NCBI RefSeq assembly: GCF_006345805.1 | Contig: NC_043001.1 | Span: forward strand, 87,792,001 to 87,856,000 | Direction of reading: 5' to 3' | DNA: 64,000 bases | Source of the DNA: Octopus sinensis | Lineage: Eukaryota | Part shown: one piece after another, positions 1-64,000 of the stretch | Position numbering within the stretch: position 1 is the first letter of the stretch | How the letters are laid out: every line of letters starts with the position of its first letter | The notes under the pieces: model-generated | Told to the model about the DNA's origin: nothing | What the model saw: the letters and a program-made list of their open reading frames with translations, nothing else | The model's database searches: none | Position numbers and translations under genes: made by a program

Positions 1-318
1 GAATCACTGGAAGATACTAGATCACATCAACTACATAGTCCACGATATATATCAGACTTTCAGACTATAGAGCCATCATATCCACATCGAGATTCACTGG
101 AAAGAAATGCATCAAATGTAGGGAAACCTGTCTCCTCTTCACATAATCGCGCGGGTCGTCGTATCCTCACAAAAGTAGCGAACAAATTACGAGATAAAGT
201 ACGCAGTATTTTTGGTAAAAAACGTATATGGGCGCCAGACACCTCATTTCATCCTCGAAGTTATTTACCAAAGAATGCCAGTTCCGCGGTTCTTCAAACC
301 TCTAAAAGAATAAATTAA
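1..318 (+). CDS. 3' end of repeat-protein family member A (5'-partial, runs off window)
   Basis: Frame 1 is open from base 1 to TAA 316-318: ESLEDTRSHQLHSPRYISDFQTIEPSYPHRDSLERNASN...KKRIWAPDTSF...SKRIN*. It aligns with copy C DSLELARSSQLREPRYAPEYQVIENSPHSYRGSLEPVN and copy B ELATSRQLHSPKYVSEYH. Absent from the ORF track because no start codon lies in the window. Confidence 0.7.
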   Translation, partial: ESLEDTRSHQLHSPRYISDFQTIEPSYPHRDSLERNASNVGKPVSSSHNRAGRRILTKVANKLRDKVRSIFGKKRIWAPDTSFHPRSYLPKNASSAVLQTSKRIN

Positions 319-1077
319 ACAGTATTTTACGTAGCCAAGACTGAATTTAAACCATGGAGGGCCTGAGCACTTGAAATTCTGTGGGCCCTTCATACATAAG
401 AATTAAAGTTATGGAAATATAGAAAATCTATATCTCAAAACCCATCTATTGGATGTAATTGGATGTGATGAGTTAGCAGAGAAATTTTAAATAAATGACT
501 AAAAATGTCGCTTTACGTGTCAAAATTCAATTCTTTTCCTCACATATTCACTTGCAGTGTTCGTTTTTATGTTCATTGTGGAAAGTACAATGCAGGAGAG
601 AAGAAGGGGATAGAATACGATAAAATGACAGAAAATTACAAAAAAGTAGTTTTACAAATGTTCACTACCTTACAAAAACTATATCAGCTAGGCAAATGAC
701 CTTCTCTAAATGCATCAAAAATACTATAACTTTCAAAACACTATTTCACAAAATTATCTCCGCTCTCTTTCAGCATATTAAAGACAAATTTAGATGGGGG
801 CCAAATGAATAAGACAAGATAAGGTAAATTTGCCTCTTCAAATTTTTCAGAATAACATTTGAAAGAAAACCTCGTACTCATCAATTTCCACTCTTAGACA
901 CTAGAAAGATCAGAAATTCAGCAAAACTTTAAAATATCTAGGTCAAACGAAAGAGAATTATGGAAAAATGGCACGATATGAAATTAACGAAACTCGACTA
1001 AATCAAATAACTCAACATAAAATATTCTCTATAGCTTCTCATGATCTGCTGGAGCAGCTCTCGGCAGAAAACTAGTT

Positions 1078-1531
1078 TAAGCACCCCATATAACCTCTCA
1101 TAACTTTTATATTTTGGGAATTTTCAAAAGTTTTTTGCGGATTTGTGTTCTACACACGGGAATTCATACAACTATTTAAAAATTCTCTTTTAGTTTTTCG
1201 AATTTTTCAAAAAGAACCACAGTTTAATATACGGACATTCCGAATTTTTTTTTTTTGCTTAATCGCAGCAATAGACCATTAAATGTGTTTATGGGGAGAA
1301 AGATTTTGAAAAACATCAAAACATCAGAATGACAAGTAAAAGGGGAGTGTACCAGCTGGTCTTGAGGCATGCTAAGAATTACAGCTAAATAGCTCTTAAA
1401 TCACTCACACCCACAAAAGTTTTCGTTGATTTTCATAGTCGTATGGATTCCCGTGTATAGAATACAAATTCGCAAAAATCTTCTGAAAATTTCAAACAAT
1501 AAAAGTTATGAGAGGTTATATGGGGTGCTTA
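1078..1531. repeat. Dispersed repeat / probable non-autonomous DNA element with ~105-bp imperfect inverted arms
   Basis: 1078-1110 is the exact reverse complement of 1499-1531 (33 bp), and imperfect pairing continues 1121-1185 vs ~1430-1490. Related sequence recurs at ~46190-46340 and ~46586-46610. Confidence 0.6.
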
Positions 1532-2029
1532 TTCATTCTGGTTCTCTTCCTGATACAGTTCTGCACCATGTAGTTAAAGAGAAGAGTTTATTGAAATTAG
1601 TCATTACTTATTTTGCCCCAGTTTAAAAATTATTTTTTTCAATATTGAAAATTATCAAATTGGACATTAATGCGGGGAAAATTGATGTGCAGTCTAACAG
1701 AGAAAAGAAAATTGATTGTTAAACATCAAAAAAGGTCGTGCTTCTGTTATTTTGTCAACCTTCAAATTTTCTCAACAAAAACCATAAGGGATTACTGAAA
1801 GCATAAACATCATCATAGTGGCACTGCAACACTGAAATATACTTCTGCCATGAAGTATCCTGTCACTGGCAAGAAAACCACTTCCTGCTTTCAGTTTCTG
1901 AATGGTGGTTCGAGACTAACTAAGTTGTTTATAGCCTTGATAAAGGTATCTCGAAATATAGCAAGTCGAAGTGACTCTAGCATCTATGAATAGGACAGAA
2001 TTGAATGATTTCTTGGAATCTAGTCACAC

Positions 2030-3429
2030 TGTAACCAAGCTCCATCTAACCTTTGATATCACAATTGTTTTTAGTCGCTGTATGAGGAGGATTCATCTAT
2101 TTGGCTATTCTCTTCTTCCTGCCTCCAAACATTGTTTCGATTTTGTTTTTCACTATCTCTTCTACCCAACAATATTCTCCTCACCTTCCTTTTCAAAACT
2201 CCTCACGGATATCCTAATGGGTTTAAATCAGGTGACATGGTAGGCCAAGGCAACGCCTTTACCTTTTTATCTGATAAAATCTTAGTCGTCATCTTTGAAG
2301 TGCGTTTAATGTCATTATCATGTTGGACCATGGAATGTCTTCCCAGTTCCTTCATGCTTTCAACATTTTCTGCAATATGTCACAATAAAGTCTTGAATCC
2401 ATTGTTCTCTCAATAAATGTAGGTCATCCCACACCAGCCTCACCCATGCATACCCAAAGCATAACATTTCCGCCGCCGTGTTTCACGCTAGGCACGGTGC
2501 AGCTGTCGCTATTATCTTCACCTGGTCGTCGCCATATTCGTTTAATACCATCTGACCCAAACAAGTTGATTTTAGTCGCGTCAGATAAAAGAATTTTATT
2601 TCAAAACTCCTTCCCCTTATTCACATAGGTTTTGGCAAAAGAAAGATGACTTGATTTATGCCTGGTCGTGAGGAGAGGCCTCCTACGAGGAATGCGTCCA
2701 TAAAGACCGCGCTGATTCAAACTTCGGCGAACTGTTTGGGCGGATACATTATTTCCACTAACAGAAGACACTTCTTGGGCCAAAGATGAAGCGATTCGAT
2801 GCCCATCGTCCATCGCGCAACGTTGGGTATGGTGAATATCATACGCAGTTAAAATAGTAGAACGACCTGGACCATGTTTATTACTTAGCCGTCCAGTAGC
2901 TTTGTACTTCTGAATTACTTTGGCAACTGTGTTTACGCTAATATGTATTCGTTTGCTATTTAACTTGTATCCTAAACCATTCTTGTGCAAATTAAAAATA
3001 ATTTTCTTCAAATCTTCCGACAATTCATTTCCTTTTGGTGACGTTTTAATCATAATGATTTTCACCATGGTACACAAATCAGAATTCCTGCAGATGCATT
3101 AACAATGATCAATGCAAAAATGCCAGGAGAAATAATTTATTAGTATTGAAATTATCAGCAATATCTGAATTTAGTAAAAAAAAGTGGATAAAATATTGAA
3201 TATAGCAAATTTCCTTTAGGGTGTACATATTTTTGCAACGTTTAAAACTTAATATTTCGTTCATATCTTTGAAAATGTTTATTGTTTTGTGCACCAAATT
3301 TGGATAATGTTTGCATGTATAATATATGTTATTCAGTATAAATTTCGTTTGATTTCCTTCAATATTATCACAATAGTAGCAAGTTTACCGAAATTGTTTT
3401 AAGGGTGTACATACTTCTGTGAGATACTG
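2030..3429 (-). mobile_element. Tc1-family DNA transposon, degenerate
   Basis: Minus ORF 2601-3077 is a Tc1 paired/HTH N-terminus (ELSEDLKKIIFNLHKNGLGYK...SAQTVRRSL...GRIPRRRPLL). Downstream frames give SD(A)TKINLFGSDG, VKHGGGNVMLW, QHDND and WPTMSPDLNPL with stops and frameshifts. The 5' TIR TA|CAGTATCTCACAGAAGTATGTACACCC ends at 3429, with an inner direct repeat near 3216-3231. Confidence 0.85.
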
Positions 3430-3814
3430 TATATATTTATATATTCTTTTGTGAGTTATACTTTAGCGTTTGAAACTATTGAATTTGTTCCAGTTTATAA
3501 GATTTATACTTTCTAAGTCATTCGACATGAGCTGGAGTCGTTCTATCTATTTCTTGCATTTGTCTCAATATACTTAATGAGATAGTTTACTAAACTATTC
3601 AGCAGCGCTTCTACTCTCTTGCTATAACAACGTTTTTACTTCTGTTTTACTTTTCGCTCTGTTTGTCTTCTGGATTTGAAAGTTAATTCTAAATGCTTAC
3701 TAATCGTCTCTTACGTTTGTGTGTATATTTGTATACATATATGTATGTGTGTGTGTGTGTGTGAGTATATGTTTGTATATATAAATATGTGTGTCTATGT
3801 TTGTATTTGTTCCC

Positions 3815-3990
3815 CATCATCACTTAACAAACTGTGTTGCTTTGTTTACGTCCCCGTAAATTAGCGGCTCGGCATAACGAGATCGATAGAATAAGTACCG
3901 AACTTAAAGATAAGAACTGGGATCAATCTGTTCAACAAAACTTTGAAAGTTGTGTTCCAGCGTGGCCGCAGCCCAAGGATTGAAATACAT
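3815..3990 (+). mobile_element. 3' fragment of tRNA-derived SINE (family also at 16126, 45436, 49555, 51235)
   Basis: tttacgtccccgtaaattagcgg...gatagaataagtacc matches the 3' body of the other copies in the window. Confidence 0.6.
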
Positions 3991-5240
3991 TACCACGAAA
4001 CTCTGTTAATTCCTATTAATGCTTGCATTGACATTTTACCTTCTTCCTTCATTGATCAACTCATCGATGGCACTGATGCATGCTGGTACTATTTCTTCGT
4101 AAAGTCCTAAGAAGTCGTTTAATGATTCTGGCCACGGTTTCTTCCAGACTCTTTTAATGCAGTTCTTTGTCACTCATCCCAGTTTGTTTTGATATTACCT
4201 ATGCTCTTTTTAGATGTGGTCAGTTTTTTCAATTGCCCTTGGTCATTAGTTTCTTTAATAAGTTGTTCGAGACGTTCGGCAAAAGTAATAGGTGTCGATA
4301 TCAGAAACTACACACTAATTCATATGTTGGAATAAGGAAGTGATGTTTGCTTATAGTTAAACTATCTCGACAAGAATATAGGTCTGAAGGGTGAAGAGAA
4401 TCTAGCAATGACCTGGAGTATTATTAAACAATAGTTTTATACTCAAGATCAGGTTCTTCACAATATCTTCCCGCTGCTACACAAAAGTATGATACAAGAT
4501 CCATTTTGAAAATTTCTATTATCATCTAGTTCTATCAATTTAATGTCCAAATCACAGGCAGATGCATTTCTGATATTTTCCTTATTAGTTCATTGGTTTA
4601 AATTGTTTCTTGTAGTATAATTACTAAGTAGTCTAATACTTTTGTTGAAAAACGATCTTTTCTGATCTTGGACATGGAGGCTGGCTTTTATTTCTTTTCG
4701 GGTGATAAAAGTGTGGAGTGAGTTTCTTTTCCAGAAAGTGGTCTGTCTCATCTCTAAGCTAATACTTTTGTTGAAAAACGATCTTTTCTGATCTTGGACA
4801 TGGAGGCTGGCTTTTATTTCTTTTCGGGTGATAAAAGTGTGGAGTGAGTTTCTTTTCCAGAAAGTGGTCTGTCTCATCTCTAAGCTGAAACAGAGACAAC
4901 TTCTGAGTAAGAAGACAGTTAAGGAACTTCTCCATACTTTCAAAAGTATTATCAAGCACGGCAGCTAATATTCCCAACATCTAACTTGAATATACATGTC
5001 GCGAAGGGTAGCTGCCACGTTTTATTATACTTTTAAGAATCTCGAAAAGTTTCTTGACTATTTGGGTGTCTAAGAATTTCCAGTTTCATTAGAGATGCTG
5101 ATGCTGTGTAGGTGATACCGTTGGTTTGCTTCTATCAAACAGATCCCTACCAGCTGTGAATCTTTCCGAATTATTGACACTGTCATATTCTTAGATTTTT
5201 AAAGATGCTCCTTGCTCTTCCATGATGAAAGTTGAATTAA
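3990..5240 (-). mobile_element. pogo/Tigger (DDE_1) transposase fossil
   Basis: Minus-strand frames give DET..FWKRNSLHTFITRKEIK, HLPVIW, RYCEEPDLEYKTI..NTPGH and CIKRVWKKPWPES. These resemble Tigger DETxxFWKKMPxRTFI, LPVxW, LLxDNAPGH and WKKLWP, with many stops. Confidence 0.65.
4633..4886. repeat. 126-bp tandem duplication (2 copies)
   Basis: ctaatacttttgttgaaaaacg...tctcatctctaag starts at 4633 and again at 4759; the copies look identical by eye. Confidence 0.9.
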
Positions 5241-5495
5241 GAGCAGTTTTGTTTCTTCCACCAATGTAGCAAGTATACCTACTATTTCCCCCTAAATATT
5301 ACTTTCAACAAGTCAACTTCTTTACTGATAACCATGTGGTTATCTTAACAGAAGCTTATATTTTGTCAAAATTCTCACGGTGAGTCTAATCAGTTTAAAT
5401 GCTTACTAACATATAACTTACGTTCGTGATCTTCCAGTCACCTCAACCCTTGCAATTTTACATCTAAGATGTGGCTTTACCTCGACACATTAGGT

Positions 5496-5776
5496 CAGTG
5501 GTTCACAGATATTTGCAAGTTACCGCTCCCTTGGCAAGCAGGCCACTTTTCTAGCGCCCCGCTTCTTCCCCCTCACCACCACAAACATGGACTACTTTTT
5601 GCAGCAAATTCAGAACAACTGTATTTTATAAATATTACTTAACCTAATTAACCCAATTTTTTTTACATACACTGCTCGCTTTTGGCCAAACCATTATCGC
5701 TCCACTTTTTTTCAACGCTCCCTGGATCTTTTCACTGTCTCCAGCGGGGCAGTACTGCCCACTGTCGGAACTACTG
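5496..5776. mobile_element. hAT (Charlie/Buster-type) MITE
   Basis: TIR-like ends CAGTGGTTC... / ...GAACTACTG, with 8-bp TSD cattaggt (5488-5495) / cattagat (5777-5784) of the nnnTAnnn type. Confidence 0.7.
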
Positions 5777-6059
5777 CATTAGATGAACTTTCGCTTCAAG
5801 CGTCACATTTATTAACATGCAGTAACAGATAGTTTAATAGTAAGGAAAAAGCTAAAGATTTTAGTCATCTTTCGCTTGCTTTTCTTATCCTTTCTATAGT
5901 TATGCATTTTTTGCACTACAAATTTTATTCTCCCTTCAGACTTTTATTACCAGTGCTTGTTTCAAGTGTGACTCAAAGATGGAGACTTTCATACCAAGGT
6001 ATGCAACTATACAGTCGTTGATGATTCTATCTAATATATATATAGTTGTCCATCCATGG

Positions 6060-6187
6060 CTACACACACACACCCCAGCTCATACACACACATAAACACA
6101 CACACACCAGCTCATACACACACATAAACACACACACACCAGCTCATACACACACATAAACACACACACACCAGCTCATACACACAC

Positions 6188-6232
<45 letters not shown>

Positions 6233-6245
6233 TCACACACACACA
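6060..6245. repeat. Compound (CA)n microsatellite with repeated ccagctcatacacacacataaacacacaca unit
   Basis: Direct reading; the paralogous position at 24265-24330 is a plain (CA)n. Confidence 0.85.
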
Positions 6246-6479
6246 CGGTTTCCATTTAGTGTTTGACCGTTACTTAAAATTGTATAGTACACACAACCTG
6301 AAAACCATGTTCTACCCTGTGCGTATTCCCTATTCAAACTCCCATCTCTAAGTACAAAAACTGCAAACACAGTCCCTTATTCCGCTCATCAAGTTCTCAG
6401 TTTTCAAGCAAAAATTTACTGGTATGTAGAGTTTCTTTCTGTATTCTTTCTTACCTGTCGTGTGACACTTAAAAATGGT

Positions 6480-8018
6480 TAACATTGTTTCCTGTAATTT
6501 GGAAACAACGGTCCGGAGACTAGCTTGAAAAAGGAGAATATATGTTTCCTTTCCTTGAAGCTTTAAATTTAATTTGTTCAGTTGGTTGAAAATGCCCTCA
6601 ATGTACGCAACCCTTTTATTCCATGCTTCATCTTCGAAGCGAGCTACAAGATCTTTCTTTTTTTGAACCTCCAGGAATAGCTTTATCTCATTTTTCATCA
6701 CGAAAACACGATTAACAACGTTCCCTTTCGATAACCAACGTACTTCTACGTAGAAAAGAAGGACTTCGTCCTTTGCATAGTTCTTTGAATAGCCGAGTGT
6801 TGAGTGCTGCAGTCTTTACATAATTTACAATTTTGATTACAGAATCAAGCACTTCCTGCAGAGAGGCATGGAGAGTCTTACTGACGAGAGCATATCAGTG
6901 GATCATGCAGTGGATGCCTTTGACTTGATGTGCTAGCTTCTTCATTCTCGACAAGACTCCTGACTTCGATCCCAGCGTAGCCAGTACTCCATCCGTACAA
7001 ACCCCACACATGTTTTCCCATTGAAGGCCTTCCTCCTGGAAAAAATTTTTAACTTTTTCCATGACATCATCAGATTTTGTAGTGGTTTCAAGTGCAGTGC
7101 AGAACAAGAATTCGTCTTTAATGTCACCTGAATTAATGTATCTCACGAAGATAAGCGACTGAGAAGATGAACTTACATGTGTTGACTCATCGAGCTCAAA
7201 GGAGAACAACGGAGACGCCTTGATTTCGGTCAGAACCTACTCCTTCACATCCATAGACATTTTAGAAATGCGCCTCTCTATAGTAATATTTGACAGGACT
7301 ACTTGCTGTATCTTCTTTTCACGGGCTTCGCCAAGAAAACGATTTACTGCTTTCAATATGCATAGTTTTAGAAGTATTTCTCCAATCGTGTGAGGCTTTT
7401 TTTCTTTAGCAATTTCTACCGCAATTTCATATGAAGCTTCCACTAAGGCTACACTCTGCTGCTGAAACGACCCACTGGCATCGACTCTTTAACTTTTGAG
7501 GCACCGTTCATGCCGTTTCAAGCAATGTAAATCCTTCTTTGCATGTTCTGGATGTTTCGTCTCGAGATGACGCTTGAGTTTCGATGGTTTCATTGACACT
7601 GCACTCGGGACAGCATGACACAAAACACACTGTGGTTTCCCGATGTCGTCATTGGTGAACATAGTGGTGAAGCCAGTGTTGAGGTAGCATTTTGAATATC
7701 TGCGCCGTTTAGCCATAGATTCAAATCTGCCAATAGAATAAAATCATATAGAATAGATTCAATTAGAAAATATACGAGAAACTGGAATAAAAACATGTCT
7801 CCACTCAAAATCTCACACCACAACAACATACCTGCTAGACATAACTCACCTCTACTGCACTAAAAACCGGCGAGACGCATGACACAATCACCACAGCTCG
7901 CTGACTTATGCCACGCACTTCTGGCACCGCATCCCAGTTCGGGTCAGTCGCGCGATTCGTCATCTACCAATCAGTGACGGGCATGCGACTCACGTGTCGA
8001 CAGCGAGCGCGCGCACAT

Positions 8019-8056
<38 letters not shown>

Positions 8057-8335
8057 GACGCACTACAGCAGTAAGATTAACTGAGCGCACATGCTAAACA
8101 GACACTCAAGCATACGTACAATCACATACTCGCTAGTACAGGCGCATATATACACATTCACGCATACAGACACCCCAATGTCATCTAATGACATTGAATC
8201 GCTGTAACACGTTTTTTTTTTTGCACTGTAACGAAAACAAAAAAGTGTCTAAGAGCGTAAATTTGTGATTGATGACTTAAGGCTTCGCGACTCCACGCCA
8301 CCAGGGGGTCGAAAACCACCGGTCGAGAACCCCTG
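6480..8335 (-). mobile_element. hAT Buster/Charlie transposon, frameshifted and 3'-truncated
   Basis: Minus ORFs 7489-7716 (BED finger: PQCVLCH...MKPSKLKRHLETKH), 7237-7443 (ASYEIAVEIAKEKKPHTIGE), 6895-7209 (FSFELDESTHVSSSSQ...CTDG...HCMIH) and 6348-6701 (AYIEGIFNQLNKLNLKLQG). The 5' TIR CAGGGGTTCTCGACC ends at 8335. Confidence 0.9.
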
Positions 8336-9921
8336 CTCTATAGTATATAAAAGAAAGGATGATCCATTGACCATGTTGTTTAGCTGATAGAAATATGTTA
8401 ATTCTTGGTAACTCCTCCATTATCAAGCACTTTTCCTCACTCTGCACCTCACTCAAGATAAACCAATGGGTTTCGGGAAAATTTGTCAAGCGACGATCAA
8501 ATCTGTTCACTGTCACAGCTCACGTTTATAATATAAGTTATAGCATGCTGAGGCCTCGCTAAGTAACAGTCGGAGTAGTAAAACAGTAGTTATTTCAAAG
8601 TAGTAATATAACCAAATAGTAAAGAATTAAACTATCGAAGTTTTGTAGATATCTACCATAATTAATAAACTATCGAAGTTTTGTAGATATCTACTGTCCA
8701 CATTCGAACTTTAAGAGATAGCTTCCTCCCAGTTCGTTTCCGAGGAAAATCAGTTAATATATACAGCATGAGGCTCCAATTTCTATCCCAGCTCCATGTA
8801 ATTTAACTGGACATTGGTCAAGCTACAAAAGCTGGTGAATATAGACTTATCTTTCCAGGGGCAGAGTTACAAGTTCTCCCAAACGTCTTGGTTAATGAAT
8901 GATTCTTTTATTATTTCGTAATCCTTCAGCGTAGCACGAAATATAGATTTGCGATTCTGAAATTATTTGCTAGGGTCTATTTACAATATTGACCCTGTAT
9001 TGTTCTGACAACTCCATCATTTCAAAGTTCATCTAGAGACAGTGTTGACTAATATTTGTTCGTGCTGCCGTCCAATTCCTCAACATCAGTCATGAAGACA
9101 AAAATGTTAAGATGATACTGCAAGATATAAGTTTCAACGGTTGTTATGTATTCCAAAGTCAATATCTATACAGCAAAAGAAAGTGGGGTATGATGTGAAG
9201 GATATTCGGTTGTTATTTGTAGCTATATGAATAACACAGCCAAAAAGTGGATTGAAGGGCATTGTTGGGGTGAAGAACAGATCTGGTAGGCTGCAGAAAG
9301 CTCCTGAGAAGGCAAAGAATGCAGTTAAGCATGAAACATGAATGTGTAACTGAAATTTGAGGTTCTAAATTCTATGGATATTTTGCCACATTGTGTAAGA
9401 ACAACATTAAAAATCCTTGGATATGAACGAAGAGTTGCAAGAAATAAGCCTATGATTTTAAAATCCAATAAGACCAAAAGTTTCAACTGGACTAAAAAGT
9501 TTTGTAACAAAGAAAACAAATGTTACTTATCTATAATTTGGTCTAATAACAGTAACTCTTGCCAGATTTTGCAATTCTATGTAGATATACTTTGTGGCTC
9601 GTCTTTCGGTGAGGGAATCGATCAGATATAATTATGATTTTTAACATAACCACAAAACTGCAACCTTATGATGAAGAAATAGTTAATTAAAATCTACTTC
9701 AGTATTCAATTAATGCTTATTTTACCAACCTCAAGATGTTTGGACAGTGAGCGGAAATATACGTAACTGAATACAGCTAGACACTTTGTCTATTGTTTCA
9801 TTAATTGTGCCATTAGCAGCTGTTGTATATATATTCATATTAACAGCAACAGTAAAATGGTAGTGATGATATTACTACCACTGCCACAGTACGATACCGA
9901 AATGACTGTCACATTCATTGA

Positions 9922-9943
9922 TGACGTCATAGTTGAAAGTAAA
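9922..9943. promoter_or_regulatory. Full CRE (TGACGTCA) plus conserved AGTTGAAAGTAAA, copy B
   Basis: TGACGTCA at 9922-9929, 82 bp upstream of the ATA (10004) that aligns with the ATG of copies C and D. Confidence 0.6.
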
Positions 9944-10018
9944 TCATTATTGAATAATTTAGTTTTATTTCTCTGCATTGAGAATCAATTTGAATTGACC
10001 AGCATAAATACCACAGAA

Positions 10019-10212
10019 ATGGCTGACCGTTCACAATATCCAGATGATCTAAACGAGGAATTAGAGCTTGCTACATCACGTCAGCTACATAGTCCAAAAT
10101 ATGTATCAGAATATCACTTCAATGTAAGGCCATCACAACTACATCGAAATTTACTGGAACCTAACAATGCAGATCAAACACATAGATCATCAATGCATCA
10201 TCACGTCATTCC
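10019..10212 (+). pseudogene. Frameshifted N-terminal segment of family copy B
   Basis: MADRSQYPDDLNEELELATSRQLHSPKY... aligns with copy C. A 1-bp deletion near 10192 (agatcatca-atgcatca vs agatcattatatgcatca in C) disconnects it from ORF 10213-14379. Confidence 0.7.
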
Positions 10213-13200
10213 ATGTCTCCGTATAGGTCCCGACATTCACTACCACGCTGGAGCAGATCAATGCCATCATTTCGAGATGATTTATATCGTACTTATCCAC
10301 TGAGTCTTGCAACTAGTAGAAAACTGGCACCCATATTTCTACATAATTTAACCTATCAAGGGTACTCTACTGCCTACACAACACCATCACCGCATGGATT
10401 GCAACGTCTATCTGAACAAAAAGTATCTCCTCTCGTAACATGGGACCCTGATACTTCGAGACAGAGTCGTGATATTTGGAGGTATGGGCCAAGCACGGCA
10501 TCAAGACATACGGCAAGACGTGTTCATAGCACTAGTACATTACCGACAGAAAAAACAGAATTCCGTCATACTCGCATTGAGAGCTTTAGGAATAGCACAC
10601 CACAACGACATGGGACATCAAGTTTACGTATCAGAAGCCCATCAACATCAGAACCACCATTTCATGATAGTCATATTTCGAGCTCTGAACAAAGCTCAGG
10701 GTCACGATATTCGTTAACAATCCACCTTGGTAACAGTTCAGAGGAATATAGGGCACGTGACTTACATTCAACAGATACAATTTCTGATCTTGGAGAATTT
10801 GAACATCTAGTATCTCCTGATTCTTCGAGAGGGACTTCTGATTCTGACGACTATTTTACGGCATTCGGAGAAGATGCACATAATCCAGATTCGTCAAGTG
10901 GGTCATGTTTTTCAGATTATATCGGTGAAATGGAACATCTGTCAGAAAATGAAATAAGGTCTCATCTCTTAAACAGAGTGTGGGATAGTGCATTTTATCG
11001 TCAATATTCTCGAAGCCAGAGAGTTTCGCGAATTAGACCTGAAATGCCAAACGTTGGACAATGTGTATTTGAACAACAAATATCTCCTGACGCAACGCGG
11101 GATGCTGACACAACGCCGGACACTGATGCAACGGGGGAACCTGACGTAACACGGGACCCTGACGCTTCCAGACAAACTCGTGATTCTGATGACAATTTGG
11201 CATCATTTGGAAAAGATGCACGTAGTCTAGATTCGTCAAGTGGGTCATGTTTTTCAGATTATATCGGTGAAATGGAACATCTGTCAGCGGATGAAATTAG
11301 GTCCCATCCGTTAAACAGAGTGTGGGATAGAGCATTTTATCCTCGAAATCCTCCGAACAATAGAGTTTCGCGAATTATACCTGAAATGCCAAACGTTGAA
11401 CAATGTGTATTTGAACAACAATTATCTCCTTACGCAACGCGGGATCCTGAAACAACGCGGGACACTGACGCAGCACTGGACTCTGACACTTTCAGACGAA
11501 CTCGTGACTCTGATGACTATTTGGCAGCATTTGGAGAAGATGCACATAATCCAGATTCGTCAAGAGGGTCATGTTTTTCAGATTATATCGGTGAAATGGA
11601 ACCTCTGTCTGCGAATGAAATAAGGTCTCATCCCTTAAGCAGGCTGTGGGATAGAGCAATTTATCGTCGATATCCTCGAAGCCAGAGAGTTTCGCGGATT
11701 AGACCTGAAATGCCAAACGTTGAACAATGTGTATTTGAACAACAAATATCTCCTGACGCTATGCGGGATGCTGACACAAGGCGGGACCGTGACACAACGC
11801 GGGACCCTGACGCAGTGAGCGACCCTGACACTTCCAGACGAACTCGTGACTCTGATGACTATTTGGCAGCATTTGGAGAAGATGCACATAGTCCAGATTC
11901 GTCAAGTGGGTCATGTTTTTCAGATTATATCGGTGAAATGGAAGCTCTGTCTGCGAATGAAATAAGGTCTCACCCCTTAAGCAGGCTGTGGGATAGAGCA
12001 TTTTATCGTCGATATCCTCCAGGCCAGAGAGTTCCACGAATTAGACCTGAAATGCCAAACGTTGGACAATGTGTATTTGAACAACAAATATCTCCTGACG
12101 CAACGCGGGATGCTGACACAACGCGGGACAATGATGGAACGCGGGACCCTGACGCAACACAGGATCCTGATACTTCCAGACGAACTCGTGATTCTGACGA
12201 ATATTTGGCAGCATTTGGAGAAGATGCACGTAGTCCAGATTCGTCAAGAGGGTCATGTTTTTCAGATTTTATCGATGAAATGGAACATCTGTCAGCGGAT
12301 GAAGTAAGGTCTCACCTCTTAAACAGGCTGTGGGATAGAGCATTTTATCGTCAATACCCTCGAAGCCAGAGAGTTTCGCGAATTAGACCTGAAATGCCAA
12401 ACGTTGGACAATGTGTATTTGAACAACAAATATCTCCTGACGCAACGCAGGATGCTGACACAACGCGGGATGCTGACACAACGCGGGATGCTGACACAAC
12501 GCGAGACCGTGACATAACGTGGGAACCTAACGTAGCACGGGATTCTGACACTTCCAGACGAACTCGTGACTCTGATGACTGTTTGACAGCATTTGGAGAA
12601 GATGCACATAGTCCAGATTCGTCAAGTGGGTCATGTTTTTCAGATTATATTGGTGAAATGGAAGCTCTGTCAGCGGATGAAATAAGGTCTCATCCCTTAA
12701 GCAGATTGTGGGATAGAGCATTTTATCGTCAATATCCTCCAGGCCAGAGAGTTCCTCGAATTAGACCTGAAATGCCAAACGTTGAACAATGTGTATTTGA
12801 ACAACAAATATCTCCTGACGCAACGCTGGATGCTGACACAACGCCGGACACTGACGGAACGCGGGACCCTGACGCAACACAGGACCCTGATACTTCCAGA
12901 CGAACTCGTGATTCTGACAAATATTTAGCATCATTTGGAGAAGGTGCTCATAATCGAGATTCGTCAAGTGGGTCATGTTTTTCAGATTATATCGGTGAAA
13001 TGGAACATCTGTCAGCGGATGAAGTAAGGTCTCATCCCTTAAGCAGGCTGTGGGATAGAGCATTTTATCATCAATACCCTCGAGGCCAGAGAGTTCCACG
13101 AATTAGACCTGAAATGCCAAACGTTGAACAATGTGTATTTGAACAACAAGTAATACCTCTCGTTGCACGGGACTCTGATATCTCGAGGGAAAGAAGAACA

Positions 13201-14379
13201 GGAGTTCGTCGTCGTCTCTTTGAGAGCACCGGGAGAAGCACACCAACACGGGATAGAACATCAAGTTTACATAGCATCAATTCGTTATCACCAGTGCCAT
13301 CATTTCGTGATCATCGTGTTTCGAGCCCTGAGCAAAGCTCATCGCCACGATATTCGTTACTAAGACCACTTCGCAGCACTTCAGAGGAATATAGTGCACG
13401 TCACTCTCAAACGACAGATTCAAGTTCTGATACTGAACAATTTGAACATCTAGTATGTCATGACTCAACACAGGTCTTTGACACTTTGAGACAAATATTT
13501 GACGATGATTTGGCTGCATTTGGAGATGAATATATTCCACGGCCAGAGAGTGATTCCTCAAGTGGTTCATGTTTTGCAGATTATGTCGGTCAACTTAATC
13601 CTCTCTCAGCGGATGAAATACAATCTCATTTCTTAAATATGGTGTGGCATACAGCATTTTATCAGCGAAATGCTCTAAGCCAGAGATTTTCGGCAATTAG
13701 GCCTGAAATGCCATTAGTTGATCAATGTCTATTTCAACAAGCAACAGAGGAATCTGATGTCTCGAGATGGAGTTATGAATCTTCGAGCGATGAGCCAAGC
13801 GCATCATCAGGATATACGGCTAGTCCCTTTGAGAGCACCGGGAGAAGCGCACCAACACGAGATAGAACATCAAGTTTACGTAGCATCAATTCGTTATCAC
13901 CAGTGCCATCATTTCGTGATCATCGTATTTCGAGCCCTGAGCAAAGCTCATCGCCACGATATTCGTTACCAAGACCACTTCGCAGCACTTCAGAGAAATA
14001 TAGTGCACGTCACTCTCAAACGACAGGTACAAGTTCTGATACTGAACAATTTGAACATCTAGAATCGCATGACTCAACACAGGACTTTTACACTTTGAGA
14101 CAATTATTTGACGATGATTTGGTTGCATTAGGAGATGAATATATTCCACGGTCAGAGAGTGATTCCTCAAGTGGTTCATGTTTTGCAGATTATGTCGGTC
14201 AACTTAATCCTCTCTCAGCGGATGAAATACAACCTCATTTCTTAAACAGGGTGTGGCATACAGCATTTCATCAGCGAAATGCTCTAAGCCAGAGATCTTC
14301 GGCAATTAAACCTGAAATGCCATTAGTTGATCAATGTCTATTTCAACAACAAGTAATACCGCCCGTTGCACGGGACTGA
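10213..14379 (+). CDS. Repeat-protein family member B (1388-aa ORF; 7 x ~114-aa plus 2 x 203-aa internal repeats), function unknown
   Basis: Long uninterrupted single-exon ORF. Repeat spacings are 342, 324, 342, 342, 378 and 342 bp, followed by a 609-bp duplication. It is homologous to the ORFs at 25206 and 35733. Confidence 0.75.
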   Translation: MSPYRSRHSLPRWSRSMPSFRDDLYRTYPLSLATSRKLAPIFLHNLTYQGYSTAYTTPSPHGLQRLSEQKVSPLVTWDPDTSRQSRDIWRYGPSTASRHTARRVHSTSTLPTEKTEFRHTRIESFRNSTPQRHGTSSLRIRSPSTSEPPFHDSHISSSEQSSGSRYSLTIHLGNSSEEYRARDLHSTDTISDLGEFEHLVSPDSSRGTSDSDDYFTAFGEDAHNPDSSSGSCFSDYIGEMEHLSENEIRSHLLNRVWDSAFYRQYSRSQRVSRIRPEMPNVGQCVFEQQISPDATRDADTTPDTDATGEPDVTRDPDASRQTRDSDDNLASFGKDARSLDSSSGSCFSDYIGEMEHLSADEIRSHPLNRVWDRAFYPRNPPNNRVSRIIPEMPNVEQCVFEQQLSPYATRDPETTRDTDAALDSDTFRRTRDSDDYLAAFGEDAHNPDSSRGSCFSDYIGEMEPLSANEIRSHPLSRLWDRAIYRRYPRSQRVSRIRPEMPNVEQCVFEQQISPDAMRDADTRRDRDTTRDPDAVSDPDTSRRTRDSDDYLAAFGEDAHSPDSSSGSCFSDYIGEMEALSANEIRSHPLSRLWDRAFYRRYPPGQRVPRIRPEMPNVGQCVFEQQISPDATRDADTTRDNDGTRDPDATQDPDTSRRTRDSDEYLAAFGEDARSPDSSRGSCFSDFIDEMEHLSADEVRSHLLNRLWDRAFYRQYPRSQRVSRIRPEMPNVGQCVFEQQISPDATQDADTTRDADTTRDADTTRDRDITWEPNVARDSDTSRRTRDSDDCLTAFGEDAHSPDSSSGSCFSDYIGEMEALSADEIRSHPLSRLWDRAFYRQYPPGQRVPRIRPEMPNVEQCVFEQQISPDATLDADTTPDTDGTRDPDATQDPDTSRRTRDSDKYLASFGEGAHNRDSSSGSCFSDYIGEMEHLSADEVRSHPLSRLWDRAFYHQYPRGQRVPRIRPEMPNVEQCVFEQQVIPLVARDSDISRERRTGVRRRLFESTGRSTPTRDRTSSLHSINSLSPVPSFRDHRVSSPEQSSSPRYSLLRPLRSTSEEYSARHSQTTDSSSDTEQFEHLVCHDSTQVFDTLRQIFDDDLAAFGDEYIPRPESDSSSGSCFADYVGQLNPLSADEIQSHFLNMVWHTAFYQRNALSQRFSAIRPEMPLVDQCLFQQATEESDVSRWSYESSSDEPSASSGYTASPFESTGRSAPTRDRTSSLRSINSLSPVPSFRDHRISSPEQSSSPRYSLPRPLRSTSEKYSARHSQTTGTSSDTEQFEHLESHDSTQDFYTLRQLFDDDLVALGDEYIPRSESDSSSGSCFADYVGQLNPLSADEIQPHFLNRVWHTAFHQRNALSQRSSAIKPEMPLVDQCLFQQQVIPPVARD

Positions 14380-14489
14380 TATCTCGAGACGGTGTTGTGA
14401 TGCTTTGAGCCATGAGCCAAGTCCACCATCAGGATATAGGGCGATAAGTTTTCAAAGCATCAGTACGATCATTGAGGAAAGGTTATTTG

Positions 14490-14539
14490 AATAAAATGAA
14501 CATTTTCAATTAAATATAACTGAAAAAGATATATTGTAT
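14490..14539 (+). terminator. Candidate polyadenylation signal and conserved 3' element, copy B
   Basis: AATAAA at 14490-14495 and TATATTGTAT at 14530-14539; the same arrangement follows copies C and D. Confidence 0.5.
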
Positions 14540-14740
14540 TTTAATATGAAAAAATGCACAACTTCTGAAATTATCTCCATATAACAATGGCCGATACAAC
14601 ATTATATAGGAAGAGAAGGGACCATAAAATAGAGAAAGAGAGCGAGATAGAGAAAGAGATAATGAAAGTTAATATGGGAGGTGCGCGATGCTTACACTTA
14701 CAAGACTTAGTTGTAATAGTCAACAATGAGTCAAGGTACA

Positions 14741-14774
<34 letters not shown>

Positions 14775-15074
14775 TCACTGGCTCTCTCTCACACACACAC
14801 ACACACATTCACTGGCTCTCTCTCTCACACACACAAACACACGATTACAGTTAGACAGGAAGAATCTTAGGGACAGAAAAGAAAACGAGGAGGGGCTGTA
14901 AATAACAGACAAGTTAAGGGTGGAGTTATACAAATGAGAAATTTGTTTTATCTAATTCTATTTTCGGATAATAAATAATATCTTTTGAAAATTGTAATTG
15001 ATTTCTTCATTTAGTATAAGTACTAAGAGATTTCATAAAAGTTAGATTATAATTTTACATACAAATTAACGATA

Positions 15075-15115
15075 ACTAGCACTGTGACCCGGCAACGCCG
15101 GGTCATAGTGCTAGT
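15075..15115. mobile_element. Helitron-like terminal hairpin
   Basis: ACTAGCACTGTGACCCGGC-AAC-GCCGGGTCATAGTGCTAGT: a 19-bp stem (one G-T pair) ending in CTAGT. A similar end occurs at 17161-17191. Confidence 0.5.
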
Positions 15116-15425
15116 GCATGCATATACAGCTGCGTGCGTGCGCACATACACGCGAGTACTGTCCAAATCTCCGACCAATCACATACAGCTACCTGGAATT
15201 CAATTGGCGTATCAAGTTTCGAGCATTTTGATTGGGTTTTGGATAGAAAACTCACAAAAAAGTGACTTCTATTGATTTTTTAATGGCTTTGTGGGGTGAC
15301 TGGGGAAATGTAAAGATGTGCACGACCACCCTTGGACGGTTTTGAATGACCATAGAAAGTGCGAGCCCTCAACTGAAAAATTGTGGATTTGTATAAAGGA
15401 CATAGATACAGACATTTTGCCGTTG

Positions 15426-15655
15426 GAACTCAGAACGTAACGGCAGACGAAATACGGCTGGGCGAAATGCGTAGCCGTATTTCGTCTGCCGTTACGTTCT
15501 GAGTTCAAATTCCGCCGAGGTCGACTTTGCCTTTCATCCTTCCGGGGTCGATAAATTAAGTACCAGTTCACTGGGGTCGATGTAATCGACTTAATCCGTT
15601 TGTTTGTCCTTGTTTGTCCTCTCTGTGTTCAGCCCCTTGTGGGTAGTAAAGAAAT
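15426..15655 (+). mobile_element. tRNA-derived SINE with inverted 5' end
   Basis: The body matches SINE 31274-31504. 15426-15459 is the exact reverse complement of 15473-15506. Confidence 0.85.
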
Positions 15656-16125
15656 ATATATACATAGAGATGAAAATGATAATTTTTTTACCAATGCTCC
15701 AGGCATTCAACTTGAAAGAATCAACCTATTAAACGTCGATCTAGCGAATATTGCGATAACTAACAAGGTGCTAGCTATCAGAATCGTTACCGCACCGGAC
15801 AAAATACTTAAGGACATTTCGTTCGTCTTTATGTTCAAATTCCGCCGACGTCAACTTTTTCATTTTATCCTTTCGAGCAGAGAAAATAAGGACTAATCTA
15901 GTTTTGAGATCGACCCGCTCCGCTGAAATTGCTGGCCTCGTACCAAACTTTGAAGCCAATACTGTAACAATCAACTATCTTTTTAGTTTTTGCTTTAACT
16001 TCAAAACCTCGGTACAATATTAACTGCAGTTCAGTAAATCTGGATGAAATGAAGAGAATGGTGTTTGACAGAAAGTAAAATAAAAGTAAATGTATCACCA
16101 GACAATATTATTCACAATCATACAC

Positions 16126-16213
16126 AATCTACTATAGCCTCGGGCTGACCAAAGCCTTGCGAGTGGATTTGGTAGACAGAAACTGAAAGAAGTCCGTCGT
16201 ATATATGTATGTA

Positions 16214-16291
<78 letters not shown>

Positions 16292-16493
16292 GTTAATCCA
16301 AACAAGAAAGCACAAAAAAAACACAACAGCGCGAGGACGTGGAACAAATATAGTATTATTGGACGCTCAGGAAAGAAGGAAAGAAGGAGGGTTTAACGTT
16401 TCGAGCGGAGCTCTTCGTCGGAAACATAGGAGAAAGAAAGATCCAGAGAAGGGAAGACAGAGGAAAAAAAATCGCCAACGGTACACACGAGGT

Positions 16494-16574
<81 letters not shown>

Positions 16575-16772
16575 CTGTGTTTGTCCCCCAACATCGCTTG
16601 ACAACCGATGCTGGTGTATTTATGTCCCCGTAACTTAGCGGTTCGGCAAAAGAGACCGATTGAATAAATACTATGCTTACAAAGAATAAGTCCTGGGGTT
16701 GATTTACTCGACAAAAGGCGGTGCTCCAGCATGGCCTCAGTCAAATGACTGAAACAAGTAAAAGAGTATAAG
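16126..16772 (+). mobile_element. 5'-truncated tRNA-derived SINE with internal (TA)n, interrupted by a Penelope-like fragment (~16290-16495)
   Basis: ctactatagcctcgggctgaccaaagcc...gaaactgaaagaag, then (TA)n, an insert, (CA)n/(TA)n/(GT)n, then tgtttgtcccccaacatcgcttgacaaccgatg...aaacaagtaaaagag. Confidence 0.8.
16391..16425 (-). ncRNA. Minimal type I hammerhead ribozyme-like motif (Penelope-type)
   Basis: Minus strand: GUUU-CCGACGA-A-GAGC(UCC)GCUC-GAAA-CGU-U-AAAC. Stem I GUUU/AAAC, stem II GAGC/GCUC, palindromic stem III ACGU; core position U4 is C. Confidence 0.55.
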
Positions 16773-16819
16773 AGTAAAATCACTATCATTTCTAAATGAC
16801 ATTGATCAGACAAACATGA

Positions 16820-17191
16820 AGTATGGTGTTTCACCATTTATATTGACCTTCTCATGTATGAAGCCCAATATTATGAGGACTGGCCTCACCCCTTTATTCA
16901 TATCTTCGACAGGTACCTTCTATCAACAAAACATAGCCCTCACCGTCCATAACATAATTTCTAAAGTTTTAATGTATAAAGTCATGTGAAACGGTCAAAC
17001 AGACATGTAAATACTTTAAAAAGGCAAAAAAAAAGTTCTCAACGAAGTTTTTCACGAAAAGTTGCACAAATCTGTCCTGATCGAGAGGCCTATCTGTCGC
17101 GGAAGGTATGCTCTGACAAGGAATAAATAAAAATTTATATAAAACTGTCTATTATAAAAATTGCCTGGCAACGACGGGCTATTGATCTAGT
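16820..17191 (+). mobile_element. Non-autonomous Helitron-like fragment (3' end)
   Basis: Ends in gcctggcaacgacgggc (hairpin), 8 nt, then CTAG (17187-17190) and T. The left boundary is approximate. Confidence 0.45.
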
Positions 17192-17544
17192 GCATGTATA
17201 TATATATATATATAAGAAAATGGAAGAACAGATTCCTTTCAATCATCAACTTACAGATAATACCAATTCATATTATTTATTAACTACTTAAATAGGAACA
17301 TCCAAATCCAACAGAATAAAACAGCATAAAACAATATACATCTATAAGTAAGATAATGCCATAAAAATAATACATATAAAATGGATCTTACAGCTATTTC
17401 AGTCTGTAGATAAAGTCAGTCTGTAGATAAAGGTATCTCATTGTGCCTATATTAGTCATATGTATTGAGGTAATATGCACTTAAAAATGAGTTACTTATA
17501 TATATATATCCCAAGGCCTTGGCTATATACATATATATGTGCTG

Positions 17545-17870
17545 GGACCCCCTTCGGTCATGACTAACCATGGGATTGCACCTAGAAAGTTACCCTCCCA
17601 GGCACAAGTCCGGGCAAAGTTGTTTATGGAAGACCAGCAGTCACCCATGCATACCGGCCTCTCCTTTCCACGGCACCAGTGTTATCCAAGGGAAAGGCGA
17701 AGGCCGATACAGCTTGGTACCTGTGACGTCGCAACTCATTTCTACAGCTGAGTGAACTGAAGCAACGTGAAATAAAGTGCCTTGTTCAAAGAACACAACA
17801 CGCAGCCCAGTCCAGGATTCGAACTCACAATCTCACGATCGTAAGCTCGACGCTCTAACCACTGAGTCAT
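17545..17870 (-). mobile_element. tRNA-derived SINE (same family as 54235-54560)
   Basis: Minus strand has A/B-box head (ctcagtggttagagcg...gttcgaatcc), then tgtgttctttgaacaaggcactttatttcacgttgc and a shared body. Confidence 0.8.
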
Positions 17871-17914
17871 GATAATGATGGTGATGATGATGATGATATA
17901 TATGATGATGATGA

Positions 17915-17989
<75 letters not shown>

Positions 17990-17990
<1 letters not shown>

Positions 17991-20900
17991 AAAGGAAGGG
18001 AGGGGGCGATACAAAACAGACACCAAGTGTGGGGGTTTACATGCAATGAAAGGATTAGATATATAAATTTAAAAAGTCATAGAAAGAGGTTTAAGTATAC
18101 TTAAACCTCTTTCTATGAAAAGGAAGGGGAATATACATAGTATACAAAGCTTAAGAAAAGAAGGATATAGATGTAGTCCACCTGATACAGGATGACCTCT
18201 AGCGATAATCGAAGAACTCCACTGTCCAAGATCTCCCTGAACACCAAGGGCGAGTAACTTCTCCAATTCCTTTTTCCGATTCAGGTCTACACTTAGAGAG
18301 GTACCACCCACTCTTGCCATTTTTGCAACTTTGGATAAACTCACACGAGGACAGCAATTCCCTCTCCACCCTCAGTTTCCTTTTCCAATGAAACTTGAAG
18401 AAATCAATGAGAGTTCTACCAAAGAAGAATATATTTGTCCTCATGCCTTTCAGCCTCGTCCACCAGACAAACCTCTTTCGCCACAGACACCAGGCAAAGG
18501 AAAACTGCATTCGCTGCCCCATTAAAGGAAGGCAACGGGGCAGTCATCATTATGGACTTGGCCAACAGACGCATACGTTTCATACGTGACAACAGCTGTT
18601 AAACATAACCCCACGAGTCAGCAATACCCGGACACTGAATGAAAGCGTGTAGAACGGTTTCGTCACCCTGCTCGCACCTTGGACGATTCTGTATGACAGC
18701 ACATTTATGCCTATAGAGTTTATCTTGAACTGCATATTATCCATGATAGTTCCCGACCGGAAAGTCCTCATGATAGACTGGCCAGTTCATTTTCGTTTCC
18801 CCGAGAAAATCGTCGCACTTTCCCGCCACTAATCTTCTAAAATTTCTTAAGCGGAACATACCGACTGGTAGAGGACTGTGAGCGCCTGACGACATTCTAG
18901 GTGCCAGATGCCCAGTCTTGGTCTTTTCTTAATCCAGGACTGCAGCTCTGTTAAGGAGACAAGCTGCGGAAAGGCGAGCCTCTCAAACGGAATCCACACA
19001 CGTTCGCCGTCCAGAAACCGTTGCAGGTGGCGCAACCTAAGGGCGTGTCTGCGCGTTAGAAGCCACGGTATACCTAATCCACCACTCAGAAGGTGCTGAC
19101 AACAGACTGACCGCCTGACCATTGGAACGCGTCTCTTTCACAAAAATGTGAATAGAGACGCTCTAACCTGGTCAAATAGTAACCGAGGCAAGGCACGATG
19201 GTCAGACGATAAATGGTAATAGAAGCGATGTAGGCATTCGTCACTTCCGCCCGACATTTTAAGGACGGCTTCCTTTCAGCCCTATTCGTCAACGTTTTCG
19301 CTAGCACCTCTGTACATCCCCATTGTCGGGTCCTTCTTCAGCACTGTCACCACATCCGGCTAACAACACTAGGAATTCTCCTGTTCTGTTGCCAGTTGCG
19401 GTAGACGTCTGTCAAAAGGTCACCAAACAAATCTGGCATGAATACATAGAATTCAAAGGGCAGACCATCTAAACCTGGTTGTTTGCGACTAGTGCAATTG
19501 CTCATCGCTTCCCGATTTTCAGCGGCTGTTATCGGCTTTTCACATAACCTTGCATCCGCTGCCGAGAAGCGCAGCACGCCGTCCAGGTCCGAACTGAAGT
19601 CCGCTATTGTCGTCGATCTTTCGCCCTCCCCAAACAGCTGTGCAAAGTGCTGCTGGAATGTCGCACACATCTGCTCGGAGCTGAGTAGCACGCGCCTGCT
19701 GCAACCCGTCAAAGAGCTGATCGAAAGCTTTCGACTGATCTAAATTGATCAGGGCCTCACCGAAGCTTTAGTCTTTCTCTACGATGTAGCGCACAAAGCG
19801 GAGGTTGCCGTCGATAGACGTGCTCGAGATTTCACACATTTGTGCCTCCCCGACCTGACTGCTGATGACAAATGCCAACCTTTCCGCTAACACTTGGGCC
19901 AGAATCTTAAAATTTGTATTTAGTAGAGTTATGGATCGAAAATTCCCTGACACGTCCCCATTATGGGTGACCTTTCTCAGCAGCGTTATCACATCTCTGC
20001 AAACAGTACTAGGAGTTCTTCCATTCTGCTCCCAGTTATTGTAGACGGCTGCCAAACGAATCTGGCATAAATACATAGAATTCGCAGGGCAGACCATTCC
20101 AAACTGGGCGATTTGCGACTTGTGCATTTGTTCATCCCGCATTTCAGTGACTATAATCGGCGTCTGTTACCAAAATCCGTGATAGGCCGTCCGTTACCGT
20201 CGTCGACCCATCACCCTCCCAAACAGTCACGCAAAGTACTGCTGGAAAGCCGCACACATTTGCTCAGAACCGAGTAGCACGCACCCGTCTTTATCCATCA
20301 AAGACTTGATCATGGTTTTGTTTCTATTCAGGTCCATCGGACGGCCTTAGTTCCTTCGTGTTTTAGCACACGTGTATTAGCTCTGACAACGCACCCTTCG
20401 TGTTTCGCCTCAAAGAAATGGTCAAGTGCGATTCTTACCGCTAACATGTCGGTTGCAATAACATTTCTAATTGCCTCTTCTCGTTTGTTAACTAGTTCTC
20501 CCTCTAATCTAATTCTTTCTATTCGTAAATCTTTGCTAAACGCTATCGATTCAACTCTAATCGCTCTCTTCAGAGCGATCCACCACCGGTTGTTGACGAT
20601 TGTCCCCATCAACTACCGCTTAACTAGTTCGGTAATCCGGTCCCTGTTATCTTTGCAAGCCGGTAAGGAAGCATTCAACTTCCAGTAACCGGGTCTCTGT
20701 CTATGGGCCCTATCTGTATCAATTATGCATATTACAAATTTGTGATTCGTGTAGCCGACCAATTTACATAATGGAAAACCTATGTTATCCCTGTCCTCTG
20801 ACCTAACAAAGACTCTATCTAAATACTTTCTGGCACATCAGGGAAATCCAGTCAGTACCTGTCAGGAAGCTAGAAAGTCCTGAGCAGGTTTTCGTGGGTT

Positions 20901-21560
20901 TTACACCTTCTTTTCCCATGTACTAAGCCCACACAGTCCTTCCGTGCGTCCAATATACTATTCCAGTCACCCACTAGTACTAAAGTGTGAGACGTTCCAA
21001 GAATGTTTTCAGACGCCTGAAGAAATCTGGCCTTCCAGCTCCTGTTGGGGCATAAACCTCCACCAGTCTGAAAGTGCCATTCACGCTGCCATTCACGTCC
21101 AGGAATGCCCAACCATCCGGGTCCAGGAAGACAGCCGTACTTGGCTATCTAATGATTTCTGGAGTAGTACTGCTACACTGCCACACGCTCCCGATAGACC
21201 ACAAGATGAGGATACCTCGTAGTCCTCGAAGATAGATGCTGAAGCATGTTTCTGGAGATCCTTGTTTCACTAATGGTAGCTATGTCTAAATCTAGCGACC
21301 GGAGATCATTGAGTAAGTGACCTTGCTTCCAAGCTGAACGCAGTCGAGGATCTGGTCAGGTTACGCCGCTGACCTCGTGTCGCGTCGCCGCCGGCGCGGC
21401 GGACGGGCTAGTCGTCGCTTCCCGATCCGCCATAGGCGACGCGGCGTCACCGAAAGAGAGCGGTGCCGTCTGAACCCAGGCCACGCACATTCGCACACCC
21501 CATTCCAGGCACGGTCATGTTTGTCGGAGAAATAAAAAGAAGAGGTTACTCACCTTGATT
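17990..21560 (-). mobile_element. L1/Tx1-like LINE ORF2 (APE endonuclease, RT, C-terminal Zn region), degenerate and composite
   Basis: Minus frames: GCANVRGL (~21500), DLDIATISET, VLVGDWNSILD, PGYWKLNASL, PGLDGLPFEFY, FRSITLLNTNFKILAQVLAERL, RFVWWTRLKG. Many stops; the pre-RT segment is present twice. Confidence 0.85.
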
Positions 21561-22099
21561 TTCGATTTTCAGCAGATCCGGGCCTCTCTCCTCGCGAAAA
21601 TTTGTTAATAGCCTTTTATCAACTGATTTAAAAAAAAAATCCCTGCAGTACATGAGAATTTTTTTCATATAGTTTTAAAAACGTCTGACGATGTTTTAAT
21701 TAAAAGTCTGTACTTAGGGGTTTTGAAGATGAAATCCTCAAGTTCCTTTCCCTCTGCCTTTATTTTGTTTTTGCTTTCACTTACAAAATCCATCAATTCA
21801 TTGTTGAACTTGTTCACAACAGTGAAATTGATGGATACATTTCGTCTACAGTTTGATGAATATTGTTTTTGAAGTTATGTAATTGGGTGGTTCTGTGTTT
21901 TTGTGATTTCATGCTGTTGTTGATAATGTTACTGTTTTTGAAGTTGTTGGTCTTGTTCTTGTTTTTGTTGGAGGTGTGGTTTCTGTATATTTTTTGAGGT
22001 CTTGGAGTAGGGCTATGTACTCTCCTCCGAGGAAGAACTATTAAAGCTTATTGATGATATGGACAAGGAATTGGAAGGAAGAAAGAGGAAGTTTGCGGA

Positions 22100-23330
22100 C
22101 ATCGCCCGGATGACAATGTGGAGATAAATATAGGAAAATACAAAAAACTATCGGGACTGTTACAACGCACAAGTAACCCCCACCCGCAGGAAACAACAAA
22201 AATAATAAAAAGTAGAACGGTGATATACAAGACCTACTCGGTCAAAAAAGGTAAAATTGACCACATGGCAACGGAGCAAGTAGAGAAGGTGCTGAGGCCA
22301 GTCTGGCAAGAAATAACATACCTTGCCAGAGGGGCGAAATTTGGAGAAGTAGAAGTAAGATATAAAAATGAAAATACTGCAAAAAACAAAAAAAAAACAT
22401 GCGGCAACACCGCTAAGGGACGACGAATTAGTACTTCTATCCACGTATCTGGGACAGAGAGCGTCTCGGGTAAGGGTAGAAGGAATTCCATCGGAGATAG
22501 ACGTGGCCTGGATAGCGGCCGCTGTCTTGGCGGAAACCGAGGTCAAAATAACGGTGCTCCAGGCCATGAAAACGAAAAGCATAAATTGGAAAGGACAAAT
22601 TTTAAACATGATAATTCAAGGATCAAATGAGGCAATTGAAGAAATGGTGGAAACGGTAACGGTAAACGATACCGTAATGAATGTAAGGGTGGAGGGTAGA
22701 ATTCCTCGCTGTTTCTAGTGTGGCCAAAAGGGCTACATAAGGGCTACATAAGAGCGAAATGCTCTCCACCGGATAAAAGAGTGGAAGAATTACAGGAGGA
22801 GGACAATAGGGAAAAAACGCAAGAGAGGCCCCAGGAAGGACCAGAGGCGGAAGAATAGCAAAAAATGGGAAAAAGAAAGAGAAGGAAGAGGAAGAAAAGT
22901 CCGGTACACAAGGAACTTCACCCAATAACTACTCAAGGTCCACCCATATCCTCTTTGTCTCACCCTCGCCCTGCAGACACTAAGCCTTCCTATTCCCGTC
23001 CATCACAAAAACAAAAGACACACACACACACAATGAATCACAAATATCCTCTCCCTGTTTTGCATGTTTAATAGAGGATGATGATCTATTTGTAAAGGTA
23101 ATCAAATGGGAGAACACGGTTTTTGTTCATGTAGTGGATGAGGACGAAAATAACGAGATGGTGATATTATTAACAGAACGGCAAAAAGTAGAAATAGAGA
23201 GGCACAACGGGGATTGTGAACTGTGGAAGGTTGACTTGGACAAAGAAAGGCTTCCACGGAATATAGATTTCATAGAACTGAAAAAGAAGTTTTTCATAGA
23301 CATAAATGGGGAAGCCAATCACAACCTTCA
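22100..23330 (+). mobile_element. LINE ORF1-like (gag-type zinc knuckle) remnant
   Basis: Plus frames: VEGIPSEIDVAWIAAAV...VRVEGRIPRCF*CGQKG(Y)IRAKC, resembling CX2CX4HX4C, followed by a K/E-rich tract; frameshifted. Confidence 0.6.
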
Positions 23331-23716
23331 ACAAATTCACAAATTCAAAACAACATTCAACAACTCGGCAACTCAACAATACAGCAATTCAACAATTCCG
23401 CAATTCAACAAAGCAATAAATAACTCACACAAACTTCAGCAGTCGACTCTGAACTCTGAAATCACTCGGATCGTTACTATTTATACTTTACTCAGACCAG
23501 TCCATCTCTCGCAAAGGGGTGTCTTATCTTTCGTCACAACAGGTTATCATACCAGAAGCTTATATTTTGTCCACATTCTTCTCGTGGTTTGTCTAATCGT
23601 TGACGCGATCTAATTTAAAGGCTTACTAGCATATAACTGATGTTCGTGATCTTCCAGTTACCTCAACCTTTACAATTTTAAATCTAACGTGTGGTTTTTA
23701 CCTAGACACATTAGGT

Positions 23717-23988
23717 GAGTGGTTCCCATACATTCTCAGGTTGCAATCCCTTTTGCAGGCAGGCCGCATTCCTAGCGTCCTGCCCCACCCCCTACTCACC
23801 ACCACTTTCTGCATCAAATTCAAAACAACTGTATTTCACAAATATCACTTAACCTAATTAATCCATTATTTTTTTTATATACACTACTCCCCTTTAGCTA
23901 AACCATTATCGCTCCACTTTTTTTCAACGCTCTCTTGACTTTTCTACTGCCCACAAGGGGGCAGCACCGCCCACTTTTGGAACCAATG
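23717..23988. mobile_element. hAT MITE, paralogous to 5496-5776
   Basis: Same insertion site (cattaggt / cgttagat flanks) inside the duplicated block. Confidence 0.65.
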
Positions 23989-24266
23989 CGTTAGATGAAC
24001 TTTCGTTTCAAGCTTATTTATTTTTATGGGGTTGCAGATAATTTAACATTAAGGAAAAGGCTCAAGTTTATAGTTATCTTTCATTTGCTTTTCTTATCCT
24101 TCCTATAGTTAAGCAAATTTTATGCACTACAAATTTTATTCTCCCTTCAGACTTTTATTGCCTGTGCTTGCTTAAGAGTGGCTAAAGGTATGCAACTGTA
24201 TATTCATTGATGATTCTATCTTATATATATATAGTTTCTCATTCATGGCTACATAGACACACCCGC

Positions 24267-24330
<64 letters not shown>

Positions 24331-25123
24331 GGTTTTCTTTCAGTGGTTGACCGTTACTTTAAGTGGGTAAGGCACACAACCTGAAAACCATACACTGCCC
24401 GAACCTGTTCCCTATTCTCTAAGCAAAACTGCAAAATCGGTCCTTTAGTCCATTCAATCCAGGGCATTGTTGGGGTGAAGAACAGATCTGGAAGGCTTTA
24501 GAGAGCTCCTGAGAGAGCAAAAAAAAGAAAAGGCAGTTAAGAGGAAAATTACTAAATATGAATGTGTAACTGGAAGTGAGGCTGTAAATTCTACGGATAT
24601 GCTGCCACATTGTGTAAGAACAGTATTGAAAATCCTAGGATATGAACGTAGAGTTTCAAGAAATAAACTAATGATTTTAAAAGACCAAATAAGACAAATT
24701 GCTTCAACTGGGCTGTATGAAAGAAAACAAATGTTACTTATCTATAATATGGTCTGATAACAGCAACTCCTGTCAGATTTTGCAATTCTATGTAGATATA
24801 TTTTGTGGTTCGTCTTTCGGTGGTGGAATCGATCAGATATAATTATGATTTTTAACATAACCACAAAACTGTAACTTTATGATGAAGAAATAGTTGATTA
24901 AAATCTATTCAATTAATGCTTATTTTACCAATCTCAAGATGTTTGAACACAGAACGGAAATATAGGTATCCGAAAACAGTTAGTCCTTTTTTTTTATTGC
25001 TTCACTGATTGTGACATTAGCAGTTGTTATGTATTTAACTTAATATTCATATTTAATAGTAACAGTAAAATGATAGCGATGATACTACTACAGTACGATG
25101 CTGAAATGATTCAAATTCACTGG

Positions 25124-25145
25124 TGACGTCATAGTTGAAAGTAAA
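25124..25145. promoter_or_regulatory. Full CRE plus conserved AGTTGAAAGTAAA, copy C
   Basis: TGACGTCA at 25124-25131, 82 bp upstream of ATG 25206. Confidence 0.6.
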
Positions 25146-25205
25146 TCATTATTAAACTATTTAGTTTCAGTTCTCTGCATTGAGAATCAATTTGAGGTGA
25201 TCAGA

Positions 25206-28200
25206 ATGAATACCATAGAGAAAGACAGTATTTCGAGTTATGAACACCTCTACTCCCAAACTGAAGAAACGGCTGACCATTCACAATACCCAGATGATCT
25301 AAATGAGGAATTATGCATAACTACAGGACTGAATAAATGCGAAGCTATTATAGAAGATACTATTGGACATGTTGATTCTCTAGACAACGTTGGTGAAAAT
25401 TCTAATGCGAATGATAATGACGATATGATGAAAAGGATTGAAATAGATGTTAGGGTAAGTCAAAACAATGACCAGTTAAACGATTATGGTGAAAATTGCT
25501 CAGCAAAACATAACTATTCTAAAGACGTGAAAACTGAGCGATGTGTATGGGAAGTAGCAGACGATAAAAACGTGTATGTAAACAACAGATTGGAATGTGA
25601 GACACTGAATGGAGGAAAGGATGTCAGCCCTGACAAACATCCATTTAAATTGAACAAGGGAAGCGCAGAATTAGATAAGTTTTTACCAGAGGAAGACAAA
25701 GAAAATTTTGCAACGAACAAAGAATGCATAATCAAAGGAGGAAAAATATATTTGATATCAAGAATAAACTCACATGGCATTAATACAGCCACGGAAATGA
25801 TTCAAAATAGTATAACAAATTTAACTTACACGTTGTTTTATATTTCTAAATATTCAAGGAAGAAAAAATCGGAAAATAATGATGAAATTTCGTCAATTAG
25901 AAAACCATTCGAGGAATGCCAAAATTTCGCAACACAAGAACCTAACCTCAGTATACAAAAATCATACCCTCTCTGTATTTCGTCACGTCGATACAGAACT
26001 TCGTTTGCGGATATGTCATATAGCAACACATCGGTAAGAAAATCAATCAACTCATCTAGAAAAAATTCTAAAAGCAAAATTTCAGCGCTTTTGAGATGTC
26101 GGACATTTTCATATTCACGTAATAATAATAATTCAGCAGAACCACATTCGAGGCCACCCAGTCCAATATCACGGCGATTTCGTCGGTTACGAGATTCACT
26201 GGAACTTGCTGCTAGATCACGTGAGATACCAATTGCACATTTACCTCGCTCTTCTACACATGTACCATATAGTCGGTTACGAGATTCACTGGAACTTGCT
26301 GCTAGATCACGTGGGATACCAGTTGCACTTTTACCTTCTTCTACTACACATGTACCATATAGTCGGTTACGAGATTCACTAGAACTTGCTAGATCGCGTG
26401 GGGTACCAACTGAACTTTCACCTCATTCTACAGCACATATACCATATAGTCGGTTACGAGATTCACTGGAACTTGCTGCTAGATCACGTGGGATACCGGT
26501 TGCACTTTTACCTCCTTCTACAACACATGTACCATATAGTCGGTTACGAGATTCACTAGAACTTGCTAGATCACGTGGGGTACCAACTGGACTTTCAACT
26601 CATTCTACAGCACATATACCATATGGTCGGTTACGAGATTCACTGGAACTTGCTGCTAGATCACGTGGGATACCGGTTGCACTTTTACCTCCTTCTACAA
26701 CACATGTACCATATAGTCGGTTACGAGATTCACTAGAACTTGCTAGATCACGTGGGGTACCAACTGGACTTTCAACTCATTCTACAGCACATATACCATA
26801 TGGTCGGTTACGAGATTCACTGGAACTTGCTAGATCAAGTCAACTACGTGAGCCACGATATGCACCAGAATATCAAGTCATTGAAAACTCACCACACTCA
26901 TATCGAGGTTCACTGGAACCTGTCAATATAGATATATCAAATAGATCATTATATGCATCACCACGTTCTTCCATGTCTCCGTATAGGTCACAACATTCAC
27001 TGTCACGCTCGAGCATATCAATGCCATCGCTTCGTTGTCGTTGTAGATCGATCTCTGAACAAAGCATGCCGTCACAATATTGGTTACCAAGGCCACTTCG
27101 TAGAAGTTCAGTGCCAGCAGGCCTTTTGTGGCCTGCTACAAGCTCACCGGAACAATATAGGGTACGTGACTTACAAACAACAGATATAGTTGTTCCTCAA
27201 GAATTTGAAAAACAAGTATCTCCTTTCGTAACATGGGATCCTGATACGTCGAGATGGAGTCGTGATTTTGAAGACAGTTTGGCAGAATTTTGGGATAAAT
27301 CAAAGCGTATCGATGTTGTGGGTCGTGGTACCTCTACAAGACCAGCATCCATATTACGAGAGAAATCAAGAGGGGCCGACAGAGTTCACTGGCGTAGTTC
27401 TTTGGCGCCAGAAGCATCATTTCGTTTTCGTCGCCTTTCGAGCCCTAGACAAAGCACACCGTCTCCACATAGGTCTCCACGATTACGTAGCAGCAGTCCA
27501 TTGGCGCCAAGAACATCATTTCGTCTTCGTCGTAGTTCGAGCCCTAGACAAAGCACACCGTCTCCACATAGGTCTCCACGATTACGTAGCAGCAGTCCAT
27601 TGGCGCCAAGAACATCATTTCGTCTTCGTCGTAGTTCGAGCCCTAGACGAAGCACACCGTCTCCATATAGGTCGCCAAGATTACGTAGCAGCAGTCCATT
27701 GGCGCCAAGAACATCATTTCGTCTTCGTCGTAGTTCGAGCCCTAGACGAAGCACACCGTCTCCATATAGGTCGCCAAGATTACGTAGCAGCAGTCCATTG
27801 GCGCCAAGAACATCATTTCGTCTTCGTCATAGTTCGAGCTCTATACGAAGGGCACCATCACAGTATCGGTTACCAAGTACACGTCGTAGCAGTTCAATGC
27901 CAGCATGCCATTTGTGGCATACTACAAGCTCACCGGATAAATATAGGGTACGTGACTTACAAACATCAGATGTAGTTGTTCCTCAAGAACTTGAACAATT
28001 ATCTCCTATCAGAGCACCGTCACAGGACCCTTTGTGGTCTAACGCAAGCACACCCGAGCATTATAGGGTACGTGACTTTCAAACAACAAATATAATTGTT
28101 GATCCTCAAGAATTTGAAAAACAAGTAGGTCCTTTCGTAACATGGGACCCTGACACTTCGAGATTGAGTCGTGATTTTGAAGACAGTTTGGAAGAATTTT

Positions 28201-29651
28201 GGGAAAATTCTTACAGAGAAGATTCTAGGCATAAATCACCATTAGTGAAATATTCCAGCAGCAATTCATTGGGGCCAGAAACATCGTTCGATCTAAGTTA
28301 CATTTTGAGCCCTGGGCGAAGCACATCGTCATCATCCAGGTCACGAACTTTAGATAGCAGCAGTCCATTGGGGCCAGAAACATCATTTCGTCTTCGTCGT
28401 AGTTCGAGCTCTGGACGAAGCATACCGTCACAATATCAGTTGCCAAGTCCACGTCGCAGCAGTTCGAACTCCGGACGAAGGATACCATCGCAGTATCGGT
28501 TATCAAGGCCACTTCGCAGCAGTTCAGTGCCAGCGGGCCCTTTGTGGTCTGACGCAAGCACGCCCGAGCAATATAGGGTACGTGACTTTCAAACAACAAA
28601 TATAAGAATTGATCCTCAAGAATTTGAACAAGTATCTCCTTTCGTAACATGGGACCCTGACACGTCGAGATGGAGTCGTGATTTTGAAGACAGTTTGGCA
28701 GAATTATGGAATAAACCAATGCGTATCAATGTTGTGGGTCGTGGTACCTCTACAAAATCAGCAGCCATATTACCAGAGAAATCAAAAGGTGCCGACGGAG
28801 TAAGTCGTGGTACTTATACAAGGCCAGCGTCCATATTACGTGAGGAATCAATAGTTACTGATGGAGCACGTCGTGGTACTTATACGGTGCCAACGTCCAT
28901 GTTACATCGTGGTACCTATACGAAACCAGCGTCCATATTGAGGGATGAATCAAACCGTAGTAGTTCTAGCTATGATAGTAGTGCTTCGGCGGAATATAAG
29001 TCACGTAAGTTACGTGGCTTTCAAACAACAAATATAATAATTGATCCTCAAGAATTTGAAAAACAGGTATCTCCTTTCGTAACATGGGACCCTGACACTT
29101 CGAGATGGAGTCGTGATTTTGGAGATAGTTTGGAAGAATTTTGGGCAAATCCTTACAGAAAAGATTCTAGACATAAATCACCATTAGTGAAATATTCCAG
29201 CAGCAGTTCATTGGGGCCAGAAACATCGTTTGATCTTCGTCGCATTTCGAGCCCTTGGCGAAGCGCATCGTCATCATCCAGGTCACGAACTTTGGATAGC
29301 AGTTCATTGGGGCCAGACACATCGTTCGATCTTCGTCGCATTCCAAGCCCTTGGCGAAACATATTGTCATCATCCAGGTCACGAACATTAGATAGTAGCA
29401 CTTTATCGGAGCCAGAAACATCGTTCGATCTTCGTCGCATTTCGAGCCCTGGGCAAAGCACATTGTCATCATCCAGGTCACGAACTTTAGGGGAAGATAC
29501 TGAGAGCTCAGGTTCAGAGAGTTATTCTTCAAGTGCGTCATGTAGTTCATGTTATACCGATGAGCCAGATTCTATGTTAGCAGACGAAATACACTTTCAA
29601 TCCTTAAACAGGGCTTGGCATCGTCCAAACTTGAGGAGATTCTTGAATTAG
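25206..29651 (+). CDS. Repeat-protein family member C (~1481 aa; acidic N-terminus, Arg/Ser/Pro-rich tandem repeats), function unknown
   Basis: Uninterrupted single-exon ORF whose ATG aligns with copy D's ATG. The N-terminal ~220 aa align with D through in-frame indels (EVADD, GGKI, FYI.K..RK). It contains 90/87-bp and 99-bp coding arrays. Confidence 0.85.
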   Translation: MNTIEKDSISSYEHLYSQTEETADHSQYPDDLNEELCITTGLNKCEAIIEDTIGHVDSLDNVGENSNANDNDDMMKRIEIDVRVSQNNDQLNDYGENCSAKHNYSKDVKTERCVWEVADDKNVYVNNRLECETLNGGKDVSPDKHPFKLNKGSAELDKFLPEEDKENFATNKECIIKGGKIYLISRINSHGINTATEMIQNSITNLTYTLFYISKYSRKKKSENNDEISSIRKPFEECQNFATQEPNLSIQKSYPLCISSRRYRTSFADMSYSNTSVRKSINSSRKNSKSKISALLRCRTFSYSRNNNNSAEPHSRPPSPISRRFRRLRDSLELAARSREIPIAHLPRSSTHVPYSRLRDSLELAARSRGIPVALLPSSTTHVPYSRLRDSLELARSRGVPTELSPHSTAHIPYSRLRDSLELAARSRGIPVALLPPSTTHVPYSRLRDSLELARSRGVPTGLSTHSTAHIPYGRLRDSLELAARSRGIPVALLPPSTTHVPYSRLRDSLELARSRGVPTGLSTHSTAHIPYGRLRDSLELARSSQLREPRYAPEYQVIENSPHSYRGSLEPVNIDISNRSLYASPRSSMSPYRSQHSLSRSSISMPSLRCRCRSISEQSMPSQYWLPRPLRRSSVPAGLLWPATSSPEQYRVRDLQTTDIVVPQEFEKQVSPFVTWDPDTSRWSRDFEDSLAEFWDKSKRIDVVGRGTSTRPASILREKSRGADRVHWRSSLAPEASFRFRRLSSPRQSTPSPHRSPRLRSSSPLAPRTSFRLRRSSSPRQSTPSPHRSPRLRSSSPLAPRTSFRLRRSSSPRRSTPSPYRSPRLRSSSPLAPRTSFRLRRSSSPRRSTPSPYRSPRLRSSSPLAPRTSFRLRHSSSSIRRAPSQYRLPSTRRSSSMPACHLWHTTSSPDKYRVRDLQTSDVVVPQELEQLSPIRAPSQDPLWSNASTPEHYRVRDFQTTNIIVDPQEFEKQVGPFVTWDPDTSRLSRDFEDSLEEFWENSYREDSRHKSPLVKYSSSNSLGPETSFDLSYILSPGRSTSSSSRSRTLDSSSPLGPETSFRLRRSSSSGRSIPSQYQLPSPRRSSSNSGRRIPSQYRLSRPLRSSSVPAGPLWSDASTPEQYRVRDFQTTNIRIDPQEFEQVSPFVTWDPDTSRWSRDFEDSLAELWNKPMRINVVGRGTSTKSAAILPEKSKGADGVSRGTYTRPASILREESIVTDGARRGTYTVPTSMLHRGTYTKPASILRDESNRSSSSYDSSASAEYKSRKLRGFQTTNIIIDPQEFEKQVSPFVTWDPDTSRWSRDFGDSLEEFWANPYRKDSRHKSPLVKYSSSSSLGPETSFDLRRISSPWRSASSSSRSRTLDSSSLGPDTSFDLRRIPSPWRNILSSSRSRTLDSSTLSEPETSFDLRRISSPGQSTLSSSRSRTLGEDTESSGSESYSSSASCSSCYTDEPDSMLADEIHFQSLNRAWHRPNLRRFLN

Positions 29652-29710
29652 ACCTCAAATGCCAAACGTTGAATAAATGTCTATTTGAATTCGACGAAAA
29701 ATTTTAAGAA

Positions 29711-29738
29711 AATAAAACTGGAAAAAGTTATATTGTAT
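29711..29738 (+). terminator. Candidate polyadenylation signal and conserved 3' element, copy C
   Basis: AATAAA at 29711-29716 and TATATTGTAT at 29729-29738. Confidence 0.5.
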
Positions 29739-31273
29739 TTTAATACGAGAAAAATCAAATGCTTCTGAAATTTTCTGCATATCATAATAACCATAATTTA
29801 GTTGGTAGGTTGAATTCTCCAGTCACGCATTGCAGCATTTAGAAAAAGAGGAGGAGAGAATAAAAAAATGAGAGAGAGAAGAGAAAAGGAGATTGAGAGA
29901 GAGAAAGAGAGAATGTGTGTGTGTGTTTGTGTTAACATAGGAGGTGCGGGATGCGTCCATTTACTAGGCTTAGTAGTTACAGTCAATGAGTAAAGGAACA
30001 CTATACACACATATGGGGAGAGGGGTAGAGGGAGAGGTGTGTGAAATGTATAATTTTTTTTAACCAAGTTTTTTTCTCCGTTACTTAGCCCGTCTGTAAC
30101 GTTTTCACGTGATTAGTTGAAGAGAACGGCGAAGAGAGAAGGAACAAGGAGAGAGAACAAGTAAGTATGACGTCGAGTGAGAGAGAAAGCGGGAGAGTGC
30201 TGTGTATTAAGTCTATAAAATTGTTATAAAGTATATACAGTGTATATATAACGTGCATTAAGTAATCATTGTATTCCAGTTTCCTTCATTTTTTAATAAT
30301 TAGCAGATGAGCGACTATTTTTTAGTACAGACACAGCACAGACTACACTTTCAGGCTTTGGGATAACGTTTTCAGAAATAACCCAATAAGTTTACCATTA
30401 ATTCCATAAAATATTCACGGATCTCGCTAGTTATTATTGTATACATGACATATTTCTTGATGTTACCGTTTGTAGCAAAAGTATATTACCAAAGTTACCT
30501 GTTATATGACAAGTATCAAGCCTGTTTGAAATATTAATTGGCTGAACACATTGGCTCTGCAATCGAAATTTTACAGTGATTAAAAGGATAATTTTGTTAC
30601 CAATGCTCCTGGAGGAATCAATCTGCTAAATGTTGGTCTAGGTAATATTGCGACAAAGTAGCGAGTTGTCAGAATCGTTACCGCACTGGGCAAAATGTTT
30701 AATGGCATTTCGTCTGTCTTTCTTTAATCCTTTCGGGCAGAGAAAATTAGTACAAATCGAGCACTGAGGTCGATGTAGACGACTTACCTACTCTGCCGAA
30801 ATTGCTGGCCTCGTGCTAAATTTTGAAACCATTTATTGTTACAGTTCGCTACATTTTTAGTGTGTGCTTTAACTTCAAAACCTTGGTACAGTATTCACAG
30901 TAGCTCAATAACTATGGATGAAATGAAGAGAATGGTGTTTGACAGAAAGTAAAATAAAAGTAAATGTACCACCAGACAATATTCTTACTCACAATTAACT
31001 GTCATCTCTATATTTTAAAGTTTATATTAGACCGTAACTTAAACTCAATTCTACAGCGAAGACAAACTTGTAGTCTGACGTTCTAGGAACGACCAAACGG
31101 GGTAATAGTTAGTGGGGAGTGTGGGGTGGTGGATACAATGTGGATGACAAGAGACGGTGAGACGGGTGAGTCACTATTAGGAGATGAGAGAGAAGAGATT
31201 ACACATGAAGATCAGGTGCATAATATGTTGCTAGGCGACTTCGTGCCAATTAGTTGAGATGGTATCTATTCAG

Positions 31274-31504
31274 GGCGGCGAGCTGGCAGAATCGTTAGCA
31301 CGCCGGGCGAAATGCATAGCCGAATTTCGTCTGCCGTTACGTTCTGAGTTCAAATTCCGCCGAGGTCGACTTTGCCTTTCATCCTTTCGGGGTCGATAAA
31401 TTAAGTACCAGTTACGCACTGGGGTCGATATAATCGACTTAATCCGTTTGTCTGTCCTTGTTTGTCCCCTCTGTGTTTAACCCCTCGTGGGTAGTAAAGA
31501 AATA
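31274..31504 (+). mobile_element. Full-length tRNA-derived SINE with 13-bp TSD
   Basis: ggcggcgagctggcagaatcgttagcacgccggg...gtagtaaagaaata, flanked by ggtatctattcag at 31261-31273 and 31505-31517. Confidence 0.9.
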
Positions 31505-32999
31505 GGTATCTATTCAGATTCGGCTGAGAATGTCTGTGTATAGCAACAGAATTTATAGCTCTCATCTTATCTCGACAGCTGACGGGATCGAAGTGTTCTT
31601 CGGCTCTGAATTGGAAGGACATTTATCATGCAGTATTTGGTATGTTAAGTTATGCATTTACCGGGAGGGTTCCTCAGTGAGAGTGAAACTCAGCATTTCT
31701 CGCGATTTAGGAGTATTCTAGTATCATGTTGTTTGTGTGTTTAAAAAGGGTTGCCATGATGTTTTCACGATATATTTAATAGTTGCGTCTTTGTACTGAG
31801 AAAGGTGACAAGATTAGCGTGGCCACATTGAAAATTGCCTCCAAGGTTCCTGTTTATTGTGTCAAAGCATGTTTGTCGCAAGGGGTCTTGGTTGCTTGGG
31901 CGCAAAAGATTAGTAAGTAATAAAAGCTGGTAAGATCTACACAGGAATAGGTGTTCTTCGAGGTGATGACAAAAAGGTCATTGGTATATAAGAGGAAAAT
32001 TTTGTGGGACCAAACCGTATGATGGAGCACACCTTACTTAATTGCGCCCTAGTCAGAATAAGCGTGTCAACACTCGTTCCGATGACTTGATCTTACCTGA
32101 AGCCATTGATTCAAGATATGGATTGTACCCGTAAGAGGGAATTATGGCCCGGAGATTTGCATACCAGACACGGTCGACAGCTTTACAGATGATGTAGATC
32201 TGCCTCAACAAATGTCATATTGGTAGTTATTGTGGGCTCGATCAGGAGTAGCGATATTCCCATAGAATGAAAGAGAAAGAGAGAAAATATGTATGCATGT
32301 ATGTTTGCATGTATGTATGTATGTATGTATGTATGTATGTATGTATGTATGTATGTATGTATGTATGTATGTATGTATGTATAATTTTAAATTCTTTCTC
32401 TATGTCTGCGGTGGCCGAACTTGAATTTCACGCAAAATCTCTAACATAAATTCGAAGCTAAACACTATTCTTATTCTGTACTCATTTTAACCTAAGCTCT
32501 GCAGTAAACTCGTTTGAACCTTGAACCCTGTTCTGTTACTACTAAAATGGACTATCTTCTCTAAAATAATCAGTTGTAAGGTCTGTCCGGGAATGTCGTA
32601 GAAATGGCTAACTTTTCGTGACTAAACCATGAAAAAGAATACTGCTTGATAGATACAACGTAAATGAATATCCTGCCAGAATAATATGGACAGGCTGTAT
32701 GTAGTTAGCAGAGGAACCTGATGTATTAAAGAGTAAAATCAAACGAAATCCATATATGATATCCTTTCATACCAGCCAGTATTAGACGATGGACAAGAAC
32801 GATACTAGTAAATGCCATGAGTAGAGAGGTTACACACCGTTGTAAATTATTCTGGCAACATGGAAGTCATCGTTTGCCATATATTTCGAGCAGCACAAAT
32901 ATATTTCGACATTATCACTCTCACCAACAGTTCCAGATAGTATTGATATTACCAGAAAATACCCTGCTTCTTTTGTCCTTCAACTTACTTTTCTCTTTC

Positions 33000-33480
33000 T
33001 ACATTTTCCTGTCATTTTTAATGTCTCTACATGAAACGAAGGACGATTGCAATTACTTCAACTAACTCAGTGATTATTCGTTGAATGACTCGTCAAGTAT
33101 CTGAGGATCGTTGTCAGTGTTGGTGTTTTTCCCACATGCATTTGCCATTTCCAAATGATTCATTCTCTGCTTATTCTACAGTCTACCAGTCACTACCTCG
33201 CCATTCTTCCTAAGCTCAATGTCAGTCAGCGATCTAACTACAAGCACACCATATCCCACTTGAGGCAATTTTCTTTCAGGTCACTTTCCCAAAGCACCGT
33301 CAACTCAACAACATGAAAGTTAATTTTCCGCAAACAAAATGAATATAAAGGTAGATAAAACTGATCTGTTAGTTGGCTGTAAGGAAAAATAAGGGCTAGA
33401 ACATTTTGAACATAGTCCTTCATCGAAGGATCTTTTAATCTCCGACAGAGAGTCATGTCCAAAATATCAGACATCTAACA
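33000..33480 (-). mobile_element. Possible RLE-type (HERO/NeSL-like) non-LTR retrotransposon C-terminal remnant
   Basis: Minus ORF ...IFPYSQLTDQFYLPLYSFCLRKINFHVVELTVLWE... loosely resembles the FP..I..T..RPD(I)VLxS...VELTVPWE endonuclease signature. Weak. Confidence 0.35.
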
Positions 33481-33598
33481 CTCATGACACGCTAACTTTT
33501 TCCACTACGTGAAGTGATTGCCTTTACTACTTGTTGATAAAGATTATCGCTAGTTTTGTCGAATTTTGCGGCTTCACTTGAATAAAGGCGATATATGT

Positions 33599-33667
<69 letters not shown>

Positions 33668-35318
33668 CTATTATATAAGCGTGCATGATATCATCCGTAT
33701 TGTACCTGTAGTTCCGACTTTCATTGGTCCTGCAAATTGACATTAGCAATGACTCTCTCTGCTCCTTGTAGACATAAAATGGTTTAAAAAGCGATATTTT
33801 TATATCAACCAAAAATTACAATTTTTTTCATTTATTATAAGATAGCTTGCGACGTAACTATACTTAAACATACTCGTCTTTTGCTAAATATGCTTTGAAC
33901 GAGAAACGTGTTTCCTTTGTAAAGACGTTTAAAACGAATGACGCAAGTAGCTTGTACTTTTTTGCATATGTTCGTTGACCTGTGCAAGAATATTTGTAGG
34001 CATATATGCATACATACTTGCATATTTACTTACACACATGAGGTCAGGCAACAAAAGCTACGTTATGCAGTTAAATATTTTTTAAAGAATCCTCATCAAT
34101 AATGAGAGTGTCACTACTCCAATCATTGTCACTCGCACACTGTATTATTTAGAGAATGAAAAAAAAGGTCATTGACCATGTTGTCTAACTGAGAGAAATA
34201 TGGCAGTTTTTGGCAGTAATCCTGATACCAAGCACCTTTCCTCACTCTACACATCACCAAGATTACGACTTCTTCAAACTCATGGGCTTCGGGAAAACTT
34301 GTAACGATCAAGCATACCGAGACCCTGTTTAGTAGTAATTGGTTGCAGATATACGTTTTAAGGAATGGTACTTGTCCTTTGTACAATGAGCAAAACAGAA
34401 ACTGTTTCAAACTAATTATAAAACCAAATGGCGAAGTATTAATAAACCATCGACGTTTTGCAGATATGTACCTAACCTATTCGAACTTTCAGGGATAGCT
34501 TCCACTCAGAGTAATTCCTAGAGAAATCAGCTACTCTGTTCTGTATGGGGCTTCGGTTCCTATCCAAGCTCCATGTAATTTAACTGGACCTTAATCAAGC
34601 TAGAAAAGCAGGCCAACACAAACTTTTTTTTCCAGATACTAAGTTAAAAGCTCTCCCATACGACTTGGTTAATGAATTATTCTCTTATCATTTCGTAATC
34701 CTCCAGCGTAGCACGAAATATAAACTTACTTGCGATTCTTGAATTATTTGCTAGGAACCATGTACTGGTAGTTATCAATATTGTATTGTTCTGACACCCC
34801 CATAACTTCAAAGTTTATCTAGAGACAGTCTTGACTGATATCTGTTCATGCTGTCGTTCACCAATTTCCCAGCATCAGTCGTGAAGACAAATTTTTCACC
34901 GTTGCTCCAACTGCCATTGTAGATTCTATAAAGGGCAAAACTTTGCAAAAATATTCATAAGATGCTAAAATGATAGATACTTCAAGAAACAGGTTTCAGC
35001 GACTGCTATGTATCCCAAAGTTCGGCACTAAATAACATAATATAGTAGGGTGTGATTTGAGATTCAATTGTTATTTGTAGCGCGAAGTCTCCCCCATTGG
35101 CTTGTCTTTCAGTGGTAAAATCGAGTAGAGATTTTTCACATAGCTACTACAAAAGTGCAACTTTATAAAGAACGAGTTGATTAAAATCTTCTTCGGTATT
35201 TGAATGCTGCTTATTTTACCAGCCCCAGAAGAATTAGAACCCAGAACGGAAATATATGTAACTAAAAACTGCTAAGCATTTTGTTTATTGTTTCACTGAT
35301 TGTGCTATTAAGCGCTAT

Positions 35319-35560
35319 TGACCCATGACCTGGTGGTTAAAGTGTTGCACTCACAATTTCGAGATCGTGGTTTCAGTTCCTCGACTGGGTGGTGCGTTGT
35401 GTTCTTGAGCAAAACATATAATCTCACGTCGCTCTGCAATTACTTCGCCACCTGATGTGTGGTATACTGTATACCTGTTCAGGCAATATTGATTTGATGG
35501 AGAGAATGAGCTGATGAACCGCACATACAATTGATCACTATAAACAAATCATACGTCATC
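35319..35560 (+). mobile_element. Diverged tRNA-derived SINE inserted ~100 bp upstream of copy D CRE
   Basis: ggtggttaaagtgttgcactcacaat...gcgttgtgttcttgagcaaaac; absent at the paralogous positions of copies B and C. Confidence 0.7.
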
Positions 35561-35589
35561 TTCGACGGAGGAGTCCATTATACGTATAA

Positions 35590-35620
<31 letters not shown>

Positions 35621-35653
35621 GCATGATGCCGAAATGATTGTCGCATTTATTGA

Positions 35654-35675
35654 TGACGTCACAGTTGAAAGTAAA
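35654..35675. promoter_or_regulatory. Full CRE plus conserved AGTTGAAAGTAAA, copy D
   Basis: TGACGTCA at 35654-35661, 79 bp upstream of ATG 35733. Confidence 0.6.
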
Positions 35676-35732
35676 ACAATAAATCATTTAGTATAATTTC
35701 TGTCCATTGAGAATCAATGTGAGGTGACCAGC

Positions 35733-36899
35733 ATGAATACCACAGAGAATGATAGTTTTTCGAGTTATCAACACCTCTGCTCCCAACCTGATCAAATGGC
35801 TGACCATAATCAATATCAAGACAATCTAAATGAAGAATCAGACCAAACTACAGGAGATAATAATGATATGTATTCTGAAGACGACAGTCGTGAAATAACT
35901 GATGAAGATGACATTGGTGATGAGAAGGAAAGTCAAAACAACGACCAGTTAGACGAAGATTTCTCATCAGAAGATGACTATCCAAAAGACGAGAAGGCTG
36001 AGATCTGTGTGTGTGAAGTAGCAGACGATGAGAACGGAGGTGAAAATAACATATTGGAAAGTAAGACACACAATGAAGACGTGAATGTCAGTCTGGATAA
36101 CATTACAGTTAAATTAAAGAGTGGAACGGCAGAATTTGATAAATCTGTACCAAACGAAGACGAGGGTAATTATGACACGCGTATGAAATATGCAATCGAA
36201 GGAGGGAAAATAAATACGATGTCAGACACTTACCCACACAATGTGAATAGTGATCTGGATAGATATCAAGACGGTGAATCATTTGTAATATATCGAATGT
36301 TTTATATTCCTAAATTTCCAAGGAAGCGGGAACCAGAATATGAGGTTGAAAACATCCCGTATACTGGTGTCTATGAACTTGAAAGACCGTACAGTCCGAG
36401 AGGTTTATTAGAACGTCGTACCCGCTCAATATCAGCGTCAGGACGTCGTATAAAGCTACCACGGGAACGTCATACCCATTCCATCCTGTTACCTGAACAT
36501 CATTTATATAAACGTCAAACCAGGTTAACCAAACCACTGAAATATCGCACTGCTTCAGTACCACGATATAGCTCTGGAGATACACCGAGACCCAGTCCTT
36601 TTACCATACGGTCCCCTAAAAACCGTGTTTTTGTTGAGGGTGAATCACGTGTAAAACTTGCACCTTATATACAGCCTCCTGATCTCCAAGAAGATGGTCA
36701 TGTGTCTGGTATGTCCGTAACTGGGACGTCTTTTCCAGGTTTTGCAGTCGATCCTATATCCGTGCCAGAGGCTAAGTCGAAATATAAAGCTTTGTTTCGA
36801 AAGTGGGATCCAGTGTTTTATAATGTCGATCTTCCACCATTTAAACAAAAGATAACTGTTAGCGAAATGCCAGATATTAAACGACAAATCTTTCAATAA
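35733..36899 (+). CDS. Repeat-protein family member D (388 aa; acidic N-half, basic middle, single C-terminal WDxxFY...EMP module), function unknown
   Basis: Intact ORF MNTTENDSFSSYQHL...KALFRKWDPVFYNVDLPPFKQKITVSEMPDIKRQIFQ*, homologous to B and C, with no internal tandem expansion. Confidence 0.85.
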   Translation: MNTTENDSFSSYQHLCSQPDQMADHNQYQDNLNEESDQTTGDNNDMYSEDDSREITDEDDIGDEKESQNNDQLDEDFSSEDDYPKDEKAEICVCEVADDENGGENNILESKTHNEDVNVSLDNITVKLKSGTAEFDKSVPNEDEGNYDTRMKYAIEGGKINTMSDTYPHNVNSDLDRYQDGESFVIYRMFYIPKFPRKREPEYEVENIPYTGVYELERPYSPRGLLERRTRSISASGRRIKLPRERHTHSILLPEHHLYKRQTRLTKPLKYRTASVPRYSSGDTPRPSPFTIRSPKNRVFVEGESRVKLAPYIQPPDLQEDGHVSGMSVTGTSFPGFAVDPISVPEAKSKYKALFRKWDPVFYNVDLPPFKQKITVSEMPDIKRQIFQ

Positions 36900-36906
36900 G
36901 AACCAA

Positions 36907-36940
36907 ATTAAAATGAATAACGTATATTGTATGTAAATAT
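36907..36940 (+). terminator. Candidate polyadenylation signal and conserved 3' element, copy D
   Basis: ATTAAA at 36907-36912, TATATTGTAT at 36923-36932, then TGTAAATA at 36933-36940. Confidence 0.45.
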
Positions 36941-37491
36941 CTTTTATCTTTTAATTCCGCCGAGGTCGACTTTACCTTCCATCCTTTCGGTGTCCATGAA
37001 ACAAGTACCAGTTGAGCACTGGAGTCGATCTAATCGATTTATTCGTTTCCTCCAAATTGCAGGCCTTGAGCCGAAATTTGGGACCATTGTCTTTTAACTT
37101 TTACTCGTCTCAGTCATTAGACTGCGGCCATACTGGGGCAACGCATTGAAGAATATTTTTGTCGAACGAATCGACTCCAGTATTTATTTTTTAAAAGATG
37201 GTATTAATTCTATCGGTCTCTGTTATCGAATCGCTAATTTATGTGGACGTAAACACACCAAAGTCGGTTGCAAGGAACAAATATAAATTCACACACACAC
37301 ACACACCACACACACACACACACATACACACACACACACGCACGCACGCACATACACACACACACACACATACCTACCTACCTACCTACGGCACACAATC
37401 ATGTCTCACCACACTTTACACACCATACCGCACACACTAGTACTGACCGCTTCGCAACACCCACACTGTCGTCCACATATCTACACGGCAC

Positions 37492-38172
37492 ACAATTTCT
37501 AGTTAACTAAACACTTTAAAACTTCGTATACTGGTAGTATGTGTCAAAATAAAACATTTTTTTCTCTTGGCTTTCTTGAGAAAATTGTAATTTGTTTGTT
37601 TAACATAGTTTAATTTTTCGAATTTTAACCAATCCTATGCTCTCTTTTGAGCTAAAATCATTTGCGGCGTCTAAAACTGAGACAACATCCTGTCACTAAC
37701 CCTCAACCTAACCCTAACCCTAATTTTTGTTTCTTAATTGTTAAATTAATTTAATTGTTACGCGTGTAAAAAAAACAACGAAAGCAATGGAAAATAATTT
37801 AAACAATTAACAAACGAAATTATAGAATTATTTTGTTTGTTAATTGTTTAAATTATTTTCCATTGCTTTCGTTTTTTTACACACGTAACAATTAAATTAA
37901 TTTAACAATTAATAAAAAAAAAATTTAGGGTTATGGTTAGGGGAAGGTTTAAGGTTAGTGACAGGATGTTGTCTCAGTTTTAGACGCAGCAAACGATTTT
38001 AGTTCAATGGAGGTAATCGATTGGTTAAAATTGCCGAAATGCTCGGATTTTCAGACGAAATATCTTACAAACTATAGAATTTTCTCAATAAAACCAAGAG
38101 AAAATGATGTTTTATAAACACATTCTACCAGTATACGAAGTTAAAAACTTTTTAGTTACCTAGAAATTATGT
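37492..38172. mobile_element. Foldback (palindromic) element with ~330-bp arms containing TAACCC-like repeats
   Basis: 37492-37815 is the approximate reverse complement of ~37835-38172 (e.g. gtctaaaactgagacaacatcctgtcactaacc / ggttagtgacaggatgttgtctcagttttagac). Confidence 0.75.
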
Positions 38173-38967
38173 TACAAACTGCCGTTCAAAAGGAAAACAT
38201 CCCTACCAAATCCACTAACAAAGCTTGAATCAATCCGAGCCGATGGTAGAAGACACTTGCCTAAGGTGTTACATAATGAGACTGAACGCGGAACCATGTG
38301 GTTGGGAAGCAGACTTCTTACCACACAGACGCCTGCGATTACAAAAATATAACAATAAATAAAAAGAGGAATTTTGTACATTTGAGCTAAGCTGCACAGG
38401 TTGGGTCTTTAATTACAAATTTACATTCAATTTGAACAATAATGAAAACGATAATTTTGTTACGTATAATCCAGTTATTTAACTTGAAAACGGAATCATA
38501 TGTTGACTTAAAATTTAATCCATGACCTAAACATTTTATTTAATTCAGACCTTAAGTAGACTATTCACTCAACTGTAAATCAGGCATATTAACTCAATTA
38601 AAATCTTTACTGGACCATAATCTTAGCTGTCTACAAAATAGTAATAAACTATAATCTACTAAACTCTGTAGTATTTAATACAGACCTTAAATCTCACGGT
38701 AAAACTTTTATAGTTAAGGGGAGACAACTAGTTTTGTATTTTAAAAACATCAACCGATTTTGGTCAATTTGTTGATCAAAAGTTTCCTCCGTTTTCTGAT
38801 TATTTAAATTCGATTCCTGATAAACTTTTCTTTGTTCTGTTGTTACCTGTACCCTATGAGCATAGTGTGCCTGCATACCCATGCCCATTGAAAGCATATG
38901 TACTTGATACCGATAGTAAGAACGGATACTATAATCCCTTAAACGGTTATTATAACCGATAACTCTG

Positions 38968-38968
38968 C

Positions 38969-39062
<94 letters not shown>

Positions 39063-39063
39063 A

Positions 39064-39126
<63 letters not shown>
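38968..39126. repeat. (CTAT)n followed by (GT)n microsatellite
   Basis: Direct reading. Other long microsatellites: (TA)n 16217-16289, 17927-17990, 33601-33665, 40588-40750; (TATG)n 32290-32380; (CA)n 39440-39541. Confidence 0.95.
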
Positions 39127-39128
<2 letters not shown>

Positions 39129-39129
39129 T

Positions 39130-39430
39130 GTCTGTTCTTTCTCGAGCCACGCATGGCTCATAAGGGCCGGTTTCCTTGTTTACTTGGCGTATAGGTTCCC
39201 CACCTGGACGGGACGCCTGTCCGTCGCAGGTGAGCTGCAAGATAGAAGAGGAAAGAGTGAGAGAAAGTTGTGGCGAACGAGTCAGCAAAAGTTCGCCAGT
39301 ACCTTCTGCCGGAGCCGCGTGGAGCTTAGGTGTTTTCGCTTATAAACACACACATCACCCGGTCTGAGATTCGAAACCGCAATCCCTCGACCGCGAGTCC
39401 TCTGCTCTAACCACTGGGCCATGTGCCTCC
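39130..39430 (-). mobile_element. tRNA-derived SINE (separate family)
   Basis: Minus-strand head gcacatggcccagtggttagagcagaggactcgcggtcgagggattgcggtttcgaatctcagacc (A and B boxes) followed by a non-tRNA body. Confidence 0.7.
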
Positions 39431-39461
39431 ACGCACACACACAGACACACACACACACACA

Positions 39462-39523
<62 letters not shown>

Positions 39524-39619
39524 ACACACACACACACACACAAATATATATATATACAAGATAGACTTACTTGGAAGTGGATGTGTGGCATTCAATCAAA
39601 TGACATATATATATATGAA

Positions 39620-40518
39620 TATAATAATAATAATAATAATAATAATATAATAATAATAATATAATAATAATAATAATTAATTCTTTTATTGGCTACAAGG
39701 GCTGACAAAAATTAATTATAACATAAAGGGACAAAACACAGGACGAAAGTTACAAAGGGTTTTGTCCGTTTGTAAAAAATCGTGTAAAAACAGTGTAACA
39801 AAGAAAAATTATAACAACGAAAAACACCCAATAGGGGGAGGCGTTACGAAAGGTTCCTGGGGGAAAAACCCATAAAAGCCACGGGAGCCTGATCAAAAGT
39901 GAGGTAGAGAGCCCCTTTCTCCTTTTATATTACCTTTTTAATTACATGTGTATCCTCAGAATGGCTCCTTTCAGTAAACTTGCTAACGGACAGCACTTCC
40001 CTCTCTTCTCTCATCTTCCTTTTCAAATGAAACTTGAAAACGTTGATGAGGCCTGGGCCAAAGAGGAAAGTGTCTGACCATAGCCCTTTTAAACGGGTCC
40101 ACCATACCACCTCTTTCGCTACAGCCACTAGGCAAAGGAAAACTGCCTTGCCCTCTCGGCTAAAGGAGGTCGGCAGGACAATCTTCACTATGGATTCAGC
40201 TGATAGCCGGATCCGTCCTATACGCGACAGTAGCTGTTCGACATAAACCCATAGTTCAGTAATACTCGGACACTGGACGAGTACGTGTAGAACGGTTTCG
40301 TCATCCTGGCTGCACCTCGGGCAGGTCCGGCTGACGGCACTTCCGTGTCGGTAGAGTTTATCTCGAACAGGCGGAGCCCCTCGGTAACACTGCCAGGCGA
40401 GGGACCTCTGGAAATTATCCATTGGCCCCGGCCCGAAAGTCCTTCCGAACAGACTGCTCAGCTCGTTATCGTCAACGCCTAGAGTTTCCCCGAGAACGTC
40501 GTCGCACTTTTCTTCCAT
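39620..40518 (-). mobile_element. 5'-truncated L1/Tx1-like LINE 3' end
   Basis: Minus ORF 39925-40518 has the zf-RVT-type CPRC...ETVLHVLVQC and VWWTRLKG. The 3' UTR ends with AATAAA and an (ATT)n tail. Confidence 0.85.
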
Positions 40519-40588
40519 GATTCCAAACTTACAGGGAAAAGTTCAATTTAGTAATAGTAAACCAAATTTCACAATATATAATATATGC

Positions 40589-40757
<169 letters not shown>

Positions 40758-41119
40758 GAGAAGAACCACCATGTATCAATTCAAGAATGATAATTAAATC
40801 ATACCTTATACGAAAAAATTAAATACACGATAAAACATTTACGGAGAACTAAATAAAGTACAAAATAATAAATAAATAATATATAATTAGGAAATACACT
40901 ACACGTGTTTCGTGGCTATATTTTCGAACTGATAACAGTAAAATCAATTTAATATAAATATAGTCACTCATCAGGTCCAAGATAAAAGCAATAAAATAAT
41001 TAAATAAATATATGTATATTATTATACTTTATTTAGTTCTAGGTAAATGTTTTATTGTATATTTAATTTTTCTATATGGTATTATCTAATTATATCATTG
41101 TTGAATTGCTACATGGTGG

Positions 41120-41174
<55 letters not shown>

Positions 41175-42240
41175 GTAACTGGAATTTACAAAAAAAATCA
41201 ATAGAGGAAGACAGGTGCATAAAGAAGTTACAGGTGAATTAGTTTAACGCTCGGAAAGGTGAGAAAATCTTTTACGTTTCGAGCCTACGCTCTTCAGCAG
41301 AAAGAAACACGAGAAAATAAATGGAGAAAAAAAAGCTTTAGTGGCTAGCGGTCGATCATGACGGCTGGCTGGACAGAGGTGGTCAGACAGGAGAGCTAGG
41401 AAGAAGGGGAGATAATAAAGTAGTGGTGATCCCAAAACGAAAGTGCATGTGCGTGTGTGTATGTAGATTGGGGCTGTTGACCTTGACGTGTGGATGTGTA
41501 CGTGTGTAGATGTGTGAACGACAGTGTAGGTGTTGCGAAGCGGTCAGTGTTAGTGTGTGCGGTATGGTGTGTAAGGTGTGTAAAGTGTGGTGTGATATGG
41601 TGTGGTGTGGTGTGGGTACTGGGAAGTGGTCAATGCTAGTGTGTGCAGGGGGTGCGATGTGGTGTGGTGGTGTGGTGTAGTGATGTGTGATGTTTTGTGG
41701 TGTGGTGGTGCTGGGTTATCGGAGATGCGAGAGCGGGGAATGCTAGGGTGGGGTTTGTGGGAGTGGGATGTGAGGGTGGGGTGGGGTGGTGGGTTGCTGG
41801 GGTTGTTATGTGCAGGAGAGGGGTGCGGATGGAAGGGTAACGATGAAGGGAGAAGGTGTGTAGGAGCGAAGAGAGGAAGTAGGTGTCAGGGCTAGAGAGG
41901 AGAAGAGAGGAGAGGTGGGTGGGTGGGAGTGAAGAAAGGAAGTAGGTGTGAGATGAAGAGAGGAAAGGGGAGACTGGAACACCATCTTGAACGCACGCTT
42001 AGATTGTGTGGGGTTAGTCAGAAGAAGAAGAAGGGGTGCAAAACTACGCAAACATGTTCGGACGTTTTCGACTGTCTTACAGGCACTGATTGGATTTCCG
42101 AATGTACCAGTGTTGACTTGAACGAACCGCATCGGGTCGTTTTGATCGTATCTTAATAGAGTATTCTGTAGGCCAGGATAGTATACGTTGTCCACTTTTA
42201 TAAATCGACGGCTACACAGACCACAAAGTTGTGATCTGAA
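41175..42240 (-). mobile_element. Probable Penelope-like element fragment
   Basis: Contains a hammerhead-like motif. Shares gtaactggaatttac...gaagacagg-type terminal sequence and a cacaccacac-rich segment also seen in inverted orientation at ~37430-37495. Protein evidence is weak. Confidence 0.4.
41268..41305 (-). ncRNA. Minimal type I hammerhead ribozyme-like motif (Penelope-type)
   Basis: Minus strand: UCUUU-CUGCUGA-A-GAGC(GUAG)GCUC-GAAA-CGU-A-AAAGA. Stem I UCUUU/AAAGA; core position A6 is C. Confidence 0.55.
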
Positions 42241-42249
42241 CGGTCGACC

Positions 42250-45010
42250 TCGATAGACTTTGTAAGCAGAGGCCCAATTACTGGAAGTTGAATGCGTTAC
42301 TCCAAGCGTGCCAGGCTGACAGGGACCGGATTAACAAATTAGTTAAGATAGGGTCAATCGTCAACAACAAATGGCGGTTTGCCTGGTAAAGGGCAATTAG
42401 AGTAGAATTGATTAGGTTTAGTAAGGCATTAGAGACAAAGAAAAATAGAATAGAGGGAAACATAGAAATTTAGAAGAGGCACTTAAGAAAGACATCGCAA
42501 CCGACGTGCTGGCAACGAGACTGACCCTGGACCACTTCTTCAACGTTAAGCATGAAGGATGCATTGTCAGAACTAAAGTACGTACTCTAACGATCGAAGG
42601 AACGAAAGCTGCTCGATGGGATCGAGTGGCAGAGGAGCAAAGTGGCAACAAAGTCACAATTCGTCTTTGATGGACCAAAATGGGCGCAAGGTACTCGAGC
42701 TCGAGCAAATGTGTGCGGCATTTCAACAGCACTTCGCTCAGCTGTTTGGAACGAATGGACGAACGGAACGCAGGATAAAGTTCATGTCTACCTCAACAGC
42801 GTACCATGATTCTCGGTAAGTGAGGCGGAACGTTGCGAAATGCTGACAACAGCCGCAGAAATACTGGATGTAATAATGGGCTGCACGGGGAGCAAAACGC
42901 TTGGTTTGGATGGTTTATCCTACTAGCGTTACTTTTATATGTCAAACTTGTTTGGTAGTCACTTAGCATATATCTACCGCAACTAGCAGCAGAAAGGAAA
43001 AGCTCCTAGTTCTGTAAGTCGAGGAGCGGTGGCAGTGCCGAGAAAGGACCCAAACAAGGCGGATCAAATAGAAATTTTTAAGCCCCTAACGCAGACTTCA
43101 AAATTTTGGCCAAGGTGTTAGCAAAGAGGTTGGCCTCTGTCTTCGAGGAACTGATTGGTGATGTACAAACATGCACCAACCCAAGCAGATCCAATACGAC
43201 AACCTCCACCTCAAGTGATATATGAGAGACAGGGTGAGTAAAGAAGCACGCATGAGTGGGGCCCTCATTAATTTAGATCAATCTAAAGCCTGTGATAGGG
43301 TCGGCACCAATACTTCGCAGCCGTTCTCACGGCGGCCGGTTTCGGTCCCGTTTTCTGTATCTGGTTTTCCGCAATCCACAGAAGCATCTACTCGGTTGTT
43401 CGGTTGAATGGTTACCTATTGGAACGATTTAGCATCATGCATGCGGTCCGTTTGTACTGGCCGTAGAGCCACTACGGCGAAAATTGGAGGCGTTGAGAGG
43501 CATCCCGCGCGAACTAGGACGTGGGAGAACCGTGTCGGCACATGCAGATGGCATCACCGTCACAGTATCGAATACCAAGCACAGAGACCTGGTCGACACA
43601 ACTCTAACAGAATACGGGGCAGTGATAGGAACAAAAATTAACCGAAAATAATCACTGGGCCTGCAGTTTGGCACCTAGAAAGGCAGGTTTGTGCTATTCA
43701 ATAACATCATGGGATGCTGGACGGAGGGACCGGTTAAACTGTTCGGGTCTGGTCTGGCCCGGATCTCCAGATGAAGGAAAACTGGGACGAGGTGAAGAGC
43801 AGGGTGGCCAATCCCATCCAGAAATTGGCCAAGAAAAAGTTATCCCTGAAAGGTCGGGCAAAGGTGGCGAATGCCAACATCATATCTGTTATATTTTACC
43901 GTTTGACCGCCTTGTCTTGTCTCAATTTACGTCTGACTAAATTGCAGCGCATACTCTTCCGCTTTCTGCAGAAGGGATGCGTTCCATTGGTGAGGCCCCC
44001 CCATTTGTTGTCAGCACCCGCTGAGTGGAGGGCTGGGCATGCCGTGGCTGCTGATGTACAGATATGCGCTGAAGCTGCGACATCTCTAGCGCTTCCTAGA
44101 CGGTGAGTAGATGTGGACACCGTTTGTCAGACAGGATTTATTACAGCTTCTCTCTTTGTCTGAGTTGCAGTCCTTGATCAAGTGTAGCACCTAGAGTATC
44201 GCCAGGCGCTCACAATCTTCAGTCAGTGGAAGTTCCACTTTGGCGCTCTATAGAGGGTTCGTGGCGGGCAAGCGTGATGATATTCTCGGTAAGACTCTGG
44301 GTATCGATGAGAATGAGCTGGCTGGTCTGTTTCGGAGGACTTTCGGGCTGGGACCGATGGATAATTTCCAGAAGCCGTTAGCCTGGCACTGCTAGTAGGG
44401 GCCTTGCCGATTCGGGATAAACTCTACAGGCATGGAAGTCAGTTGGCCTTGCCCGATATGCACGCAAAGCGGAGAAAGATTTCTGCACACATTCGTCCAG
44501 TGCCCGAGTATTGCTGACCTGTGAGTTTGTGTCGAACACACCTGCTGTCACGTGTAGGACGGACCTAGCTATCGGTTGAATCCATTGTGAAGATCGTCCC
44601 GCTGTCTTTTTATTTTGGGGGCCGAAAAAGGTAGGCAGTATTTCTTTGTCTGGTAGTCTTAGTGAAAGAGATTGAGTGGTGGATCAGATTGAAAGAGCTG
44701 GTGACAGTTACTTTCCTTTTTGGCCAAGCCCTCATCAGCTTTTTCAAATTTCGCTTGAAAAAGAAAGTGGAGATTGAGAAAGGAGTGTCGCTTCCCAGTA
44801 GTTTTGTCGAAAGGTGGATGAATGTGACAAGAACGGTCCGAGCGAACCGGCCTATTTTAAGCGTACATCTATAGACAATAAGAAGACATTTGCCCTTGAA
44901 GTCAGGGATTGCACAGTTTTGTGAGGTTTCTATGAACAGCCCTAGGAAGTGGGGAATTTTTTATTGTTAGAATTTATTTTATGGTTTTCACTGTATAAAC
45001 GCTCCATTTT
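42250..45010 (+). mobile_element. Degenerate L1/Tx1-like LINE ORF2, same family as 17990-21560
   Basis: PNYWKLNALL, LEQMCAAFQQHFAQLFG, DFKILAKVLAKRLA, ALINLDQSKACDRV, KKLSLKGRAKVAN, IEWWIRLK, broken by stops and frameshifts. Confidence 0.85.
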
Positions 45011-45048
45011 ATGTAACCTCACATTGTATTGCTTTGTACAGTACCCAC

Positions 45049-45208
45049 CAGCGTAGCTAGAGTGTGTCGCTCGGGGCGGCCCTCCCGTTTGTCGCCCCCG
45101 GACCCCCACAAAAGAAAACATTGCCTACGACAGACCCAAATTGGTGCCCCTTTAAAAGTGCCGCCCGGAGCATGGGGGGCCTCTACCACTCCCCCTAGAT
45201 ACGCTAAT
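45049..45208. mobile_element. Small MITE-like element
   Basis: Ends cagcgtagctag / ctagatacgcta are 10/12 inverted, around a GC-rich interior. Confidence 0.4.
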
Positions 45209-45264
45209 GACAGTACTCTTTCTTTTTTTTTTGTGGACCCTTGTTGTTACTACTATTATTAAAG

Positions 45265-45553
45265 CGGTAAGCAGGGCAAAATAATGCTTAGCAGCATTTC
45301 GTTCGTCTTTACCTTCTGAATTCAAATTCCGCCGAGGTCGACAAAATAAGTACCTGTTAAGCACTGAGTTTGATGTAATCGACTTACCCCTCCCCCAAAA
45401 TTGCGGGCATTGTGCCAAAATTTGAAACATTATTGAATGTTCCGGGTTCATTCTCACAGCGTGGCACCTTGGGCAAGTGTCTTCTACTATTGCCTCGAAT
45501 CGACCAAAGCCTTGTGAGTGGATTTGGTAGACGGAAACTGAAAGAAGCCCGTC

Positions 45554-45629
<76 letters not shown>

Positions 45630-45855
45630 GTGTGTGTGTGTGTTTGTGTGTCTGTGTTTGTCCCCCAACATCGCTTGACAACCGATGGTGGTGTGTTGTT
45701 TACGTCCCCGTAACTTAGCGGTTCGGCAAAACAGACCGATAGAATAAGTATTAGGCTTCCAAAGAATAAGTCCTGGGGGCAATTTGTTCGACTAAAGGCA
45801 GTGCTCCAGAATGGCTGCAGTCAAATGACTGAAACAAGCAAAAGAGGAAAAAGAG
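45265..45855 (+). mobile_element. Two adjacent tRNA-derived SINEs
   Basis: 45265-45425 is a diverged copy of the 31274 family. 45436-45855 is the gtggcaccttgggcaagtgtcttctacta...aaacaagcaaaagag family with an internal microsatellite. Confidence 0.8.
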
Positions 45856-47048
45856 AAATGAGTGAGATGACAAGAATTCTGTAGTACAGTTTTGCGTTTC
45901 GGATCTTTTCTGTTTGGCTGCACATTTCAATGTCTTCAATTTGTTCCAATTGGCTTCATATTTGGTGTATTGGTATAGTTTTGTAAAGTAATCATTGACA
46001 TGGAATTCATTTTCACCATAAATCAATAGATAAAGACTTAATAGCTTTTAAAATTTGCCAATTTTAGCCAATTGAAAGCCAAACGTAAAGGTGCCTGTTT
46101 CCATAGTAACAAGCCAAGTTGTTATCAAGCTGTTTACCACGTGTTCTTATTGTCGCTTAAAACGCATGCAGTATGAGGTGATCATGAGATGTGCTAAAAA
46201 TAACAGCTAAATAGACCTTAAATCAAGCACGAAAATTATTATTATTATTTTGGGGTGGGGTTGCATAATCGTATGAATTCCCGCGTGTAGAATACAAATT
46301 CGCAAAAATTTTCTGAAAATCCAAGACAAATATAAGTAAAGGCTAAAGAAAAAAAAATTTCTATACCAAAGTGCTTGAAAATAGACTTTAGATCGTCTGA
46401 CCACATACAATATTTTTCACTAAAAATACACAGCGTGTTGAAATGAGGAAAGCAAGCTAACAAGTTTTTTTAAAATTTCGTTATCCCCAAATCAGACCGA
46501 TTTCTGGATTAAACCAAAAGGATTCTTTCTTGGTCAGCAAAAAAAAAAAAAAAAAAAAAGAAAGAAAAAGAAAAAAAAGAGAAAGTTACGAGGGGTTATA
46601 TGGCGTGCGTAAAGCAGAATTCCGCCAATATTTCATTTGTTTACAGTTGACAACATGTGCTGTCACGGATTAACTCGGTAAGAATGATCAAACTTTCAAC
46701 CTCCAACTTTTTAAAAATTGTTATAGAAAAAGTGAATTATCTCCTGAGATTTAGGAGGAAAATTACATCAGTACACCAAATTTTAAAATTTTCACGGAAC
46801 TGTAAAATTTCCACAGGTGCAACATTTCTTCACCGAACAAGAAACTTTATTCAATTTTCGCAAAAAAAAAAAAAATAAATAAATAAATTAGTCGAACAGG
46901 AGCCCTGTGTGAGAATGGTGTATAAAATGAACGTCTTGTCATTAGCGTTTGATTGCAGTGAGGATTATTTACCGTCTGTAGTTGAATACAACATTATATA
47001 AACACAGCCGCACCGTCTCATGTATTGAGCGTGTTGATATTAACCAAC

Positions 47049-47154
47049 ATGTTGACTAACAAAGTTGTCCCTTTCATTCGATCTCGGTCCCTTTCTTCCA
47101 TCACCAACAAATACTTCTGGAGATGTCTACACCGTACCAATGTGTTCGAAGCAG
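47049..47154 (+). CDS. NFS1: Cysteine desulfurase, mitochondrial - exon 1 (targeting peptide)
   Basis: ccaacATG; MLTNKVVPFIRSRSLSSITNKYFWRCLHRTNVFEA is Arg/Ser-rich and lacks acidic residues until its end. Strong donor CAG|GTATGT; phase 1 matches exon 2. Confidence 0.75.
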
Positions 47155-48883
47155 GTATGTCTTGCTCTATTTACTTTTAACATTAATACTTGTGTTATCT
47201 TTATTTTCCATGGAAGTTCTCCGATTGTTGATACTTGTTTTCGTTCAAACCAAGGTCAGTTCTGATCGAGCACATCTATAATTAAAGATGTTCTAACCAG
47301 GTCCGTCTTAGCAACATTATAGTTCCTTGCGTAATTCAAAGCGCTAAGTCCTGTAGTATTTAGCATTTATTAACACCAAGCTACAAAATATATAAATAAA
47401 AATAGATCCCCTAGACCTATATGGGGCCCCGGGTAACTGCCCAATGTGTCCATGCCCTAAGATGGCACTGGTTCTAGCTGTGGTTATCCTGTTCAAAGTA
47501 AGACAACATAACTGAAGTTCCTTCCCCAACTTCGTTTCTTCATAACTTTTTAGAAAATGTTAATTTTGTTTTGGAAATTCTGCAGGGATTCCTTTTCAAA
47601 GGAGTAGATTACGATTATGCTGATGACATTTAAAAAAATTTGAAAGAACTTCAGCTCATTCTTTTCTTCCTTCCAACTTTGTTTCTTCATAATTCTCCTT
47701 AAAATGCATATTTTTAAATGACATTTCGCAGAAATGTCATTTAAAAATATGCATTTTAAGGAGAATTTCAAGAGTGTAGATTACGTAATGTTGATGTTTC
47801 AAGCATATAAATCTGAAGAGAAAAAGTGAAAAATGATAAAGTCACACGGATATTAGCGGTAACAACGTCAGGACGATGTAGAGAAAGTACAATCCGAAAC
47901 TTCTCTAATATTGAAATTTAAAAAAAAAGAAAAATTATCAATATAATTCTGAGGTACGTCCTCGAAAACTGTTTCTGTAAAATATATTAGAAATTATGCA
48001 TTTTTCAGAAAGTTAAAGGAAACAAAATCGGGGTAAGCACACCGTTATATCTATCTGGGGCGATGTAATCGACTAGGGTTAGAACATTAACTTCGACTAG
48101 CCCCCGTCTCCAAAATTTTTCAAGGCCTTCTGCCTAGAGTAGAAATAATTATTTCCATCACGCGTGTAGAATCCTCAAATGTCTAAAAATTCTAAGGTGT
48201 GATGTTTTATCTCTATAAAATATACCATGTAATTGAGTAATTAACAAAGTTTGATTAATCTTGTAAGTCACTTATGTAACATGACGATTTATTTATAAAT
48301 CGGGTGAACGTAGCATGTCGTTTCTATATGGTTCTTCCACGCACGTTGTTTACGTACACACTCGACAACGTAACCCCTTTTCGTATAATTAAAGTATTAT
48401 TATTTTCCTTAGCGATTCTTCTGTACATGCAATTCACTCCTGGTATAAAAAAGAGGACCTGTAGTCTTCCGTTTTGTGATCCAGGAAAGTGAAAATATTC
48501 AACTCGCTAGAGGTTGTCATTTACTAGAAACTAAACAGTTAAAGTGAAAAAGAAGAAATTGTTTTCTTTGAAACTAAAAATATATTTTGGGATACAGTGA
48601 GACCAATACATAAGAGAATACACTCACACACTCACATGTATGAAATGTGTGTGTGTGTGTGTGTGATGGCAATAAAATACATTTTTTAAAAAATGAATGG
48701 GAAACATGTTTTAAGATCCAGCAAGTTAAGTTTAATATGGAGGTAAGCTGATTTAATGAATAACTAGATCAGTACAGTTTTTAACATTAAGGTTAATAAG
48801 CAAGTGTAATATCTAAAATATTGCACAGTTTCTGTTATAAAACTTCTGAACTTTTTAATCTGAGTTGTATCATTTATTTACAG

Positions 48884-48957
48884 AAACTTCCAGTGCTCCA
48901 CAACCTAAAGAAGAGCTTCGACCACTCTATCTAGATGCATTGGCAACAACACCAATG
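48884..48957 (+). CDS. NFS1: NFS1 exon 2
   Basis: tttacag|(E)TSSAPQPKEELRPLYLDALATTPM|gttagt. Confidence 0.9.
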
Positions 48958-49554
48958 GTTAGTTACTCTTTCATACGACTGTTTTATATTGACTATAGAT
49001 ACAGGCATGGTTATGTGGGTTAGAAATTAGCTTTGGAACAACATGCCAAAGGACTTGGCTCGCACCCTGTAATATAGCTGCTGATTTAAGCAATGCTTTG
49101 TGAGTGGTATTGGTAGATGGAAACTGAAGAAGTTCATCATGTATGTGTGTATATATATATATATAAAGATGAGAATGTCTGTGTGAATCCCTAAAACTTG
49201 AGAACTACACAGCCAATTTCATTCAAATTTTACGCATGCCTTACTTAGGGTCCATGTAGTGTCATAGGCCAAAAAATTTTAACTTCTTGCCTACTGTGAG
49301 CCCACAGTAATATCGTATCTTCTCCACTATTTCAGTATTACGTATCAAAAGTGAAACAATAACATCTCTGTATTGTTATGTCAGATACTTTCACTTTAAT
49401 ACTGAAACTATTAAGTGAAACTATTATCTCACATATATACAGACATACATACATACATATATATAATATATATATATATATAGATGTACATGTGATATAC
49501 ACACATACATATATACATGCATACATATATACACACACGCATACACATATATAC

Positions 49555-49866
49555 ATAGGTGCAGGTGTGGCTGTGTGGTAACAAACTTGGTTCCAAAACA
49601 CATGATCCTGGGTTCAATCCTACTGTGTGGTGACTTGGCATGTGTCTTCTGCTATAGCCTCAGACCAACCAAAGATTTTTTCTGTAGACAGAAACTGAAA
49701 GAAATCAATTGTATATATATGTATGTATATATGTAAGTGTATGTGTGTGTCTTTGTCTCTGTGTTTCTCCCTCATCACTGCTTCACAACTGCTGTTCGTT
49801 TATTTACATCCCCATAACTTACTGGTTTCACAAGAAGAAATTGATAGAATAAGTACCAGGCTTATC
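49555..49866 (+). mobile_element. Intronic tRNA-derived SINE
   Basis: gtgcaggtgtggctgtgtggtaac...gggttcaatcc head and matching body. Confidence 0.75.
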
Positions 49867-50542
49867 AAAATAAAAAAAAAAGCACTAGGCAGTGTTTCAT
49901 ATTATTGTTTGCCCACTCACTTCTATCTATCAATTTATCTTTTTTTTTTGTGTGTGTATATATATATATATAGGTTATAAGAGATAATTGTGTCATTGAG
50001 ACCCAAAGGTGTCAGGTAATGCTGAATAAGTGCTATAGACAGACCATAATTGAGTTCCAGATTCGGTAATATTACGAATAAAGGGTTCAACAATTGGTTC
50101 TATGTCAGCATGTGTATATAAGAAATTTTTATGTAATGAAATAAAAAACCAAGGCTGTATAGATATTAGAACATTTAATATCTATACAGCCTTGGTTTTT
50201 TTATCTTATTATGCAAAAAATTCTTATATATATATATATATATATATGGATTTCGTAGACAGCACAAACACGCAATCACTGCATCAAGAGGACAGTAAAT
50301 CTTATGGCTACAGCTTCCTCCTCACCAAGTCTTTAAAAATAGAAATGCCATTTTCTGGTAGGGTTTGTAGGTGTCATAGGCACAGCTTTTGTTCCTTGGA
50401 CTAACTATAAAAAGCAAGGTGAAATAGGAATTACCTGAATGTATAGATTTGGGAGTTAATAAATATACATTTGTTCTGTGAAAGTAGTTGACTTTGATCC
50501 AAAATTTCTTCCCTTACTCTATTTTTGTTGTTTTTAATGCAG

Positions 50543-50659
50543 GACCCCAGAGTCATAGATACTATGCTTCCCTACATGATCAGCTTTTATGGGAACCCTC
50601 ATTCTCGGACACATGCCTATGGATGGGAAAGTGAAGCTGCTGTAGAAAATTCCAGAAAG
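50543..50659 (+). CDS. NFS1: NFS1 exon 3
   Basis: ag|[39 protein letters not shown]|gtatga. Confidence 0.97.
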
Positions 50660-51234
50660 GTATGAATCTAATTTTATGCATTTTACTGGCTTTTTTAAAA
50701 TTTTTTTATTTTTATGATGTTGAGGGTGAGGGTCTTTAGTATAGTTGTAGTTTAGCCCCTGGTTGTTCATGGTCCAGAACATTTTGGCTGTGACCAACCC
50801 ACCTTTTATTCAAACGTATCATATGCAGAATTATATTTTCTAATATAACGTTAATACCAGTTTGAATACGATAAAAAACATGCTTGGACTTGTAAACAAG
50901 CTATTCACCATGTTTTGTGGTGGAGGAAATTTCTCATTGTAGACATATGGTGTAAATACACCCAAGTCGACTCACAGTGCCACCTATCCAGACTGAGAGA
51001 TACAAGCATTATGGAGTAGTTATCTCCCCTTCAGTCACAGAAACCAGGCATTGGCACTATAAGCTGATAAGAGAGACAATCTCTCTTATGTTTATCCAGT
51101 CAACATACATTGGCTGGGAGTGCATATCGACAGCTCATCATGATTAAATTACAGGGTGAGTACGCTAAGGGGTGATAAGTAAAAATGCACAGTTAATACC
51201 AGTTCGAATATACCAAAAGCACATTTGGTCTTCT

Positions 51235-51610
51235 CTTACTCTTTTACTTGTTTCAGTCATTTGACTGCGGACATACTGGAGCACCACCTTTAGTCGAGCA
51301 AATCAACCCCAGGACTTATTCTTTGTAAGCCTAGTAATTATTCTATCAGTCTCTTTTGCTGAACCACTAAGTTACAGGGACGCAAACATACCAGCATCGG
51401 TTGTCAAGCGATGTCCGGGAGACAAACACACACACATATACATATCATATACACGACGGGCTTCTTTCACTTTCCGTCTACCAAATCCACTCACAAGGCT
51501 TTGGTCAGCCCAAGGCTATAGTAGAAGACACTTGCCCAATGTGCCACGCAGTGGGACTGAACCTGGAACCATGTGGTTGGTAAGCAAGCTACTTACCACA
51601 CAGCCACTCA
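51235..51610 (-). mobile_element. Intronic tRNA-derived SINE, antisense
   Basis: Reverse complement of the same family as 49555-49866 and 52920-53345. Confidence 0.8.
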
Positions 51611-52134
51611 AGCCATTCACCACGTTTCGTCATGGAGAAAATTTCTCACTGTAGACATATGGTATAAATATACCCAAATCAGCTCACAGCATCACCTATC
51701 AAGACTGAGATGCAAGCATTTCAGAGTAGTTATCTTCTCTTCAGTCACAGAAACTGAGCGTAATTATTTAATGTGTCCTTCCATTTTTTTTTTAAGACAC
51801 TAAGATATGATTTGAGGGCGACCTGGTTGCTCTTTCTGATAACTTGTATGGTCATACTGAAGCTCTTTTGCTTTGAATCTGAATGGTCAATGATTCAAAT
51901 CCTTATCTAGCCTGGCACAGTATCAATAACCAGACACTTAACTTTTACCATCTCAGTTCACTAAACTTCAAATATGTGTAAAAAGATTTGGTAAAACCTG
52001 TTTTACTGCTATATTTCAAGTTTTTGGTTGGCATAAGGCTATAACAGAAAACACTTGTCCAAGGTGCTATGCAATGGGATTGAACTCCAAACTATGTAGT
52101 TGGGAAGCAAACTTAATCACACTGCCTTACCTGT

Positions 52135-53735
52135 GTCATCATCATCATTTAATATCTGTTTTCCATATTGGCATGGGTTAGGCTGTTTGACAGGAGCTGG
52201 TCAGTTGGAGAGCTGCTCAGACTCTGATTGTCTGTCTTTGGCATGGTTTCTATGGCTGGATGCTCTTCCTAATGCCAAAAATCTATGAGAATTATTTGTG
52301 AAATACTCAATGAAAATGAGTGAATTTTTTTTATTAATGTCTAACATATTCAAGGAATGTCATGATATCACCACAAGTATTATAAACTTCTTAAATAACA
52401 ACACAACATAAATACTAAATATTCATGATCTGTTTATGTGTATATAATTTCTTAACAAATGTGTGTTTAACTTATTACAATTTCATATTATTTAAAAGAT
52501 AATGATGAAACCTACATCAGAGTTTGTTTAAATCTGTGTCTGTTAAGCCACCATCATCATCATTTAATGTCTGTTGTCCATACTGTCATGGTTGGACAGT
52601 TTGACCAGAACTGGAAAGCAGGGGAGCTACAGTCTGATTTGGCATGGTTTCTACAGCTTGATGCCCTTCCTAACACCAACCACTTTACAGAGTGCACTTG
52701 GTGCTTTTATGTGGCACCACATGGGCACTTTTACAAGGCATTACATGTGGGTGCTTTTAGATGGCACTGGGTCTTCTTGAGTACAGCAAGGTGCCAGGCA
52801 TCTTGGTCCTTTGTCATCTTGTCTGAAAGGTTCAGCGTCTTGAGGTTGTTCTTCAGTATTTCATCCATGCAAAAAAAAAAAATGATGGGTAAAAAGGAAC
52901 ACGACAAATAATATAGGTCCTGGCTGGGTTGTGTGGTAAGAAGTTTGCTTTACAACCACAGGATTCTAGATTCAGTTCCGATGCATGGTACCTCGGGTAA
53001 GTGTCTTCTACTATGTCATCAGGTCTACCAAACCTTTGTGAGTGGATTTGGTAGGCAGAAATTGAAAGCGGCGAGCTGGTAGAAATGTTAGCACGCTGGG
53101 CGAAATTCTTAGCGGTATTTTGTCTGCCGCTTTGTTCTGAGTTCAAATTCTGCCGAGGTCGACTTTGTCTTTCGTCCTTTCGGGGTAGATAAATTAAGTA
53201 CCAGTTACGCACTGGGGTCGATATAACCGATTAATCCCTTTGTCTGTCCTTGTTTGTTCCCTCTATGTTTAGCCCCTTGTGGGCAATAAAGAAATAAGAA
53301 ATTGAAAGAAGCCTATCACACAGACACATATATAAAAGTAAGAATTTACTGTGGTCAAGGCTGTGTGGCGTTCTGTTATAAATAAACAAAATGAAAAATA
53401 CACATTGTGTACAGGACATCACCAATGAGTGAAAAATACATAAACTGTTTTTCACTCATTGGTGATGTCCTGTACACAATATGTATTTTTCATTTTATAT
53501 ATATATACCACAGTAAGTGGTATATATATATATATATATATATATCATCATCATCATCATCATCATCGTTTAACGTCCGCTTTCCATGCTAGCATGGGTT
53601 GGACGGTTCAACTGGGGTCTGGGGAGTCCGAAGGCTGCACCAGGCCAGTCAGATCTGGCAGTGTTTCTACAGCTGGATGCCCTTCCTAACGCCAACCACT
53701 CCGAGAGTGTAGTGGGTGATTTTATGTGCCACCGA
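52135..53735 (-). mobile_element. Three short RTE 3'-tail copies (52135-52280, 52550-52860, 53545-53735)
   Basis: Each begins (catc)n tttaa(c/t)gtc.g.tttccat..tagcatgggtt, like the 3' end of the RTE at 56091. Confidence 0.7.
52920..53345 (+). mobile_element. SINE with a second SINE (53069-53296) nested inside, 12-bp TSD
   Basis: agaaattgaaag at 53057-53068 and 53297-53308 flanks a copy of the 31274 family. Confidence 0.85.
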
Positions 53736-53736
53736 C

Positions 53737-53767
<31 letters not shown>

Positions 53768-53993
53768 GAATGAATGAACAAACAAACAAACAAGACACTT
53801 GCCTCTGGTACTATGCTGTGGGACTGAACTGAACACATAACTATATGGTTGGGATGCAAATTTCTTAAGCACACTACCATGCTTCAACCTATGGCATTAT
53901 GTCATTTATGTTAGAAATAGATAGTTGTTGTCCGTGTCCTACAAATGTGTTGTGACATCAGTTTCATAAAATGTTTATCTGTTTTTCTTTCAG

Positions 53994-54131
53994 CAAGTTG
54001 CTTCTCTCATTGGAGCTGATCCCAAAGAGATTATCTTCACAAGTGGTGCTACAGAGTCAAACAATGTTGCAGTGAAAGGGGTTGCACGGTTTTACAAGTC
54101 CAGAAAGAAGCATATCCTCACCACACAAACT
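53994..54131 (+). CDS. NFS1: NFS1 exon 4
   Basis: cag|[46 protein letters not shown]|gtatgt. Confidence 0.97.
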
Positions 54132-54234
54132 GTATGTCATGTGACTCTATATCTAATTTGTACATTAGTCCATTTTTGTGCATGTTAACCCCATTGTTAC
54201 CATATTTCTATTAACATACATTTCTTTTGTGAAG

Positions 54235-54560
54235 GCACATGGCTCAGTGGTTAGAGCATTGGGATCACAATCATGAGGTAGTGAGTTCGATTTCTGGGCC
54301 AGGCTGTGTGTTGTGTTCTTGAGTAAGACACTTTATTTCATGTTGCTCCAGTTCATTCATCTGTAGAAATAAGTTACAACATCACTGATGCCAAACTGTA
54401 TTGGCCTTTGCCTTTCTCTTGGATAACATCGGTTGCATGGAAAGGAGAGGCTGGTATTCAAGGGTGGCTGCTTTTCTTCCATAAACAACCGTGCCTGGGC
54501 TTGTGCCTCAGAGGGGAACATTCTAGGTGTAATCCCATGTTTATTTATGACTAAAGGCAG
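54235..54560 (+). mobile_element. Intronic tRNA-derived SINE (17545 family)
   Basis: ggcacatggctcagtggttagagc...gttcgattt head, then tgtgttcttgagtaagacactttatttca. Confidence 0.8.
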
Positions 54561-55360
54561 TCTTTGCTTGCTTACATTATTTTTCTTTCAATTAATTTGT
54601 AAGATAATGAAGAATTATGTAAAATAACTTTGGCATTATTAAGCTGATGCTTGAAATATAACTTAACCCAAAAGTTATGATTCCATGGTCATACACAAAA
54701 CCAGCCAGCCATTTTCAATATGGAACTAGTGGGACCTATAGAAATTCCACACAACAAGCAAGATTAAGAGAATCTATTTAAGAAAGAAAGGATGATTTTT
54801 ATTTTTATTTTGCTAAGTTATTTCACTTCCAGTCACAACTGTATGATATATAATTATATGGTTTTAAAATATTATATCATATGATTTTAAAATTTTCCTC
54901 TGTTAAGCACTTTATATTTCTCTTTACCTTTTCAACAAACTTTTTAACCTTGTAATTCTCCTCTTCATGTCTTTAATATTTCTCTCTTTCTCTTCACCTT
55001 TCCGTCTCCACCTCACAGCACATTATTAACACTTCTCTCGCCCACTTTTCTCTCACCGTCATTTTCTCTTGTTCTTCGCCTCTCCCTTCAACTAATCACA
55101 TGATGCATTTGGCCTTAGTGTATTATTATACTCCCTTTCTTCTCTACTCACATTTCTCCACCCCACTCTCTCTCACTTTTATTCCACCTCTCACTCAACC
55201 TTCACATCTCTAACTAACTAAAGTATAATGAGCAAACTAACAAGCAGATTGTTATATAGATGTTAGACAAGGAAAAATAACGATGATGATGTTACTCTTA
55301 TTGTTGCTTAATAATTTATTCTATTCCTTCATCAATCTCTGCTAATGTTTTCTGTTTCAG

Positions 55361-55459
55361 GAACACAAATGTGTCTTGGACTCATGCCGTGTATTGGAGA
55401 TGGAAGGTTTCGATGTCACCTATCTGCCTGTTCAGTCATCTGGCATTATTGACTTGGAA
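55361..55459 (+). CDS. NFS1: NFS1 exon 5
   Basis: cag|[33 protein letters not shown]|gtgagt. Confidence 0.97.
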
Positions 55460-56090
55460 GTGAGTACAGTGTCCTGCTAGCATGTTAAGTTCAATGTCTT
55501 AACTCTGGTTTGTTTATTTAAGCTAACATCTGAGTAATGATATATAACAGTCTATCTCAGTTTCTGTGTGTAGTTACCACAGCTAGTGCGAATATTTGCC
55601 TCAATGCACTTTGTCATAAGTTTGTGCACAATTCTTCTTGTACCATTGCATAATTCTAGTTGAGACAAATTACACAATAGCATAGGAGAAGTCCTTTTTT
55701 GTCAGTTGAAGACAATGAGGAGCTGTTCTTGGTGGTTCTAGTGAGTTCAAAAATTCAATGGGGGTAGTTAACAATATCCTGATCATCAACAACACTGTCA
55801 ATTGAGTTATAATTGAATACTGCTACTGGAAGCTTATTCAATGGTATATTAATAATGCTATGTACAGCAACATTTTTGGAGTCAGGATAGGTTGCTCACA
55901 AATCCAATCTGTATTGTAATTATGAAGAAGATTAGGAAAGATTTCATCCACCAAATCATCAATGGAATCAGTTGAATTACATATTGGATTGAGTGTAAAT
56001 TAGCAATAACATAATAGCTTCCCTTGAACCAGGTACTTTCATTTTGCCAGAAAAAGAGACAGAATTTCGATTTTATATATATATATATAT

Positions 56091-58759
56091 ATCATCATCA
56101 TCATCGTTTAACGTCTGTTTTCCGCGCTAGCACGGGTTGGATGGTTCGACCGGGGTCTGGGGAGCTAGGGGCTGCACCAGGCTCCAGTCTGATCTGGCAG
56201 TGTTTCTACAGCTGGATGCCCTTCCTAATGCCAACCACTCCGCGAGTGTAGTGGGTGCTTTTTACGTGCCACCTGCACAGGTGCTAGGGGAGTCCGGCAT
56301 CGGCCACGATCGGTTGGTGCTTTTAATGTGCCACCGGCATGGAAGCCAGCAAAGGCGGCGCTGGCATCGGCCACGTTTGGATGGTGCTTTTTATGTGCCA
56401 CCGGCACTGAAGCCAGTCGAGGCGGCGCTGGCATCAGCCACGTTCGGATGGTGCTTTTTATGTGCCACCGGCACTGAAGTCAGTCGAGGCGGTGCTGGCA
56501 TTGGTCACGTTCGGATGGTGCTTTTTATGTGCCACTGGCACAGAAGCCAGTCGAGGCGGCGCTGGCAACGGCCACGTTCAGATGGTGCTTCTTCTGTGCC
56601 ACTGGCACAGGTATCACAACTACTATTTCCATTGATATTTATTTCGATGTTCATGTACTTGACTCAACAGGTCTCCTCAAGCACAGTGGGATGTTCTGGT
56701 ATCCAAGGTACTTTGAATGGGCAGAGGCTATGCGAAACTGGTGCAGGAAGCAGCCCGGGTCTTTGCAGTCACAGCATATCTCCAGAGATCTCGGTCCTTC
56801 GCCATTGCCTCAGTGAGGCCCAACGCTCTGAGGTCATACTTGACTACCTCATCCCATGTCTTTCTGGGTCTACCTCTCCCCCTGATACCTTCAACTGTTT
56901 GGGAGTGGCACTTTTTCACACATCTCTCCTCATCCATCTGCAATACACGACCATACCATCGCAAGCATCGCTCTTGTACACCACGTCTGATGCATCTTAT
57001 ATCCAGCATTTCTCTCAGGGTGCTTACCCTCGGTCGTGCACGCACACTGACATTACACATCCAGCGGATCATGCTAGCTTCATTCCTTTCAAGTCTATGC
57101 ATGTCCTCTGTAGTCACAGCCCATGTTTCACTACCGTGAAGCATGGCAGTTCGCACACATGCGTCATACAATCTACCTTTCACTTTGAGTGAGAGACCCT
57201 TTGTCGCCAGTAGGGGTAGGAGCTTTCTGAACTTTGCCCAGGCTATTCGTATTCTAGTGGTGACACTCTCTGAGCATCTACCTCCACTACTAACTTGGTC
57301 ACCCAGGTAGCGGAAACTATCAACTACTTCTAGTTTCTTCCCCTGGAGTGTGATAGAATCTGTTTTCTGAGTATCTGTGGTGTCTATTGTCCCTGTGCAT
57401 CTGCCGCACATAAAAGCTATCTTATCAGTTAATTTCCCTTTGATGTTGCTGCACCTCTTATGCGTCCATACCTTACACTGGGTGCATCTTATAAAGTTTC
57501 TATCTACACATTTCCTACAGATCGAGCAGGGCCACCTGCCCGAGGGTGTGTGTGCTGAGTTCGCCTTTCTGCTTACTATAACTTTGGTCTTTGCTACATT
57601 TACTCTAAGGCCCTTTGATTCTAACCCTTGCTTCCACACCCGAAATTTCTTTTCTAGTTCCGGTAGTGATTCTGCTATGAGAGCCAGGTCATCAGCATAG
57701 AGGAGCTCCCAGGGGCAACCTGTTTTGAATTCCTCTGTTATTGCCTGGAGGACTATGATGAATAAAAGGGGACTGAGGGCTGAGCCTTGGTGTACACCTA
57801 CTTCTACCCGGAATTCTTCGCTATATTCGTTGCCAATCCTAACCTTGCTGACAGCCTCTCTGTATAGGGCCTGTACAGCCCTTATTAGCCATTCGTCAAT
57901 CTCCAGTTTCCGCATCGACCACCAGATAAGGGATCGGGGGACCCTGTCAAAGGCTTTCTCCAAGTCCACAAAAGCTATGTAGAGGGGTTTATCTTTAGCT
58001 AGGTACTTCTCCTGCAGTTGTCAGACCAGGAATATAGCATCAGTGGTGCTTCTACCCGGCACAAAACCGAACTGCATCTCATCTAAGTAAATTCTCTCCC
58101 TAATGAGAGACCTTCATCACCTGATCCAACAGTTTAATACCCCTGTAGTTATTTCTATCTAGAGCATCACCCTTACCCTTGTAGCAGTTGACTATGGTGC
58201 TGCTACGCCAGTCATTGGGTATGACTCCATTATGAACTACCTGGTTTACAATGCGGGTGACTAGGCCATAGCCCACATAGCCAGCTGTTTTAAGCATCTC
58301 AGCAGTGATTCCTGATGGGCCGGGGGCTTTACCTGGTTTCATACCCTTAATTGCCTTAACTACAAGGGAGCTGTCTATTCGGATAGCTGGTCCCTCTACT
58401 GGGTCAACATTTGGCAGGCTCTCCTCCTCCCATTCATTCTCCACATTCAGCAATCTTTCATAATGGCTTCTCCAAGCCTCTTTCTTTTCACCAACATTAA
58501 AAGCAAGTGCCCTATCATCCATGCGGACACATTTCTCTCCTGTAACATCACTATTTTCTCTCACACACTGTCTGGCAATCCGAGATACCTCAGCTTTTTA
58601 GTCCTCACGTCGCTGGACATTGGCAAACTTCTTCTTTTCTGCTACATCTTTGGCTATGTATACCTGCCGCCCAGCCTCCTTTTGGCTACCTGGTACAGTT
58701 CCCTGCTACCCCCATCCCTCCAGGCTTTCCAGGCCTCTTTCTTTGCACTAATGGCTTTG
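56091..58759 (-). mobile_element. RTE-clade LINE, 5'-truncated and inactivated, intronic antisense
   Basis: RT motifs DALDRNNYRGIKLL, EMQFGFVPGRSTTDAIF, DLEKAFDRVP, GVHQGSALSPLLF, WELLYADD. It has a small deletion near 58108 and a TGA in LV*QLQEK, no endonuclease, and a (GAT)n tail at 56091-56106. Confidence 0.92.
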
Positions 58760-59045
58760 TATATATATATATATATATATATATAAAGCATAATAATCAT
58801 TTAGTTTCATTTTGGTGGACAAAACAAAGGGTCAGAATCTCTCTTTTATATATATAGATATAAGATATATTTATATTGTTTGTGTATGAATGTGTGCTAA
58901 TGTCTCCTTGTCTTGATGTCAGGCAATAGAGCTGTGAACTAGTGTCACCATCATACAGTTGGTTTCCTTCATTTCCAATCTTCCATATTTTCATGGATAT
59001 TTTCAGGTGCAAGCAAATGACTGAAACAAGTAAAGGATAAGGAAA

Positions 59046-59929
59046 TACATAGTCTGATCAATAAGTATCCAAACTGTTGCCATAGTAACGAAGCTAAAGC
59101 ATGCAGAAGGAAGCTGCTTGGCACAGATTGACTTTGAACTCTGCTGTGCATGTGCACTAAGTTTTAATGTTCTAGCTCACTTCCGTTCTTTACAGCAGTG
59201 CTTGGAAGGAAGGTGTGTAGTGTGTGATCGTTGCATTGACCATGACAGAGAAAGTTGAGCAGAGAATCTGCAATAAATTTTGCCAAAAGCATGGTGATAC
59301 CTACTCAGAGGCCTACACAAAGTTTTTGAAAGGTTTTCATCGTTCTCGACACAACCAAGGTGATCTTGTGCAACTGAAACCAGAGTGTCTTTTTGGTCAG
59401 CTGAAAGCAGTTTTGGCACAAACTTGGCAGACACATGTCTCATACCCAAATCTTCAATGATAATAGACTGGACTGAACTGTAACTAATCTGCACATCCTC
59501 TGATAACTCATGGATGGTGATTCAGTAATTTCACCTCACAGCTGCATGCACATGTGATATTTTTCTCAGTTCTGCTGGTTACAGGTCTCCCAGAATGTTT
59601 TTCAATATCGACATTTTTTCGACCATTTTGGAAATGTATGAACCACTCATACACTTGTGTGCGACTTATACACTCCTCTCCATACACTTTCTGCAACTTT
59701 CTGTGGGCCTCTGAGTAGGTATCACCATGACAACTTGCTCTGTCATGATCACATGCTACACACGTCCCTTCCAAGCACTGCTGTAACAGGGGAAGTGAGC
59801 TAGAATGTTAAAATTTAGTGCCTATGCACAGCAGAGTTCAAGCTCAATTTTTGCCAAGCAGCTTCACTCTGCATGCTTTAGCTTCATCACTATGGCAACA
59901 GTCCTGATACTTATTGATCAGACCTTGTA
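59046..59929. mobile_element. Mariner-derived foldback element made of two 5' ends
   Basis: TIRs TA-catagtctgatcaataagtatc / gatacttattgatcagaccttg-TA. The left arm encodes MTEKVEQRICNKFC on +; the right arm encodes KVYGEECISRTQVYEWF...SGRPVTS and MRHVSAKFVPKLL on -. Confidence 0.85.
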
Positions 59930-60191
59930 CTACCTTTCTTGGAAACAAATGAAGGTTGGCAACAGGAAGGAGGTCTAGCCATAGAAAATCTGTTTCAACA
60001 GACCCATGCAAGCATGGAACTGCAGATGTCAAAACGATGGTGAGGGCAATTTGCAAGAGATTTAGCTGTTGTTTCTGCCAGGTTGTGTGACCAAGTAACA
60101 ATTCCTTTGTAGATTTGTAGAATAGGATGTGAAAATGTTAGTAACAATAGTTATGTTGATGATGATAATTGAAATATGGTTTCCATGGCAG

Positions 60192-60285
60192 TTATTTGAG
60201 AAATCTCTACGTCCTGACACATCACTGGTTTCCATTATGGCTGTCAACAACGAGATAGGGGTGGTGCAACCCATCAAGGAAATAG
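60192..60285 (+). CDS. NFS1: NFS1 exon 6
   Basis: cag|[32 protein letters not shown]|gtatgt. Confidence 0.97.
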
Positions 60286-60722
60286 GTATGTTGGTCTGCT
60301 CTTTATCTCTTCCCCTCTCTCTCATATAAAGCCTGTTTTGCTGTTATTTTTCTTCTCTCCATCTCTCACTTACATGTATAAAGTCTGTTTTTCTGTTACT
60401 TTTTCTCTCTCTATCCCTCTCTTACTTCTATAAAGCCTGTTTTTCTGTTATCTCTATCTCTCTTACAATTTTATAGTAAAACAGTGTTGACCTATCTTTG
60501 AGAACTTCTCTATTCTCATTTCTGTGTTGCTGTCCTTGTTATTTCTCTACCATTCCTGTTCCCTGATACCATCACCATGACATATCCTTCCACCACCACC
60601 ACCACTTTGTATCTCTCTCTAATTTCTGTTCCTCATCCCCACCAATATCTCTCTACCATCCACTACCACCACCATATCTCTCTATTCTTTCTGCTATCTA
60701 TCTCCACTCCCATCAAAACTGA

Positions 60723-60890
<168 letters not shown>

Positions 60891-60994
60891 TGATATCAAA
60901 CCCCTCTCTTTCAGTAACTTTCACTTTCTATTCCTCTCTTTAAGTCTCCCTATTTCTCTATTCCTGTCTCTATTATTCAATACTTCCACTCTTA

Positions 60995-61660
60995 GAAATG
61001 AAATTTCAGGTGTGGAAGCAAGGCCTGGAATCTAAAGGCTTTAGAGTTAATTTAGCAAAGACCAAAGTCCTAGTAAGAAAACAGACAAGTCACAAGTCCC
61101 TTCTGAGAAATAGCCCTGCTCAAAATGTAAGAAGTGTTTTGGTAGAAATTCCATACATTGTACCCTGTGCAAGCTTTGGACACCTAAGAGATGTAGCATT
61201 ATCAAAGGAAGGTTTACAGAGAATATAATCTTTGTGTGTGACAAATGCAGATACAATAAGCACTAAAAATGCACAGACAGTAGACTCCCTCAAATGCTTG
61301 GGTGGTGGGGATCATTAGAAGTAGTAATTAGCTTCTGTTACCATAGAAATTAGCATTGGTGGAGGAAGTTCTGAAAGTGTAGTTGCTAGAATAAGACAAG
61401 CTAGGCAAAGTTCAGAGAGCTTCTACCTTTGTCGTAATTAAGGGTTTCTCCCTCTGAGTGAAAGGCAGACTGTATGATACATGTGTATGTACAACTATGT
61501 TACATGGTAGTGCAACATGGGCTTTGATGTCAGAGGACTTGTAAAAGCTTGAAAGAAATGAAGCTAGCATGCTCCATTGGATGGATAATATTAGTGTGCA
61601 TGTGCAACAGAGTGTAAATAATTTAAGAGGGAAACTGGGTATAAGAGGTATCAGATGTTA
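60995..61660 (+). mobile_element. Older RTE fragment, sense orientation
   Basis: FQVWKQGLESKGFRVNLAKTKV matches the RTE at 57600-57650; degenerate after that. Confidence 0.75.
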
Positions 61661-63186
61661 TTTTCTATATCAAATGTTTATAATTACACATGTTTTCTAT
61701 ATCAAATGTTTATAATTACACACATTTTCGGTAAAAGGTTGGATAGGCTTACAATGACTTAACATTGAGCTGTTCAAATACCATAGATTGCAGTTCAAAT
61801 AACAAACCACATGCAATCTATCTCTTAACCTGAGAGAGACCTTTGTTATCAGCAGAGGTAATAGCTCCATGAACTTTTTCCAACCCATTCTTACTTTGGT
61901 TACTATACTTTCAAATCAACCACCTCCACTCCAAAGTATGTCATCTAGGCAGCTATTGACCACTTCTAGTGAGTCAGTTTCAGAGAATCTATTTCTATCC
62001 TACTTTTAGTGCCACTGCAATGGTGTATCTGCCACATATGAAGCCTGCATTCTCTTTGAGCATGCTTGTGATTCCACTACACTTCTTGTGTGTCTAAAGT
62101 TTATACTTGGTACAGCATATAGTATTCCTACCTACTCCACTTTTGCATACCAAGTTCCAGTATTATTTTATACTCTCCAATACCTTAGTCTTTACTAAGT
62201 TTATCGTAAGTTTTTTTTTATTCTAGGCTTTGTTTCAACAACTGTATTCCTTCTAATTTTTCATATATAAACTCTTTACAAAGTTTCCAACAACCAAAAT
62301 CTACTCATGAGGTATTTTGTCAACTTGAGGTTATGGTAAAATGTATTTGCCTTAAGTACTGCTTAGTGATATAATGTATAAGAGACTGTCACATCATCTT
62401 CATCACTCTCCCTCATTCTCTTATTACAAACCTTGTGACTGCTACAAACTGTCAGTACCAAGTTCACTTTTATCACATCTACCAAATCTCCTTAAATCAC
62501 ACTCTGCCACTTTTTAAAAGAGTAAGAACAAATTGCATGATGGAGTCCTAGATACTCTTCAAAGACAGGATGTCCACAGCTGGAATGCCTTTGGTGATGG
62601 CTCTGTTTTATCAGAGTTGACCTGATGTTAAACAGCAATAACAACAATCTCTGATCCCTTTGATTCCAGCTTTCATCCAATCTAGCTACCATCTACTGCC
62701 ATATCCTCACCTGCCTCAGCTCTACCATCCACTACCTCTGTCACCACTACCGTCAAATGTCTGCACCATGATGAGAATTTTACATAGTCACTTGATCTGC
62801 TAGAAATAACAGCTGATCTCCCTTAAATCACACCTTTGTACATGCATGGAAATGGAAAGAACCATTACTTGATGTAGTACTAGATAAGTCATCAATGACA
62901 AGATGTTTGATAGGAATACTTTTAGTCATTGTTCTGCTCCTGCTCATTCAATGCTGACATGGAGCTAATGCACAAAACCTTTAGTGTTGGTTCCATCCAC
63001 AATCATGACATATCCACACTACTATCACTTACCTCTACACAAGCAACCATTCATCATTGTCACACGTCCATGTCACTTCTGTTCTAACTATTGTTACCTT
63101 CTACCATCATATGTCCATATCTCTTCTCCAGCTAACTTCCCCTTATGTTACATGTCTGTAAACTGTATCTGCATTTCTTGATTCAG

Positions 63187-63344
63187 GTATCGGTGCTCTG
63201 TATGTGAGGCGGCGTCCTAGAGTAAGAATTGACCCACCCCAAAGTGGTGGTGGTCAGGAGAGAGGAATTCGAAGTGGTACAGTACCAACACCATTGGTCG
63301 TTGGTTTGGGAAGAGCTTGTCAGATTGCTGAAGAAGAACACGAG
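63187..63344 (+). CDS. NFS1: NFS1 exon 8 (gene continues beyond window)
   Basis: cag|[53 protein letters not shown]. Similarity stops at 63344, followed by GCTGGT. The catalytic Cys exon is not in the window. Confidence 0.93.
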
Positions 63345-63755
63345 GCTGGTTTACATTACTATTTTCTCTCAGTTTTTCAAATACTCAGTGTTATTAAGAA
63401 AAATGTACTCATTTTTTTTTCTACCAAACTTTTTGAATTTGTTGCAGAATTGGTATAGTGATGGCTGAAATGCTTTGCATTACATTCCTTTGCATTTTTG
63501 AGTTCAAATACCACCAAGATTGGCTTTGCCTTTCATACTTTCAGGAATCAGTAAAATAAGTTGCAGTCAAATACTGGCAAAAGAAGGAACATTTCTAATG
63601 AATTGTTTCATTGTTATCAAGAAGTTCACTTCCCCATCATGTGGTTTTAGTTTTAGTCATGGCTGGCAACTTGGGTGAGTGTTATTCACTATACCCCAGG
63701 ACAAACAAAGCCTTGTGAATAAATTTGGTAAACGGTAACTGAAACACTCTTGTCA

Positions 63756-63803
<48 letters not shown>

Positions 63804-64000
63804 TGTATATCCTTATCTTCTATTTTTTTTCTGTCGCTAGACTGTGGCCATGCTGAGGTACTACCTTGAAGTATTTTAGTTTAGTGAATCGACCCTAGAA
63901 CTTATATTTTTAAAGCCTGGTACTTATTCTAGCGGTACCTTCTGCTGAACTGCTAAGTTACAGAGATGTAATTACACCAACACCAGTTGTCAAATGGCGG

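What the first reader, a model, noticed from the sequence alone, without database searches (positions are those of the whole stretch)
1..36940. Tandem array of four intronless, repeat-expanding genes of no recognisable family, sharing promoter and 3' architecture
Seen: four + strand paralogs (A 1-318 partial; B 10019/10213-14379; C 25206-29651; D 35733-36899). C and D share an acidic N-terminal ~220 aa alignable through in-frame indels. A, B and C share the SLE(L/D)xRSxQLxxPxY segment. B, C and D share several hundred bp of upstream DNA and the 3' end. Frames stay open over 1.2-4.4 kb while the proteins diverge strongly and differ about 4-fold in length, which argues for selection on translation. 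No signal peptide or transmembrane segment is apparent. Inference: a lineage-specific family of intracellular, largely disordered proteins evolving by birth-and-death and modular repeat amplification. Intronless tandem structure, fast divergence, Arg/Ser-Pro content and a proximal CRE together resemble germline (spermatid) genes, but that role is a hypothesis.
Basis: partly seen in the sequence, partly recalled or inferred. Interest (0 to 1): 0.85.

Follow-up and report, generated by a model that had tools for sequence, protein, structure and literature searches.

The report
Octopus-only disordered-protein gene cluster
The window holds four of the ten members of a gene family found only in octopuses; the proteins are fast-changing, unstructured and repeat-expanding, every copy sits behind the same strongly conserved DNA switch (a cAMP-response-element block), and what the proteins do and where they are made is still unknown.

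Summary
The window is Octopus sinensis chromosome C5. ORFs A, B, C and D are real paralogs. They belong to a seven-gene tandem cluster that extends about 30 kb upstream of the window. Two more copies lie at 17.98 Mb on C5 and one on C12, giving ten loci in the genome.

Each locus is preceded by the same ~95-bp block, which holds an invariant palindromic CRE (TGACGTCA). The 25-mer around it occurs exactly ten times in 2.72 Gb. This block averages 83% identity between paralogs whose coding sequences have dS up to 1.6.

A profile search of 1.84 billion proteins, Pfam and PDB found relatives only in octopuses. The proteins have no signal peptide or membrane segment, and AlphaFold2 predicts disorder. 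Most carry an acidic N-domain and a basic Ser/Arg-rich repeat region; some carry a C-terminal Trp/Phe/Met-Pro module.

Constraint on residues is weak (dN/dS about 0.6). The open frames are nevertheless maintained: 8.8 stops are expected in B's repeats and none is seen. Repeat number differs between O. sinensis and O. vulgaris. B has lost the N-domain and, in this assembly only, carries a 1-nt frameshift.

The spermatid role, transcription and the transcription start site could not be tested.

The parts
1..318 (+). Gene A: last 105 codons and the stop of a 643-codon single ORF that starts 1,613 bp before the window. It is an A-type member: N-domain, 45-aa basic repeats and a tail ending ...KRIN, with no C-module.
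   Evidence: The O. vulgaris ortholog P0007 is 98% identical and is called as a single exon.
9564..9832 (+). Distal conserved upstream block ('block 2') of gene B. It is found in 9 of the 10 family members, at a variable distance from the ATG.
   Evidence: It is 75-83% identical between paralogs whose dS is 0.35-0.7.
9913..10003 (+). Proximal conserved block of B. It holds the CRE TGACGTCA at 9922-9929 and follows a (CTA)n-type microsatellite.
10004..10212 (+). Degenerate 5' end of B. The family ATG is ATA (10004-10006), and the N-domain is deleted except for the MADRSQYPDDLNEEL segment, which starts at ATG 10019. One base is missing between 10192 and 10193 compared with O. vulgaris, where this segment is in frame with the long ORF.
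10213..14379 (+). Gene B long ORF (1388 codons). It holds nine copies of the C-terminal module, in 108-126-aa short units (342-bp period, 10839-13149) and about 200-aa long units.
   Evidence: There are no stops where 8.8 are expected, and all indels are multiples of 3.
14472..14588 (+). Shared 3' flank and 3'-UTR block of B, with AATAAA and ATTAAA signals 111 and 130 nt after the stop.
25115..25205 (+). Proximal conserved block of C, with the CRE at 25124-25131.
25206..29651 (+). Gene C (1481 codons). It has the acidic N-domain, 29/30-aa SLELA repeats (26182-26831), 33-aa RSSSP repeats (27402-27850), four W-rich motifs, 32-aa repeats (29202-29488) and a truncated C-module. A remnant of the module tail lies out of frame just after the stop.
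   Evidence: The RefSeq model XP_036359032.1 is named 'SRRM2-like'. The O. vulgaris ortholog has one extra 33-aa unit.
29669..29788 (+). Shared 3' flank and 3'-UTR block of C.
35645..35732 (+). Proximal conserved block of D, with the CRE at 35654-35661.
35733..36899 (+). Gene D (388 codons), the compact member. It has the acidic N-domain (pI 4.1), a basic linker (pI 10.4) and one C-module. An ATTAAA signal lies 8 nt after the stop.
   Evidence: Orthologs are 99% identical in O. vulgaris and 80% in O. bimaculoides.

Best explanation
These are real protein-coding genes of a gene family restricted to octopuses, with ten loci in Octopus sinensis. The family grew by tandem DNA duplication of whole units. 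Each unit comprises at least 1.5 kb of upstream DNA, a single coding exon and a 3' flank.

The products are non-secreted, intrinsically disordered proteins built from four parts:
1. An acidic N-domain of about 215 aa.
2. A basic Ser/Arg/Pro-rich region, made of in-frame minisatellites that differ between family types.
3. A Trp-rich acidic motif.
4. A C-terminal module of 60-95 aa (SGSCF..Y ... LNR.W..AFY ... EMP.V.QC.F) that is predicted to hold one amphipathic helix.

The copies differ mainly in how many motif units they carry: one C-module in D and L007, four to five in L008 and nine in B. They also differ in which parts have been lost.

All ten copies keep the same proximal block with a perfect palindromic CRE. 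Most also keep a second upstream block. I infer that the family is switched on together by a CREB/CREM/ATF-type bZIP factor in a restricted cell type.

I also infer that the proteins act as multivalent, phosphorylation-regulated scaffolds or adaptors. On this view, selection acts on the open frame, on a few short aromatic motifs and on their number, not on most residues. The male germline is the best single guess for the tissue, but this is untested.

Shown: family membership, taxonomic restriction, predicted disorder, conservation of the regulatory blocks, maintenance of the ORFs, and repeat turnover between sister species.

Inferred: bZIP control, a restricted expression site, and the scaffold function.
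For: - **Ten loci.** A six-frame search of the genome with D found 9 places. B is the tenth, found by its modules and its upstream block. The 25-mer TGRTGACGTCAYAGTTGAAHGKRAA occurs 10 times and the reversed control 0 times.
- **Octopus only.** Relatives came only from O. vulgaris, O. bimaculoides, O. sinensis and one unidentified octopod. The single other hit was a bacterial repeat protein at E = 7e-5. Pfam and PDB gave nothing.
- **Disorder and no export signal.**
- **Regulatory block conserved beyond the neutral rate.** Its mean pairwise identity is 83%, and 77-87% against L009. The coding sequence of L009 has dS 1.06-1.6 and 27-33% amino-acid identity to the others.
  - The CpG-containing 8-mer is invariant. 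Its flanks switch between the two symmetric 10-mers ATGACGTCAT and GTGACGTCAC, which fits a dimeric DNA-binding protein.
  - The block is not coding. The upstream frame has stops in A, L004 and D.
- **ORF maintenance.** No stops are seen where 8.8 are expected in seven B units, 0 of 2000 simulations had none, and all indels are in frame.
  - Orthologs are intact in 3-4 species.
  - The pooled dN/dS between O. sinensis and O. vulgaris is 0.59, from 25 synonymous and 50 nonsynonymous changes. My binomial estimate against the neutral 3.4:1 expectation gives p of about 0.02.
- **Repeat turnover.** C gains one 33-aa unit in O. vulgaris. The B ortholog is 1378 aa there, against about 1491 codons for the equivalent span here. 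That fits one 114-aa unit fewer, inferred from lengths only.
- **Birth and death.** See the tree, the dead remnant at C5:87767504-87768444, the truncated module in C and the N-domain loss in B.
Against: - No expression data could be reached, so transcription itself is unproven here.
  - The Logan contigs that carry intact orthologs could come from RNA or from genomic reads.
  - Those contigs extend 505-539 nt (L007-type) and 90-146 nt (L009-type) upstream of the ATG. If they are mRNAs, the CRE block lies inside the transcribed leader, not in front of the start site.
- dN/dS of 0.35-1.16 between paralogs and 0.36-1.48 between B units is close to neutral. Most residues are therefore unconstrained, and part of the family may be decaying.
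- As assembled in O. sinensis, B cannot be translated from the family start.
- The star-tree assumption in the stop-codon simulation overcounts independent substitutions.
- No binding partner, phosphorylation or localisation is known.
Confidence: 0.7

Rival explanations
1. These are spermatid or male-germline genes: CREM-like control from a proximal CRE, compact genes with uninterrupted coding regions, and rapidly evolving Ser/Arg-rich products with an acidic leader and a basic body that act in sperm chromatin or sperm structure.
For: - The CRE is invariant, 61-85 nt before the ATG, in all ten copies.
- The coding regions are single ORFs.
- dN/dS is about 0.6 and repeat number changes between sister species.
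- A, C, D, L002, L004 and L007 have an acidic N-domain (pI 4-5) and a basic remainder (pI 10-11).
- No member was found by exact look-up in transcript-like public contigs of O. vulgaris or O. sinensis. This is weakly compatible with narrow expression.
Against: - No tissue data were available.
- Arginine is 6-12%, far below protamines.
- B, L008 and L009 are acidic overall.
- CREs also drive neuronal activity-dependent, endocrine and stress genes.
- The exact-match look-up is a weak test of expression.
Confidence: 0.3
2. The array is largely non-functional: young duplicates and pseudogenes whose long frames persist only because the repeats are recent.
For: - dN/dS is near 1 for several pairs.
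- B is frameshifted and lacks its start codon.
- O. sinensis L003 is truncated compared with O. vulgaris.
- C's module is truncated.
- There is a dead remnant in the cluster.
Against: - Zero stops are seen against 8.8 expected in B, and all indels are in frame.
- All five lineages have intact orthologs across species that differ by 20-30% in amino-acid sequence.
- The pooled ortholog dN/dS is below 1.
- The upstream blocks are conserved far beyond the neutral rate.
Confidence: 0.1
3. They are serine/arginine repetitive matrix (SRRM2-like) splicing co-factors, as the RefSeq name for C says.
For: C has 83 RS/SR dipeptides and 19% Ser and 12% Arg. RefSeq names it 'SRRM2-like'.
Against: There is no cwf21, RRM or other domain. 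No relatives exist outside octopuses. The other family members are not RS-rich. The name rests on composition only.
Confidence: 0.03
4. They are ORFs of a mobile element or an endogenous virus.
For: The ORFs are multi-copy and uninterrupted, and transposon fragments lie in the intergenic DNA.
Against: - There are only ten copies, at three loci, and the cluster copies found in O. vulgaris lie in the same order and spacing.
- There is no transposase, RT, integrase or capsid domain.
- No terminal repeats frame the units.
- The duplicated units include long upstream host-like DNA.
Confidence: 0.02

Closest known systems
Mammalian post-meiotic spermatid genes under CREM control (protamines, transition proteins and similar). 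The comparison is from general knowledge.
   Same: A full palindromic CRE lies close to the start of the gene. The genes are compact, clustered and fast-evolving, and the products are basic, Ser/Arg-rich and disordered.
   Different: There is no sequence relationship. The proteins are far larger (388-1481 aa), have only 6-12% Arg, and carry an acidic N-domain and tandem repeats. Testis expression and CREM dependence were not tested.
SRRM2 and other SR-related matrix proteins (the RefSeq name of gene C)
   Same: Long disordered Ser/Arg/Pro-rich repeats in C.
   Different: There is no cwf21 domain and no orthology outside octopuses. The other nine members lack the RS-rich composition.
Taxon-restricted cephalopod gene families in tandem arrays, such as reflectins. 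The comparison is from general knowledge (Albertin et al. 2015).
   Same: The family is confined to one lineage, tandemly duplicated and repeat-built, with no homologs outside the clade.
   Different: The sequence, composition and repeat motifs are unrelated. This family is confined to octopods as far as the databases show, and its tissue is unknown.
Lineage-restricted disordered scaffold proteins of germ granules (Oskar, Bucky ball, MEG proteins). This is an analogy from general knowledge.
   Same: Rapidly evolving, clade-restricted and largely disordered proteins, with short conserved motifs and blocks of opposite charge.
   Different: The resemblance is purely architectural. There is no evidence here for condensates or a germ-plasm role.

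Membership tests
SRRM2 / SR-related matrix proteins | N-terminal cwf21 domain (Pfam PF08312) | tested here: not met
   hmmscan of A, B, C, D and six relatives found no cwf21 hit even at E up to 1.
SRRM2 / SR-related matrix proteins | Orthologs across animals | tested here: not met
   A profile search of 1.84 billion representative proteins returned only octopus proteins.
Protamines / sperm nuclear basic proteins | Small, very Arg-rich proteins (roughly half Arg or more) | tested here: not met
   The proteins are 388-1481 aa with 6-12% Arg.
Transposable-element or viral ORF | A transposase, RT, integrase or capsid domain in the ORF | tested here: not met
   The family ORFs have no such Pfam hit. 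The RT and Tc1 hits lie in separate intergenic ORFs.
Transposable-element or viral ORF | Many dispersed copies | tested here: not met
   There are ten loci at three places in 2.72 Gb.
Retrogenes (processed copies) | The copy begins at the mRNA 5' end, lacks the parental promoter and ends in a poly(A) tract | tested here: not met
   Paralogs share 0.9-1.6 kb of upstream DNA in collinear blocks, and also 3' flank. No A-tracts are seen at the unit ends.
CREB/CREM-regulated gene battery (a functional class) | Conserved full CRE TGACGTCA near the gene start | tested here: met
   The CRE is invariant in all ten copies, 61-85 nt before the ATG. It occurs only three times in the window, once before each of B, C and D.
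CREB/CREM-regulated gene battery (a functional class) | bZIP binding and cAMP- or CREM-dependent transcription | not testable with these tools
   This needs EMSA, ChIP or reporter assays.
Spermatid-specific genes | Testis or post-meiotic expression | not testable with these tools
   No tissue-resolved RNA data could be reached. The species and tissue of Logan runs SRR11869384-94 were not identified.

The most novel reading that the evidence does not exclude
This is an octopod-born family of germline (or other single-cell-type) scaffold proteins. In this reading the conserved CRE leader, not the protein sequence, is the most constrained part. The number of short binding modules (1 to 9 per protein) is retuned even between the sister species O. 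sinensis and O. vulgaris. That would make it a candidate for reproductive or cell-type innovation, and for divergence between cryptic octopus species.
Probability: 0.2. Interest if true: 0.6.

Novelty: new member of a known kind. Interest (0 to 1): 0.4.

Why it matters
Cephalopod genomes hold many clade-specific genes of unknown role, and this family gives a well-defined case to study.

- It has ten members, a clear modular grammar and intact orthologs in several octopus species.
- Its repeat number changes between two species that differ by only about 1% in DNA.
- Its regulatory block is far better conserved than the proteins. This gives a ready handle for reporters, bZIP binding tests and a search for the cell type.

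The work also corrects database annotation. RefSeq calls C 'SRRM2-like' on composition alone, and it has a model that joins three paralogs.

If expression proves to be germline-specific, the family would be a rare invertebrate parallel to CREM-driven spermatid genes.

Tried and rejected
- **Pfam.** Scans of all members gave only sub-threshold or chance hits, such as CCDC85 in the A-type coil-like repeat.
- **PDB.** A profile search found nothing.
- **AlphaFold2.** D (pLDDT 33.6) and the C-module (pLDDT 55.5) were too poorly predicted for a fold search, so none was run.
- **Word-indexed homolog search with B.** It returned nothing because low-complexity words filled the candidate list, so it is uninformative.
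- **Exact look-ups in public assemblies.** Look-ups of O. sinensis D and L007, and of O. vulgaris D and A, found only the O. vulgaris genome.
- **Logan contigs with orthologs.** DNA for these contigs could not be fetched. I first read them as mRNAs. I withdrew that reading because contig ends of that kind also arise in genomic assemblies.
- **Literature searches.** Searches for the SRA runs, protein and gene accessions, the RefSeq name and general terms found no paper on this family.
- **Upstream ATG in the conserved block.** I considered it as the true start, as the O. vulgaris annotation does for B. I rejected this as a family feature because the frame is closed in A, L004 and D and the ATG is missing in L003 and L009.
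- **Splice acceptor before the block.** A (CTA)n-CAG acceptor was considered. It is present in only about six of the ten copies, so this is unresolved.
- **Alignment query on the own genome.** The tool does not accept an alignment as query for this genome.

Full report
**Where the window lies.** The window is G000:C5:87792001-87856000 in a 2.72-Gb, 13,516-contig genome. A RefSeq protein of Octopus sinensis (LOC118763368) sits on a contig of exactly the length of C5, so the genome is O. sinensis. The nearest other assembly is O. vulgaris GCA_951406725.2, record OX597818.1.

**Check of the observation.**
- A (1-318) is the tail of a 643-codon ORF that begins 1,613 bp before the window.
- C and D align over their first ~220 residues at 41% identity, E = 8e-43, with in-frame gaps.
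- B aligns with the middle and 3' part of C.
- B and D share a C-terminal module that is weak pairwise. It is clear in a multiple alignment, with nearly invariant F, R, W, M-P and F.
- A self-comparison of the window shows the shared non-coding DNA. B and C share 789 bp at 81% directly upstream, and 826 bp more at 77%. B and D share four upstream blocks. C and D share two blocks, the second running from upstream DNA into the first ~550 nt of coding sequence. B and C share a 3' block.
- A short 3' motif around the poly(A) signal is also shared by D and by a distant paralog.

**The family is larger than the window shows.** A six-frame search of the whole genome with D found nine places.
- Four further copies lie upstream in the same array. 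Three are on the + strand and one on the - strand, with ORFs of 432-476, 597, 771-805 and 643 codons. The last is A.
- Two copies lie at C5:17.98 Mb (482 and 927 codons).
- One copy lies on C12 (662 codons).
- B does not appear in that search because it has lost the N-domain. It was found by its modules and by its upstream block.
- A 25-nt consensus around the CRE occurs exactly ten times in the genome, once before each member, and the reversed control occurs zero times.
- One dead remnant, with several frames and stops, lies between two upstream members.

**What the proteins look like.** The 482-aa copy at 17.98 Mb (L007) and D carry the full plan. This plan is an acidic N-domain of about 215 aa (pI 4.1-5.3), a basic Ser/Arg/Lys/Pro-rich region (pI 10-11) and a C-terminal module.
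- C inserts three different in-frame minisatellites of 29/30, 33 and 32 aa, and four copies of a Trp-rich acidic motif. It ends in a truncated module whose tail persists out of frame after the stop.
- B holds nine modules, in 108-126-aa and ~200-aa units.
- The A-type genes replaced the module by another tail.
- No protein has a hydrophobic stretch. The highest 19-residue Kyte-Doolittle mean is 0.77.
- AlphaFold2 gives D a mean pLDDT of 33.6 with almost no secondary structure. It gives the module a pLDDT of 55.5 with one helix over the ...ADE..SH.LNR.W..AFY stretch.
- I ran no fold search because such models give meaningless matches.

**No known family.**
- Pfam gave nothing above threshold for ten members.
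- A profile of the N-domain and the C-module found no PDB chain.
- The same 440-position profile was run with HMMER against 1.84 billion representative proteins. It found eight octopus proteins and one spurious bacterial repeat protein at E = 7e-5.
- The octopus hits are 'hypothetical' or 'uncharacterized' proteins of O. vulgaris, O. bimaculoides and O. sinensis, plus two proteins from Logan assemblies of runs SRR11869384-94. I could not identify the species of those runs.
- RefSeq names C 'serine/arginine repetitive matrix protein 2-like'. That name reflects composition only.

**B in detail.** An alignment of the three upstream regions shows the following.
- The family ATG is ATA in B (10004-10006).
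- Only the MADxSQYPDDLNEEL piece of the N-domain remains. It starts at ATG 10019 and is joined directly to the end of the SLELA region.
- In O. vulgaris this short segment is in frame with the long ORF, and the gene is annotated as a 1378-aa product.
- O. sinensis lacks one base between 10192 and 10193, which breaks the frame.
- I cannot tell a real frameshift from an assembly indel.
- The O. sinensis copy L003 also differs from its O. vulgaris ortholog by a frame change near its end.

**Selection.**
- Nei-Gojobori dN/dS for the N-domain between paralogs is 0.35-1.16, mostly 0.6-0.8. For C against D it is 0.68. Between B's modules it is 0.36-1.48.
- Between O. sinensis and O. vulgaris orthologs (A, L002, D and most of C) there are 25 synonymous and 50 nonsynonymous changes, giving a pooled dN/dS of 0.59. 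dS is 0.012, similar to intergenic divergence of 0.006-0.024. By my own binomial estimate this differs from neutrality at about p = 0.02.
- Most residues are therefore weakly constrained, but the frames are kept. I placed the observed 213 substitutions at random on the consensus of B's seven short units. This gave a mean of 8.8 stop codons, and none of 2000 trials was free of stops. The real sequence has none, and every indel is a multiple of three. The star-tree assumption overstates the expectation. Halving it still makes an open frame unlikely.
- All five family lineages have intact orthologs in other species: D at 80% identity in O. bimaculoides, and L007 at 70% in the unidentified octopod.

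**Turnover.**
- The tree shows that the L009, D, C, L007/L008 and A-type lineages predate the species splits. The A/L004/L002/L003 and L007/L008 duplications are younger.
- O. vulgaris C has one more 33-aa unit than O. sinensis C and is otherwise 98.3% identical.
- The length of the O. vulgaris B product fits one 114-aa unit fewer. This is inferred from lengths only.

**The regulatory blocks.**
- In all ten copies, the ~95 bp before the ATG align at a mean of 83% identity. For L009 against the rest the figure is 77-87%, although L009's coding sequence has dS 1.06-1.6 and 27-33% amino-acid identity to the others.
- TGACGTCA is invariant and lies 61-85 nt before the ATG. Its CpG has survived in every copy. 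The flanks alternate between the two symmetric 10-mers ATGACGTCAT and GTGACGTCAC. This pattern suits a dimeric bZIP site on DNA better than an RNA element.
- These are the only three TGACGTCA sites in the window.
- The block is not coding, because the upstream frame is closed in A, L004 and D.
- A microsatellite precedes the block in every copy.
- A second block of 150-280 bp is shared by nine members at 75-83% identity. Its distance from the ATG varies from about 150 to about 1,500 nt because of insertions.
- Whether these blocks are promoter, enhancer or transcribed leader is open. The Logan contigs carry 505-539 nt (L007-type) and 90-146 nt (L009-type) upstream of the ATG. If those contigs are mRNAs, the CRE is downstream of the start site. 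They may instead be genomic contigs, so they do not prove transcription either.

**Introns.**
- The O. vulgaris gene calls for A, the L002 ortholog and D are single-exon, since gene length equals product length.
- The O. sinensis RefSeq models remove part of C's ORF (P0015) and splice L004 to A to B (P0009). I read these as alignment artefacts across repeats and paralogs. They hint that RNA reads exist, but I could not check.

**Interpretation.**
This is a lineage-specific family of non-secreted, disordered proteins evolving by birth-and-death and by modular in-frame repeat amplification.
- I add that the family is a closed set of ten co-marked genes. The regulatory block is its most conserved part, and the unit that varies in number is a short aromatic, helix-forming module.
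- My best mechanistic guess is joint control by a CREB/CREM/ATF-type factor in a restricted cell type, with the proteins acting as multivalent, phosphorylation-regulated scaffolds.
- The male germline is the most attractive site, at about 0.3, but nothing here tests it.
- The rival readings (decaying pseudogenes, SRRM2-like factors and mobile-element ORFs) are each contradicted by tests listed in the report sections.

**Novelty.** The genes are already in databases as hypothetical proteins. No paper on them was found in six literature searches. Clade-restricted tandem families are a known kind in cephalopods. This is a new, well-delimited example, not a new kind of system.

Noticed in passing
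window 10192-10193: One base present in O. vulgaris is missing here. It splits gene B into a short 5' frame and the 1388-codon ORF. It is either a real frameshift specific to O. sinensis or an assembly indel.
   Followed up: partly
G000:C5:87764086-87764210 (L003 tail, outside the window): The O. sinensis L003 copy stops early, after ...EPPPP. The O. vulgaris ortholog (P0010) reads on to a ...RRIN tail, which is still visible here in another frame. This is a second frame difference between the two assemblies.
   Followed up: partly
G000:C5:87767504-87768444 (about 24 kb upstream of the window): Dead remnant of a family member. It holds a C-like middle region and one C-module, spread over several frames and with stop codons.
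   Followed up: partly
RefSeq models P0009 (LOC118763368 isoform X2) and P0015 (XP_036359032.1): P0009 joins pieces of three paralogs (L004, A and the 10019 frame of B). P0015 removes 143 codons from inside C's ORF and gives it a different end. Both look like spliced-alignment artefacts across repeats.
   Followed up: partly
window 2601-3077 (-): Remnant of a Tc1/mariner-type transposase, with HTH_Tnp_Tc3_2 and Sleeping Beauty HTH domains, in the A-B intergenic DNA.
   Followed up: partly
window 39925-40518 (-) and 56728-57969 (-): Fragments of non-LTR retrotransposon ORFs (zf-RVT; RVT_1 plus a weak PHD-like hit). The regions 18349-20972 and 39988-44765 are diverged copies of one another (66-72% identity), the first piece in the same orientation and the others inverted.
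   Followed up: partly
window 15457-15656, 31302-31504, 53095-53296; also 16540-16766, 45617-45846, 51237-51442: Two short interspersed repeat families, each with three copies in the window at 85-94% identity. They are probably SINEs. One similar element lies just after the L007 gene.
   Followed up: no
window 4633-4886: A perfect tandem duplication of a 126-bp unit (2.0 copies, 100% match), which suggests a very recent event or an assembly artefact.
   Followed up: no
window 56254-56610: A GC-rich 67-bp tandem repeat (about 5 copies) overlapping a long + strand ORF opposite the RT fragment.
   Followed up: no
window 47037-47261 (+): First exon of the next conserved gene. The O. vulgaris annotation has a 452-aa product here with an Aminotran_5 domain, and its N-terminus looks like a mitochondrial presequence. 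This marks the right-hand end of the family cluster.
   Followed up: partly
upstream of every family member (for example window 9880-9905, 25095-25110, 35600-35640): A trinucleotide microsatellite ((CTA)n, (ATA)n or (GAT)n) sits directly before the conserved CRE block in all ten copies, while its repeat unit differs between copies.
   Followed up: no
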